Shown here: positions 1 to 64,000 of the stretch, piece by piece
How positions within the stretch are numbered: the first letter of the stretch is position 1
How the letters are laid out: each line of letters opens with the position of its first letter
DNA from: Gekko japonicus
Lineage: Eukaryota
Direction: 5' to 3'
Assembly (NCBI RefSeq): GCF_001447785.1
Contig: NW_015168690.1
Location: forward strand, 332,669-396,668
DNA length: 64,000 bases
Notes under the pieces: generated by a model
The model's input: only the letters and a program-made list of their open reading frames with translations
The model's database searches: none
What the model was told of the DNA's origin: nothing
Position numbers and translations under genes: made by a program

Positions 1-78
1 ACCTTCGTACATTTGTAAAGAGATGGCTTTTTTGCTGTGTTTTCCCAATGGGCAACAAGCACATTAATGTAGAAGTAT

Positions 79-398
79 GCGGAGGTGCAGTGGCTCAGTG
101 GTTAAGACGCTGAGCTGCAAGCTGGCAGGTCAGTAGTTCAGCAGTTCGAGACCCGAGTGCCGCATGGCGGTGTGAGCTCCCGNNNNNNNNNNNNNNNNNN
201 NNNNNNNNNNNNNNNNNNNNNNNNNNNNNNNNNNNNNNNNNNNNNNNNNNNNNNNNNNNNNNNNNNNNNNNNNNNNNNNNNNNAGTCTTGCCGGCCACAT
301 GACCACAACAACGTCGTCGGACAGTGCTGGCTCTTGGGCTTTGAAATGGAGATGAGCACCGCAACCCTAGAGTAGGATTCAACTGGGAAACCTTTACC
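79..398 (+). mobile_element. Sauria SINE (interrupted by N gap)
   Basis: tRNA-like head (gtggctcagtggtta...gttcgagaccc), body matching 41636-41862 and 55257-55481, ACCTTT tail. Confidence 0.8.
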
Positions 399-487
399 TG
401 GGTTATGAATTATTGGAGAGGCTGGATTATGTATCATGAATTATCTGAGGGGTACGGGCTGTGGCTCAGTGGTAAGGTTGCCAACTC

Positions 488-845
488 CACAGTCACCCTG
501 TGAGGTAGGTGGGGCTGAGAGAGCTCTTGACAGAAATGGCTCTTTTTCAAGAACAGCTGTGCCAGAGTTATGGCTTGCCCAAGGTCATCCAGCCAGGTGC
601 AAGTGGAGGAGTGGGGAATCAAACCCGGTTCTCACAAACTCCTTTCCCTTCCCCTCCCCACAACAGTCACCCTGTGAGGTAGGTGGGGCTGAGAGAGCTC
701 TTGACAGAAATGGCTCTTTTTCAAGAAGAGCTGTTACAGAATTATGGCTTGGCCAAGGTCATCCAGCCAGGTGCAAGTGGAGGAGTGGGGAATCAAACCC
801 GGTTCTCCCAGATTAGAGTCCGCGCACTGAACTACTACACCAAAC
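488..845 (-). mobile_element. MIR/CORE-like SINE with ~174-bp tandem duplication
   Basis: cagtcaccctgtgaggtagg...aatcaaacccggttctc present twice (~490-632 and ~663-808). Confidence 0.65.
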
Positions 846-1018
846 TGGAGATTTGGGGGTGGAAGACAGGAACCTCATTGGAGTACAATGCCATAGAGTC
901 CACCCTTCAAAGCATCCATTTTCACCAGGGGAACTGATCTCTGTAGAGTGGAGATGAGCTGTAATTCTGGGGGGTTCCCAGGTCCCACCTGGAGGCTGGC
1001 ATCCCCAGCACAGGGCTC

Positions 1019-2134
1019 TGTACAAATTACCTTGCATGTTGTTCCTGCTCAGGAAAGGAGATACCAGGAAACCCGGAATTGTCAAATCTAGGGCAAGAGA
1101 AGGGGTTTAAACGCCCCCCCCCCCAGAGAGCAAGCTGCCCGAAGGAGCGTTTCTAGGAGGGATTTGGGAGCGAACGTTGGACATTAACGTCAGACTGAGG
1201 AACTCGAAAGGCTGAGGGGAGAGAGCAGCCTGCACTGCCAAAAACTGCAGAGGGGAAGGGATCTCAAGTCCACCACCTTCGGCTGCAGTGCCATCTTGGG
1301 GGGGACGTTTCAGGGCTGAGATGATAAAAATGGAGAATCTCCAGACCTTTTTTTAAAACTCCCGGCACAAGAGACAAAGTCCACCAATCAGAATGCTGAA
1401 GTAGTGTCACATGCTGCATCCTCTCCCCCATTGTTACGAAATAACGAACTAACGATACAGAGCATGCGTACAAAAAAATAATAATAAAGGGGTGGAAGGA
1501 GGGAGGTCGGATGGGAGGGGTTGGAGACCAAGGGGCGGTGGTGTGAGGATGTCGAGTGCAGGAAGCCACTCCCCAAGGCTTTCATGCGAAATTGAAAGTC
1601 CGCGGCACACACGGGGCAGACTGGCTTGAAATCCTTTCACTGTGAAATCGACAAATTTGCTACGGGGCAGGAAACTCCAGCGGAAATCAGGCGCAAGTGC
1701 TTCGTGAGAAATCGCCCTGAGTATTTTGTGCATAAAGAGCAGCAAAAAATGGGGGAATAACTCTGCCCCCATGCTGTATTAGCACAGGTCCCTTCCCCCC
1801 CACCAGTAGAGTTCCAAGCCCATTTAGGCTCTTTATTTTTTTAAAATGATTCCCCACAGCTGCTGTGAGGCTGTGGGGAACCCGAGTTTTAAAACTCTTT
1901 AGAACCTTAAATGAATAGTTTAGACCTCTGAGCCTATAATGAAGGAAGGCCTTCCTGACTTTGGGATTACTCAATATCTTTTATCATTGGCACAGTTTTG
2001 TTCAAAACTCCCATTTTTTTATCCCTTGTTTCCCCTCCCCCCCTTTAAATAAAAGCTATATTCATTTAAGCTGAAGTGTGGGTTTTGAATGGGGGTATCC
2101 GTAATGTTGTGACTAGTAACCTGGCCCTTTTACA
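1019..2134 (+). mobile_element. Solo LTR, CpG-rich
   Basis: TGTA...TACA termini, flanks gctc/gctg, AATAAA at ~2048; 3' end similar to 59820-59908. Confidence 0.55.
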
Positions 2135-2151
2135 GCTGAACAGGTTTGCAA

Positions 2152-4432
2152 CTTTTTAATTTTTTTAACTGTTTATTTATTATTTATAACATAGTATACA
2201 CACTACATAATTAATTCATATATATATATGTGAGTCACTTTTTTTTAGCATTGTCTTGTCTAAGCATCCATACAGCTTCTTCCATCTTTTTTCAAATACA
2301 TCATATTCTTTCCCTTGCAAAAGTAAACTTAATCTATCCATTTCTGCCAGTGACATTTTTTCTATAACTTCTTCCTTGGAGGGAATTTTTTCTCCTTTCC
2401 AACATTTGGCTAATAATATTCTTGCTGCAGTTAAAGTGTAAATTATTAGATACTTGTTTTCCTTGCTATAAGTATTTGGAAGAATAATAGTGCTACTTCT
2501 GGTAGAAAGGGTATATCTATCCCTAAAATCTCTTTTAGTATTTTAAATATTTTAGACTAATACTTTTGAATTCTTTCACATCTCCACCACATATGTATAA
2601 ACGTACCAACATTGTTCTTACATTTCCAACAATTCTTAGTGATATTGCCATAACATTTTGATATCTTGTTAGAGAATGAACTTGATATTTTGCTTTATGG
2701 ACTATATTGCTACACACAATGGACTGTGCACACACACACATAGTCTCAGAGAACTGTACATTTCAAGTCACCTGTTGTGATGTAACACATAGAAGGTGCC
2801 TGCACAAGCCTTACACGTAAATAAGGTTTAAGCTACACAGTTACTAGCCTGGTGAAGAAGCACACACCTCCATTATTGTGAGCAGTAAGAAACAACAACT
2901 TGAGAAGAGACAGCCCCCATTGCAGATCTAGTTGTGATCACAAACGACACATCACTGCTTTGTTCCTGCATTGGTATTTCCTGCCAAATGGACATTTGGT
3001 TTACAATGGAATGGCCAGCTTCATCAACACTTCAATGAAGCATCCTGACACCAAGGTTTTCACACCTGCCCAGATGCCATTCTTTGAGTAAGGTATTAGA
3101 TTTCAATATTGGCCACACCTGTTAGGTAACCACCCCTCCCTATAGGTACCCAATAGGATTGTTTTTGGGACGAACTAACAGGTAGGTGGGCCAGGAGGTT
3201 GGCACGGCCACCACCCACCTCCTGGATCCCCGGATAAAAGGAGAGAACCAGTCACATGGTCTCTCTCTCTCTCCTACTTGATCAACTAGCATCTCCCCTG
3301 CAACAACCCCTCCTGTCTGCTTTTTACTCCTCTTAAGTCCCACTTGCTATCCCCAACCCTTGCCTCCACTGCCCACACATTCTGGCTGGTTCTGGTCGTG
3401 TGTAAATTCCCTTAGTTTTCCATTTCTTCCCCTCTATTCTTCATTGGAACAACCAACTTGCAAGACAGATAAGTATTGCCCACCATCACCCTACCTGCTA
3501 ATGCAACAGTGCTTATTTAATACTGTATTTCTAAGGAACTTGATTGAATGTGTGAGTGCATCAGTACTGTTTGTATGAGATTTATTTTCTTAAGTAAAAG
3601 ACATTTATTTTAACAACAGCCTCGAATCCTTCTCTGGTAACCCTTGGTGGGAACAGGACCTTGATATAGTTGGCAAGGACCCATTTATAAATTTCCAATT
3701 GCTGTAAATAAAGCAATTCGGCTAACAATCTTATCTGGTGTCCAGTGCCACCTATGAAACATCTTAAGTATATTCTCCTTGTATGGGATTGCTCTCAATA
3801 TTTTGAGCTCCATATTTTGGACCATTGCTCTATCTCTATCGTATGTTATAGATCTTTCATCCATGATATCATAACCCCTTTTACAGTTTTATCTACTAAA
3901 TAATCCGATAATAAGAAATTATACAACTTTTGTATTTGTTTATCATTTGAGAGCCAAATCTTATCAAGTTCATTATTACTATCATAGAATCCTAATTTTT
4001 GTATTTATTGAGTCTTGATATTAATTGAATATTGTCCTACCAAGTAAGTCTTAAATTCTGTATTTTCAGTTCTTTGTCAGATTTTAATTTATTGTCCTTA
4101 TTTAGCAAGTCATTATACGTGACTTTCTTATTTTTATCCATCAATGTCAATTTTGTGCTAGCCTCGATAGGCGCTACCCATTTTGGAATTTTGGAATAGT
4201 AAACCTTTCTAGTTTCTTTCCATATTTTCATGGAAGGTCCTCTTGATGTGTGAGAAGTATTCTTTATGTTTTTGTCTTCATCATACCATACATATTTATT
4301 CCATCCCATTGTTAGATTAAATCCTTCTAGATTTAATAGCCTAGTATTTTCCAATATTATCCATTCCTTGATCCAAGTCAAAGTTGCTGCTTTATAATAT
4401 AAATCCCAATTAGGCAGGCTCAAAACCTACCA
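2152..4432 (-). mobile_element. L1/Tx1-clade LINE 3' fragment (ORF2 C-terminus), interrupted by a solo LTR
   Basis: ORF 4037..4423 LPNWDLYYKAATLTWIKEW; WYxxP and HxWWxC-like motifs; T-rich tail at ~2152-2185. Confidence 0.8.
2667..3727 (+). mobile_element. Solo LTR family A copy 1
   Basis: TGTTAG...CTAACA termini, 4-bp TSD ATCT/ATCT; homologous to 37123-38191. Confidence 0.9.
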
Positions 4433-5108
4433 ATCTTAAGGAAAACCAAATATCTCCAAGAAATGGAAAAAACTTGTAGTAACTTCATATGGAACAATAA
4501 AAGAGCAACAATCAAATGAAAAGTTATGCAGGATAAAAAAGAAAGAGGGGGTCTTGGTCTGCCCTTGCAACTTTTTTAGAACAGCTATCAGAATAGCCAC
4601 ATCCATAGTACTAAAGCCAACCAAGATGACCCCTAGCAGGCTTGTATAATACAACATCTGCAATAAATATCTGCAGCAATTGTGTCACACAAAGTGTGGA
4701 GCCAAAATGATGTGAAAATGTGAGACACATGAAGGGATCTTTGCAGGGTAGGTGTTTTTTTGGGTTTTTTTTAAAGATCCCAGTGTTTGTGGAGCAGCTA
4801 TATGGGGCCTATTTGGATTGTGGCCCTTATGTTGGAAGACAGGAGTTTCAACCCTTCTTCTCCTGCATAGTTTTACAGAAACCCCCTTGCTGGGTTTGCA
4901 TTGGCTGCAAATTGACAGAACTTTACACACATATATTTGAAACCCTCTCCTTTTTGTAAGTCACTTTGGGTCCCTCCAGAAGAAACTGGCCTTAAAATGC
5001 TTGCTTAAAAAAGAAGCAAATAAAGTTGACTTATGCAATAAAAGCAAAATCTCAGAAAGAGAAATCATCCAGGTATTCTTTTATCATACAAATCTATGCA
5101 TTTACCAT

Positions 5109-5263
5109 TCAGTCTAAGTCTGATCTTAATGACTTAGAATATATTTTTCTCCTTAATAAGCTGGTTTTGTCAGGATACACAGTGACAGAGCCACATCTGA
5201 ATGGTTCCTTCATCTTGCTTTGGCTACCATCTACGTCTGACAGTTCTCTGGATCTGTATGGTG
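5109..5263 (-). CDS. TPR gene exon 9 with stop (SPYRSRELS...KEPFRCGSV...LRSDLD*)
   Basis: Acceptor ctcctattattag, phase 1 match, TGA at 5111-5109 followed 3 nt later by gtaaat. Confidence 0.75.
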
Positions 5264-8200
5264 CTAATAATAGGAGTAATTGAATTAGAGGGGGAAATGA
5301 CAGTTTTTTTTAATGCATCTGACAAAGTAGGTTTTTGCCTATGGCAGGTCATCTCATAGTTTTTAATATGCCACAGATCTGTGCAGGTATTTTCTAACCT
5401 CCTCCCCCAGTCTTTCTATGCTAGAATCACAGCTCTAGAGGAAGGAAGTATCTTAGAAAAGACAGGTGTTCTCTCTCAGAATGTGCTTCCTAATGAAGAT
5501 AGGAAGCTACTAAATGCCTGAACACTGGTTGGTCATCAGTGAGTAGATATGAAACAATCCTCCACACATGTGAACTTTAAGAATCAGAAGAATTGCACAA
5601 AGGCAGCAGATTCTTGAAATAAGTATAATGTCTGTTTCTGCTCTGAGTAATTAAGTTTTCTGGAAAGCATGCAACAAAAGTTACGCTTTCTGAATTGAAA
5701 TTGCTATGAGCACTGCAAATTAAAGAAGGAGGGTGCATTCTGAACAATTTACTGGCAGATTGCAGGCAATAACAGAAGGAAGCAAACCTTGCATGGGGGA
5801 GGGGGGACAGTTGAATAGAGCAATATGCTTTGTGCTTGGAAATAAAGTGGCTTGTATCCAACAACACAATTCCAAAAAGGATATCTTCTTTGTAAAAAGT
5901 GAGGGTGATTTACACTGATTCCCTCTCCTACTTTGACCCCTGTGCCATTGCAGGAACTGACACTCAGAAACAAAGTCTGCTCTGTGACTGGATCTCATTG
6001 GCTACAAATCAGTGAACTGATTTCTTTAGTAAGTTTCAATCATGCCATATCAACTAAGCAGAAAACTATAAATAAATTAAGTACAAAGACACAGAACAGC
6101 AAAAGCATAAGTTTCACAGACATTCATAGTTCTTACAATAAGATGACTTGGTACGGAATGTTGCTCCAGAAAACAGGTTGGCATCAGTGACAGTGTGAAA
6201 AGCATTTAGACTCCACAGGTATCTATAAAATATTTATCAGAAGAAAATAATTTTAACAGAATGTATGCATTGTGTTATTAATACATGTCTACTTTGACTT
6301 TCCACATTTCCTATTTGGGCAATTGCTTTTAATAGCTTTAGTCACACATCCCAAAAAATGTATCATTTCAGAAGATAAACAGTATTCCTACCCAAACATA
6401 GACAGAAAAAAATCCATAGGTCTGTGTTGTGTCTACAGATTATTCATATCCTACTTTAGCTGCCTTGAAAGTGGATCTAGCACAAAAATCCAACTCATGA
6501 CATGTACCCAAAATAATTCCCTCTGCAATGGCGGAGCTTGAAGATATGTCACTATTAAGACTTTACAAGAGGGGGGCTGTGAGACTCATGAGGGGGATAT
6601 CCCATCTCCCCCCCCCATCGCTGAGCCTGGTGCAGCTCCAGGCTTCACCGCACACCTTGGAGCCTGGCTGCAGTGGTGCTGGTGTCTGGGAGCCACTCTG
6701 AGCCTGGAGCATATCCTGTCGTAGCTGCCACTGCCAGTCCCAGAGCATCTAACAGGGTCTGCTGCCACCATGGCTGGGTATGGAGTGGCTCCTGGCATCT
6801 GCCACAGATGGACCTGGAGCTGCTCCCAGCATCCGCTGCTGCAGTGGATGGGCTCAGAGTGGCTCATTTTGTTTGCTGCTAGCACAGCAGACTCCTGGCA
6901 TTTTTCATTGTCAGTGACTCCTGGTGTCTTTCACCACCAGCTCTCCAGATTTATGGTAAGTGTGTTGTCTGCACGTACAGATGCTACTTTATCGGGGGGG
7001 GGACTTAAACCCCACGTTGTGTGTATTTTTAAGTTTTCAGATTTTTCTGCAAGCCTGGGGAGTCCCCCAAGTTAGCAGAATTGTCTGTTTGTGGTAAGTG
7101 TGGCCCCAATCCACAGATTTAGCTATCCACTGATGGGGGGGCACATTTGAGAAACAGATATATAGATTATGTCCTATTGATTCCTTTGCCGGAGAACGCT
7201 TACCAGCTCAAGGAGAAAAAATAATAGGGCTGGGAGTAGTTGGGAAAGGCAGAGTTTCAGAGAAATCTTATGCTCCTGTGCAGTTCATTCCTTCCCTTAC
7301 AACGGCATAACATTACTTGTGTTAAACAAAGGCACTCACCAGCACACCAGTGGAAAGGATGTTCTTCACCCTGGCAAGTGCCTTTTAACAAAGAAAATTT
7401 CTGCACTGTATTTTTAGATCTTTGCAGCACTACTTTGTAGTTCTGTTTTCAGTACTGAAAAGCAAGTTTGTCTTAATGCTGCAGTTGGCTTTAGGTACCT
7501 TTTCTGCTTCTGTTCCCCTCCTGATAGTTTCTCCCTCAGAAAGGAGTTTGGGAAAGGGGAGAGTAAGGGGTTGGGGTGGGACTGAAACAGAGAGAGAAAG
7601 ACAATTTTTCATTGCTTTTGTGCTATCTAGAAGGTATGAACAAAAAATTACTTCTAAAAACCAAGGCCCTTCCTGCATGGACAACCTATTCCTCATTTTC
7701 TGCACAGTCAATCCTCAAGCCATAGATTTGGCTTGTCAGCATTCTTTCCACACCTTGTTATTGGTGTGTGGTCAGTTTATTTTCTTCCTCATATGCCCCA
7801 AATAATCCAGATTGTCAAGAGAGTCTGCTGTCATCAGCGCTGTCATCATCAGTGACATCACATTGCCACTGTTCCCCCTTTTTTGTGTGTGTGCTACTGC
7901 AATGCATCAATGTAATGCTTAAAAAACAGCCTTCTCCTTATACATTGTGAGGTGATTGAAAAGGGGTCTTCCCACCTTGAATTTTGATTGTCTGGGGTGG
8001 TGGTGGTTGGTTGTATGGTGTGGTGATTCATTGATGTTATTTCTTCGTTCACTTTGGAGAACTGATGTATTGGATTTTGGTTTCATTTTTCCTGAGTGGA
8101 TAAACAATCAGTGTGGTATGGATACGGATACTGATATGGTGGCTTGAGTACTAGTGGTCATGTCTTTATGCTCAGTCTGAGCAGCACTGTCAGTGCTCGC

Positions 8201-11200
8201 TTCTGGTTTCTGCGAAGGATATGTTCCAGAAAAAGGGCTCTGTCTTGGTTGTGGCCATCCACCATTGCATGTGGAATAGCTCTGGAAGGAAACTCGCTCA
8301 AGTTTTCTCATTAGACAAGGCTGCAATGGGATATGCTGGAAGACACATGTATTCCCCATTGCTATTGGGTCTGCCTTTGGAGCCCAGACTAGTGGGAGAA
8401 TTTTGTGCTTGAAGTGTGGCATGATGAGCAGTGGATGGGCCAGTTTTCAGATGGCCTGGCAGACTTTTATGGAAACAATTTCAGCCCTAAGCAGGAGGCT
8501 ACTGCAGGATAGAGGCACCATGCAAGAGCCAATCTCGGTGAAGAAACAAGTTGCAGTAGCCTTATGGTACCTAGCAAATGCAAACTGCTACAGGGAAGTC
8601 CAGGAGCAGTTCAGTGTGGGACTCTCAACAGTTGGCAACATCATTCTTTCAGGTCTACGTCGCCTTGGAGCTTGAGCTGTATAGAAAAACTCTATGCCTG
8701 GGAAACCAAGTCACAAAGGTTTTTTGTTGTTTAACACATATGCCTCCTGAAATTGATAGTGCACTATAATTACTAAGTAATGGTTATAGTTCTCTGTTAA
8801 TGAAAGTATTGTTCTTGGTTACAAGGGTTGCTCTTATGCTTTTATGGTTTTTAATCTCTCCTTTCAGATAATAGATCACTTTGCATGTTTGTGGTTCCCA
8901 CACTGCACTGAAGCAACTGACAGGACACACATACCTATACAGTCACCAGGAAGGATGATTGACCACTATGGCAACAGAAGAAATTCTGCTCCATCTTCCT
9001 CCAGGGAATCATGGATCACACTGGTCCATTCATTGACACAGAGGTCAGACAGAGCAACAAGAACAATGATGCCTTTTGTCTTTTGCAGCTCTGAATTCTG
9101 TGCAGGAATGGATGCAGAATTCTAGGGAACCCCACCACCACTCTGGAGGATATATCTGTGCCAGAACTGGGCTTTATTGGGGGAACAGGAACAAGCGCCA
9201 GAGGAACTTTGATTACATGCTTTGTAGGGTCAGAAATGTTGTTGAGCATGCCTTCGGCTGGTTTAAGGTGCAATGGTACTACTTTCTGGCATGCCTCACC
9301 ATCTTTGAGGAGAACACAACATTTCTGGTCACAGCCTGCATTATTCTACACAACCTCTGTGTAGAGAAGGGACAGCAGAGGGATATGACATACCGACCTC
9401 CAAAGCAGGATGCTTAATGCATGAAATTCAGAGAGCTGAGAGGTTAAGAGTTAATGCCTCACTGTGAAGCACAGGTTGATTGACAGGCTGCTGCCTGCAT
9501 GCACCCCCTTCTCTCTGATTGGTCAGCACCAGCTGAGGTGAGCTTTAAGTACAGCTGAGTGCTGAGGAAAAGGATCTTTTTCTGTCTTGCTTTCTCTCCA
9601 GCATGTCAGAAGTCAGACAAGTGGAGTTAGTGTGTCTGTCGGAGGGAAACAGACAAGTTCACTTGTGAAGTGAAGGGACACAGCTCCTTGTCCTTACTGA
9701 GGAAAAGTTCCAAATAAGAACTTTAGTCTAAGCTGTAATAAGTTGTAATAGCAGGAGATCTCCAGTCACCGCCTAGAGGTTGGCAATTCTCTCCCAATGC
9801 ACCAGGCAGAACACAACAGGAATGGAGCGCATGAAAGGAAGGTTCTGCAGCAGCACTTCCTGGGCACAACGGAAATGAAGGAAAAGGAGGAATAAAATGA
9901 CCATGCCCATCCAGGGGTGAAACCCGGGTGCAGACGGCCTTGTTAATCTTGTTGAAGGATCAGGAGAACCTTGAGTTGCAGGCTGCAAATGACAGCTAAC
10001 AGTGAAACAACAGATGTAAATTATCTTGCTGTTCAGGCAACAGGGAATGGGACTTGGATCTTCATCATCCGGCAAGGCTGCTGATCCCTAAATGCTGTAA
10101 TGTCACCTGAAATTTAAAAATGACCATGTATCAATGCCTTCGACTAGTGGGTGCCATTGTGCCTTGTGAACCACAGTACTTATAGCCAATGTTCCCTCTA
10201 AGCTGTGGAGTCTTGTGAGCAAAAAGTCTACTTTGTGAGCTACTGGCATTGAAGTTGTGAGCCAGTGATTTGGCTGCTGCATAAATTAGCTTGCTCTGGA
10301 GCCATCCTTCCTGAGCAAAGACAAAAATGTGTGAGCCAGAGGCTAAAAAACTATGAGCTAGCTCACACTAACTCAGCTTAGAGGGAACACTGCTTATAGC
10401 AAAAGTTTTTTCCTGAAGAGAGAGAAGCCACAGTAATGCACCAGCCAACAGGGCATAGGCCTGCTTGAGTTCTCCCTCTCAGCATACAGTTCGAATTCCC
10501 TTCTTTTGAATTATTTCCCCCTCCTTTGTGGGACTTTCTGCCACCAGTAGAGCATAAGGAGGCAGTGTTATATCACTGTAGAAGAGAAGTGGCATTATTT
10601 TGCTATTAAAACAGTAGTATAATTAATGGGAGGGAGGGGCATGGGATGACTGAAATGGCCAGTGACTCAGGAAAGTTACCTTGGTGCATCCACTCCATGA
10701 TTCTTGTCTTATTGAGGCCCTCCACGTCTGAAGGAGTGCTCTCCACTGTTGTGGGTATATTCTCATTAGTGCCTGAAGGGATAGAACACAGGGAAATCAC
10801 TCATAATTCCTCAAAGTCCTGCCAGAGTGAGGGGAGGGGAGAGAGCAATACTCACATCTATTGGTATGGAGCAACGGATGTTGTCAGGGCTGATAGTCAC
10901 CAGATCATGTTTAAACAGCTCCTCTGAATCTGGCTTTTCTTCACATAAAATGCAGCAGTGGAAAACATGGGAGATAAATGGTGCCTCTTTGGGGAAAGGT
11001 TTTTCTGCAGTGTTCAAAGTTTCTGCCCAGAGGCAGATGCACTGTGATTCGATACAACAGTTTTCCCATGGTGATTCTTGCATCAGTTGCAGATAAACGT
11101 GCATGTCCAAGAATCACCATTTGTGTAGCCCAGGAAAAGGAGCTGTAGGAAGGAAAAGAAAATGGCACATTTTTTCTGACAACAACATGGCACATGTGTT

Positions 11201-14200
11201 CAGTATTGCCAGCTGTACAAATAAATGTAATGTGGTGAATTGTAACTGTTCAGCATCAGAGGGTTTTCCTGAAAGGAACTGCAATTGAATGCAATTGAGA
11301 TACAGCACATCAATATAAAAATATGCAAAAAAAAATTAACTTGAACCACACAAATCAACAACTTCCAAAGAAAAGCTGCATTTTGCATGAAAATCTGGCA
11401 TATGAAATATTTTTACAGCATCATATAAATGTAAATGTGATTTTAAAAAATCAGAATTGATGGAATAAAGGGAAAGGTAAGTGGAGGAGGGAAAACACAG
11501 GGGTGCAGTTTCACCCAGAGGAGGGCATTGCTGGGTGGATCCAGATAAACTGAATGCAGCATTTCGCGCACTCAAAGAAGTGATTCAAAATTGGCTTCTT
11601 TTGGGTCCCCACCAAAAAGTGTAAGAAAAATGGGGAAACATCAGAATAAATTCTGGAGGCAGTCCAAAATGTGCAGAAATGACAAAAATGCTGAAGCAAT
11701 ACAGGGCCTGAACCAATGAAAACAACACATGCAGAAAAGGTCTGAAATTAAGATCTGCTACTAATTTCTATTAAAAAGTTTTTCAAACACAGCTGCCAGA
11801 GTTTCAGTGATGTTCAGTCAGATTATATGTATATTTACTTAGAAGTAAGTATAATTCTTATTAGATTGTGCATCGTATGTTACTTGTCAGTGATTGTACA
11901 TCACTTTGCACTGTATTGCCATACTTTTTGGATTTTGCTTTACAATATAACATACCCGGGATCTTCGTTACTGTATAATTCTTATCAGATTGTAGATTGT
12001 ATATTCTTTGTCAGTGATTGTATATCACTTTGTTTGCATTGTATTGCCATACTTTTTGGATTTTGCTGTACAGTATATATTTGAATTTTCTTAGTATAAT
12101 AGATTACAATATTGGTTTAGTGTCTCATTCCACAGCTTTTTTGTTCTCGTTTATGTTACTACTGGGAAGTCTCTTTTTTTGCCTACACTTTCTGAACAGA
12201 AATGGTCATGTACTGTGTCAGTCCTCTGTGTGCTTTCAAATAATTTTCAAGGTACTTATTTTTATTCTTGCAGGTTACAGACCTTCACAACTTAGGCTTT
12301 CATGCCTCAGAGTCTGTCTATAAATGTTTTGGTATTGTTTTTGACTTTTTATTGTTCACTATCCTGAATTTACACAAAAGGTTGGATAATCTCTTAAATA
12401 AATAAATTTGTTATTGTGTTCCTTCTTAAATTAAACCAGCCTGTTTGCCAGAATATGGAACCTCCCTTGCAGTCCACAACACACACCCATTTGCATTCAT
12501 TACCCCTTAAACTGCTTTCTATTTAACATTATTCAGTACTCAGACCATGGAAGATTCCTTACTTCAGCTTTCCTGATTTCTTTGGCAGTTAGCTTGTTGT
12601 TATGAAAAGACGTTTACAAATTTCAGTTCTGCTTGTGTATTTGTGTGCCCCTTCCAAAATTGCTTACACTCTGGGAACACTGATCTTCAAACACAGAGCA
12701 GCCTACTGAAGAAACCAAGTAAAGATAAAACATTTGGACCATCTGAGGGCTTGTGTCAGCCATGTGCCCCTCAGTCTTACAGCAGAGATGCAGATGGAAG
12801 AGGGGCATCTGGGACTGCTTTAAGAGCTGTGGCCTAGGAGATGATAAAGCCTTACCCACAGTGACTGCTGCCTTACTGAGCAAGCTAGACAACTACCTCT
12901 AGTGGCAGGAGGGGGGCTATGTATTCCACAGTTCCTAATGGGATAGCAGTATGCACAGCAGCACCAGGGTTTATTTATCTGTTTATAATATTTCAATGCT
13001 GCTGCTTCAGACTCCTGCTTGAGATGGCTTACAATTAAAATCATCACAGTACAAAAAAAAAGCCATTAAAAACAAGCCATTAGGCATAAGCACCATAAAA
13101 ACTGTCTATAAAACAGAAGCAGACCATTAAAAAACTGATAAGGTAAAACCCCTAATTAAAAGCCTGGGTTAAAAGGATATGTTTTAGCCCAGGGCCTAAA
13201 AAATAATAAAGTAGGCTCCAGGTGGGCCTAAAAAATAATAAAGTAGGCTCCAGGTGAGCCTCAAGGGCATGGGCATTCCAAAGGCAAGGTGCCACTATAG
13301 AAAATGCCCTATCTCAGGTCGCCACCCACCTCACCTCTGAGGGTGAGAGAGCAGGGCTTGAGAGGCAGGGACGGAGAAGGTCCTTCAGAGACCCTGGCCC
13401 CAAGCCATCTAGGGACTTAAAGGCAAGAAGCAGCACTTTGAACTGTGCCTGGAAACAGATGGATAGCCTGAGCAGATCTTTCAGCATAGGAGTGCCATGA
13501 TCGCTTGAGGCCAGGGGTGAGAGACCTTTGGTTAGTTTTGTCCCTGCCCTCAGTCCTCTAGCAACAGCATGAAGAGACACCGTTTGAACCCATCACAGCC
13601 CACTTATTATTGTTACTACTAGTACTAGTGGTGGTGGTGGTGGTAGTAACAGTACACTGTTGCCTACAGTTCTTTGCCAGTAACCACACACACGAATGCC
13701 TGCGCACATGTTATTTCATCGGTTATGTGCCCGTACTACCTTGTTGTTTTTCTTTTCCCCGTGTGTTTTGCTCCCTCTAGTGGTCACTTCGGTCTTTCCT
13801 AGCTATTTCTCAAGGTTTTTTACGGGCACTTTTAAAGGGGGAAAAAGCCAGAGGCAGTACTGGCACACAACCGCCAGAAACTACATGTGTGGGGAAAACC
13901 ACAGATACAAGGGAAATAGCTTGACTTTAATATAGCTATATAATTTTATCCTGGATGCAACATCTGCTCATACTCACCTGTCATAGAAAGATGACATTTT
14001 AGGACTATTAAAATCTTGCACATCAAAGAATTTCTGACTATCCGGGCAGAGACTAAAAGCCTAATGGAAAGCAAAACACTTATATAAGTTCTATATATAA
14101 AACACCTTTGCTGTATTTTAACACCTGTTCTTCATTCTAACGTTGATGTTAAAGAATCCATAGTCTGTTGCTGGCAAACTAGACTCCATTAGACTGAAAG

Positions 14201-17200
14201 CAGGAGGAAAGAAACAGGATAGAGGAAAAAGAAGGGCAAGGGGCTGTAAGAAGAACAGAAAATTAAGGTTTTTGCTTTAAATTCTGCCTTGTGTGGTCTT
14301 CCTGACTGCATCAAGATAAAAAAAATAGTCCATACTGTCAGCATTAGCCTTGCCAACCTCCAGGTGGGGCCTGGAGATCTCCTGGAATTACAACTGGTCT
14401 TCAGACTACAAAGGTCAGATCTCCTGGAGGAGATGGCGGCTTTGGAGGGTGGACTATGGCATTATACCCCTCTGAGGTCTCTCACTTTCCAAGCCCTGCC
14501 CTCCACAGGTTCCACCCCAAAATCTCCAGGAATCTCTAGGGTTGCCAACTCCAGGGTGGGAAAATCCTGTAGATCCCACAACATTCATTTCATCAACCAG
14601 TTCTTCCCTGTTAGTCAGGATTAAATCTAGGATAGCAGATCCTCTGGTTCCCACCTCCACCTTCTGAGAGATGAAGTTGTTTGCAAGACTATTCAAGAAT
14701 CTTCGGGATGCCCCATGCCTAGCAGAGTTAGATTTCCAGCAAATACCTGGATAGTTGAAATCTCCCATAACCACTACATCCTGTCTCTGTGAAAGTTTAG
14801 CAAGCTGTTGTACAAATGTATCATCCAGTTCCTCTGGTTGGTTCGGAGGTCTGTAGTATACCCCCACAACAATATCCCCTTCTCCCCCCCCCATCCTTAC
14901 CCACACACTTTCAACAGGGCAACTCTCAAAATCCTGAATTTCAGTGCAAGAGTATTCATTCTTGACATATAGTGCCACCCCACCTCCTTTTTTGTATATT
15001 CTGTTTCAGTACAATAAAGGAAGCAGTAATGATTTACAAAAATAATACAAACATTTCATAGGCTGACTTATTTATATTTTTCCAATAATTGTTTGAGATA
15101 CAACCAAACTAAGGACATGGAGATACAACCAAACTAAGGATATGTTTAAGTATTGTCTTGATAACAAGGATGTTTGAAGTGGCTATCATAAGCCATAAAC
15201 TTGGGAGTCATTGCTGATTATTTAATTTTCATCACATTGGAAAAGTATCCAACAAAGTGTACCAAGCTGGATAATAAGCCTGTCATGAGGTTACCATTAT
15301 TATCATATCTCATCTGAAACAAAATCTGTGCATTTGCCGTCCCTATGAATATGTGATATATAACATGACAGCAATGGAACTGATTCCTCATCATTCTCTT
15401 AATTGCAAATAAATTATATGATATAATGCAAGCCATTAGAAAGGCTTGCAAGGGCATGGGCCTCATGACCAGACAAACCATAGTTTGTTCATAAATCTAA
15501 CAAGTGTGTGGGAAAGTTCTATTGGCTATTACTCTGATGCTACCCTTACTATACCAGAAGTGCTCTCAAATGATAATCTGTATTCTTGGTTAATAAGATT
15601 CAAAATACGTTAGTGTGCAACAGGTGCTCTTAGCCCTATCCCACATCCCACTAAGTTGTAACTTAGTGACCTCACTGGTTAGATAAATTAGATGGTTTTA
15701 CTGCTGCACAATGCTTGTTCTCCTAAGACATTTACATTTTAGTTGAGGGCAACAATGGGAGGTTAAGACTGGTACCCCCCCTTTCTTTCCTATGGCCCCC
15801 ACGTACCCTGCCCTGCCCTGCCCTGCGGGACAGCAGTGTGACTGGCAAAGGGGGATTATTATATTACTATCTTGGACTGGTTTTAAATTACTGATTTACT
15901 GTTGGCAAGTTTAATTATATATTGATTGTATTTTAAATGTTTTATAAGGCTGTATATCACCCAGAGCATGCTTGCAGGGTGGGCGATTCATAAGTTTAAT
16001 AAAATAAATAAATTAAATAGTAAACACAGCTTTCAAGTCCTGTTCTTTATCCGTTGGCATGAGTGGAATGCAGACTTGAGCATTAGCAATTCTATGAATA
16101 AACCAAAGGCTTTAAATTAATAAAGGCTAGATAAAAAAGGATGTCATAAAACTACATGGGGCTAAATCAGATCTATAATAAACAATCATACTAACAAGGT
16201 CTGTGCCTACCTCCATCAAGACCAGCCCCTTGCTGAGCTTCAGCTGAAAACCCATCATGTATACAATTATGAGATAAGCAAATTAAACGATAGATCTTTC
16301 AGAGCATCATTTACCTTTCTGTGGTCTTTATTGTGCATAGAAGTCACAGCCCCAAGAGAGTTTATAATAGCTCCCCTTAAGATCAAAGTGCAAATATGTG
16401 ATGAATGCAGCCTCAAACTATTGTTTAAATCAGTAAGGGCTCTTCTCTTTTCTTTTGCTGAACCCCAAACAAGAGCTCTGATACAGTACACATCCTGCAA
16501 AAAAGTAAAGCACAGTTAGTAAGTTCAATTTTCTCTAAATGAAAAACAACTGTGGTTTAAATCACCTTTTTTAGTGCAAAATACCCTTTCCTGAGAGCAC
16601 TTTGCAAGGGTCCACTGGCTGATGTTACCCTTTGTGGTTTGAACCTCCATAGAAAAGCAGAACTAAAAAAACCAGGAATTGAAAACTGGAACATGTGTAC
16701 AGTTAAATACTACTCATTAAAAACCTACCTTATACTTATCTTGTTAAGTCTGTGAGCCCTCTTGGAATTTAGAGAACTAAGAATGTAAGATACTACAAAA
16801 TGGCTGCCGTGGGCTGCTGGGACAAGTCACAAAATATTAGGAAGTTGCAAGTAAACATCTTCCTATGATGGAGGCAACTGATTCTGAATGGGTGCTCCTT
16901 GGTTCTTTTGAAGCACCTTCTGCCCCCATGATGTGAAGGAAAGCCAAGATTGGCTCCTGGCTTTGGGGCATAAATGCTTTGTCAAAAAAGCATGTGAGAA
17001 CCAGGAAACACATTAGCAGGTACCACTGAACTCACAGGCACAATGGGCCACCATATTGTCCTACACTCCCCCCTAGATCCAGTTCCCCAACCCTAAGGAG
17101 CAGCTCTTCAAGAACTACAGTAGAGAAAGGAAAGCAAGGAAGATTATTTCTGTGAGTGGATCTCCATTCATAGTTCTTTGGTACTATCCCCATATGGTAA

Positions 17201-20200
17201 AGCACATACATTATGACCTATCTAGTTAGATCACAAAGCATTACTACTCACAGGATTTGAAGGGTCTAACTCCACGGCTTTATTAGCATCAGTTATTGCT
17301 TCTTTAATCTTGTCTAGAAACAATTCAGGAAAGAGCACAATTACAAAGTATTTGATTATTAGCTACATGTAGAACTGAAATATAAAAACACAAAACATAG
17401 CAAACTTTAAAAATACAGAAGTCCCTTCAGCTGCCACAGAGCACTCAGTCAATGTATAAATTTTCCTTAATGCAATACTAAAATAGCATGATGGCAATTT
17501 TATCATTCTAGTAGCTCTATGGCTACAAAATTATTTTTTCTTGTTAAACCTGTAACCAACAATGCCTTGTAGGCCAGCAATGTCTAGGGAGCTCAGACAA
17601 AATTCAAGCACAATTGGGGGGGGGGGCTTTACTGAGTCAACATTCAAAAGCTGAACAGAGGACATAAAACAACCATGGACAGATAAAAAATGGTAAGATC
17701 TTTAAAAATCTATGCCATAATATATCAATTAAAAAGACATGTTCACTGTCCTGAGCCTTAGTTCACCATCAGTAATAATCGCTGTCCATTTAATTGTAAA
17801 TGTGCCTGTGTATTATTCATCCATAATATTCTTGTTCTAGGAATCATTCAGATTAAGATTTATTCAGTCTATGACCAGTACAAATCAAAAGATCAAAGTA
17901 AAGAATAGAAAAGGTCAATCCTGCTAACACAACAGTTGGAATTTACTGAAATTTAAAATCTGTACATCAAATTTCCTGACACATTTTACAAGCTGCTGAA
18001 AAAAATTTTTCACAACTAATAGTAGTCTGTTGATTAACACCCAATAAAAGCTTCTTTGAAATATCAACATCAGAACATCTTGAAAATCTTTTAAGCAATG
18101 GGGAGATTATATTTGAGCTAATTTCCTGATAAAAACAGCAATAAAACAAAATATGCTCAACTGATTCCACCTCTTCAGTACCACAGGGACACATTCTCTC
18201 CTTCATGGGGATCTTTTTGCATCTCCCCTCCAAAACCGAAGAGGGGAGAGTTCACCATCTTGCCAATGTAAAAGCTCTCCATTGGCTAGGTACCTCCAAA
18301 AAGGAGAGATAGGATACTGGAGCATCAATATAATCTACGTTTATTTGAAATAATAAAATTTGGGATTTTGTTATTGTCTATTTGTCACTCTATATCAAAC
18401 AATCTTTGTTTAACCATTGCTTTTGCTTGATCATAACCCCTTTTCCAGAACATTTTCTAAAGAAAATCCTGCAATTTGCAATGTTCTTCACCCAGGAAGA
18501 TTGGTAATGGAGAGCTAAGGGTGTCAGGCCCTTTGGATGATAAGCTAAATTTAGCCAAAAATTGATAGAGGCATAGGGCTGCCAAGTGGGGGCGGGTAAA
18601 CCCCCGCTTTGGAGGCCCGATTTCCGCCACCACGGAATCAGGCCCCGGGGGAACTCCACCCCCCCCGAAGCGCAGCGTGGCTGCATCACCAGCGGTGATG
18701 CAACCACGGCGATCACGTTGGGGGCATGGCCCCGATCGTCAGAGGGAAAACTCTATGGTTTTCCCTCCGATGATCGGGGCCACGCCCTCAACGTGATCGG
18801 CGTTGTGCGTAACTTCTGGTGACGTGCTGGCGGCGCGCGTGTGCACGACGAGGGACAGCTTCCGGAGCGCGGCGAGGCTCCCCCGCTGGTGAGTAAAATT
18901 CACTTGGCAACCCTATAGAGGCAAGACTTACCCTAGCCTCCACCTTAACCAAACCAGAATCAAGATATTAGCTAGCATTGGAAACACAACTGGGTACTTG
19001 GAATAATGTTCCCAGGAATCTTGATTGTTCTAAAGGGATGAAACAAGAGGAGGGAGGTCCAAGTATTGTCTCATACATTAGTTGGGGCAATGTTTTTGGC
19101 TGGAATAGTCAGAGGGCTGCTGATATTAAGAGACCTCCTTTGGTACATGCAAATTTTAAAATACTCTGAGTGGATTGTTGGCCTATTGCTATGACATATT
19201 TATGATGAGCAGTTCTGGTCCCAAATGAATGAATCATCACCCCTAAGTACTTGAAATACAGTACTTGTTCCAACTTATAGCCATTGATGTTCCAAGACCT
19301 TTTTTTCCGACTTTTGCTGAAGGATATGATTTTAGTTTTCTGATAACTAATCTCTAATCGGCTCTCTTTGAAATAACACTTAAATTCCTTAAGCACTCTT
19401 TTCAAACCCACTGGGGTTCTAGAGAGTAGTACCATATCATTGGCAAATAGCAACGCCGGGATTTTCCTGTTTACTAAAATAGGGGAGTGGATATCAATGT
19501 TACCTTTGTTACTTGCCAAATTATTAACATATAGGTTAAACAACACTGGTGCCAGGATGAAGCCTTGTTTTACTCCTTTTGCTGCTATTACTGAATTAGA
19601 AAGGTGTCCAGCCCTGTTGCATCTAACTTTGAGGGATGTATTCGAATATATGGCTCATATTATATATAAGAGTCTACGATCTATATTCATGGCTTTAAGT
19701 TTCTCCCATAGCAATCCCCTAAATATAAAGTCGAAGGCAGATCTCAGGTCAAAAAAGGCAGCATATAATCTACTAGTCAAAATTTCTCAGATGTTGCATA
19801 ATTAGACAATGACCCAAAGTAGATTTGCCCTCCCTAAAGCTTGCTTGTTCTATAACAAAGATATCTTCTTGTTCAATCCAGCATTTAAGTCTATCTAGCA
19901 ATTGACTAGCACTGGGGGCGGATCAGGCCCCTGGAAGGCTTCTATCAGGCCCACAGTGGAACTGGCTGTCTCCTGCTTCTTCTTCCACTTCTGCTGCTGC
20001 TGCGCCATCGTAGGTTTGCAGCTTACAGATACACACCTGAACAGCATACTGAAGACTGCAAGAGCACAGACATTTTGATGCAATATTTCAGAGCAAGAGG
20101 TATCAGTTATCAGACACTGTTAAATAAAATATTGCAAGAGTACTAATGTTCTAAGCATGCTATTATTTTAAGTAAAAAAAAGACCCTTTGTGTTTGTGTC

Positions 20201-23200
20201 CTTTATAAAGTTTATATCTCCGCTACCTGGCATTACATTTTATGACACACATGGCCCGGCCCAACAAGGTCTTATTTATGTCAGATTTGGCCCTCATAAC
20301 AAATGGGTTTGACACCCCTGGACTAGCATATGGTTTACTTATAATGCTGAGCAAGCTAATAGGTCTATAATTGGCTGGATGATCAATGGACATATGCAAA
20401 TGTGAGGCAGAGCACCCTAATTACACCCAAGGGTTATCATGAATAATAGTAGGTGTGCTCTGGCTTGCAGGTGTTCATAATTAGGCCTCCTCATAGACAC
20501 TATTCTTTTAAGGCTGGATTCAAGAATGTGTAAATTGGCTTAGTCTGGAAACCTGCACTCAGTTCAGTAACCAGATGGGAGGGGGGAACCAGGAGCTAAT
20601 GTCACCATCTTCTAGAGGGTTCCAGTAAGAAGCGACCTGATTGGATTCAAAGGACCACCTGACAGCAGAGACAAGAGACTATAATTAAGCCTTAGACAAG
20701 AAGGAAGCCAAGCTAACTTTATTATGCCATGAGACAGTGGCTCTGACAATGATAAGCTTCATTGCAATGGATTGCTATGTAGAAGATGCGTAAGCTTCTG
20801 GCCTGGACTCTGATATTCTGAATGGTGTTAGCTAGAAAGGGTTAGATAGAAAAGTTAGCCTTTGTTATTATTTTTTGCTAGTGAATTCTAGAGACTGTGT
20901 TGCCTACTGATAATCCTTTAAAAAATCATTCAATAAACTTATATGTATATTTTTTCAAAGGTTTGGTTTTTTGTTTGTGTGCACTTAACCTCAGGGACCC
21001 ACAAATCTGAGCACTGCTTGTTTGCCCAAGAGGCAGTGACTCAGAGGGACCCAGGCTTGGGTTCCTGACAGAAAACATGCCTGTGTTACATATTTTCATG
21101 TCATCCGTTTCAGTGCAAACTCAAGGTAACAGCGCTAGTTTGACCAAGTCCGTTGGGACATTTGAAACAGGCAAAAAATATGTTAAAGTTGCCAGTTTAC
21201 ACTGAAACTGCTCAAGAAACAACCTATAAATTGAATGCCCAGATAGACACAGAAAGGGGTTTCCATTCATCATAGTCTGTTCAACCGGTGGGACTGGGAA
21301 AATGTTCTACTGTTTATCTATTTATTTACTTCATTTTTCATTCACCTCTTTCTCATCGAGACTGCCAAGGCAGATCACAGAATTATAACAAAATAAAATG
21401 AAGACCAGCATCATACATAAACAATGCAATACTACTGAGTTACACAATTAAAGAACAACATATTAGAAGTATAATACATCCAAGAAACTGGATTTCAGAA
21501 TCAGAGAACAGTGAAAAAAGGACAGTAAAATAATCCATTGAAGAATGCAGTATGAAGGAAGAGGAAGGGGGGGGGAAACTGCCTAAAATATTCACTGTCA
21601 AACAAAATTACAATTATATTGCTTCTATAAAAGTGCCCTCCTGCACAGTTCCATTTTATCACATGGAATTGGCTTTGCAGACCTGCACACATTCATTTTT
21701 ATCTAATCAGGCAAGAGCATTTTCTTCCTGTACAAGTAGGTGAGGAATCAAGCGATTAACTTAAGAGTGTACACACACTGCTATTATCTTGCATCTTAAT
21801 CTAGTGGTTATGATAAAATAAAAATTTACCATGGAGGGGAGTTGTGTGTGTTTTTAAATTATTATTATTTTTAAGTAAAGTGCCTATAAAGATGTGGACA
21901 CTAGATTCAGTACTTCCTTAGCAAATATAGTGCCTGTCTTTAAAGGAAATTCATTCTCTTTTTTCATTGGACAAGAGGGATCACTTCACTTCCTATGTCT
22001 TTTTCAGTCTGAAAAGCACTAACGAAAGTCACTAATGTAATTAACACCGAACTGAGAAAGAATGTGTCTAACTGTGGGTCAAACGTGGCAACTCATCCCA
22101 AAAGCACCATAAAATATTGGTGTATTCTCACGTGATTTTAGCCATGGATTGACTTGAAGAAGCTTTCCTGTGACAAAGGATCACAACACACAGCATCCCC
22201 TAATGTTTCCAGCTATTTCATAATAATGCCAATGCTTAATATTTAAATGTTCTTTTTTGCATTCCTAGACCACTATATGTAATGAATTTAGCTACAGAAG
22301 CCACTTAACTTACCACATTTCACATAAGCATAAGCTCTCCTTGCAAGCACAGGTGTATGAAAGAAAGATCTGGAAACACAGCCAACTTGACAGGCATACT
22401 GGAGAGAAGAGGATACCATTGTGAACTGCAGTGCTGTGATAGTTAATTCAGCTTTACAGTACACTTCACCCAGTTATGCCATCTGAACACTACCATTGTG
22501 AATATAATGGAGTTCTTGAGCCATTCACATTAGCTTCATTGCTCTTTTATTTATTTCAAACTACTGGTCTTATTTACCTCAGCAGGGTTCTATAAGATTA
22601 CTCCCCAGACTGTTCAAAGCCCTATGGGGATGATTAATGTCATCATTCCAGTGTAATGTTTCCCATAATTGTACTGAGTTTTAAAAACATTAGGACCCAA
22701 GGGGCTAGACAAGGAACTATAACATTAGCAGCGAGCTCATATAAATCAATTTACTCCCTTGCAGAGAAGAAAGAACGAAGAAGGAATTTAATGAGATTGT
22801 GCAGGGACTACAAAGGCACTACACACTCATCATAACCAACACTTAATCTGAAGCACAAATTTATCATAGAAATAAATTTTGAAAACAAAAGAGGGCACCA
22901 ATTGATTTTTCCATAACTTTATGCAAACAAAGAGGGAGTGACTTTTGAGATACTGTTAAGTATTTGAGGTATTTACATTTCAATCTCCTCATAAATTTTA
23001 TTGTTGCTTTAACTGCTTTTTACTGTTTTTATTTTTCTTGAATTTATGAAGCTATTATTTTCCCTTAACATAAAATCCATCTGCAAAGATCATTTAAAAA
23101 TGCAAACATAGCGTTTCCTGTGACCTTGCACAACATTTACGTCAGCTTTAGATTTTTTTAGAGAGAGAGTGTGTGTACGCAGGAACACCAGTAATCATTT

Positions 23201-26200
23201 TAAATCTCAGTGTTATCCACTTATTTTCATGTACAAGAGAAGATGCACACACATTATCATGCTGTTCTCCATGTGNNNNNNNNNNNNNNNNNNNNNNNNN
23301 NNNNNNNNNNCAAATCAACTGACACATTCTGAAGTCCAGTTAATGTCAATGGCAAAGTTAAACATATGTTCAAATCTTTTCCATTAAAATCAATCAAGGA
23401 CCTCGTGGCTGAATTGTGATCCTATTAATGATAGACAAAGCAGTAAAGTCCATACATATGAATTGATCCAATAAAGTATAGGTATAACAGAGAAGTCTTC
23501 AATTTACATTGCATGTCGCATAGGAAAGAAGTCTTAAGTCTTCAAGTCACATGTAGCATATAGCAACTAGCACATAGAGAAATCAAACAATATACGTTCA
23601 GCAGAGAAGACTTCAATTGCATGTAGCATATAAACGAAGAATCCAGATATTATAAACTTTTTTTCGTTGAACTTCCTCAATAATGGCAATGACTAAACAT
23701 AAAGAACAATATTAAGAATCCAGTTTTGAATAACTGGAAAACTACAAAAGTTATACAAAGCTTCAAAAACATACCTAATGTAATTTATACACAAAATTGA
23801 TTGCATCAGCTTCTAAAGTCATTCGCAAAGACAGTGTTTCCTATGAGGGAAAAAACACAGGTAACCAATCTCCTAATATATTACTGCCTTCATGTAGCGG
23901 TGAGGCATTCTGAATTATCACTAAAGTTGCTATTATCTTTATTAACTTACCAAAAGGTCCTTGTTGGCCCCAGTCACACAGGAGGTTTTGCCCTGCAAGA
24001 GGGACGGATCGGGGCGCATCAAACGGGCGCAATCACACCACAACATCTGGGAAGCAGAGCGCACCTGTCCCCGATCCATCCTTTCCAGGGGAAAACGCGC
24101 AGCAAAAAAGAACCTAGAAAAAGAGTACTACCTACCTGAAACTCCGCAGCAAGGGTGGCCATGGGATCGCCGGCGCACCCGTCTCCCGCAGCATTCGAGG
24201 CTCCCGGCCAAACTGTGCATGTGCACACATGCGCAGCCGGCTGCCTCGCTCCTCGTTCCGTGGCTCCCCCCCCCCGGCATCTGATTGTGCCGGGGAGCAA
24301 CTGAGCTGCGGCTCGGGGGATCTGTCTGATCCCGCCACGCGTCTATTTTGATGCAGCTCAGAAAAGCCGCACTTTGGCCATGCCTCCCCCCCCCCGTGTG
24401 ACCAGGGCCGTTGTGGCTGAGTCCTCTGCCTCAGTAGTGTTGAAGTCAGAAGAGTTTCTATGGTTATCAGCCCACGTAACGTTTTTCTGTAAATTATCAT
24501 TGGGAGTGCACCATTTGTACACCTTATTAAGTTCATAATCTTTTTTATCCCTTTGATTTTTTTTATTTTTTCTCTATAGTATTTTTTTCAAAAGCTTTAA
24601 GCATCTCCTTTGTTATGTCTCCTTTAAATGCCTGCAGCAGGTGTGTGCTCCATTAGGGATAGTTTCTCCCTTTCTTTGTATATAGTGGTCCTTTCAACCT
24701 TCTTGTTTAGAGGCAGAACCACAAGCTCCACTTAAAGAATAGGACTGGTTGCCCATTAATACAAGGACCTTTTGGTAAGTTAATAAAGATAATAGCAACT
24801 TTAGTGATAATTCAGCATGCCTCACCGCTACATGAAGGCAGTAATATATTAAGAGATTGGTTACATGTGTTTTTTTACTTATAGGAAACACTGTCTTTGC
24901 GAATGACTTCAGAAGCTGATGCAATCAATTTTGTGTATAAATTACATTAGGTATGTTTTTGAAGCTTTGTATAACTTTTGTAGTTTTCCAATTATTCAAA
25001 ACTGGATTCTTAATATTGTTCTTTATGTTTAGTCATTGCCATTACTGAGGAAGTTCAACGAAACAAAGTTTATAATATCTGGATTCTTCGTTTATATGCT
25101 ACATGCAATTGAAGACTTCTCTGCTGAACTTATATTATTTGAAGACTTAAGACTTCTTTCCTATGCGATATTGCAATGTAAATTGAAGACTTCTCTTATA
25201 CTTTATTGGATCAATTCATACGTATGAACTTTACTGCTTTGTCTATCATTAATAGTGAGTGGGCAACAATGTGGCCAATGAAGTTCAGTGATGGTAAGTG
25301 TAAGGTGGTGTACATTGGGACAATGTGGGACAAAAAATCCCAACTTTAAGGAAATGCTAATGGGGTCTGAACTTGCTGAGACTGGAAGGGAAAAAGATCT
25401 TGGGGTCGTAGTGAATAGTTCAATTAAAGTGTCAACCCAGTGTGCTGCAGTGGTGAAAAAGGCAAACTCTATGTTAGGAATGATTAGGAAAGGGATTGAG
25501 AATAAAATGGCCGATATTGTAACACCCTTGTGTGGACTCATTTGGAATACTGTGTTCAGTTCTGGTCACCATATTTCAAAAATAGCCATTGCCAAGCTGG
25601 AACAAGTACAGAGGAGGGCTATAAAGATGACTAGGGGGTTGGAGCACCTTCTGTATGAGGAAAGACTGAAGAGTCTGGGACTTTTCAGTTTAGAAAAAAG
25701 ACAACCCCATGATAGAGGTTTATACAATTAGGCATGGGGTTGAGAGAGAGTTGACAAAGATAATTTTTTCTCCTGCTCCCAAAATACTGGAACTCAAGAG
25801 TATCCAATGAAACTGATTGGCAGTAGGTTCAGGGTGGATAAAAGGAAATACTACTTTACTTTACACAGAGAGTGATTCACATATGGAATTTGCTGCCAGA
25901 GGATGTAGTAATGGCCACAGGAATAAACAGCTTTAAAAGGGGATTAGATAGATTCATGGAGGATAAGTCTATCTATGGCTACTAGCCATGGTAACTGAGG
26001 GGAACCTCAACATTTAGAGGCATTAAGCCTCTGAATCCCAGAGCCAGGAAGCAACATCAGGGGAAGGCCTTGACTTCTATGCCATCCAAAGGAACTGTTT
26101 GGCCACTGTGTGAGACAGGATGCTGGACTAGATGGACCACTGGTCTGATCCAGCAGTGCTCTTCTTATGTTCTTATGTTCTTAAAAGGCATTTCATATTG

Positions 26201-29200
26201 GAAATATAGTAACCTCCACCACCACCCCAAAAAAAACCCAAAACTGGAGGCAGGGGATTATTACTCCAAATTCTCCTCTCTCATTTTTCAATTTTTTTCT
26301 AATTTTATTATAATTTACAGCGCAATTCATAAGCCTGTATTAGGGCATTTATAGCAATCTGCATTCATTATATAATATACCCTAATATTTTGGAGGGAAA
26401 GATACTTCAGTGGTTGTTATTGGGGACAAGTATGCAAACATCAAAGTATTTATTTTAATGGTCTTGTCTCAATGTGATATATATTACAACTCCTAGTCTA
26501 ATGTTACTGATAAGAATTTTTAAAACCATTATAACACCTATTGTTATAATGCTATAGCAATATATTGATAGTCATTGCCTTTTTTTTAAAAAAAGCCCCC
26601 TTGTGGCATGGGGAAGAAATTGCTGCTGTGGGGAAAATGGCTGCGGCGGGGGGGGGGGGATCCCAATTTTCCAACCCATGTGGCAGCCATCCAGGCTTTG
26701 GCATCTTTCAAAGCAAAGCAGGTTTGGGAAAGTTCAGGAAAAGCCAAGTAACCTGGAATGTGTATGTTGGAAAACGGGGGGGGGGGGATGCTTCCCCAAA
26801 GCATCAAACCCAGGGCAAATAACCTGTGTGGAAATGTCCAGTACATCTTATAATGGATTTATTTTACTTACTAAACATCCCTAAAGGTAGAAATTCCATG
26901 AATAAAAGGGCTTGGATTCTATGTAGAATTTCTGCAGGCATAAGGCTGAGGCAATTTTCACCAATTTCCCCCTCCCTGTGGCAGCCCAACATGCCCCCTG
27001 AAATACCACTTCTGAGGGACAGAAGAACCCTAGGAATAGAATTGGGGAATCAGAGGTCTTCTATTGGAGGGGGAAATCAATAAATCACCAGGATCAAAGC
27101 CAAGATTTCTTTTTCTGTACAAAACAAAATTGTGTTATGTAGATAGTAAAATTATGGTGATGCTTCCATACCTTAGGTACCTGGGCAACTTCAATTGCAT
27201 TACTAAACTCTTCTACAGCATCACGGTGTAAATCTAGTTTTTGAAATGCTATACCAAGATGATAACAGGTTTCAAACAGCTGAAATTTTTAAAAAAGATA
27301 TAAAATTATTTGAGTAGGACTAAGGCTATAAATATGCTTAGCTCTTGTAATTACCCATTGTAATTAAAACCAAATCCTGAGATTATTTGCATGGCTCATT
27401 TGAAGATAATGTTATGGCTGTCAGCTGATTGGCTGATGTTTAATCAGTGAGACGGTGGGGATATTGTTTTCTGCTTGTCTGAATGACATCACAGAGAAAG
27501 TGAAAGAGGCCTAACTGAGGACAGGGGACAAGTGTGTGTATGTAGCATTAGCAGAGGCAGGGGCTCAGTTCAAACACAACGTAAAACTATAATTTATTTT
27601 AACTGCAGTTGGTTTGTGAAGACAGGATTCTGCTCACAGTGAATCAGTCAATCCTGGTTTGAAATGCCTTGGGTATGTGGGATCTCTATATACTTTTTGG
27701 TCTTTTTTCAGTGTGTGTGTTTGTGCGCGCACATGCACACGCACACACACACACACCCGACCATGCCTGGAAGTCACGGCAACCTCTGGCAACTCTTACT
27801 GGGGCACGGAGGACATTCAGAGAAGAGTCCATCTGGCCTCACAGCTCTGATATTCTCTGGAGGTCTCCCATCCAAATATATGTCAGGGTCGGCCCTGCTT
27901 AGCTTCCAAGATCTGACGAGATCAGGCTTACCTGGGCTATCCAGGTCAGGGCTACTTTTTGGTCTTGATCTACAAATACATACAGCTGGATAAGAAGTTG
28001 AGATGCTATACTGAAATTACCAGCTGTGTATAGAGAGGGCCTGGAACATATTCTTCAGGAAGCTTATCTTTGCTCAGGACTTTCAGCAGTTGTTGGTAAT
28101 ATTCAACAGCCTGAAAACAAATATTAAAATAGTAGAAGAATCTGAGCTAGAATCAACATGTTCAACATGCTGTATGGTCGTAAGCAGATTTCCAATTAAG
28201 AAATGAAAAACAAGGAAGATCAATTTTTTTGCAAAATATATAATTAGTCTAAATACCAGTTAAGAACAGAAATATAAATATGAAGAAAAGGAAGAATAAA
28301 CCCACCTTTTCCAGTTCTTCCCATGTTTTAACACACCATTTATGTGAAACACACAGGAATGAAATTCTAGACGTAATATACATATCTCAGATTTCCTGTT
28401 GCCTAAACAATGAGTCTAGAACAGGGATGTCAAACATAAGGGCCGGGGACCAGAACCGGCCCATGTAGGGCTCTTATGTGGCCCGCGAGCAACTGGTGCA
28501 AGGGAGGGGGTGCTGGGGGGGGGGAGTGGGCAGAGCCACTCCATTGTGGCTTCAGCATGTCAGAACAAATTTGTTTGCAGCAGTCAAGCATCGTGGGAGC
28601 ATCTGCCCAGCTCTTAACTGTTGCCTCTCCAGTCCGCCTATGTGGGGTTTTCTCTGCACCCACCTCCCAGCCCATGGGGCCTTGCAGTGAGGATACAACA
28701 ACTCAGAGCTTACCAGCTGCTGTCCTTTATACAGTTTCTATCTCCGGTACCTGGCATTACGTTTTATGGGCCATTATTATAAATTATGGCACACATGGCC
28801 CGGCCTGACAAAGTGACATTTATGTCAGATCTGGCCCTCATAACAAATGGGTTTGACACTTCTGGTCTAGAACATCTTTCTTGCTTGGAATAAGCAACTT
28901 TGTTTTCCTCGGTCTGTGAACCTTATCTCATCTTTTGAGGCTACTTGATTTTTCTGTTCATCACACTAAGTGCCTTTGGGTTGAAAGGCAGCATGCTAAT
29001 GTTCCAAATAAATACATGTTTGTGATGCTATTTGCATTTGAATGTCTTTAGCAATTGCACAACAGGCAGAAACGCAGGTGGTGAAGTCTTCCCCTGTTTG
29101 GGGCTATAGTAATAGAGGAGAATCACCTGCTGCATTGCTACCCATTGCAAAACTGGCAAAGTGCCAAGTGGCCGTCACAAAACACTGACACTCCTAAGCA

Positions 29201-29744
29201 GAATCCTGCTTGCCATCCACAGGCTGGTTTAGCTTTAGTTTAAGGACAGTCGGCTGAACCATAGTAGACTATGAAGAGGGGTGGATGACACCCTTGCAAG
29301 GCACGAATTCCACAGGAGTCTCTTGTTACAAAAATGAACTAGAATCTTTGGGCACTTTAAATACTAACAGACTCTTATGCGGACTGCCAAATCCTGCCAA
29401 ACTCCTTAACCAGGGACAATTTCCCGCGCGCCATTCCAACCACCCTGCCTTCTGGCACAGGAGCCAGGGAGGGAGCCAATTACCTCACGCCAGCGCATGG
29501 CCCGCTCGCAGCTCAGCGCCAAGAGGAGAGATGCTTGAGCCTGCGTCTGGGCGCGGGCTACTGCGTTCATGAAGGCTGGCGAGACCGTCTTTCTGCGCCG
29601 CGTCTCATCTTTGGTGGGCTGCGGAGGACCGGAGGAGGCGGAGAGACGCTTGGCCGGGGTGCTGGCCAAGGAAGGAGGCGGGTCCTGGGAAAATGGCTGA
29701 GGCCGAGACATGAAGCGCCCGCTGGAGTGCTCCGACAGCGACAT
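5109..29744 (-). CDS. Uncharacterised TPR-repeat protein gene, 9 coding exons, ~369 aa (gene span)
   Basis: join(complement 29484-29744, 28021-28110, 27172-27279, 22314-22398, 17252-17313, 16315-16494, 13978-14060, 6137-6222, 5109-5263). All introns GT-AG, phases 0,0,0,1,0,0,2,1 consistent, no internal stop. TPR-like helices: [80 protein letters not shown]. Start codon choice uncertain (29744, 29711 or 29570). Confidence 0.88.
6137..6222 (-). CDS. TPR gene exon 8 ([28 protein letters not shown])
   Basis: Acceptor atattttatag, donor gtaaga, 86 nt (phase 2 to 1). Confidence 0.82.
8340..9417 (+). pseudogene. Harbinger DDE transposase remnant with an intron (8719-8867)
   Basis: [36 protein letters not shown]; [15 protein letters not shown] (from GAIDGTHIPI); [12 protein letters not shown]; ACIILHNLC; frameshifts and stops. 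Confidence 0.85.
9800..11270 (-). pseudogene. Probable Harbinger second (Myb/SANT-like) gene remnant
   Basis: Position convergent to the transposase inside the TIRs; [18 protein letters not shown] resembles the IA..L...G..RT..QCR.KF helix; splice sites at 10856, 10772/10680 and 10106. Confidence 0.45.
10187..10392 (+). mobile_element. hAT MITE (CAGTGTTCCCTCTAAG family) nested in Harbinger
   Basis: TIRs; perfect 8-bp TSD CTTATAGC; second copy at 31367-31572. Confidence 0.9.
12965..13500 (-). mobile_element. L2 LINE 3' end fragment with 33-bp tandem duplication
   Basis: ORF 13314..13580 [37 protein letters not shown] is an L2 ORF2 C-terminus; duplication at ~13191-13256. Confidence 0.75.
13978..14060 (-). 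CDS. TPR gene exon 7 ([28 protein letters not shown])
   Basis: Acceptor ttgctttccattag, donor CAG|gtgagt, 83 nt (phase 0 to 2). Confidence 0.88.
14345..14550 (+). mobile_element. Gecko-type hAT-derived MITE (GGGTTGCCAACCTCCAGGT family)
   Basis: Related copies at ~845-1005, 44583-44721, 45920-46126, 46362-46579, 51445-51617 and 59458-59701. Confidence 0.7.
14570..15000 (-). mobile_element. CR1 LINE endonuclease fragment
   Basis: [40 protein letters not shown]. Confidence 0.9.
16315..16494 (-). CDS. TPR gene exon 6 ([10 protein letters not shown]...HNKDHRK)
   Basis: Acceptor ttttttgcag, donor AAG|gtaaat, 180 nt; lies in ORF 16267..16500(-). Confidence 0.92.
17252..17313 (-). CDS. TPR gene exon 5 ([21 protein letters not shown])
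   Basis: Acceptor tgtttctag, donor gtgagt, 62 nt (phase 1 to 0); classic TPR helix B EA..DA.KA.ELDP. Confidence 0.92.
17850..19900 (-). mobile_element. RTE-X-like LINE (RT and C-terminal Cys/His motif)
   Basis: [22 protein letters not shown] (YADD-equivalent), FKYLGV; [19 protein letters not shown]. Confidence 0.75.
18574..18915 (+). mobile_element. Young CpG-rich hAT MITE nested in the LINE
   Basis: TIRs TAGGGCTGCCAAGTG / CACTTGGCAACCCTA; perfect 8-bp TSD TAGAGGCA. Confidence 0.92.
19912..20320 (+). mobile_element. hAT-Charlie-like MITE
   Basis: TSD GACTAGCA on both sides; 3' end tttgacacccctg; similar to 28422-28864. Confidence 0.75.
22314..22398 (-). CDS. TPR gene exon 4 ([28 protein letters not shown])
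   Basis: Acceptor cttctctccag, donor GTG|gtaagt, 85 nt (phase 0 to 1). Confidence 0.9.
23422..25255 (-). mobile_element. Penelope-like element remnant with inverted pseudo-LTRs
   Basis: Inverted arms 23422-23964 and 24761-25255; spacer encodes [12 protein letters not shown] on minus strand; CTGAGGA..GAAAC hammerhead-like core at ~25045-25064. Confidence 0.65.
23966..24409 (+). mobile_element. PIF/Harbinger-type MITE
   Basis: GGCCCCAGTCACAC / GTGTGACCAGGGCC TIRs, 3-bp TSD GTT; inverted relative at 39604-40048. Confidence 0.8.
25256..26184 (+). mobile_element. CR1 LINE 3' end
   Basis: EKDLGVVV..., [30 protein letters not shown]; (TTCTTATG)n tail. Confidence 0.92.
27172..27279 (-). CDS. TPR gene exon 3 ([36 protein letters not shown])
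   Basis: Acceptor aatttcag, donor AAG|gtatgg, 108 nt, canonical TPR pattern Y-x-L-G...A...F..A. Confidence 0.92.
27762..27952 (-). mobile_element. 5S rRNA-derived SINE
   Basis: Minus strand cctgatctcgtcagatcttggaagctaagcagggc...ttggatgggagacc matches the 5S internal control region, followed by a non-5S tail. Confidence 0.8.
28021..28110 (-). CDS. TPR gene exon 2 ([30 protein letters not shown])
   Basis: Acceptor ttgttttcag, donor gtaatt, 90 nt, open in phase 0. Confidence 0.9.
28422..28864 (+). mobile_element. hAT-Charlie-like MITE
   Basis: CAGGGATGTCAAAC...GTTTGACACTTCTG; perfect TSD GTCTAGAA. Confidence 0.9.
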
Positions 29745-30090
29745 CCCAGGCGCTATGCCCGCCAATCCCGCTGCCCTCTCGGCGGCGGAGCTGGAAGGGA
29801 CGCGGCATTGCCATGGTAGCGGGAGCAACGCGGTGAACGCCCACGCCTTTCTCTGTTGGCCGGACGGTTGCAACGCTCCAGGGAGAAAAAGGCGCAAGTC
29901 GCAGACGACGCGCTACCCCCACCTTCCCCCTCTCTTATATCTCCATTTTGCGCTGTTAAGGGTGCTTCTTGGTGCAAGAGGATGGAGACGGGCTGAGGAG
30001 TGGGGCGGGGCTATGGGGCGAATAAAGTTCTGGGTTTATGCATTGTTTCCCGCGAACAGCTGTCGTTTGCAACCCCTTATCGGGAGGAGG
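29400..30090. promoter_or_regulatory. CpG island / promoter of TPR gene with RFX X-box-like motifs and GC box
   Basis: Dense CpG in an otherwise CpG-depleted window; ATTGCCATGGTAGC (29807-29820) and overlapping GTAGCGGGAGCAAC (to 29829) resemble X-boxes; GGGGCGGGG at ~30002. Confidence 0.75.
29484..29744 (-). CDS. TPR gene coding exon 1 (MSLSEHSSG...[15 protein letters not shown])
   Basis: Inside CpG island; part of ORF 29406..29897(-); donor GAG|gtaatt at 29484/29483; phase 0. Confidence 0.8.
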
Positions 30091-31366
30091 GGAGACATGA
30101 TGTCAAAAGTAACCAGAAGATCCCATCTGCTGACAAGGGAATGGTCAGCCTAGCATTTTTAGGTCTCTGGTTCTTGGCAATGAGTGCGTGTGAAGTGGGT
30201 GGTTCAGAGCTACCTGGCCAGTTCCTCAGTTGCCTTATGAAATGACATACTATAACAGCTGTTAGCCCCCAAATCGCAAATGGTAGGAAGCTTGAGACTC
30301 CAGGAAAGGACACTTTCCCCTCTCTGTTCAGTTGAACAACCACAAAACAGTGTCTTTGCTCCATTCCACACACAGCACAATGATATTTCTGGTTTCTAAA
30401 AGCCCTACATTTCATTAATCGCACCCTTCTCCAGGGTAACAACATATAAAAATTATGTTTCTAGTACTTGTATGGATAGCCAGATATCACTTTTCACCCA
30501 GACCCACACTTGCAAAAGAATCTTCCTGTTCGGTCCAAACATATCAAAGCATGGTCCTTGCAGTTTCTTCTGTCACTATAAAGTACTGTGAAAGGAAGAG
30601 GGGAGAAATGTCACTCTTCCTCAGGTGCCTAAGACTTGGCTGGAACCTAAGATGCATATTAAAAATGAGAATGCTGTGTATGATCAATTAGACACCACTG
30701 ACAGAAGAACTGAAAACAATGAGTTGGCTCATTTTCTTAACCCAGCGGCCAGAGTTGTACAAGTGATCAATAATTGATCAATAATCAATAATGATCCCTA
30801 TGAACCCACTGGGATCTGATCCTTTCTCTCAGATTAGTTACTGTTTTCTGAGAAGGGCTGCATGAGCCCATGCAGCAGAACGAAGTGGTAGAATTCTGAA
30901 GTGGCAAAGTGGGTTGTACCACTTCAGACAGCAGGCAGGAGATAATAGTTTGAGGGTGCATTCAGATGGGCAGCTAATCCCACCATTGGCCCGGCTCTAA
31001 TTTGATCCAGATCTTTTTTATCTGGCCTTGCCTAACCAGACAGCTCCCCTTACCATGCGTGTACTCTGTGGTGGATTGTCTAGATGGCGTCCACCTGAAG
31101 GAGCCACCTGTTCGGGGGGGGGGTTAATTCTGTTTGCGCATGCACATCTGCGCCTCAATGTGTATTTGTTTTTTCGGGCATGCACGGAATTGAATGGTTA
31201 AAGCACCGCCTCTGGGTACCATTTCAATTAACGCAGTTCATAAATTTCATGGGCCATTCAGAAACATGAAATCTGAGCGGAGCTCTGCGGCTGTCGTGTG
31301 TTTACGCGTTTATGCGCATATCGCCAAGAGTTTTTTAAAATGGCGGCCATTCAGGATGGTCTGGAG

Positions 31367-31572
31367 CAATGTCCCCTCTAAGCTGTGGAGTCTTGTGAGC
31401 AAAAATTCTACTTTGTGGGCTACTGGCATTAAAGTTGTGAGCGAGCGATTTGGCTACTGCATAAGTTAGTCTGCTCTGGAGCCCTCCTTCCTGAGCTGAG
31501 AGAAAAATGTGTGAGCCAGAGGCTAAAAAACTGTGAGCTGGCTCACACTAACTCATCTTAGAGGGAACACTG
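31367..31572 (+). mobile_element. hAT MITE, same family as 10187-10392
   Basis: TIRs; TSD GTCTGGAG/ATCTGGAG. Confidence 0.88.
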
Positions 31573-32449
31573 ATCTGGAGCAGACCATCCTGACAGGCTG
31601 ATTGCCCGCTGAAACAATCAGACAGAGGAAAGTCTGCCATTGGCCCATCAGCAATCAAAAGTACCGGATTTTCACCGGTATCTTTTAAGTATGGCTCCCT
31701 GGTGGGGCTAAACGGGCTGATCACGGAAGCGGCACCTTTCCCAGATGTCGCTGTCTGATCATTCCCTTTAAATCCGCCAGGCATCCGTGCCCGGGGCAGA
31801 TGTAAAGACCCGTCTGATCGGGACCTGAGTGACCATATGATGGATGGGCAAAAGTCCTGCCATTCTGAGGGGGTACACTCCAATCACCTTTAGTTCTGTT
31901 TGGTGTGTGAACAGGGCAGCTAACCACCAATCAGGATCCCTGGAAGGGCTGGAAGAACCAGATGGGAGGAGGGAAGAAAAAGAAATTATCTCAGTTTTTC
32001 ATTAGATAGGCTTTGTGACTCCAGAGTGAGAGGTTAAGGAGGTCCTGTCTCAGGAAACGTCAAAAGTCCCAGAGTCTTCCTTTTGAGCAAGAACAGATGA
32101 GAATAGTAAAAGGGTGGAGATAGGATTTTGCCTCCAGAGGCATGGTCTGAAGGACAATCTTTACTAGGAAGCTATGGTGTCTTAGAGTCTAGTTTCTAGG
32201 AAAAGCATGGCTGTTAACTGCTCTGCAGCTTTCAGCCAGCAACTGTAACCTTATAAATGAATGGGCCCAGAAAGCCTGTATCACACCTACAAAGAGTTCC
32301 TATCCTCATTTCTGAACCATCAAGAAAATAAACCTTTTTTGCTGTCAAGTCACAGCTGACTTATACTTATGGATAAATAAAAGTTCATCTTCCATCTTCA
32401 GTGTAGCCCCACACTGGGACTTTGCCTGTGCACAGGCTGGTCATAGAAA

Positions 32450-33360
32450 ATATTCTTTCCTAGCTTAAAGGACCTAAAGGTGGGAAAAGACCTCTGGAGC
32501 CGACATGATGACCTTTTTCCACCCAAACCATCACGTGATCCAGAGGAGAGCACCTCCTTTCCCCCCAGTTCCTTTTCTGCTGCCATGGAGGTAGACATTC
32601 CTAGCTTTGCTGTGCAGTAGGAATGTTCTCCATTGTCTTCAAGTTGCTTGCTTTTTGTGGAGATTTGAGAGCCAGGGCTAACATTTTCTGCATCTCTTGA
32701 CTCCCTGGTTCCAAGCCCCAAATAATGTGTTCTTGCAGGTGAGGTGGCTTTCATCGACTCCCCCCACCCCAGGCTTGTTGGTGTTTCAGGGTGCCTGTTA
32801 CATTGCTATTATTGTCTACCAGGGCTCTCTTTAAGAAATGCACTCAGTGTGCTACAAAAATGACCCACAGTGACAAGCATTGTTTATGCCTATTGTGCTT
32901 GGGGTAATCTCACAATGTGCTGGCCTGCAAAATTTGCCAGGGCTTCACACCGAAGGCACGTTCCGAAAGAGCGTTCTGCTTAAAGGCCACTCTTCAGGAA
33001 AAAAACTCTCATGTCTTCCAAACTGTCTAAGTCCTTTACGAGTACGGAACCATCAAAGGTGCCTTCCTTGGTGTGGTCGGCCTCATCGGTTCTGGTGCCA
33101 GAGCCCTGTTCTGGCCTGCTGTCAGTTTCTGACAGTTCTGACAGCAGACAAGCCCCACTCACACCAAAAGAGAACAGCCTCTTCAGATCTGACCTCAATC
33201 TCAAGAGGCCCCCACTCACCATAACCTGTTCCCTCAGTTCCAACCCTCAGCTCTTCGGAACTGCCCACCAAAAAGCCCAAGAAAACAAAACACAGGGAGA
33301 AAACCAGAACATCTTCTAAGCACCAGGGGTGTGTGGTGTCTCCTCCTGCCATAACTGCTG
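32450..33360 (+). mobile_element. DIRS1-like retrotransposon 5'/gag fragment
   Basis: FKKCTQCATKMTHSDKHCLCLLCLG*SHNVLACKICQGF, a DIRS gag Zn-finger, at ~32830-32945. Confidence 0.7.
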
Positions 33361-34634
33361 AAGAGCTCAACATTGCATTTCAAGATCATAACTTAATCTA
33401 TCACATGCTGTGCTACTTTTTAAATTTAACTATACACATAATAGCACTTGGAAAAAATGTGCAGTCTGAAGCGGTACAGTTCATTCTACCTCTTCAGTCT
33501 TACTACCACCTCATTCTGCTGCATGCCTGGGCCTCAGAGGTTCAGAGAACTGGTTTTGTCACACATGGAAACCAATGTGGCCAGCCATCACCCATTCACA
33601 CATCTATTATTCTCATGTCTTAAAATCAGTCCACCAATCTGTTTTTATTGGAATAGTTGGGACAAATTGTATGGTGTGTGCACAGCTGAGAGAATTAAAT
33701 ATGTCAATGACTACATTGTGAAACATGCTTCCGAAGAAAAAAGTTTAATTTCTTAGTAAACATGCATAGAAACAGGCTTCACAGTTCTAGAATCTCCTCC
33801 TGTGTTTTTCAAGACATAAGTGTTTTATAGTTTGATACCATCGACAATCCTCTAGACAAAATGATCGTGATAGACAAGGAAGGTTCTTGATCATAGAAAG
33901 GAAAACTTTTGGGCATGTTATTTTAAATTTCTGTCTCTACCTGAGTCAGTTTAAGAAAAATAAATGCATTGGATAGCACAAAGACCAAACAGTTACAAAT
34001 GAGTCTCTATGGAGAGACTGAGAGAATTCATTTAAATCAAATTATATCTTCATTTCCTTTTCTGAAGCCTCAGAAATGTTTGCTAAATGACGTTTTTTGT
34101 CTTTGTATCATAGACAGAAATAATTTACTATGATGGTTTTTCCCACAGGCAGAAAAGTAATTTTAATCAATACATACTAAACTGTTATTACAGCTATTGT
34201 TCTATCTTTATTCAGCCTGCCCTTCTTAATCAAGCAATCCCCCCTCCCATTTCTGTTTTGTAAACTACTACAATGGCAGATTTCTACCACCTAGTGGATA
34301 AAGTCAACACTCAGCTCAAAATCTTAGTAGAAACTCACTCCCCTGGGAACCGCACCTTACATCCCCCTTGCAAACCCCTCTGTCAAATTCTGCTGTGGTG
34401 TTTGTACACTGTTGAGAAAGGATTGTCTTAGACACTTTTCCGTTTGCTGCTACAATGTTTGCAAATCTGGCCTTCAAAATGATGATACCTGCTAAGTAGA
34501 TAATACAATGAAAGAGATGACTCATGATTGTATAAATGGAAACATAATTTAAGTTCTCATTGATTTTGAAAGTTACATATTTAAAATTAAAACAAATAAT
34601 CTGAACCTTGGCATTAAGACAGCTCTAGCAATAT

Positions 34635-35844
34635 TGTTAGCGGACGTCCTCTTGTGGAGGATTTATCCACTAGCCCAAATCCGTTTTATATACAACGGGG
34701 GCTTATTCTGAGTCCTTGTGACCAATTGTATACAGAGATCAGAACCAGAAAAGACACTCTTTTCTCCCCTTTAGAAAGAGACAACACAACAATGGGTGTT
34801 TAAAGAATAAATGTTGTCTTTACTAAATACTGCTGATTTCTCAAGCACGCAAAAACAGATGCGTTCACACATACACTCAAATTCCTTTAGTTACAGTAGA
34901 TACATAGAAAGCAATCAGTAAGAAAAATAATAACTTCAGACTAACAGGGAGGTAATACACAGAAGGGTAGCGGTTGATACTTATCTGATTCAGGGAATAA
35001 AATTGGTCTTCTTAACGAAGGAAGCAGGAATAAAAGATCTCACCAGAGGGATCCTCCTTCACACGGGTGGACCAGCCAAACACGTGTGGGCTATCTTGGT
35101 GTGCACTTCCAAGAAAGCACGTGAGAATCACCCCTAGCGGAGCTCAGGTTGTTTAGGTGGGGGGGGTGTTGTCTAGCTAGCTTGGTTTGCTAGCTGGCAC
35201 AACTTAAGTTACAGAAAGGTGGGGGATGGCTAGCTAACAAAGCACAAAAGGTGTGCAACGCTTTATAAAACCTAGGTTGGGGGTTGGCATCAGAGCCAAC
35301 CTGGTCCGTCCCCTTCTCCATCTATTGGTTGATGAGAGGTGATGCATCTACCTAAGGGGAGTGGGCAATATTCAAATTCTACCCTTAACCTCAATGGGAA
35401 CCATTTGGTCAGGTGTCAAAGTTGTATTGTCATAGTAACCTTTGAATTGCAGATGCTGGCCTGGTCCAGAGCTGACAAACAGGATGTCCCCATTTGTGAT
35501 TCAAACCAGATACGAGGGGTTACATGTTATCCAGAAGATCTTCAATAGTGGAATGTTGTTGTTTCCAAGAGTCCATGTGACTGAGCATAATGGAGAATGT
35601 CTTCTTTGTCCCAAGGCATGATGGGAAGGTCTGGGTGTGAGTGTGTGTGTCCATTAGCATACCTATGCAGGCAGAGCAGATCCAGCACTTGGCATAGCAG
35701 CTTTCAGGTGCAAGCAAGCCAAAGCAAGCAAACTCAAGGCACACAGCATTTCCCAAACCCCTTACACACAAATGCAGAGACATTACAGACATACAAGCAT
35801 CAGCATAGCACAAATAAAATACATTTTAAGCACACTTGCCAACA
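34635..35844 (-). mobile_element. Solo LTR family B
   Basis: TGTT...AACA termini; 4-bp TSD ATAT/ATAT. Confidence 0.8.
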
Positions 35845-36245
35845 ATATGTAACAACTTTTGTGACAATGGCTGTTGTTAGCTCTCCACTTTGGCATCAGT
35901 TTATTCATTTCCTCCCAAGGCTTCAGTAACTTTCCCAAGAACACAAAAGATCTCTATAGCAAAGGAAAGACCAGTTATATTCTAAACCCCTGGCTAGCTG
36001 CTGGCAGAAGAGGGAGGGGATGTTGCAGTTATGACATGACAACTCTCCCCCTCAATTTTCCCCTGCTGCCCTGCGGAGAGGCAACAAGGCTAGCAGGCAA
36101 AGGACAGAAGGTCTCCTGCCACAGCAAGAGACCTGGTAAGCCAATGCATCACCCACTGCCTTGAACAATTATGCATGTGGTTATATAATTACACCGTGTG
36201 TTCAAGTGGGCCAGTGGTAACTGTCTTCATGTGAATTCCCGAGAC

Positions 36246-36625
36246 CAGGGCTTTTTTTGTAGAAAAAGCCCAGCAGGAACTCATTAGCATAATAGGCCAC
36301 ACCCAACAGCAGAAACCCATTAGCATATTAGGCCACACCCCAACAGCACAGTTTATTAGCATATTTGACCACACCCCTATGCCTTCCATTGGCTTTCCCG
36401 GGCAAGCCGGCCCTTGGACAGGCCAGGGAAGGCACGGGGATGTATTTAAATGCCTCCCCGATCCTTCCAGGGGCCCCCCACCCCCGAGTCACCGGGGGGA
36501 GGGGTCGCTCTCCAGGCCTTCCCTATGTAGCCATGCACGCAGAGGTTTTGGCTGTAGTGGGTGTGGCCAACTCTGAAGCCAGCCAGAAATCCGTTCCTGT
36601 GCGTTCCTGCCCAAAAATAGCCCTG
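36246..36625 (+). mobile_element. hAT MITE with internal CATTAGCATA..GGCCACACCC repeats
   Basis: CAGGGCT..../....AGCCCTG TIRs; perfect TSD CCCGAGAC. Confidence 0.9.
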
Positions 36626-37122
36626 CCCGAGACTAACATCTATACACTGGGTGTCAACCAAGTCTCTAATGACAACACTAAGGACTGGATCCAGCCAGCT
36701 TTTTCACCCCATCTCATTCAATTCCTCTTCATATTACAGCCCCCATGGCTTTTGTACATGCAGTTCCCATTATGCTTAGCATAACCTTTTTGAGTGAGCA
36801 CAGCAACATCCCTTTCCCTTTTGATCCAACCCTGAGATCAGAGGATCTGAGGACAGTTTTTCTGGCTACATTTTGTACCCAGGTACAGATACCCAAGCAC
36901 ATAGTACACACACACTGGATCAATTGTGAAGGACACATATGTATAAATTAATTACATGGCTGCTTTCCCCCTTTAAAATCCATGAATACTGATTCCAGTT
37001 ATTTTAAATTGAAAAGCAATATACACATGAATGCTTTGCATTTTGTACTTGTGTTCAAAGTATAGCTTCAGAAACTATCCTGAAATTTAGCTACATTCTG
37101 AGGGACTACATTCTGCTCTCTA

Positions 37123-38191
37123 TGTTAGAGAATGAGATTGATATTTGTTTTATGGACTATTTATTGCTACACACAATGGACTGTGCACACACACATGCAG
37201 GCTCAGAAGACTGTACACTATAAGTCACCTGTTGTGATACTACACATAGAAGGTGCATGCACATGCCTTACACGTAAATAAGATTTCAGCTACACAGTTA
37301 CCTAGACTGGTGAAGAAGCACAAACCTCCATTATTGTGAGCAAGGAGAAACAACAATTCTGAGAAGAAACACCCCCATTGCAGAACTGTTTGTGGTCACG
37401 TACCACCCATCACTGCTTTGTTCCTGAGAAGGCATTTCCTGCCAAATGGACATTTGGTTTTCAATAGAATGGCCAGCTTCATCAACACTACAATGGAGCA
37501 TCTTGACGCCAAGGTTTCACACCTGCCCAGATGCCATACTCTGAGTAAGGTCTTAGATTACAATATTGGCCACTCCTTCTAGGTAACCACCCCTCCCTAC
37601 ATGCAACCAATAGGATTGTTTTTGGGACGAACTAACAGGTAGGTGGGTCAAGAGGTTGGCACGGTCACAACCCATCTCTTGGACCCCCTATAAAAGGAAA
37701 GGACCATTCACCTGGCCCTTCCTAGCTAGCAATCCCCGCAACAACCCCTATCTGCTTTTACTCCCCTTGAGTCCCACTTGCTATCCCCAACCCTTGCCTC
37801 TACTTTGATCTCTTGATCTGCAGTCAAGAGACCCCCCCACACAGTCCAGCTAGTTCTGGTAGTGTGGATCCCTTTATTTTCTATTTCTTCCCATCCATTC
37901 TTCATTGGAACAACCAAGCTGCAGGACAGATAAGTATTGCCCACCATCACCCCTACCTGCTAATGCAACCGTGCTTATTTTAATACTGTATTTCTAAGGA
38001 ACTTGATTGAATGTGTGAGTGCGTCAGTATTGTTTGTATGAGATATATTTTTAAGTAAAAGACATCTATTTTAACTACAACCACCTCGAATCTTTTACTG
38101 GTAACCCTTTGTGGGAACAGGACCTTGGTATAGTTGGCAAGAACCCATTTATAAATTGCCAATTGCTGTAAATAAAGCAATTCGGCTAACA
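37123..38191 (+). mobile_element. Solo LTR family A copy 2
   Basis: TGTTAG...CTAACA termini, 4-bp TSD TCTA/TCTA. Confidence 0.9.
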
Positions 38192-38662
38192 TCTATATGC
38201 GGCCTTTATGATCCCAAAAAAACCTCTACATGATCAGTTGTTTAGGAAACCCAAGGAGCTTGTGTTTCTCAACAACTACTACCATACTACATGCCAAACT
38301 TTTAAAAAGCAGGTAAACACATTTTAAAATCCCTCTGGCCATGACTTTTGGTGCACTTAAAATAGCTCTATGGATTCTGGGTTCAGTTGACATTCACATA
38401 TAATGCATCCCAGATTAAAAACTGTAGAAATGTTCCACATACTTGTTTTCCGGATTTTGCATCACATTGGCTACCACCAGGTGTCCTTCCTCCCTTAATA
38501 GTGCACATTACAGTTGGAAATATTTCTTCGCATTCCAGGACAGTTTGCCAATGGAAAAAGATTTTATACTGTCAGGATTTTTTTTATGGAAGACAAAAAA
38601 CAAAAAAGAAAAGAAACCAGGGATTTGAAGCTAGCAGTTTTCACAACCTACAAAGAGCCATC

Positions 38663-39403
38663 TGTCATAAGCCAGCCAACTGCCTCCTCCTCTGAGGATG
38701 AGGAAATGGAGGAATCAGGCCCTGCACCAGTGGAATGCCTGCCTGAGCAGCTGGGTCTAGAAGTAGATCCAGTGAAAGAAGTGTCAGGAAACAAGAATGC
38801 TTTCCAGCCAGGCTACTCATTCTGGCAGGAGACAAAAGAAATGGGACACAGATCAGAGTATCAGTCTGCTGAAGACAGAGAGAGCACTTGACAGCTCGAG
38901 AAAGATGAAGAAGCACCTATTTAATTGGACAACAGTGACCAATACTAATTCCTGGATCAGAGTCATTACAAGAGCAGGAATAACAAGATGGTAGGAAGGC
39001 AAAGGGCTTGCACCTGGAGAATGATGGAAACAGCAATACCTGGGCTTGGGGGATAAGTCAGCTAATGAGGCAGATAAAAGGAACATGCTGAACAAGGCTC
39101 GATGTGGAAGTAACCTTGCTTGCCACCCCTCTGTGAGGTGACCCACTCAGTGAATAGAGTGCTGCCTTGCACTTTGTTCTGTTTAACCTGTGCTTGCTTT
39201 CTCAGATAAAAACCCAGACCCTGTCTCCTGCCCTGGCTTCCAAGCTTTGGACCCTGGACTCCAGACCTTTCTGTTCCCCTAACCTTTGGACTGAACCTTC
39301 AGCTCCCTGTCTCTGGACTGGTTTTGTCAACTTTGCTCTTATCTCTTGCCTTGATCAATTGTGATTGTATTTGTGCATCCTGGAAAGCCCGGGTAGAGTA
39401 AAA
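38663..39403 (+). mobile_element. Probable Gypsy-type solo LTR (old)
   Basis: TGTCA start, (c)tggact repeats in a U5-like part, flanks ccatc/ccacc. Confidence 0.45.
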
Positions 39404-39603
39404 CCACCAGGCTCTGTCCTGAATGTGATACCATTTCTATAACAAAAATTGGAATATTCATTATCATGTGTTTAAATAATGTCTATTCATTTTGTTTTTC
39501 TTAATACAATTCAAATATTTTTGAAATTGCTGTTTCAAACAATGGGTCACACAAATATTTTTCTTAAAGGGTTTGAGGATTTCTTTTGTCAAAGATAGTC
39601 TTG

Positions 39604-40048
39604 GGCCCCGGTCACACTGGGGGAAATAGGTGAGGCCAAAGTGTGGCTTTTTTGAGCCGCACCAAAAGAGACATGTGGCGGCAGGATCAGACAGATCCCC
39701 CCAGCTGCCGCGCAGGTCCTCCCCGGCACGATCAGATGCCGGGAGGAAGCCATGGACCGGAGAGCAAGGCCAGCCCACTGCGCATGCGTGTGCATGTGCA
39801 GTTCGGCAGGACCTCACATGCTGAGGGAGAGACGGGCACACCGGCGATCAGATGGCTGTCCCTGTAGCGGCTTTTCAGGTAGGTAGTAGTGTTTTCTAGG
39901 GGTTTTTTTGATGTGCAGTTTTGCCCGGAAGGGACGGATCGGGGATGGGTGCGTGCCACTTCCCAGATGTTGCAGTGTGATTGCGCCCTCTTGACGCACC
40001 CCCGATCCGTCCCTCTCACGTGGCAAATCCTCCCATGTGACCGGAGCC
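39604..40048 (-). mobile_element. PIF/Harbinger-type MITE, same family as 23966-24409
   Basis: GGCCCCGGTCACAC / TGTGACCGGAGCC TIRs; homologous body. Confidence 0.75.
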
Positions 40049-40899
40049 ATAGTTTCAGATTGGACACTAGATGGAGTACTGGAAAATCAAGACAATGTTA
40101 TGATACTACTTGATATAGGGAAAGAGTTTCCTCTTAATAAGAAAATATCTACACTACAAATGTACAGCAATTTTATTGATTATTTAATACATTTTTACCC
40201 AAGACTTCAGCAAATTATACATGTACTCCTCTCCTCCATTTTTAACCTAATTACAACTCTATGAGGTAGGCTGACTGGCCTTAGAGCAAAGTGGGGATTC
40301 AAACTGAAACTCCCAGATCCTAGTCTGACACTAACTGCTACAAAACACTGGTGTTTATACCTGTATGGCTTCCCTCAAAAACCTGGTAACTGTAGTTAGC
40401 CAAAGAAGATAAGATTTTGTTAGTCCCCTGCCACTCTCTCTCACACACCAAAGGAAAAAGAAACTTCTTTAAGTTTCCAGGAGAGGGAATGACTGCCAAA
40501 CTAGTTTAAATTCATAGCACAGATATATTACTAGAGAAAGGAGTTATGTTATGGGGGGGGATGAATGTGTAGCATAGCATAATGTGTAGCATAGTTTAGT
40601 TGCCTGAACCATCTGGATTTTTAACATAATTTATTCTTTTCTGTGTAGCTTTCCCAGTGCGTCATCCTAGTAACGCATGTTGTAAGCAGTTTCTTTTTGC
40701 ATATTGCTATTCTGAGAATCCTACCCTGCCCAATCAAGAGAGTGCTGCAGGAGAAAACGCTCCACATTCAATCCAGCATACAGGTTCCTACAGTGCACTG
40801 CAAAACTGATAAGTCAAGGCATCTCCTCTAATAGCTGATCAACATTGTTTGAGATGGTAACACTAGTTACCAAACTGGTGGTAATAATATATGTAATCT

Positions 40900-41099
40900 A
40901 TGAAGCATACTAAATCAGACCATTGGTCCATAACAGTCAATATTGTCCACTCAAATTGGCATTGATTCTCCAGGGCCTTGGTCAGAGGCCTTTGACATCA
41001 CCTACTGCCTGGTCCTTTTAACTGAAGATGCTGGGGATTGAACCTAGGACATTCTGCATCCCAAGCAGAAGCTCTACCACTGAGCCACAGCCCTTCCCC
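40900..41099 (-). mobile_element. tRNA-derived SINE (Squam3-like)
   Basis: Minus strand ggggaagggctgtggctcagtggtagagc...ggttcaatccccagca (A and B boxes). Confidence 0.75.
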
Positions 41100-41631
41100 A
41101 GAACCACTGCTGCACATCAGGATCTTTATTTTAGTGCCATGCTCTCTGTTTGTGGAACACTATGATCTAAATGATGTGTCCTTTTCTGTGTTGAAGGATT
41201 GTTATGGCTACAGCTGATTGACTTTTGTAGAGTTGATTGCTGTTTTATAGTCTAAGATATTTGGTTGATGTTTCATCAGTGGGAGTTAATGACAGGACAT
41301 GATAGCTGGGGATAATTTCAGTCTTTCAGAATGATATACTCATCAGAGTTTCAGATAAAACAACATTTTGTAGTTGAANNNNNNNNNNNNNNNNNNNNNN
41401 NNNNNNNNNNNNNNNNNNNNNNNNGTGGTGCAATCTGGTGGGAAGCTACTTAAGTTGTATTCTGGGAATCTAGTGCTGAGTGTTGATAAAATACTTTTTT
41501 ATATACCCAGTTTGTATATTTATTTAAAAAAGCAGACAGAAGACTTCAGTGCTCTCTCATCTAAAGAAGCCCACCACACTGCTCCTAGAACATCTCACTG
41601 CTTGAAGAAAAGGACAAGAGTACAAAGATCC

Positions 41632-41862
41632 TGCCAACCTAGCAGTTCAAAAGCAACAAATTGCAAGTAGATAAATAGGTACCACTTCGGTGGGAAGGTA
41701 ACAGCGTTCCATGTGCCTCGGTGTTTAGTCATGCCGGCCACATGACCATGGAAACATCTTCGGACAGCGCTGGCTCTTCGGCTTCAAAACGGAGATTAGC
41801 ACCGCAACCCTAGAGTTGGATTCAACTGGCTTTCAAGCAAGGGAACCTTTACCTTTACCTTT
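41632..41862 (+). mobile_element. Sauria SINE 3' part
   Basis: gtagataaataggtacc...gccggccacatgacc...(ACCTTT)n. Confidence 0.88.
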
Positions 41863-44099
41863 ACAAAGATCCTGCTAATCTTTCTGCAAGAAATTTGATG
41901 AAATTGCCTTCAAATTCCTTGTAGCTCTACAATGGTGTGGCTATGTGATGCAGACTGTGGTTACCACCATCTTCTCAATTTAACTCCCAAACCTCAGCTG
42001 ATACAGAAAGTGTTCATAAATGCTGAGCAACAAAGAGATTCTTCTGTTTCATTAAGCTCAAAAATGGCACCCTGCCATCTTGAGAACAAGCCACATTTCC
42101 CAAAGTGTGAAATTAGAGCAAACAATTATTAAAGTGATAGTACAAATGGGAAACAAAACAAAAATCAAAATTATTGATATATGCTGAAACTGTTCTGCTA
42201 CCCATTTATATGACTGTGTATACTTCAAAAATACAAATTAGCAGCATAGATGGGAACTTGATTCTTCTGGGAGAAAACTCATTGTTATTCAGCATATTGT
42301 GAAGTGCATTTCAAAAAAAGAAAAAATAACACTGGAGCCAGAGAAGAGTTAGGAAATAAAGAGATTCTGTAAATCCTTTCTTGAACTGAAGGCTGATGCT
42401 GAACTCCAGATGCAGTTGTTTCTGTTCTGTTCCTGTATATAACCGCCGATAGTACCTCTTCTGTAAAAACCAACTTCTAGTAGTTATGTTCGTTTATATG
42501 TACAGCTGCTTGTAAAATGACAACTGTTTTGCTTCTCTTTTGGCAGGGAGCACTGACTGTAGTCATGACATATCTGGACACTAAGTGAAGCTCTTGACTT
42601 TTACAGATGTTGAACTGCCGTGACTCTAAATTTGTACATTAGTACTTAGTGAGAATGGTTTTTTCTTTTGTTTGAAAATGCATTTTCATGAAGCTCTAAA
42701 TTAGGTCCAAGTTGTTACTTGTGTAAGCATTCCATGTTTCTCTGGTCACATATAAACAGACTTTATTGTCTGTTTGTGTAGTGTTGGCATGTCAGTGATG
42801 CACCTGCCCAGGCCATCATTCACTGATAATGCTAATGTTACATGTGAGCAAGCCAACAAGAGTGGTTAGTGACTGTAAATGGAAAGTTGACTCTGTAAGG
42901 GCATTTTTCATAACCCACATTCAGAGTAAACCAGGTCTTACTTACCCCTACAAAAATAGGGGAGATGGCTCCCCGGTTTTTGTTCTAAGCTTTAGCTAGG
43001 CCTTACTATTGTCCAGCCATCTTGGAGTCTGCCCTTCTGGGAAGCACAAGAAACAGCCTGACTCTCCGGATAGAAGTGTATCTTATTGTATCAGCAAAAG
43101 ATAGCCAGAAGACTGGCTTATCACCTTCAAAGGTCACTTGTTTGCTACAGAAGAACAAGATCCTCTGGAGGCAGGCCTGTAGCCAGGATTTTTTTTATCC
43201 TGGGGAGCTCTGAGGTTCTGGGGGGCTGCTGGTGCCAGGGGAGGGGGCTTAATAAAAATTTAAACCCCCACAAGGGTCCCCTCCCCTCTCTTCCACCCAC
43301 CATGGTGGGGGCAAATCTGGAGACCCGCCTTAGGGAAACATAGCTACGGGCAAATCTGGAGACCCGCCTTAGGGAAACATACAGTACCAAGGTCCATAGG
43401 CATAATCTATGGGGTGACTAGGGGGCAGAGGCTATCCCCGAAATTTTCCAGGGATGAATGAGTTCCCCCTGGGGCAACCAGTGGCCAGCACACCAGCACA
43501 CCAATTTCCCTCTCAGCACAGGGCTAGTGGGTTTCCCCCACCTGCACTAACTATAAAGTGGCATCCCACCTTCCAGCAGGAAGGAGCGATTTCGGAGCTG
43601 CTGCCATCGCTGCCAAAACCCAAGCCACCTTCCCACTGACACTGCTGCACCCAGCCATCCTTAAGGTCCTGGAGGGGGAGGAAGCAGAGCCGGGATCAGA
43701 GTGCGCCTGTGTGCCAGTTGGTGGGAAGGACGGAGGTTGGGGAGGAGAGGTGGGCAAGAATGGAGGCAGGGGAGGTCAGGGAGCCTTGGGCTGGCAATGC
43801 GGCTGACCGGCGCTCCTCTGTGGCCTTGGGTTGCCAGCACTGTCAGCAGCAAGTGGCTCGCTTTCTCCTGCGGTTTAAATTGGGATGCAGGAGAAGACGA
43901 GCCTCAGGAACTTCTGTCCCACAGAGAGCACACTGTTCCAGCAGCACAGAAGATCCTGGGGTTCGCTTTCTCCTGCAGTCAGTGTGTGTGTGTGTGGGGG
44001 GGCTTTCTCTCTCAGTCTTTTTCTCTTTTCTTTCTCTTTCTGTTGAGGTGTGTGAGAGCTGGAAGAAAGTGAGCTGCTCCCCCACACACACTCCAGCCT

Positions 44100-44410
44100 G
44101 ACTTTCCTTTCTTTCTTTCCTTCCCTTATTTCTGTCTTTCACTTCTCTCTCCCCATCTATTTCCTTTCTTTTCATCTCTCCCCTCTTTCTTTCTTTCTTT
44201 CTTTCTCTCTCTTCCTTCCTTTTCCTTCCTTCCCTCCTCTCTCTCTCTCTTTCCTCTCTCCACATTTATTTCCTTTCTTTCCATCCATCCCTCTCTCCCT
44301 TTCCATTTCTCTCTCTCTCTTTCCTCTTTCTACATCTATTTGCTTTCTTTCCATCCCCTCCCTCCCTTTCTCTCTCTCTATTTTTCTTTCTGTCCTCTCT
44401 CCACATCTAT
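44100..44410. repeat. Polypyrimidine (CT/CTTT) microsatellite abutting an assembly gap
   Basis: Directly visible low complexity; N run 44411-44582. Confidence 0.95.
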
Positions 44411-45299
44411 NNNNNNNNNNNNNNNNNNNNNNNNNNNNNNNNNNNNNNNNNNNNNNNNNNNNNNNNNNNNNNNNNNNNNNNNNNNNNNNNNNNNNNNNNN
44501 NNNNNNNNNNNNNNNNNNNNNNNNNNNNNNNNNNNNNNNNNNNNNNNNNNNNNNNNNNNNNNNNNNNNNNNNNNNNNNNNNNTGGGGCCTCAGTGGGGCA
44601 CAGTGCATAGAGTCCACCCTCCAGAACATTCATTATCTCCAGGGAAACTGATCTTTGTAGTCTGGAAATGAGCTGTAATTCTAGGGTATCCCTGAGTCCC
44701 ACCTGGAGGCCGGCATCCCTAGCTTCAGTGCTGAAATTGGAAACTCTGGTTCTGCTGTGTGAGATTGGGGGAGACATGCAGATCAGAGGCCTTTTAGAAT
44801 TTCCTTTTGTCCTGTGTACAGCCCAGAAAGAACATTGGCAAGAAATGTGCACTCTGTACACATTCATGCTCTTCATTTTGCTGTTACTTAAAATGGTGTG
44901 GTACAGTTTCAAAGGGATGTACTAAAAGAAATGACAGGATTGCCCATTGAAAACAATGGGAGAGGCTTGAAGGCCTGTTGGAGATAATTGGAGCCAGGAA
45001 TGCCAATTGACATGCATGGACTCCACTGAAATACATTGCAGCACAAAAAAAGTTGCAAAGAAAATGTGTAATGGTTTTTCCAATAAGGTTTTTAGGCCCA
45101 GATAACCTACTCTGGGACTGGAATGACAGCCCCCAGAGTGGAATTATGGTCCCTAGGAATAAAATCTGTGCTCTGGGACTCCCACCTTTTCCTGGGTGGT
45201 TGTATACAAGTATGTTGTGCCAGGTAAGTTTCCCTTCCTTTGGTTTGCCCACCAGTTTCATTAGATTTTTTTTTCTTAGAAATGTAAAAATACAAAATA

Positions 45300-45905
45300 G
45301 GATATTATGTACTGATGTAAATTGTGTCAGAATAATGTGACTTCAGGTTGTCAGTACATACTTAATGGTAATGGTTGAGTGTTAACCACCACCACCACCA
45401 TTGTAGAAGCCTAATTGGCAGAAAGAGAACATGTCAGTGGGGCGATTGGATTTGGAAAACTAGTTTAAGGAGAATTGTTGAATCTTCATTTCAGTAAGTA
45501 TGTATGTTCTGACAACTGAGGGTGCAGTAAATATGTTATAATATAGTGGATGTGACATAGAAATATATTTTCAGTTTCACAGCTAAAGGGTACCAGCTAT
45601 CTGAAGAAGCAAAAAGCGAACGCGGCATTGAAGCCAGCTGTGCATCGCTGCTACTCCTGCAGACGCAGAACCTTTGTCCTCCTGAAGCTGTTTATACAAA
45701 GGATTTGTGGACTTCGTTTAGAGTTTCCCCTTTGTATCAAGTACTTTTTTATCCTAGCTCTTTAAGAATATATAAGGGTTTGTTGAACTTTAACCAAGAT
45801 TTAAAACTGTTTGAATTGTTTTGTACAATATAATCTTTCTGCTTTTGTTCGTCATTCATTCACAGAGTGTCTTTATATTGATACGATCTCCTCCCGTGAG
45901 CTCTC
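45300..45905 (+). mobile_element. Probable Penelope-like pseudo-LTR with decayed hammerhead motif
   Basis: CTGAAGA-agcaaaaagc-GAACGCG at 45601-45624 in a locally CpG-retaining, T-rich segment. Confidence 0.45.
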
Positions 45906-48900
45906 ATTTTGATATACAGTCTCCAGGTGGTGGCTGGAGATCTCCCAGAATTACAACTGGTCTCCAGGTTACAGAGGTCTGATCCTCTGGAGAAAATGGC
46001 TGCTTTGTAGGCTGGGTTCTATGGCATTGTACCCCCTCTGATGTCCCTCCCCTCTCCAAACCCCACCGTCCCCAGGCTCCACTCTCAAAATGTCCCATTA
46101 TTTCCCAATCAAGAGCTGGGAACCCTACTCCACCATTTCAGCCACAGGCCTCTGCTCATGCCCTCCCTAACACGTATAACTAAAGACAGAAATAGTCTCA
46201 TCTCCATTTATTTTTCTCTAAAGCAGGTCCCTGGATACCAAAATCAACCACCATTTGGGCCACAGGCCTCTGCTCACCCCATCCACACAACTACCAATAT
46301 TTGGACAACAAGCTTTTGAATCCATACACTCAAACACACCAGTCTAAATCTGAAATGGAATTAGGGCTGCCAACCTCCAGGTGGAGCCTGGAGATCTCTC
46401 GGAATTACAATTGACCTCCAGACTACAGGGATCAGTTCCCTTAGAGAATACGGCTGCTTTGGGAGGTGGGCTCTATGGCATTATAACCCACTGAGCTCCC
46501 TCCCCTCCACAGACCTTGTCTTCCCCAGGCTCCACCCCTGAATCTTCAGAAATTTCCCAAGCTGGAATTGACAACCCCTGATGGAATGGAGATATCTCTT
46601 TATTTAAAAGAGGGCCTAGGTAGTTAAAAAAAAAAATGCCACCTTCAGGGAAGCAGTTTTTCTCCTATCACCACATGTGCTCCCTTTCATGTATACCCTT
46701 AGATATGCATGGACTCTCAAACTTGGGTTCATGTCATGATACTGGAAGCCCAATACGCACCCAGAACCTGAACCAATTTGGAAGAATTAAGCTTACTGCC
46801 AGTTGGAAACCTCTTCCCGCTTCCACTGGCTAGCTTGGAAAACTGACACAGACGCCAATGAGGGGGCAGAACTTGTGGTTTAGGGATCCTTAGCTGGTTA
46901 ATATGCAGCTCAAAGTCCCTCTAATAGCTTACTAGTAACCATGAAACAACTTTCCAGAAAAGGTCTAGAGTTTATTTAAGGAAATATAGGGTACAGGAAT
47001 TCAACCATAAGAACAGTAAACTTGTGTTCAGAAGGCTTGTGTGTGTGAAGAGTTAAGTGAGAAAGCGAAAGAGTCATACCTCTGGCTGAATTAGCATTCT
47101 GCACCAGGGAACAGAGGAGTGGGAGACAAAGGGTTATAAAGAAGGGGGAAAGAGTTTTTAAGAGAAAAGAACACATAGAAGGAGTTTACCTGCTCTCAGT
47201 CTGCTGAGCTGGGTAGACTATATGTTGCCTGTTTCACTGATCCACAGGTTGAGAATAGAGACTTTAGGAAAAACTTCCGAAGATACCAAGGAAAAAATAA
47301 GAAGGTAAGGCAGGGGAGGGACAATGCTGTTTGGCAAGGAAATGTCACAAAGCCCCAGAGAAAGAAAAGCAATGTTGTCAGTCTTTGCACAAGTGGCGAG
47401 AATGAGACTACACAGTTTTTGCTGGCAAAGCAGCGATAGTTATAGGAACCAGCACAAAATGATATCGATTAAATAATGGTAAGGTCCAGGAATTCGTGGT
47501 GAGTCCAGGTGAAGAGTAGTGGGTTGAACGCATGAAGAAACCACGGAGACTGATGTCGCAATCAGCATCGATTACTGGTACACAACAAAGACAAAGACAA
47601 ACGGCCGGCTGGCCAACTATATACATACCTGGGGACACACCCCTAGGTCCCGTTGGTGGGTTTAAATCTCCCGCCACAGTCCCATTGGTCTCCCCGTGGA
47701 GAGACCAGGAGCCTAGTCCCCATTGTTACTCCAGAGTCAAACTCTGGAGTGTTCGCTGGCCCCTGGTGGCGGTCAGCGGACACAACACCAGGATATTCTA
47801 CTAATTTTGTGGCTCCTGACTGAGTTAAGCAGGGGGGGGCTTCCCAGAAAGGTAACAAAAGCAGATTGCATCTGGGCAGGGTGGACAAAAGGGCTGGCAA
47901 GAGCAAGGGTTCACCCATTCCTGGAGCAGCCTGGTAGGCTAGGATAAAGGTGGTCAAGTAAAAGGTGATCAAGTTCACCTGGCTGCTTGATAGTAATTTA
48001 ATTTTGCACTCGGGAAGACTTGCATTTGCTGATGAAATTACATTGGTACATGGCTCTGCAAGCCCCTGTGGCGTCAGGTAGGCATGCAGATGTCCCATCA
48101 ATGAATCAGTCTTCTGACCAAGTTTTTGGTCATTTGTGACCATAGCCTAAGACAGAGGACCCCAACATGGTTCCTGTGGACACCATTGTGGCCACCAATA
48201 CCTTTTCTGGTGCCCACCAAGTGTTTTAAAGAAGTGGGTGGGGCCAGGTAGGGCTTCTGCCCAGCGAGGCTTCTGAATGGCTGTTGGAGATCTGATTGCC
48301 TGCACAGATTTTTTAAAAATGTTGCTTTGGCAGCAGCAGCAACCACCATAGCACAAAAATCTTCACTGTGTGACTGAAGTTAAGCTATGGCAATCATTTT
48401 GTGGCTGGCTCATGTGACAGGCTTTTTGTGGCTGTGCCCACCTTGCTGTGTCAGAATTCCAAAGGCGCCTGCAGGCTTGAAAAGGTTAGAGGCCTCTGGC
48501 CCAAGAGAAGCTGTAATATCTGCTTCTCCAAACCACGGCATTGCTAGCTCCTAAGATGGGTTTCTTCCACTGAAGGTCCCCTCCCCCTCTTATCTTTACA
48601 AAAATGAACAAAACCAGCCCTGTGCCTCCCATGAACATACTGCTACAAAGCCACACAGGACTGATTGAACTTGAGAAGTTGACAGCCTGAGAAGCTTCAT
48701 GATGCTGTTTGTCAGCCACCACCAGGAAATATTGGCGGGCCTGGCAGCCCCCCCCCCCCCCGAACTACCACCACCTCACATCTGCAAGCCGGTAAATATT
48801 CTGAGCTTAGCTTAATCAAATTCTCCAAATGTTTCCACCAATTGCTATGTCAGGGTATAAGGAAGTATTCTTAATACTATGTCCTAAAATTTGCTTAAAA

Positions 48901-49003
48901 TATGCCATTTGATCTTTTTCATTTTGTAACAATTGACCTGAAAAAGAGTTGTCAGGAAATTGAAAGTTTGCACATTGTTGTGTGTCATTGGGTTGGTCCT
49001 AAT

Positions 49004-49275
49004 CAGGCCCGTAGCCAGGATTTCTTAAATCGGGGGGGCCTTTAAATAATTCAGGGGACACTGAAATTCAAATAAGAAGGGTTTGAATCAGGGCCTTCCA
49101 AAGAGTTGACTTCCAGCCCCGCACTCTGCCCACTGGCCAGCTGATGTGCGCATCTCGTCCAGGGCCCGCCTGGTTGCCTGCCTGCCTGTCCAGGGTAGTA
49201 AGTTTTTTTTTTGGGGGGGGTGATGAAAAGTCGGGAGGCCGGGGCCCAAAATGATCCAATATAGCTACGGGCCTG
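49004..49275 (+). mobile_element. hAT MITE
   Basis: CAGGCCCGTAGC / GCTACGGGCCTG perfect TIRs; perfect TSD GTCCTAAT; relative at ~43172-43350. Confidence 0.92.
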
Positions 49276-50076
49276 GTCCTAATAAACATATTACATGATA
49301 TTGGTATTATGTCAGGGTTGATCAGCCATATTAGGGAATGCATGTAATCACTGTAAGAAAGACAGATTAATTATCATTAATGGAACTTTTATATCACCAG
49401 GTATCGTCTCAAACAAATGCTTTTCAATCAGGATAGTTCTCACAGTTGGATTATAGTGATCATACTGAGTATTCAATGTTGTGTTTGCATATGTGAATAA
49501 ACCCAACTTTTACTCTGACATATCCCTAATTAATCTTGCCCTAATCAATCACTTCTGTAATTTTTTAAAAGCCATACGTACTTTGCAAAAAGTACCATGC
49601 ACCTGCATTTATATTGTACTGTGTAGGAACCACTGAATACTTTCTGAGGTGCCTCCGCTAACATGTGTAAAACTTGCAGAAATCAGATGCTACATTTTTA
49701 TTCTAAATTTATCCTGAGCTATAAACACGAACCACAATACATATCTGACGCTATCTGCATGTAACGATTTATAGGTTTGGGGTCTAGAAGCAGCTTTTCA
49801 AAACCAAATGTTTGTGCTGAGCTCTACCATCTGTATATCAATATCCACAGGGGCAAGCAAGAAATCTAGAAAGGCTGCACAGGTAGAGAAAATCACAATA
49901 CCAGAAACCTGGCAGTGATTGCTTTTCCAGGCTTGCAGTAAACATCATGGAGCGCACAGAATGATTAATTTTTTTAAAAAAAAGCTGACTTGCACAGACT
50001 GTATCTGAAATTAGATAAGAATGGAATTCATAGCACAAGTTAGCTTCTTGCCCTGGTATTTCCCGCTGAGCATTCT

Positions 50077-50261
50077 TTAGCCTGGAAGATCAGGGCTTGG
50101 TTGTCTTGTTTGCATCCCGCTGAGGTTTCCTACATTCTCTACCAATTCTGTCTGGTTTAGGTACTGTAAAATCATGTCATTTAATTTCTTGAGGTCTTCA
50201 ATGTTCTTCTTTTCTAGTACTATTTTTCTTGACACATCATCCGTCTTGTCTCCAGTGTGAA
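50077..50261 (-). CDS. LSMEM1: LSMEM1 last coding exon (VHTGDKTDDVSRKIVLEKKNIEDLKKLNDMILQYLNQ...PG*)
   Basis: Acceptor cttttcttttgcag; matches recalled human VQTGNKMDDVSRRL..EGKDIDDLKRINNMI; candidate AATAAA on minus strand at ~49697-49702. Confidence 0.93.
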
Positions 50262-51817
50262 CTGCAAAAGAAAAGAGGTAATGTTCAGCCAGCTCATTAT
50301 GAAATGAACTGCAGTACATAAGGCAGCATATTAAATAATTGCTTTTTATTTTATTTGAACACACCAAACTGCAGCAACTGCTTCAATGCATAGCCAATTT
50401 GTTACTCATCCCACATATATTACACTGTGTCCATTTTCAGCAGCTTTGCAGTCAGGTGGGAAATGCTGGGGATCCTGGGCATATCCCAGGCAGCCAACCC
50501 ATATACCTGGCAAACCGCGTACATGGAGAAATGAGTCAACTGCAATAGTTGGTGAACAGTGATTCTCTTGTATATGCATGCACAAATACTGAATAGCTGT
50601 AGAAAAGCCTCTACTAGTAATCCCCAACGTGGCCCCTGTAGACAATGTGGCAATGTATTTCCTGGTGCCCATGTCCTCCTTCTCCAAAGCAAAGAGTCTG
50701 TCCTGGCTTTCCTCCACCTCACTGGAACAAGAGGAGCTTCAGGGAACCCTAGGAGGCATCAGTGTTTTGTCTGCAGGGAGCACCCATTGGGAAACAGCTG
50801 CCTCCATCATAGGATTCTGCTTGGCTTGGAACCTACTAATATTTTGTAACTGGCCACAGCTCACATGGCAACCATTTTGTTGTTGGTCATAGTGGTCATA
50901 CCTCCCCCAGGGATGGGCACAAACAGCATTTTTGCAGTTCGGTTTGTGGCTGAACCACGAACCCATACCAATCGGGAGGTTGGTTCACAAACTGACCCGG
51001 TTTGTATTAGTTCATGAGCTATTTAAAGTTTAAACCCCTGCTTTCTGCTCACCACGGCTTTTCACAGGGAGCAGAAAGCAGGGGCTTCCAAGCAACTGAG
51101 CAGCAGGACCACCACTCAGTTGTTCAGTTTAAATGTAGTATAGATTGCTACTCTCAGGGAATCTTCCTTCCTTCTGGTCTGACACCTTCTCTCCATACTG
51201 TGCTACCCTTCTCCATCTTGGCAGGGCATGATTTCCTCATCTCTATCCATCCTAGCTAGTTAGACTAGATTAGATTCCTATTTCTACTCTATCCTGTCTA
51301 GAATGGAGTTCCTTACAATAAAAGACTCATATTAGTTTTGCAAAGATAAAGAGGCTCTGTATGTAATTTTGTTTCTTGTCAGCATACACAGACCAGACAG
51401 GTTCTGCTAACCCAAATAATCCTTCACTATAGACACTTGTGATTCTCCCCACCCTGTTTTGGAGTGATAGGGAAGGGGAGAGACCTCAGCAGGGTATAAA
51501 GCCATAGAGTACACCCTCCAAAGCAGCCAATTTCTCCAGGGAAACTGATCTCAGTCATCAGGAGATCGATTGTAATAGCTGTAGATCTCCAGGTGCTGCC
51601 TGGAGGTTGGCGACCTTACTGACCAGGCATACGGTGAGGATTGCAAGTAAGTGCAGTTCCATTAAGCATGGTTGGTGGGCTTCCAGTACATATTTCTGTA
51701 ACATCTGAAAAGTGGTGGGGGTACGTTACAAAACTTTCCTTAGAAAGCAGGCCATTAAATTGTAGGCTGCCCTTATGCTGCAATCAATATCCTCAGAAAC
51801 AAGGAGTACTCACTTAC

Positions 51818-51958
51818 CTATTAAGATTATTACAAAGGAAACAAGTGCCAAGCTGACAATTAAAGTAATGATCAATGTGACAAAGAACCAGCTATGGCAT
51901 CTCATACTGTTTTGCGTTGTCCAACAACCAGCACTGTCTGTGTCCTCTTGCCAGACTG
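51818..51958 (-). CDS. LSMEM1: LSMEM1 coding exon 2, transmembrane segment (..WFFVTLIITLIVSLALVSFVIILI)
   Basis: Acceptor ttttacag(cag), donor gtaagt, 141 nt; LIVSLALVxFVIxLIV matches the LSMEM1 TM helix. Confidence 0.93.
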
Positions 51959-52227
51959 CTGTAAAACAAAAACAAGAATTCTGCATTTAATCTCCATTAA
52001 CAATTGCTTGGCCAGATAGCTATGGTTTTACAGAAGAAAAGATACAGAAAATATTCATAATTTTTAAACTAGATCCATCTAATTTCACCCTCAAGTGACA
52101 TATAGCAACTGTAGCATCCAAAACACTGCTATTTCATTAGAAATTGTGCACTAGAAAAATGTTTTAGAAAAATGTTAGGCTTAATCAATGGATCACCATG
52201 TAGTTGTTTCTTTTAATTACAATTTGG

Positions 52228-52763
52228 CCTGCTCCTTGGGAGGAAAGGGTTGGCAAACCTAGACAGCATAATAAAAAGTAGAGACATCACCCTGCCAACA
52301 AAAATCTGTATGATCAAAGCAATGGTATTCCCAGTAGTAACGTATGGCTGTGAGAGCTGGACAATAAGGAGAGCCAAGTGCTGAAGAATAGATGCTTTTG
52401 AATTATGGTGGTGGAGAAGACTCTTGAGAGTCCCTTGGACTACAAGGAGATCAAATCAGTCAATCCTAAAAGAAATCAACCCTGACTGTTCCCTGGAAGG
52501 ACAGATACTGAAGCTGAAGCTCAAATACTTTGGCCACCAAATGAGAAGGGAGCACTCACTGGAGAAGACCCTGATGCTGGGAAAGACTGAAGGTAAAAGA
52601 AGAAGGGGACGGCAAAGGATGAGATGGTTAGACAGTCTTATCAATGCAATGAACATGAAGTTAAGCAAACTCCGGAGCACAACAGAAGACAGGAGGGCCT
52701 GGCGTGATATGGTCCATGGGGTCGCGAAGAGTCGGACTTGACTGTGCAACTGAACAACAACAA
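52228..52763 (+). mobile_element. RTE BovB LINE 3' end
   Basis: LRVPWTTRRSNQSILKEINPDCSLEG...HGVAKSRT; (CAA)n tail; another BovB tail on minus strand at ~63857-63915. Confidence 0.95.
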
Positions 52764-52899
52764 ATGTAGGTGAAAAATTTAAGAGAGCATTCCCAGTCAA
52801 TTTTCAAAGGCTGTAATGGAACAGGGGGCAGAGGTAAGTCAACTCTGTGAGACTGATATGATATGTTCAAAGGAGACCTAGACATTTAACAAATAGCTA

Positions 52900-53263
52900 A
52901 TTTGAGCATGACAGGTCTTCTAGCTTTAGTTAATGAGCTCTGTCTGAGTGCAGACAAAGGCCAGCCCTCTCTGTTGCTCTTACTGGATTTGTCTAAAAAC
53001 TTTGATATAGTATATCATGCCATCTTGTTGAGGCGCCTGGAGACAGAAGTAGGTATCAGGAGATCTGTGTTGAACTGGTTCATAATTCCTCATGGATCGG
53101 ACTCAAAGGGTTACTGTTGGAAACCAGTCATCTTCGGTGTGGGACCTATCTTGTGGGATTCCACAGAGTGCAATTCTCTCCCCCATGCTTTTTAATCTCT
53201 ATGTAAAGCCCTTAGGACACATCATTCGTAGTTTTGGGATTGGTTGTCATCAATAGGCTAATG
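52900..53263 (+). mobile_element. L2 LINE RT fragment
   Basis: SLLLLLDLSKNFDIVYHAILLRRLE; GIPQSAILSPMLFNLY; ends at a CHQ(Y)ADD-like motif. Confidence 0.85.
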
Positions 53264-53269
53264 TTAACA

Positions 53270-54580
53270 AGTTTTCATAAAAGTAAACAATCCATAAAGA
53301 TGGCGGGGAAGAGGGCAGAGAAAGACAAACCAGCAAAAGTGAAACCAGCTGGGATCTTGAGCCCTCGACCGGAAGAGGTCACTGAGTTCTCCAAAATGTT
53401 GGCAGATTCCTTGCGCCCTCTGCTGGACCAGATGACTAACATCAAACAACAGCTGACGACTCTAAACCAGAATCTTGCAACTCAGCAGCTCCAACTGACT
53501 GAGACTTTAAAAATAATGGAGCAAACGGCTGAGAAAGTGAAGGAAATGGATGCCAACATGAAAAAAACTCAAGAAAAAGGTGCAAAAGCTGGAAAAGAAA
53601 CAAGCTTCAGAAGAATCACAACTTTTACAGCTGCAAATGGAGAAAGCAAATTTGGTCCTACGGTTTCAAGGGGTCCCAGAATTAAAAGGTGAGAATCTAA
53701 AGCAACTCCTGAGTGAAGCATTAGCCCCAGTTACAGATTTGAAAGCGGAGTACCTTGCAAGCGAAATGGATGTGGTCTATAGGTCCTATTCCGTGTACAT
53801 AAAAAAGAATAATCTGCCTGGGGAAATAGTGGCCAGATTCTCAAAGTGACATGTGAGGGATTCTATCCTGAAAGCAACTACGGGAACACCCTTGAAAATC
53901 GGAGACAATACCATCAGGATTCTAAAAGACATTCCATTTGAAATAAGAAAAAAGAGAAAGAAATATAAAGACTTAATCCTCTATCTACAAAAAAACAGCA
54001 TTGTCTACAGATAGTTAATTCCAGAATGTGTAATTTTCAAACTACACAATAAAAAAGAAAAGATTGACTCTGTTTCCAAAGCACGTGAGTTCCTGAGAGT
54101 GCAGCTGGGAGAGACAGTCGAGAAGGAAGATGACAGCCAATCCAGTAGCGAATTGGACTCGGTGTCTTCCGATGAGGACTCTCTTTCCGATAAGGGGGCG
54201 GCTGCCCCCAAGCATACATACAAATTGAGGATTAGAAAAGACAAGATAAAATGAAGGCTGAAGGACTCTGAATTGTGCCTTAAAAATTTAGTTTTATTAT
54301 GGGATGCTCTGGGGTTTTTCTTAAACAGTTAAATCAATGGATAAAAAGATTTAAAATTTAGCATAACTGACTATGTTCAAAGTAATACTAGCAATTTAAG
54401 ATTAACATTTATATAAGATGTTGTTATGATCTCCTATACTTGGGGTTTTAGTTAGTAGTGGTTTTCTTTCCGTTCTCCCTAGATGTAGTTAACCCTTCCC
54501 AATTTTCCGTTGTAGTTTGTAGTCTATTCAAAAATGCAATAAAATCCACACATGCCCTCCGGGGGCATAAAAAAAAAGAA
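53270..54580 (+). mobile_element. ORF1-only L1-derived element (HAL1-like)
   Basis: AAGATGGCG start at 53300; coiled coil, then LRFQGVPE..ENL, IRILKDIP..IRKKR; stop 54252-54254; AATAAA 54538; hairpin; A tail; no ORF2. Confidence 0.7.
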
Positions 54581-55256
54581 TGTAGCATTGACTAGCTCCC
54601 TTAGACCTTTGAACCTCTGGAAAAATAAACCACAGCCTTCTAGACACATACATACTTAAATAGGGAAGCTGATACTATCAAGAAGCCACATTTTGCTCCA
54701 TATTCTGGGTTGGATCCAGACTAAATTTCACCTGCTGCAGACCCCCTTTGTGTCATTCCTCTGGGTTCTCTGTCCCCCAGGAGCAGTGTTTTGTAGAGTA
54801 CCAGTGAACTGCAGTTGGAGGAGGGAGGTAAGGAAAGTTCCATTCTGCCACTGGAAAATTTAGTCTGGGTCCAATCCTCACCCAGGCTGCTTCAGAAACA
54901 AATGAGCTCTGCCTCATGAAAGCTTATTCTGGAACAAACGTTGTTAGTCTTTAAGGGTACTACAGGACTTTGGTTTAATATTGCAGCAGCAGACTATGGT
55001 TACCCCTCTGGAACTGGCATTATACATCATTCTCCAGCTGTAGCCCTCACAGCTTTGATGAGCTGGCTGCCCTAGACAGATTTCCAGGCAGTTCTGACTT
55101 CCCCAGCATTGAACATCTTCCCTGTAGCTACTTGACAACATTTAATGGTTTCCCCCCTCTCCATTTCCTCTGCCTTCATATCCATTACACATTAAATTCC
55201 TCCACTTCTGGTGCTACTTCCCATATACAATAATAAACTTTGAAGTACCAGCTCCT

Positions 55257-55482
55257 GCCAACCTAGCATTCAAAAGCAAGAAATTGCAAGTAGATAAATA
55301 GGTACCGCTTCGGTGGGAAGGTAACAGCGTTCCATGCGCCTCGCCATCTAGTCATGCTGGCCACATGACCACAGAGATGTCTTCGGACAGTGCTGGCTCT
55401 TCGGCTTGGAAACGGAGATGAGCACCACCCCCTAGAGTCGGATTCGACTGGCTTTCAAAGCAAGGGAAACCTTTACCTTTAC
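55257..55482 (+). mobile_element. Sauria SINE 3' part
   Basis: Near-colinear with 41632-41862; ACCTTT tail. Confidence 0.88.
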
Positions 55483-58400
55483 TGTTGACGTGGGCTTTCA
55501 AGCACAGTAAGCTAGTGGTAGAATTCTTAATAAATGTCTCTTGTCCATTCTGCCTAATGAACAGTCCTTACTAAGTGAACTGGCTAAGGGTATTAAAGCA
55601 TGTAAGTAATCAGTGATCAAGGAACCCTGCCAAGCTGCTAACAGTGCATGCCTTTTATGTTCTCACCTCCCAATGCTTCCTTGCTGTCATTTAGCCATTT
55701 ATTTCAAAAGTTGGTTTAAAATTATTCCTAGCATGCTGCTTTTATTTCTTATATAGATGCTGAGTCACTAAATAGAACGGCAATTGTATGTGTGGATAAA
55801 ACGTCAGTTCTGGTATTTCTCATTTTTCTGTTGTAAACAAATGTGATGGCCTTCGGTTTAAAAGCATGTCAGATGAACCCATCACATCACATCAAACTCT
55901 ATAAACCATCTTTTCTAACACTGGCTTGCTATTTTGAAATCTGATCTGTTCAAAGCAGCTGATGGCTATAAAGAGCATTTGCCTGAATGTTAAGAGGGAA
56001 ACATCAACAACCATGGTTTTATTCCTGAAAATACTGGTCAGTCAAAAAGCTTGCAAACAAAAGACTCTAAAATGCAAGTATTTAAACTCCAATAAATGCA
56101 TATTGGTATGCAAACTCTGCTACAAAAATGAATTCACCCATTTTGAAAGCCAATAGGAACTTTTCACTGGGTAGCACCAAATAATACCATTCAAACAAAC
56201 AAACTACCATGATGTGATACAAAAGGAATGGACTTTCTGTAAATATAGTAATAAGAAGTGACTTAGGTCACTTCGGGGTGACTGTATTCCCCTATTCTTC
56301 TCAATCTAGAATGTGCCTGTATTTACATATGGCTCCCAAAAAAGCATATCTTTTAATTCTGAGAATTATCATTCTCCAGTCATTTCCTGTTGCCCTGGAA
56401 TAGTTTCACCAATTATTATTTGCTGTTTCTCTCTAGGGTTTCCATGCTTTTGCCCAAGCATACTGCCTGCCTTTCTAACATCCCTGAGACACCAATGGCC
56501 AATTTTTCCCCACAAGATCTTTCATGTTTCCAGTGTGTTCTTGATCTTATCCTTAAATTAGCATTATGAAATAAAGGAATGTCAGCTAATAGGTGCTTTC
56601 ATAGAATCACAGAGTTGGAAGGGGCCATTCAGGCCCTCTAGTCCAACCCCCTGCTCAATGCAGAATTAGCCTAGAGCATCCCTGACAAGTGTTAGTCCAG
56701 CTGCTGCTTAAAGACTGCCAGTATTTGTTTCTGGAGGGAACAGGAAACACTTGATATTGGTGTTAGGTATCTGATGTTAGCTGAAAGTAGATTCTCACCA
56801 TAATCAATAACATCTCTTTAATGTCTAGCATATTATATTTTACTAGTATTTGCATAATTGTACACCTCCTGGTTGATTGGAAATAAACTGATCAACAACT
56901 GTTTTTTTTCTGGTAGCCTTTAGCCAGTTATTTTACATATACTCTTATTGTAAGCTAAAAACAACCCAACAGATTCTGTATCTGTTCAAGAATCACAGTA
57001 TGGAATGCTGCCAGGAAACTGTATGTTCTAAAAGGCTTACCGTACACAGCAAGAGAGATGACGAGCTAAAAATAAACCTTGTTGCCATGTGTATGTTAGA
57101 TACAAATATACAAGAGAAATAAAATTAGGATGGAGCAATTTTAAACAGAATTATCTAGTGGTTATATGGAAGAAAGTAATTGGCTTGTCTTGTTCATTTG
57201 AACCCCACTGAAGAAATGTGGTTCTTGGAATGGACTGCATTTGTTCCTCTTAAAAAGAGAAATCCATTGCCCTGTTGTTAAGAGCATTATCAGAGGGAAT
57301 GAAGATATTAACAAGCTGATTATTCCAACCTTTTCCATTAATTCACAGAAAAATATATAGCAGTAATAACTTCCAGAGCAGGACAAAGATTCACATTTCA
57401 AACAGCTAATTAAAAGTTGAACAGGAAAGCACCCTGATCATAGATTCATAAGCAGTGAATAGGGAAGCAATTAACTAATTTGTCAAGAGGAACAACATAA
57501 CAGCATTTCAGAAGGCAACAGAGCACCTACAGCTCCTATGGAACATATCAATGATCTACAATCCATCCTGGACACTGTTACTTATTTCTCACATAACTTT
57601 GATGGTAGGACTATATTTACTTACAGACAGCCACCAAAAACAAAGATGATAGCAGAGTGACCAAACGCACCTGCAACCATTCCAGATAACAACTCTATCT
57701 CTGCATCTACTCAGACCACACTATTATAGGAGCTAATGATGTTAATCATAAAATCAGGGAATCAATCACTTGCTCATCCTCTGACATGGTGCCTAAAGGA
57801 CCTGTTAACAATGCCCTTCTGCTGTTAACATAGGAAAAAAGAAGCAAGTCTCTGTGAAAAAGTATACATGGGCAAAAATCAAGTAAAAATTGATTCAGAA
57901 AATTGATTCAGATCATACCTGAGAGGCAAGAGCATTTACCCAAGACACTGTTGTACTAAACTAAAAGACAGAAATTAGTGGTTGTCACTATTTCAGGTGA
58001 GTGCTTGCTCACAAATTAATGATACTTTATAAACAAATGTCACCCAAAAAAGTAAAAAGATGAAAGAGAAGGCAGGAATGCTCCATTTGTAACAGTTCTG
58101 TAGAAGATGGGCTTTTGGCAGATGCTGTGAAAACTGGCAGTTGTATCATAGTAATCTGCACCTGTTACAATTTCCATTACTTTGGTTGTTCATTTATTTA
58201 CAGTGCAGTCCTCAGTGGGTTTAGACTAGTCTAACTCTGCATAGGATTGCTCTGTTCCATCTGAGCTGCGTACATGCTGAGCTGCATCCATGTGATTCCA
58301 ACAGTAAGCTTGCACCTGTTCTCTGTTTCATGGTTCCATTTAATTTTCTGGGGGGAAAGGTTCACACCATATTTTTTTTAGGATCAAGGCTATCCTAGGA

Positions 58401-58600
58401 AAGGCCTTGAAGGAGAATGAGCACTGCAATCGGCATACCTGTTTTGAGATCAGTGGTGGCACCTTGCTGGAATGCGCCAGCAAATGTAATGCCTTCTTTC
58501 TTAAAACATTAAGGAAAACTAAATATTAAAAATTACAAAATATGTCATATTACTTTGGTATCTTGAGAGGTGGTTGATAAATGTTCTGTGGCATACATAC

Positions 58601-58727
58601 TTTGATGCTGAGACCGAACCACACAAAGACGCTGTTCATTTAAGTTGTTTAAGGAATCAACCATGTAAAGTTTTCCTTCTTCATGAGAGTTTCTTAAGTC
58701 AGTTTCAAGAGAAGAACTCTCCATCAT
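58601..58727 (-). CDS. LSMEM1: LSMEM1 coding exon 1 (MMESSSLETDLRNSHEEGKLYMVDSLNNLNEQRLCVVRSQHQ)
   Basis: EEGKLYMVDSLNNLN matches recalled human EDGKLYVVDSINDLN; acceptor ctctcag 2 nt before ATG; donor gtatgt, phase 1. Confidence 0.92.
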
Positions 58728-61062
58728 ACCTGAGAGGCAAGAGCATGGTTACTTTTTAACAAATCTGGGGAAATGACTCAGATAAAAATATGGACTTCCT
58801 CGGTGGTGATTACACTAAAACAGAAAGTGGAATGGGCAATCATTCAAAAAGACAGGATTGTTATATGGTTTTAGTACAATTGTTGCTGAATTAATACTGA
58901 ATTAATTCAGCACAGATATTGAGATGGACAATAGGGGGCATCACCATGACAGCTGAAAACGTCAGGCATCAACCTAATATGGAAGAACCTAACTACATCA
59001 GAACAGCAGAATTTCAGCATTCTGAAGATGTTCTGCATCAGCTTTAGAAATTGGAACAACCCTAAGCCATGAATCATACTGAATCTAAAATTTCTCTCTT
59101 GTACTGTTGCGAGTGTAAGCCTTGTAGAAATATTGATTTTAAAAAGTGTGTGAAATGGGCCTAGCCTAAAAACACTGTCCTCTAGAGGGAGCTGCTTCCT
59201 ACAGAGAGACTGGGTGAGTGGTTGCTTGGCGACAGGGCAGGAGAAGGAGGGGGTAAACTCCAAGAGAGAGAAACAGCCAAAAAAGAAGCTCAGGAGTTTT
59301 TCCTCCTGATAGTTGGGAGAATTTCTAAAGAAGTTCCTGGGGGAAACAGACTGTGGAAACGGAGAAAGGCAGTTAGCAGAGAAGTGACCACCTTCTGGAG
59401 TGAGCCATCAATCCTGAGAGAGTGTGGCTTCTGTGACTATGAGAAAAAGGGGCTTCATAGGAACGCCAGCCTCCAGATGGGACCTGGGATCCCCTGGAAT
59501 TGCAGCTCTAGACTAGATAGATCAGTTCCCTTGGAGAAAATGGATGCTTTGGAGGGTAGACTCTATGGTATTGTACCCCACAGAGGTCCTCCCCAGACTC
59601 CATCCCCAAATCTCCATGAGTCTCCAAACCTGGAGCCTCCGAACCAATCCTACCCCCCCATCCCCTGTCAGTTGCCGGGGGAGGGGGGGCTGGCAACCCT
59701 ACTTCTCAGTAACAGTGAGGAAAAGTGGCTAGAAGACTTTCTTCTCTTTTTGCCCTGAATTTGGGACTGGCATAATTTTTATTTATACTGTTCATTAAAC
59801 CTCCCAGTCTGACCTTGTTTCCCTTACCTTTCAAGAAACATTATTTGTTTAAGTGTGTTTTGAATGGGGCATCCACAGCCCTGTGACCACTAATCTGGCC
59901 CTTTTAAGTGTATGAATGTAGAGTTTTGTGTCAAAAGTTGGAACAGGCTTTCACAGGCTATGCCTGCTTAATTGGATGGATCAGGCGGACTGGAAACTTA
60001 ATGTGCTCATAGGAAATGGAAGCCTGTCAGGCAAAGTCTTCAAAGATTGTGTCATTTGGATTCTGTAGCTTCATCTTAGCAAATGGGGAAAGCTAGAGGC
60101 TCAGAACAGAAGATGATGCATTCAGTTCAGTTGTGCAACTAATTGGTAGTTAAATGTAGGTAGCATGCACGTGACATGAGCTATTTCAGGTACAAGCATA
60201 GTATGTTAAGTATTTGCATCATTTGAGCTCGTTCCTTTTTGTGTGTAGAATTCATAAGATTTTCCCATACACATACAGACTAATTAAAAGTAAGATCTTT
60301 GAAGCCTTTTTTTCTGGCCAACTACTGAGAAAGCTGTGGATAGCCTACAGTCTCAAGTGTCTACTTCTGTTCAACAGAAAATTTTTTAGATATGCAGCAC
60401 TGAGTTCAAGACAACTGAATTATTGCTCCCTTAAGGAAATATCACATGAGGAAATGAGTAATGTCAAACAGCCATATCATTCTTGCTATTTTGGCGTTTC
60501 TCCTGTGAAGACGTCCGCAGCCGGCTATACAGCTTATCACTGGGCAGGACCATTGCACTAACAGAATGTCTGCTTCTGCAGAGTTACGAAGACTGAACAT
60601 CAATATTCAGGGGCTTGGCTTTTTGAAGGCAGTGGTTCCACAGTGTCTTTTGATAGAGCGTTGTAAAGCAAGGAAAGAGATTTCTCTCTAACTCAGGTCT
60701 AGTGTAAGCAGTAATTAAAGTGACACTCCCAAAGTCTATTGCCCCATTACACACTTAAGAGACTTCCTAAAATAAACCAAAAGATGTTGCATCTCATTTA
60801 GTTTTAATTCCTGTGCCTTGAAAGAAAGTAGACAGTAAGAGCACTAAATATTCATTCCTTCTTTAAGTGAACTAATATAATGTTCCTGACATTCCCATGA
60901 GTGAGTCATGGTCACTCGTTGCTCACTGAGACGGAAGTCCTATTATGACTTTCAGCAAATATTTGCTCAGGGCACAGATCTTAGCAGAAAAAGCTTTTGT
61001 TAACCAAAGAGTAGATCTATTCTTGATAGTTTTAAATCTGTAATCAGCTGGAAGTTACTTAC

Positions 61063-61223
61063 CCCTTGGACCATGTCCTGCTAACCTCCTGTTCAAAAGA
61101 ATTCTAGTGTCAGGTTCCTGCAGAAACACGCTGGTCCCTTTGTTCTCTGGAAATCCATTGAGTGTCTCCACTGAAACCAGAAGCTCAGCTGTCAAACAGA
61201 GTGTCCTTTCCATCTATATTTAG
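61063..61223 (-). promoter_or_regulatory. LSMEM1: Candidate LSMEM1 promoter and non-coding exon 1
   Basis: Strong donor GGG|gtaagt at 61063/61062; perfect MEF2 site CTATATTTAG 61214-61223; E-boxes CAGCTG 61186-61191 and 61046-61051. Confidence 0.5.
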
Positions 61224-62519
61224 TATTCATTTCAGCCAAGTTGTCAAGTTTCAAATATTTGGTTGGATAGAGTCTATTTTAATTTTGTGTACAGAGCCAA
61301 ATTGTTAGCAATCAGACCCCTCCTCCCACAGAGGGGCAGTTTAGTGCTTAGAGAATAACATAAACACCCTTCATACAAATATCACCTCAAAAATCATAAA
61401 TATAAGACACTGTCTGGCCCAAAATGACACAAAATGGATGCCAGCCAGAAACAAGCCTGGGAAAATATTTTTGTATGTAAGCCAGAAGTGGCTAATGACC
61501 CTCTCCACACCTGAGGAGATACATCATTAGGAACAATGGGTCTTCCAAGAATCTGTTACCTCACATTTTATGAATCCCAACAACTCCAGCCCCACTTTCC
61601 CCTTATCCATTTACCCTAGTTTAGCGACACTGATGCTATTCACAAAACCTGGTAGTTTTCCTATCCAGTACTTAGTGGGTCATCAAGAAACATTAACTCC
61701 TATACTTCATCTCAGGTAAACTCATCAAGATTTTGCCCAAATCATTGTTCATCTCCAGAAAAGCAATCAATTTATTGTTTTGGGGGCAAACACATTAAAC
61801 CACCCTAGGGAACTTTTCCTCTAGCTACCAGCACACTGCTCCATACCAGTGTATGTGTTCTTGGCACCACGCCTCATGCCCCCACTTTCATATGGACCCT
61901 GTCTTCTTCAATATGAAATGCTGGTAGTTTTGCTGCTGCCTCTGCAGACCTCTGTCTTTGAGACTGGTAACTGTATAACTTTCATGAAATTGCTTTCTCC
62001 CTCTCCTCCCTTTAATTTCCTCTCAGTCAACTTGTGTCTTTGTGTGTTTTTGCTCTTTTTTACTTCTTTTTAATAAAGAACCTTACCACTTGAATATCTG
62101 ACTGGATTATTTCAAAAGTTCTCAGAGGGGAAAATCCCAGTAAACACTGGTGATCCCAGCTACCCCCTCTTTCTAGTCTCCTTTAAGATAATTTCTGCCA
62201 ACTAAATAGGAAAACACCTCTTTGGGTAATAATATACATAACATTCATAAAAAATATGTGAATCCATAATCTTAATAAAATATGAAATATAAAAATTGCT
62301 AACATAAATGCATTACAGAGCATGTACCATCTTGTTGTTACAGCCAATACAGATAGCCATTTCCTACACCACAGAGCAATTGCTATTATTAATCTGTTGC
62401 TGCCAGTCATATGACGAATTAAGATCATATTGTTCATATTGTTTATTTCAAATACACATTTGTGTTTCTATGATCCTCCAGTTTTATCAGATTCTGTCCA
62501 GTTTTACCAGAGGGATCGT

Positions 62520-63650
62520 AATCTGGGCGGATAGTCTCCTTTAGGATATAGAGACTGATCCTCTGATGCATAAGAGGTCTCTCCTTAAAATCAAGAGTGT
62601 GGCTGAATTTGCAGTGGGTGCATCACAAGACACCATGCAATTTTGCGCTAGAGCACAACCAGCAAATGTGGTCAGGAGAAATTTGAGGCTGAAATCCAAT
62701 TTGTCTGCAGAAATTTTTTTGGGTCGATTGCTCTTCAAGGAAAGAGCACTAGACAAAGTATTGGTGGAAACTAAAGAGAAGAAGAAAGTGATGCCTTTCC
62801 CCTCTGTTCCTAGGGACAAAGACACAAAGAGGAAAACCTTTCACTCCTTTCATAACTACAGGACCCACACAAGAGGCAGAGAGGCCAGGGACTACGGAAG
62901 TAGTCATGCCTTCAGTTACCACCCCAGGTTTCAGCACAGACAGTTCCCAGCCAACTAGTAAGACAAGAATGCTTCTGGCAAGGGACCCACCGCCTGACTA
63001 CCTGATAGGAGGCCAAGTCCAGAAGTTTGCCCACCACAGGAAAAGATCAACAACCGATTTGTGGGTTCTTTCAATTATTGAACATGGTTACAAAATAGAG
63101 TTTTTGTCTCCCCCTCCACATTGGTTCCTCCCATCTTCCATTCCCAAATGTGAACAGAAATGGCTCTTGCTGTTGAAGGCAATCCAGCACCTCCTTTCCG
63201 TCAGAGTGATAGAACCACTTCCCTCTCATCAGTGCTTCCAGGGAGTCTACCTACCGCGAATCCTGGGTCACTTAATTTCAAACATAGACTTTATTCTATG
63301 GGCCCCTTTCTGTGCAAGACCCTTGCAATGAACACTGTTACCTCACCAAAAAGATATCAGCAAGAGGTTTTAAAATCTCTGAGGAAATCTCTGAAATGGT
63401 GGACTCTTCAGGAAAACGTGACCAAAGGAGTGAGCTTCCTATAGTTGCCTCATGTACTAGTGCCCACAAGGGTATGGGGAGCACACTGCCTAGATCACAT
63501 GGCACAAGCATAAACTGGCTAGAGTTAAGGGCAATCAAACTAACTGTGTTTGCCTTCTGCAACTTAATTCAAGACAAGTACTGGTGAGGACCAACAACAC
63601 AACAGCAAAACCTCACATCAACCGTCAAGGGGACGCCAAGGCAGCTCCTC
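62520..63650 (+). mobile_element. DIRS1-like gag/RT/RNase H fragment (internally deleted)
   Basis: IGGQVQKF..STTDLWVLSIIEHGYKIEF; INWLELRAIKL; VRTNNTTAK.HINRQG. Confidence 0.85.
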
Positions 63651-64000
63651 TCGACAAGGATAATACTACCAGAGCAATCACAGTGTAGACAACACAACAG
63701 CAAAAACAACTACTGTGCAATACAGCACTATTACAATAAATGCAAAAGTAATTTACATATACTCAAAGTGTTATTATAATGTATTAATTATTTCCAATAT
63801 TCCATATAAGACACTCAACACAAAAATATAGTTATTCCCATCCAGTATCAAAGTGGTTGTTGTTCTTGTTCAGTCGCAGTTGAGTCCGACTCTTTGTGAC
63901 CCCATGGACCAGATCACTGACAAGATTGTGAGTGATTGTGAGCACATGTCGACATAGAGAATTATACGCTGTAGAAAATACCCGACCTTGACTGTTTGTT

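What the first reader, a model, noticed from the sequence alone, without database searches (positions are those of the whole stretch)
5109..29744. Hidden 9-exon gene for an unnamed TPR-repeat protein downstream of LSMEM1
Seen: nine exons (62-261 nt) joined by GT-AG introns with matching phases give an uninterrupted ~369-aa ORF. It has a disordered Ser/Pro/basic N-terminus, about 4-5 TPR-like helical hairpins, and a C-terminal region (FYDRYLWSLN, KEPFRCG). Only exons 1 and 6 appear in the ORF track. Known (recalled): in human the order is IFRD1-LSMEM1-TMEM168 with no such protein gene after LSMEM1. Inference: an ancient vertebrate gene kept in squamates and lost or unannotated in mammals, with no described function.
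Basis: partly seen in the sequence, partly recalled or inferred. Interest (0 to 1): 0.85.

Follow-up and report, generated by a model that had tools for sequence, protein, structure and literature searches.

The report
Unnamed ancient TPR-repeat gene, nine exons
The nine-exon gene is real and intact, and it is the gecko copy of an old animal gene for a helical-repeat (TPR) protein that databases list in about 80 species only as "uncharacterized" and that nobody has studied.

Summary
On the minus strand, nine exons (29744-5109) joined by eight GT-AG introns with matching phases give 1110 nt, which is 369 codons plus a stop. The assembly gap (23276-23310) lies inside intron 3, and orthologues run without a break across the exon 3/4 join.

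Each exon matches orthologous proteins collinearly. The window keeps 10 of 10 invariant and 48 of 48 near-invariant family residues. A CpG island covers exon 1.

The closest relatives are RefSeq gecko models (Heteronotia about 83%, Paroedura 79%). They have the same start (MSLSE) and the same end (RSDLD).

It occurs in molluscs, an annelid, a brachiopod, hemichordates, amphioxus, coelacanth, amphibians, turtles, crocodilians, squamates, marsupials and a tree shrew. Canids carry truncated remnants. No bird, teleost, arthropod, nematode or primate member appeared. Every member is called "uncharacterized".

The fold is a five-hairpin TPR solenoid. It lacks the Hsp70/90 carboxylate clamp.

The gene is therefore not hidden, because relatives are annotated, and it is not lost from all mammals. 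It is unnamed and unstudied. Read evidence, dN/dS and LSMEM1 synteny could not be obtained.

The parts
29484..29744 (-). Exon 1 (261 nt, 87 codons). The ATG is at 29744-29742 with G at -3. It encodes a Ser/Pro/basic disordered N-terminus followed by the start of the first long helix. The donor is GAG|gtaatt.
   Evidence: It is 55/87 identical to Paroedura P0191, which starts with the same MSLSE.
29400..30200 (.). CpG island (GC 0.52-0.69, CpG o/e 0.57-0.96) covering exon 1 and about 450 bp upstream. Presumed promoter.
   Evidence: Flanking 200-bp windows have CpG o/e of 0.1-0.3.
28021..28110 (-). Exon 2 (90 nt, phase 0-0).
   Evidence: 28/30 identical to P0191.
27172..27279 (-). Exon 3 (108 nt). 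It encodes the first canonical TPR. There is an alternative in-frame donor 9 nt upstream, at 27181.
   Evidence: (TPR_1 E=0.0012). The conserved I/VPK, with near-invariant K153, supports the donor at 27172.
23276..23310 (.). Assembly gap (N), inside intron 3. No coding consequence was detected.
   Evidence: Orthologues are contiguous across the E3/E4 join.
22314..22398 (-). Exon 4 (85 nt, ends in phase 1). It encodes the conserved CxVGC loop and helix A of TPR2.
   Evidence: 24/28 identical to P0191.
17252..17313 (-). Exon 5 (62 nt). It encodes helix B of TPR2.
   Evidence: (TPR_1 E=0.0011).
16315..16494 (-). Exon 6 (180 nt, 60 codons). It encodes TPR3, TPR4 helix A and the most conserved block, D-V-Y-C-x-R-A-L.
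   Evidence: 52/60 identical to P0191.
13978..14060 (-). Exon 7 (83 nt, ends in phase 2).
   Evidence: 26/27 identical to P0191.
6137..6222 (-). Exon 8 (86 nt). It encodes the family-specific cap motif [10 protein letters not shown].
5109..5263 (-). Exon 9 (155 nt). It encodes the PFRCG...RRKxY tail motif and ends with the stop TGA at 5111-5109.
   Evidence: The C-terminus ...RSDLD is the same as in Heteronotia P0192.

Best explanation
This is an intact, spliced protein-coding gene. It is the gecko orthologue of a single-copy, unnamed TPR-protein family that goes back to the bilaterian ancestor. By inference from the fold, the product is a soluble, non-enzymatic adaptor. It has a disordered Ser/Pro/basic N-terminal tail and a rigid right-handed solenoid of five helical hairpins. 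A family-specific loop (C-x-V-G-C ... H-T-P) sits between repeats 1 and 2, and the solenoid is closed by a family-specific cap (F-Y-D-x-F/Y-L-W-S-L-N-x-x-H-T). A flexible tail with a short conserved motif (P-F-R/K-C-G ... R-R-x-x-Y) follows. The likeliest mode of action is to bind a segment of a partner protein on the concave face of the solenoid. It is not an Hsp70/Hsp90 EEVD-binding co-chaperone, because the clamp residues are replaced, one of them by an invariant Asp. Shown here: the gene structure, the orthology, the conservation and the fold. Inferred: scaffold function. Unknown: partner, tissue and process.
For: Gene structure. Orthology: E6 hits orthologues at 43-80% identity. All nine exons give collinear tblastn HSPs that end at splice sites. 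The window is 79% identical to Paroedura P0191 over 359 aligned residues and about 83% identical to Heteronotia. Constraint: 10 of 10 invariant and 48 of 48 near-invariant family columns are kept, and the core exons are 81-96% identical against 63-67% for the tails. A CpG island is kept at exon 1. Vertical descent: the ML tree of 41 members follows the species tree, with geckos basal in squamates, turtles with alligator, Tupaia with marsupials, and monophyletic amphibians and invertebrate clades; 27 of 38 branches are strongly supported. Fold: the AF2 model of P0191 has pLDDT above 90 over about residues 55-310 and five hairpins. Foldseek and VIA-align place it among TPR superhelices, with Z up to 17.4. 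The orthologue passes the Pfam TPR_1 threshold at 53.8 bits against a cut-off of 27.8. Clamp test: in the HMMER alignment to the SPAG1 TPR domains, the clamp Asn aligns to the family's conserved Arg, the clamp Lys to the invariant Asp203, and the clamp Arg to Ile/Val.
Against: There is no transcript evidence for this genome. There is no dN/dS, because orthologue DNA could not be fetched. The fold and the Pfam membership were shown on the gecko orthologue. The window's joined product was deliberately not assembled, and single exons score below the Pfam cut-off. 'Scaffold' is a generic inference from the fold, and no partner is known. The N-terminal 66 residues are poorly conserved, and the Heteronotia models start at a later Met, so the true start could be internal.
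Confidence: 0.85

Rival explanations
1. The locus is a recently inactivated or silent gene in this species, a young pseudogene whose frame has not yet decayed.
For: No read evidence could be obtained. The family has been lost or has decayed in other lineages, as the canid remnants show.
Against: The frame is open over 369 codons. All 16 splice dinucleotides are canonical. Every one of the 58 conserved family residues is kept. The CpG island is retained at exon 1. Two other geckos have RefSeq models with the same ends.
Confidence: 0.05
2. It is an Hsp70/Hsp90 co-chaperone of the SPAG1/RPAP3/PP5/HOP type and docks on the EEVD tails of chaperones.
For: The best natural matches to the family profile among solved structures are SPAG1 (E=2e-9), TOM70, PP5, SGT1, RPAP3, STI1 and SGTA. 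HOP TPR1 superposes at rmsd 1.3 over 115 residues.
Against: The carboxylate-clamp positions of TPR2 and TPR3 that align are replaced by Arg, by the invariant Asp and by Ile/Val. By eye, the TPR1 K..GN positions read E..YH. Structural matches to non-chaperone TPRs (MamA, LGN, KLC, OGT) score higher.
Confidence: 0.07
3. It is a diverged orthologue or close paralogue of a named vertebrate TTC gene (TTC32, TTC34, TTC16 or TTC6) and so only appears to be unnamed.
For: The ESM Atlas feature search ranks TTC32, TTC34, TTC16 and TTC6 clusters at 0.94-0.95, just below the family's own cluster.
Against: Those rows share 153-168 features, below the 170 typical of the same family. None of these named proteins appeared in four sequence searches. 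RefSeq gives every member, in more than 60 species, a LOC identifier rather than a name transferred from human. The tree behaves as one orthogroup.
Confidence: 0.05

Closest known systems
RefSeq 'uncharacterized protein' models in geckos: Paroedura picta LOC143837945 (P0191) and Heteronotia binoei LOC132576086 (P0192/P0195)
   Same: The exon-by-exon sequence is 79-83% identical. The start (MSLSE, Paroedura) and the C-terminus (...RSDLD, Heteronotia) are the same, and so are the conserved core and motifs.
   Different: They come from different species. The window's own protein is not in the collections searched, so this genome's copy seems to be unannotated there. The Heteronotia models start at an internal Met.
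The wider unnamed orthogroup (for example Alligator LOC102571303, Anolis carolinensis LOC103278911, Sarcophilus LOC111721113, Tupaia LOC102481111, Branchiostoma LOC118415362, Lingula LOC106150993, Crassostrea LOC111105852)
   Same: The TPR core, the CxVGC loop, the DVYCxRAL block and the FYDxFLWSLNxPHT cap are shared. The family is single-copy and inherited vertically.
   Different: Invertebrates, amphioxus and amphibians are about 100-150 aa longer and end in a strongly conserved P-R-M-Y-Y-K-P-W-x-G-D-K-L-P motif. Amniote models lack that motif, and it is not encoded anywhere in the window.
Three-TPR peptide-binding modules of Hsp70/Hsp90 co-chaperones (SPAG1 TPR3, PP5, HOP TPR1, RPAP3, SGTA)
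   Same: They are the best natural sequence matches among solved structures, and the repeat geometry is the same.
   Different: The two-carboxylate clamp is not conserved. This protein has five hairpins plus its own cap and loop. It has no catalytic or second domain.
Generic TPR superhelices (consensus CTPR, MamA, OGT N-terminal domain, LGN, kinesin light chain)
   Same: The fold is the same: Foldseek E=4e-6 to 1e-4 and VIA-align Z 15-17 over about 170-195 residues.
   Different: Sequence identity is only 12-21%. There is no evidence of a shared function or of family membership beyond the TPR clan.

Membership tests
TPR repeat proteins (Pfam TPR_1 PF00515, TPR clan) | The sequence matches the 34-residue TPR profile above Pfam's gathering score. 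| tested here: inconclusive
   The window was searched exon by exon. E3 scored 19.1 bits and E5 19.2 bits against a cut-off of 27.8. The repeats are split by introns and the joined product was not built. The 79%-identical gecko orthologue P0191 scores 53.8 bits and passes.
TPR repeat proteins (Pfam TPR_1 PF00515, TPR clan) | Three or more tandem helix-turn-helix repeats pack into a right-handed superhelix. | tested here: met
   The AF2 model of orthologue P0191 has five hairpins with core pLDDT above 90. It matches TPR superhelices by Foldseek and VIA-align. This was shown on the orthologue, not on the window's own chain.
Unnamed bilaterian 'LOC' TPR orthogroup | Homology is collinear over the whole length, and the conserved residues and motifs (CxVGC loop, DVYCxRAL, FYDxF/YLWSLN cap) are kept. 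| tested here: met
   All nine exons are hit collinearly. 10 of 10 invariant and 48 of 48 near-invariant columns are kept.
Unnamed bilaterian 'LOC' TPR orthogroup | The relationship is orthologous (single copy, gene tree follows the species tree, closest to geckos). | tested here: met
   The tree of 41 members follows the species tree. The window's exons are closest to the two gecko members.
Hsp70/Hsp90 co-chaperone TPR domains | The two-carboxylate clamp (Lys/Asn in TPR1, Asn in TPR2, Lys and Arg in TPR3) that holds the EEVD carboxylates is present. | tested here: not met
   In the profile alignment to three SPAG1 TPR domains, the clamp Asn aligns to Arg, the clamp Lys to the invariant Asp, and the clamp Arg to Ile/Val.
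Named vertebrate TTC genes (TTC32/TTC34/TTC16/TTC6) | There is specific sequence homology beyond the generic TPR signal. | tested here: inconclusive
   The only link is language-model feature similarity of 0.94-0.95 with fewer than 170 shared features. These genes never appeared in the sequence searches.

The most novel reading that the evidence does not exclude
This is a single-copy TPR protein conserved from molluscs and annelids to marsupials, with no orthologue in any classical model organism (human, mouse, chicken, zebrafish, fly, worm). That would explain why it has never been named or studied. It was lost independently in birds and, piecemeal, in most placental mammals: it looks intact in the tree shrew and is decaying in canids. 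Amniotes also shed an ancestral C-terminal P-R-M-Y-Y-K-P-W-x-G-D-K-L-P docking motif. If true, it marks an unknown and repeatedly dispensable cellular module.
Probability: 0.5. Interest if true: 0.5.

Novelty: new member of a known kind. Interest (0 to 1): 0.35.

Why it matters
For this genome it adds a correct nine-exon gene model that seems to be missing from the protein collections. More broadly, it points to a well-conserved, single-copy bilaterian TPR protein that is unnamed in about 80 species and that did not turn up in the usual model organisms in these searches. Its patchy loss gives a natural experiment for working out what it does: no birds were seen, canid copies are decaying, and the tree shrew and marsupials are intact. 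Xenopus-like frogs, anoles, opossum, amphioxus and oysters are tractable systems that still carry it. It is not a surprise of kind, because TPR adaptors are common and RefSeq already predicts these genes.

Tried and rejected
1. RNA read evidence. The look-up of sequencing runs gave three raw RNA-seq runs of the same species label (X10-X12). Three later local scripts loaded the window file; one search ran a regex over the whole window's translation, those places included. They printed nothing from those places.

Exons were searched singly by reference, and the gecko orthologue P0191 served as the proxy for Pfam, the fold and the Atlas.

4. Single exons against Pfam and PDB sequences gave only sub-threshold TPR hits or nothing.

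5. A candidate exon at 22166-22131 was rejected. It is 36 nt, has no homology and is not needed for the frame.

6. The top multi-repeat HMMER hits (P0001, P0003 and others) are generic microbial TPR proteins that score by repeat number, not relatives.

7. I tested whether the ancestral C-terminal motif docks onto the solenoid. In the amphioxus model the tail has pLDDT of about 31-41, so there is no support.

8. Literature. Twelve LOC identifiers and two topic searches found nothing relevant.

9. The search of earlier findings, by place and by words, returned nothing.

Full report
**The observation**

The gene lies on the minus strand. I read each candidate exon and its borders directly and checked the borders by script.

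| Exon | Coordinates | Length (nt) |
|---|---|---|
| E1 | 29744-29484 | 261 |
| E2 | 28110-28021 | 90 |
| E3 | 27279-27172 | 108 |
| E4 | 22398-22314 | 85 |
| E5 | 17313-17252 | 62 |
| E6 | 16494-16315 | 180 |
| E7 | 14060-13978 | 83 |
| E8 | 6222-6137 | 86 |
| E9 | 5263-5109 | 155 |

- The total is 1110 nt, which is 369 codons plus TGA.
- All eight introns begin with GT and end with AG, behind pyrimidine-rich tracts.
- The three codons split by introns read D, R and S.
- Intron lengths run from 741 to 7755 nt.
- The first in-frame ATG is at 29744, with G at -3.

**The assembly gap**

The program's note asked for this to be tested first. The gap at 23276-23310 lies inside intron 3 (27171-22399). 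Gecko orthologues read straight from the last residues of E3 (...V/I-P-K) into the first of E4 (Y-A/I-C-Q-V-G-C), with nothing missing. No coding sequence is lost in the gap, and the frame does not depend on it.

Exons were searched one by one, by reference.
- Where a whole chain was needed (Pfam, AlphaFold, Atlas), I used the RefSeq protein of the gecko Paroedura picta (P0191). It is 79% identical to the window's exons over 359 aligned residues.

**It is a real gene**

- E6 alone (60 aa), run with HMMER against 1.84 billion representative proteins, found a set of single-stretch hits of 43-80% identity and lengths of about 340-510 aa.
- tblastn of seven of these against the window hit the exons collinearly, all nine between them, and the HSP ends sit at the predicted splice sites.
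- In an alignment of 32 family members, 10 columns are invariant and 48 nearly so. The window keeps all 58.
- Against Paroedura, the core exons are 81-96% identical and the two tails 63-67%. That is the pattern expected under purifying selection on the folded part.
- Exon 1 sits in a CpG island: GC up to 0.69 and CpG o/e up to 0.96, against 0.1-0.3 in the flanks. This argues for a live promoter.
- The conserved I/V-P-K, with K nearly invariant, picks the donor at 27172 over the in-frame alternative at 27181.

**Who else has it**

I ran three word-index searches seeded from turtle, from invertebrate and amphibian members, and from mammals. I also ran cluster look-ups. Together they give about 80 homologues:

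- many squamates, including two geckos, plus turtles and crocodilians
- six marsupials
- the tree shrew Tupaia chinensis (288 aa, core intact)
- many frogs, a caecilian and the coelacanth
- three amphioxus species and two hemichordates
- the brachiopod Lingula and the annelid Owenia
- many gastropods and bivalves

Canis aureus and Vulpes lagopus have only short models. These keep the equivalents of exons 6-7 and carry changes at two otherwise invariant Asp positions, so they look like decaying remnants.

No bird, teleost, arthropod, nematode or primate member appeared. That is suggestive but not proof, because two of the searches scored only the 8000 best candidates.

No member has a gene name. 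Nearly all are called 'uncharacterized' or 'hypothetical'; one is labelled merely 'tpr repeat' and one 'Hypp3038'. Twelve of the locus identifiers occur in no paper of the library.

A maximum-likelihood tree of 41 members follows the species tree closely. This is therefore one orthologous, vertically inherited, single-copy family of bilaterian age. The window's exons are nearest to Heteronotia binoei (about 83%) and Paroedura picta, so the genome is a gecko's.

The Paroedura model starts with the same MSLSE, and the Heteronotia model ends with the same ...RSDLD.

**What the protein looks like**

- P0191 passes Pfam TPR_1 at 53.8 bits against a cut-off of 27.8. Single exons of the window do not pass, because introns split the repeats.
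- The AlphaFold model built on the 32-sequence alignment has mean pLDDT 79.6 and pTM 0.72. The core, about residues 55-310, is mostly above 90.
- The model has a long first hairpin, four further helix pairs and a short capping helix.
- A low-confidence loop between repeats 1 and 2 carries the conserved C-x-V-G-C.
- Both termini are disordered.
- Foldseek and an independent all-against-all structural search return only TPR superhelices: consensus TPRs, MamA, OGT, LGN, kinesin light chain and APC subunits, with Z up to 17.4 and many ties. The fold is certain but says nothing specific about function.

**The closest mechanistic class, and the test it fails**

By sequence profile, the nearest natural solved proteins are SPAG1, TOM70, PP5, SGT1, RPAP3, STI1 and SGTA. 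These are the Hsp70/Hsp90 co-chaperone TPR modules. They are defined by a two-carboxylate clamp.

In the HMMER alignment to the three SPAG1 TPR domains:

- the clamp Asn aligns to the family's conserved Arg
- the clamp Lys aligns to the invariant Asp
- the clamp Arg aligns to Ile/Val

The family therefore does not qualify as an EEVD-binding co-chaperone. The charge reversal suggests a different ligand, possibly a basic one. That last point is inference.

**An ancestral feature lost in amniotes**

Invertebrate, amphioxus and amphibian members end in a strikingly conserved P-R-M-Y-Y-K-P-W-x-G-D-K-L-P motif.

- Amniote models lack it, and no such peptide is encoded anywhere in the window.
- In an AlphaFold model of the amphioxus protein, this tail stays at pLDDT of about 31-41. 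There is no sign that it folds back onto the solenoid.
- It is more likely a free docking motif for a partner.

**Most likely mechanism**

The product is most likely a soluble, non-catalytic adaptor that holds a segment of a partner protein on the concave face of a five-repeat TPR solenoid, with flexible tails carrying short motifs.

- Shown: gene, orthology, conservation, fold and absence of the chaperone clamp.
- Inferred: scaffold role.
- Unknown: partner, tissue and process.

**What could not be done**

There is therefore no junction-read evidence. Three later local scripts loaded the window file; one search scanned its whole translation, those places included. They printed nothing from those places.
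- None of the nine runs that hold part of the stretch is on record as RNA. Three raw RNA-seq runs with the same species label remain to be laid.
That ruled out dN/dS and any check of the neighbours in other genomes.

**Verdict**

- It overstates the gene's hiddenness, because RefSeq predicts it in dozens of species, including geckos.
- It overstates its absence from mammals, because it is present in marsupials and a tree shrew and survives as remnants in canids.
- It understates its age, which is bilaterian.

This is a new member of a known kind. Its modest wider interest is as a conserved protein that did not turn up in any classical model organism in these searches.

Noticed in passing
window 23583-23964 and 24761-25142 (intron 3): There are two 382-nt arms, 97% complementary, in inverted orientation and 796 nt apart. 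They begin about 270 nt from the assembly gap at 23276-23310. This may be a foldback or transposon structure, or a local assembly artefact.
   Followed up: partly
window 19112-19546 (-), 14457-14978 (-), 9076-9414 (+): The introns hold decayed mobile-element pieces: a reverse-transcriptase fragment (RVT_1, E=1.6e-7) in intron 4, a LINE endonuclease fragment (Exo_endo_phos_2, E=4.5e-10) in intron 6, and a Harbinger-type DDE_Tnp_4 transposase fragment (E=4e-6) in intron 7.
   Followed up: partly
window 27181 versus 27172 (exon 3 donors): There are two in-frame GT donors 9 nt apart (CAG|gtacct and AAG|gtatgg). Using the upstream one would drop V-P-K. Conservation favours 27172, but alternative use is possible.
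   Followed up: partly
P0220/P0031/P0028 (Canis aureus LOC144288551), P0027 (Vulpes lagopus), P0242 (Tupaia chinensis LOC102481111): Placental mammals differ. The tree shrew model keeps the whole conserved core. The canid models keep only the exon 6-7 equivalents, with substitutions at invariant Asp positions, and look like transcribed remnants annotated as proteins.
   Followed up: partly
P0229, P0264, P0260, P0127, P0092, P0210 (C-termini): The motif P-R-M-Y-Y-K-P-W-x-G-D-K-L-P at the extreme C-terminus is nearly identical from bivalves and annelids to amphioxus and frogs. It is absent from all amniote models and from the window.
   Followed up: partly
window 29400-30200: A CpG island extends about 450 bp upstream of the start codon. 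A 147-codon open frame runs on the opposite strand (29710-30153). It has no homology evidence and may be chance, or may hint at a bidirectional promoter.
   Followed up: no
window 183-283, 41379-41424, 44411-44582: There are three further assembly gaps outside the gene. The one at 44411-44582 sits in a low-complexity, Glu/Arg/Lys-rich open frame.
   Followed up: no
   Followed up: no
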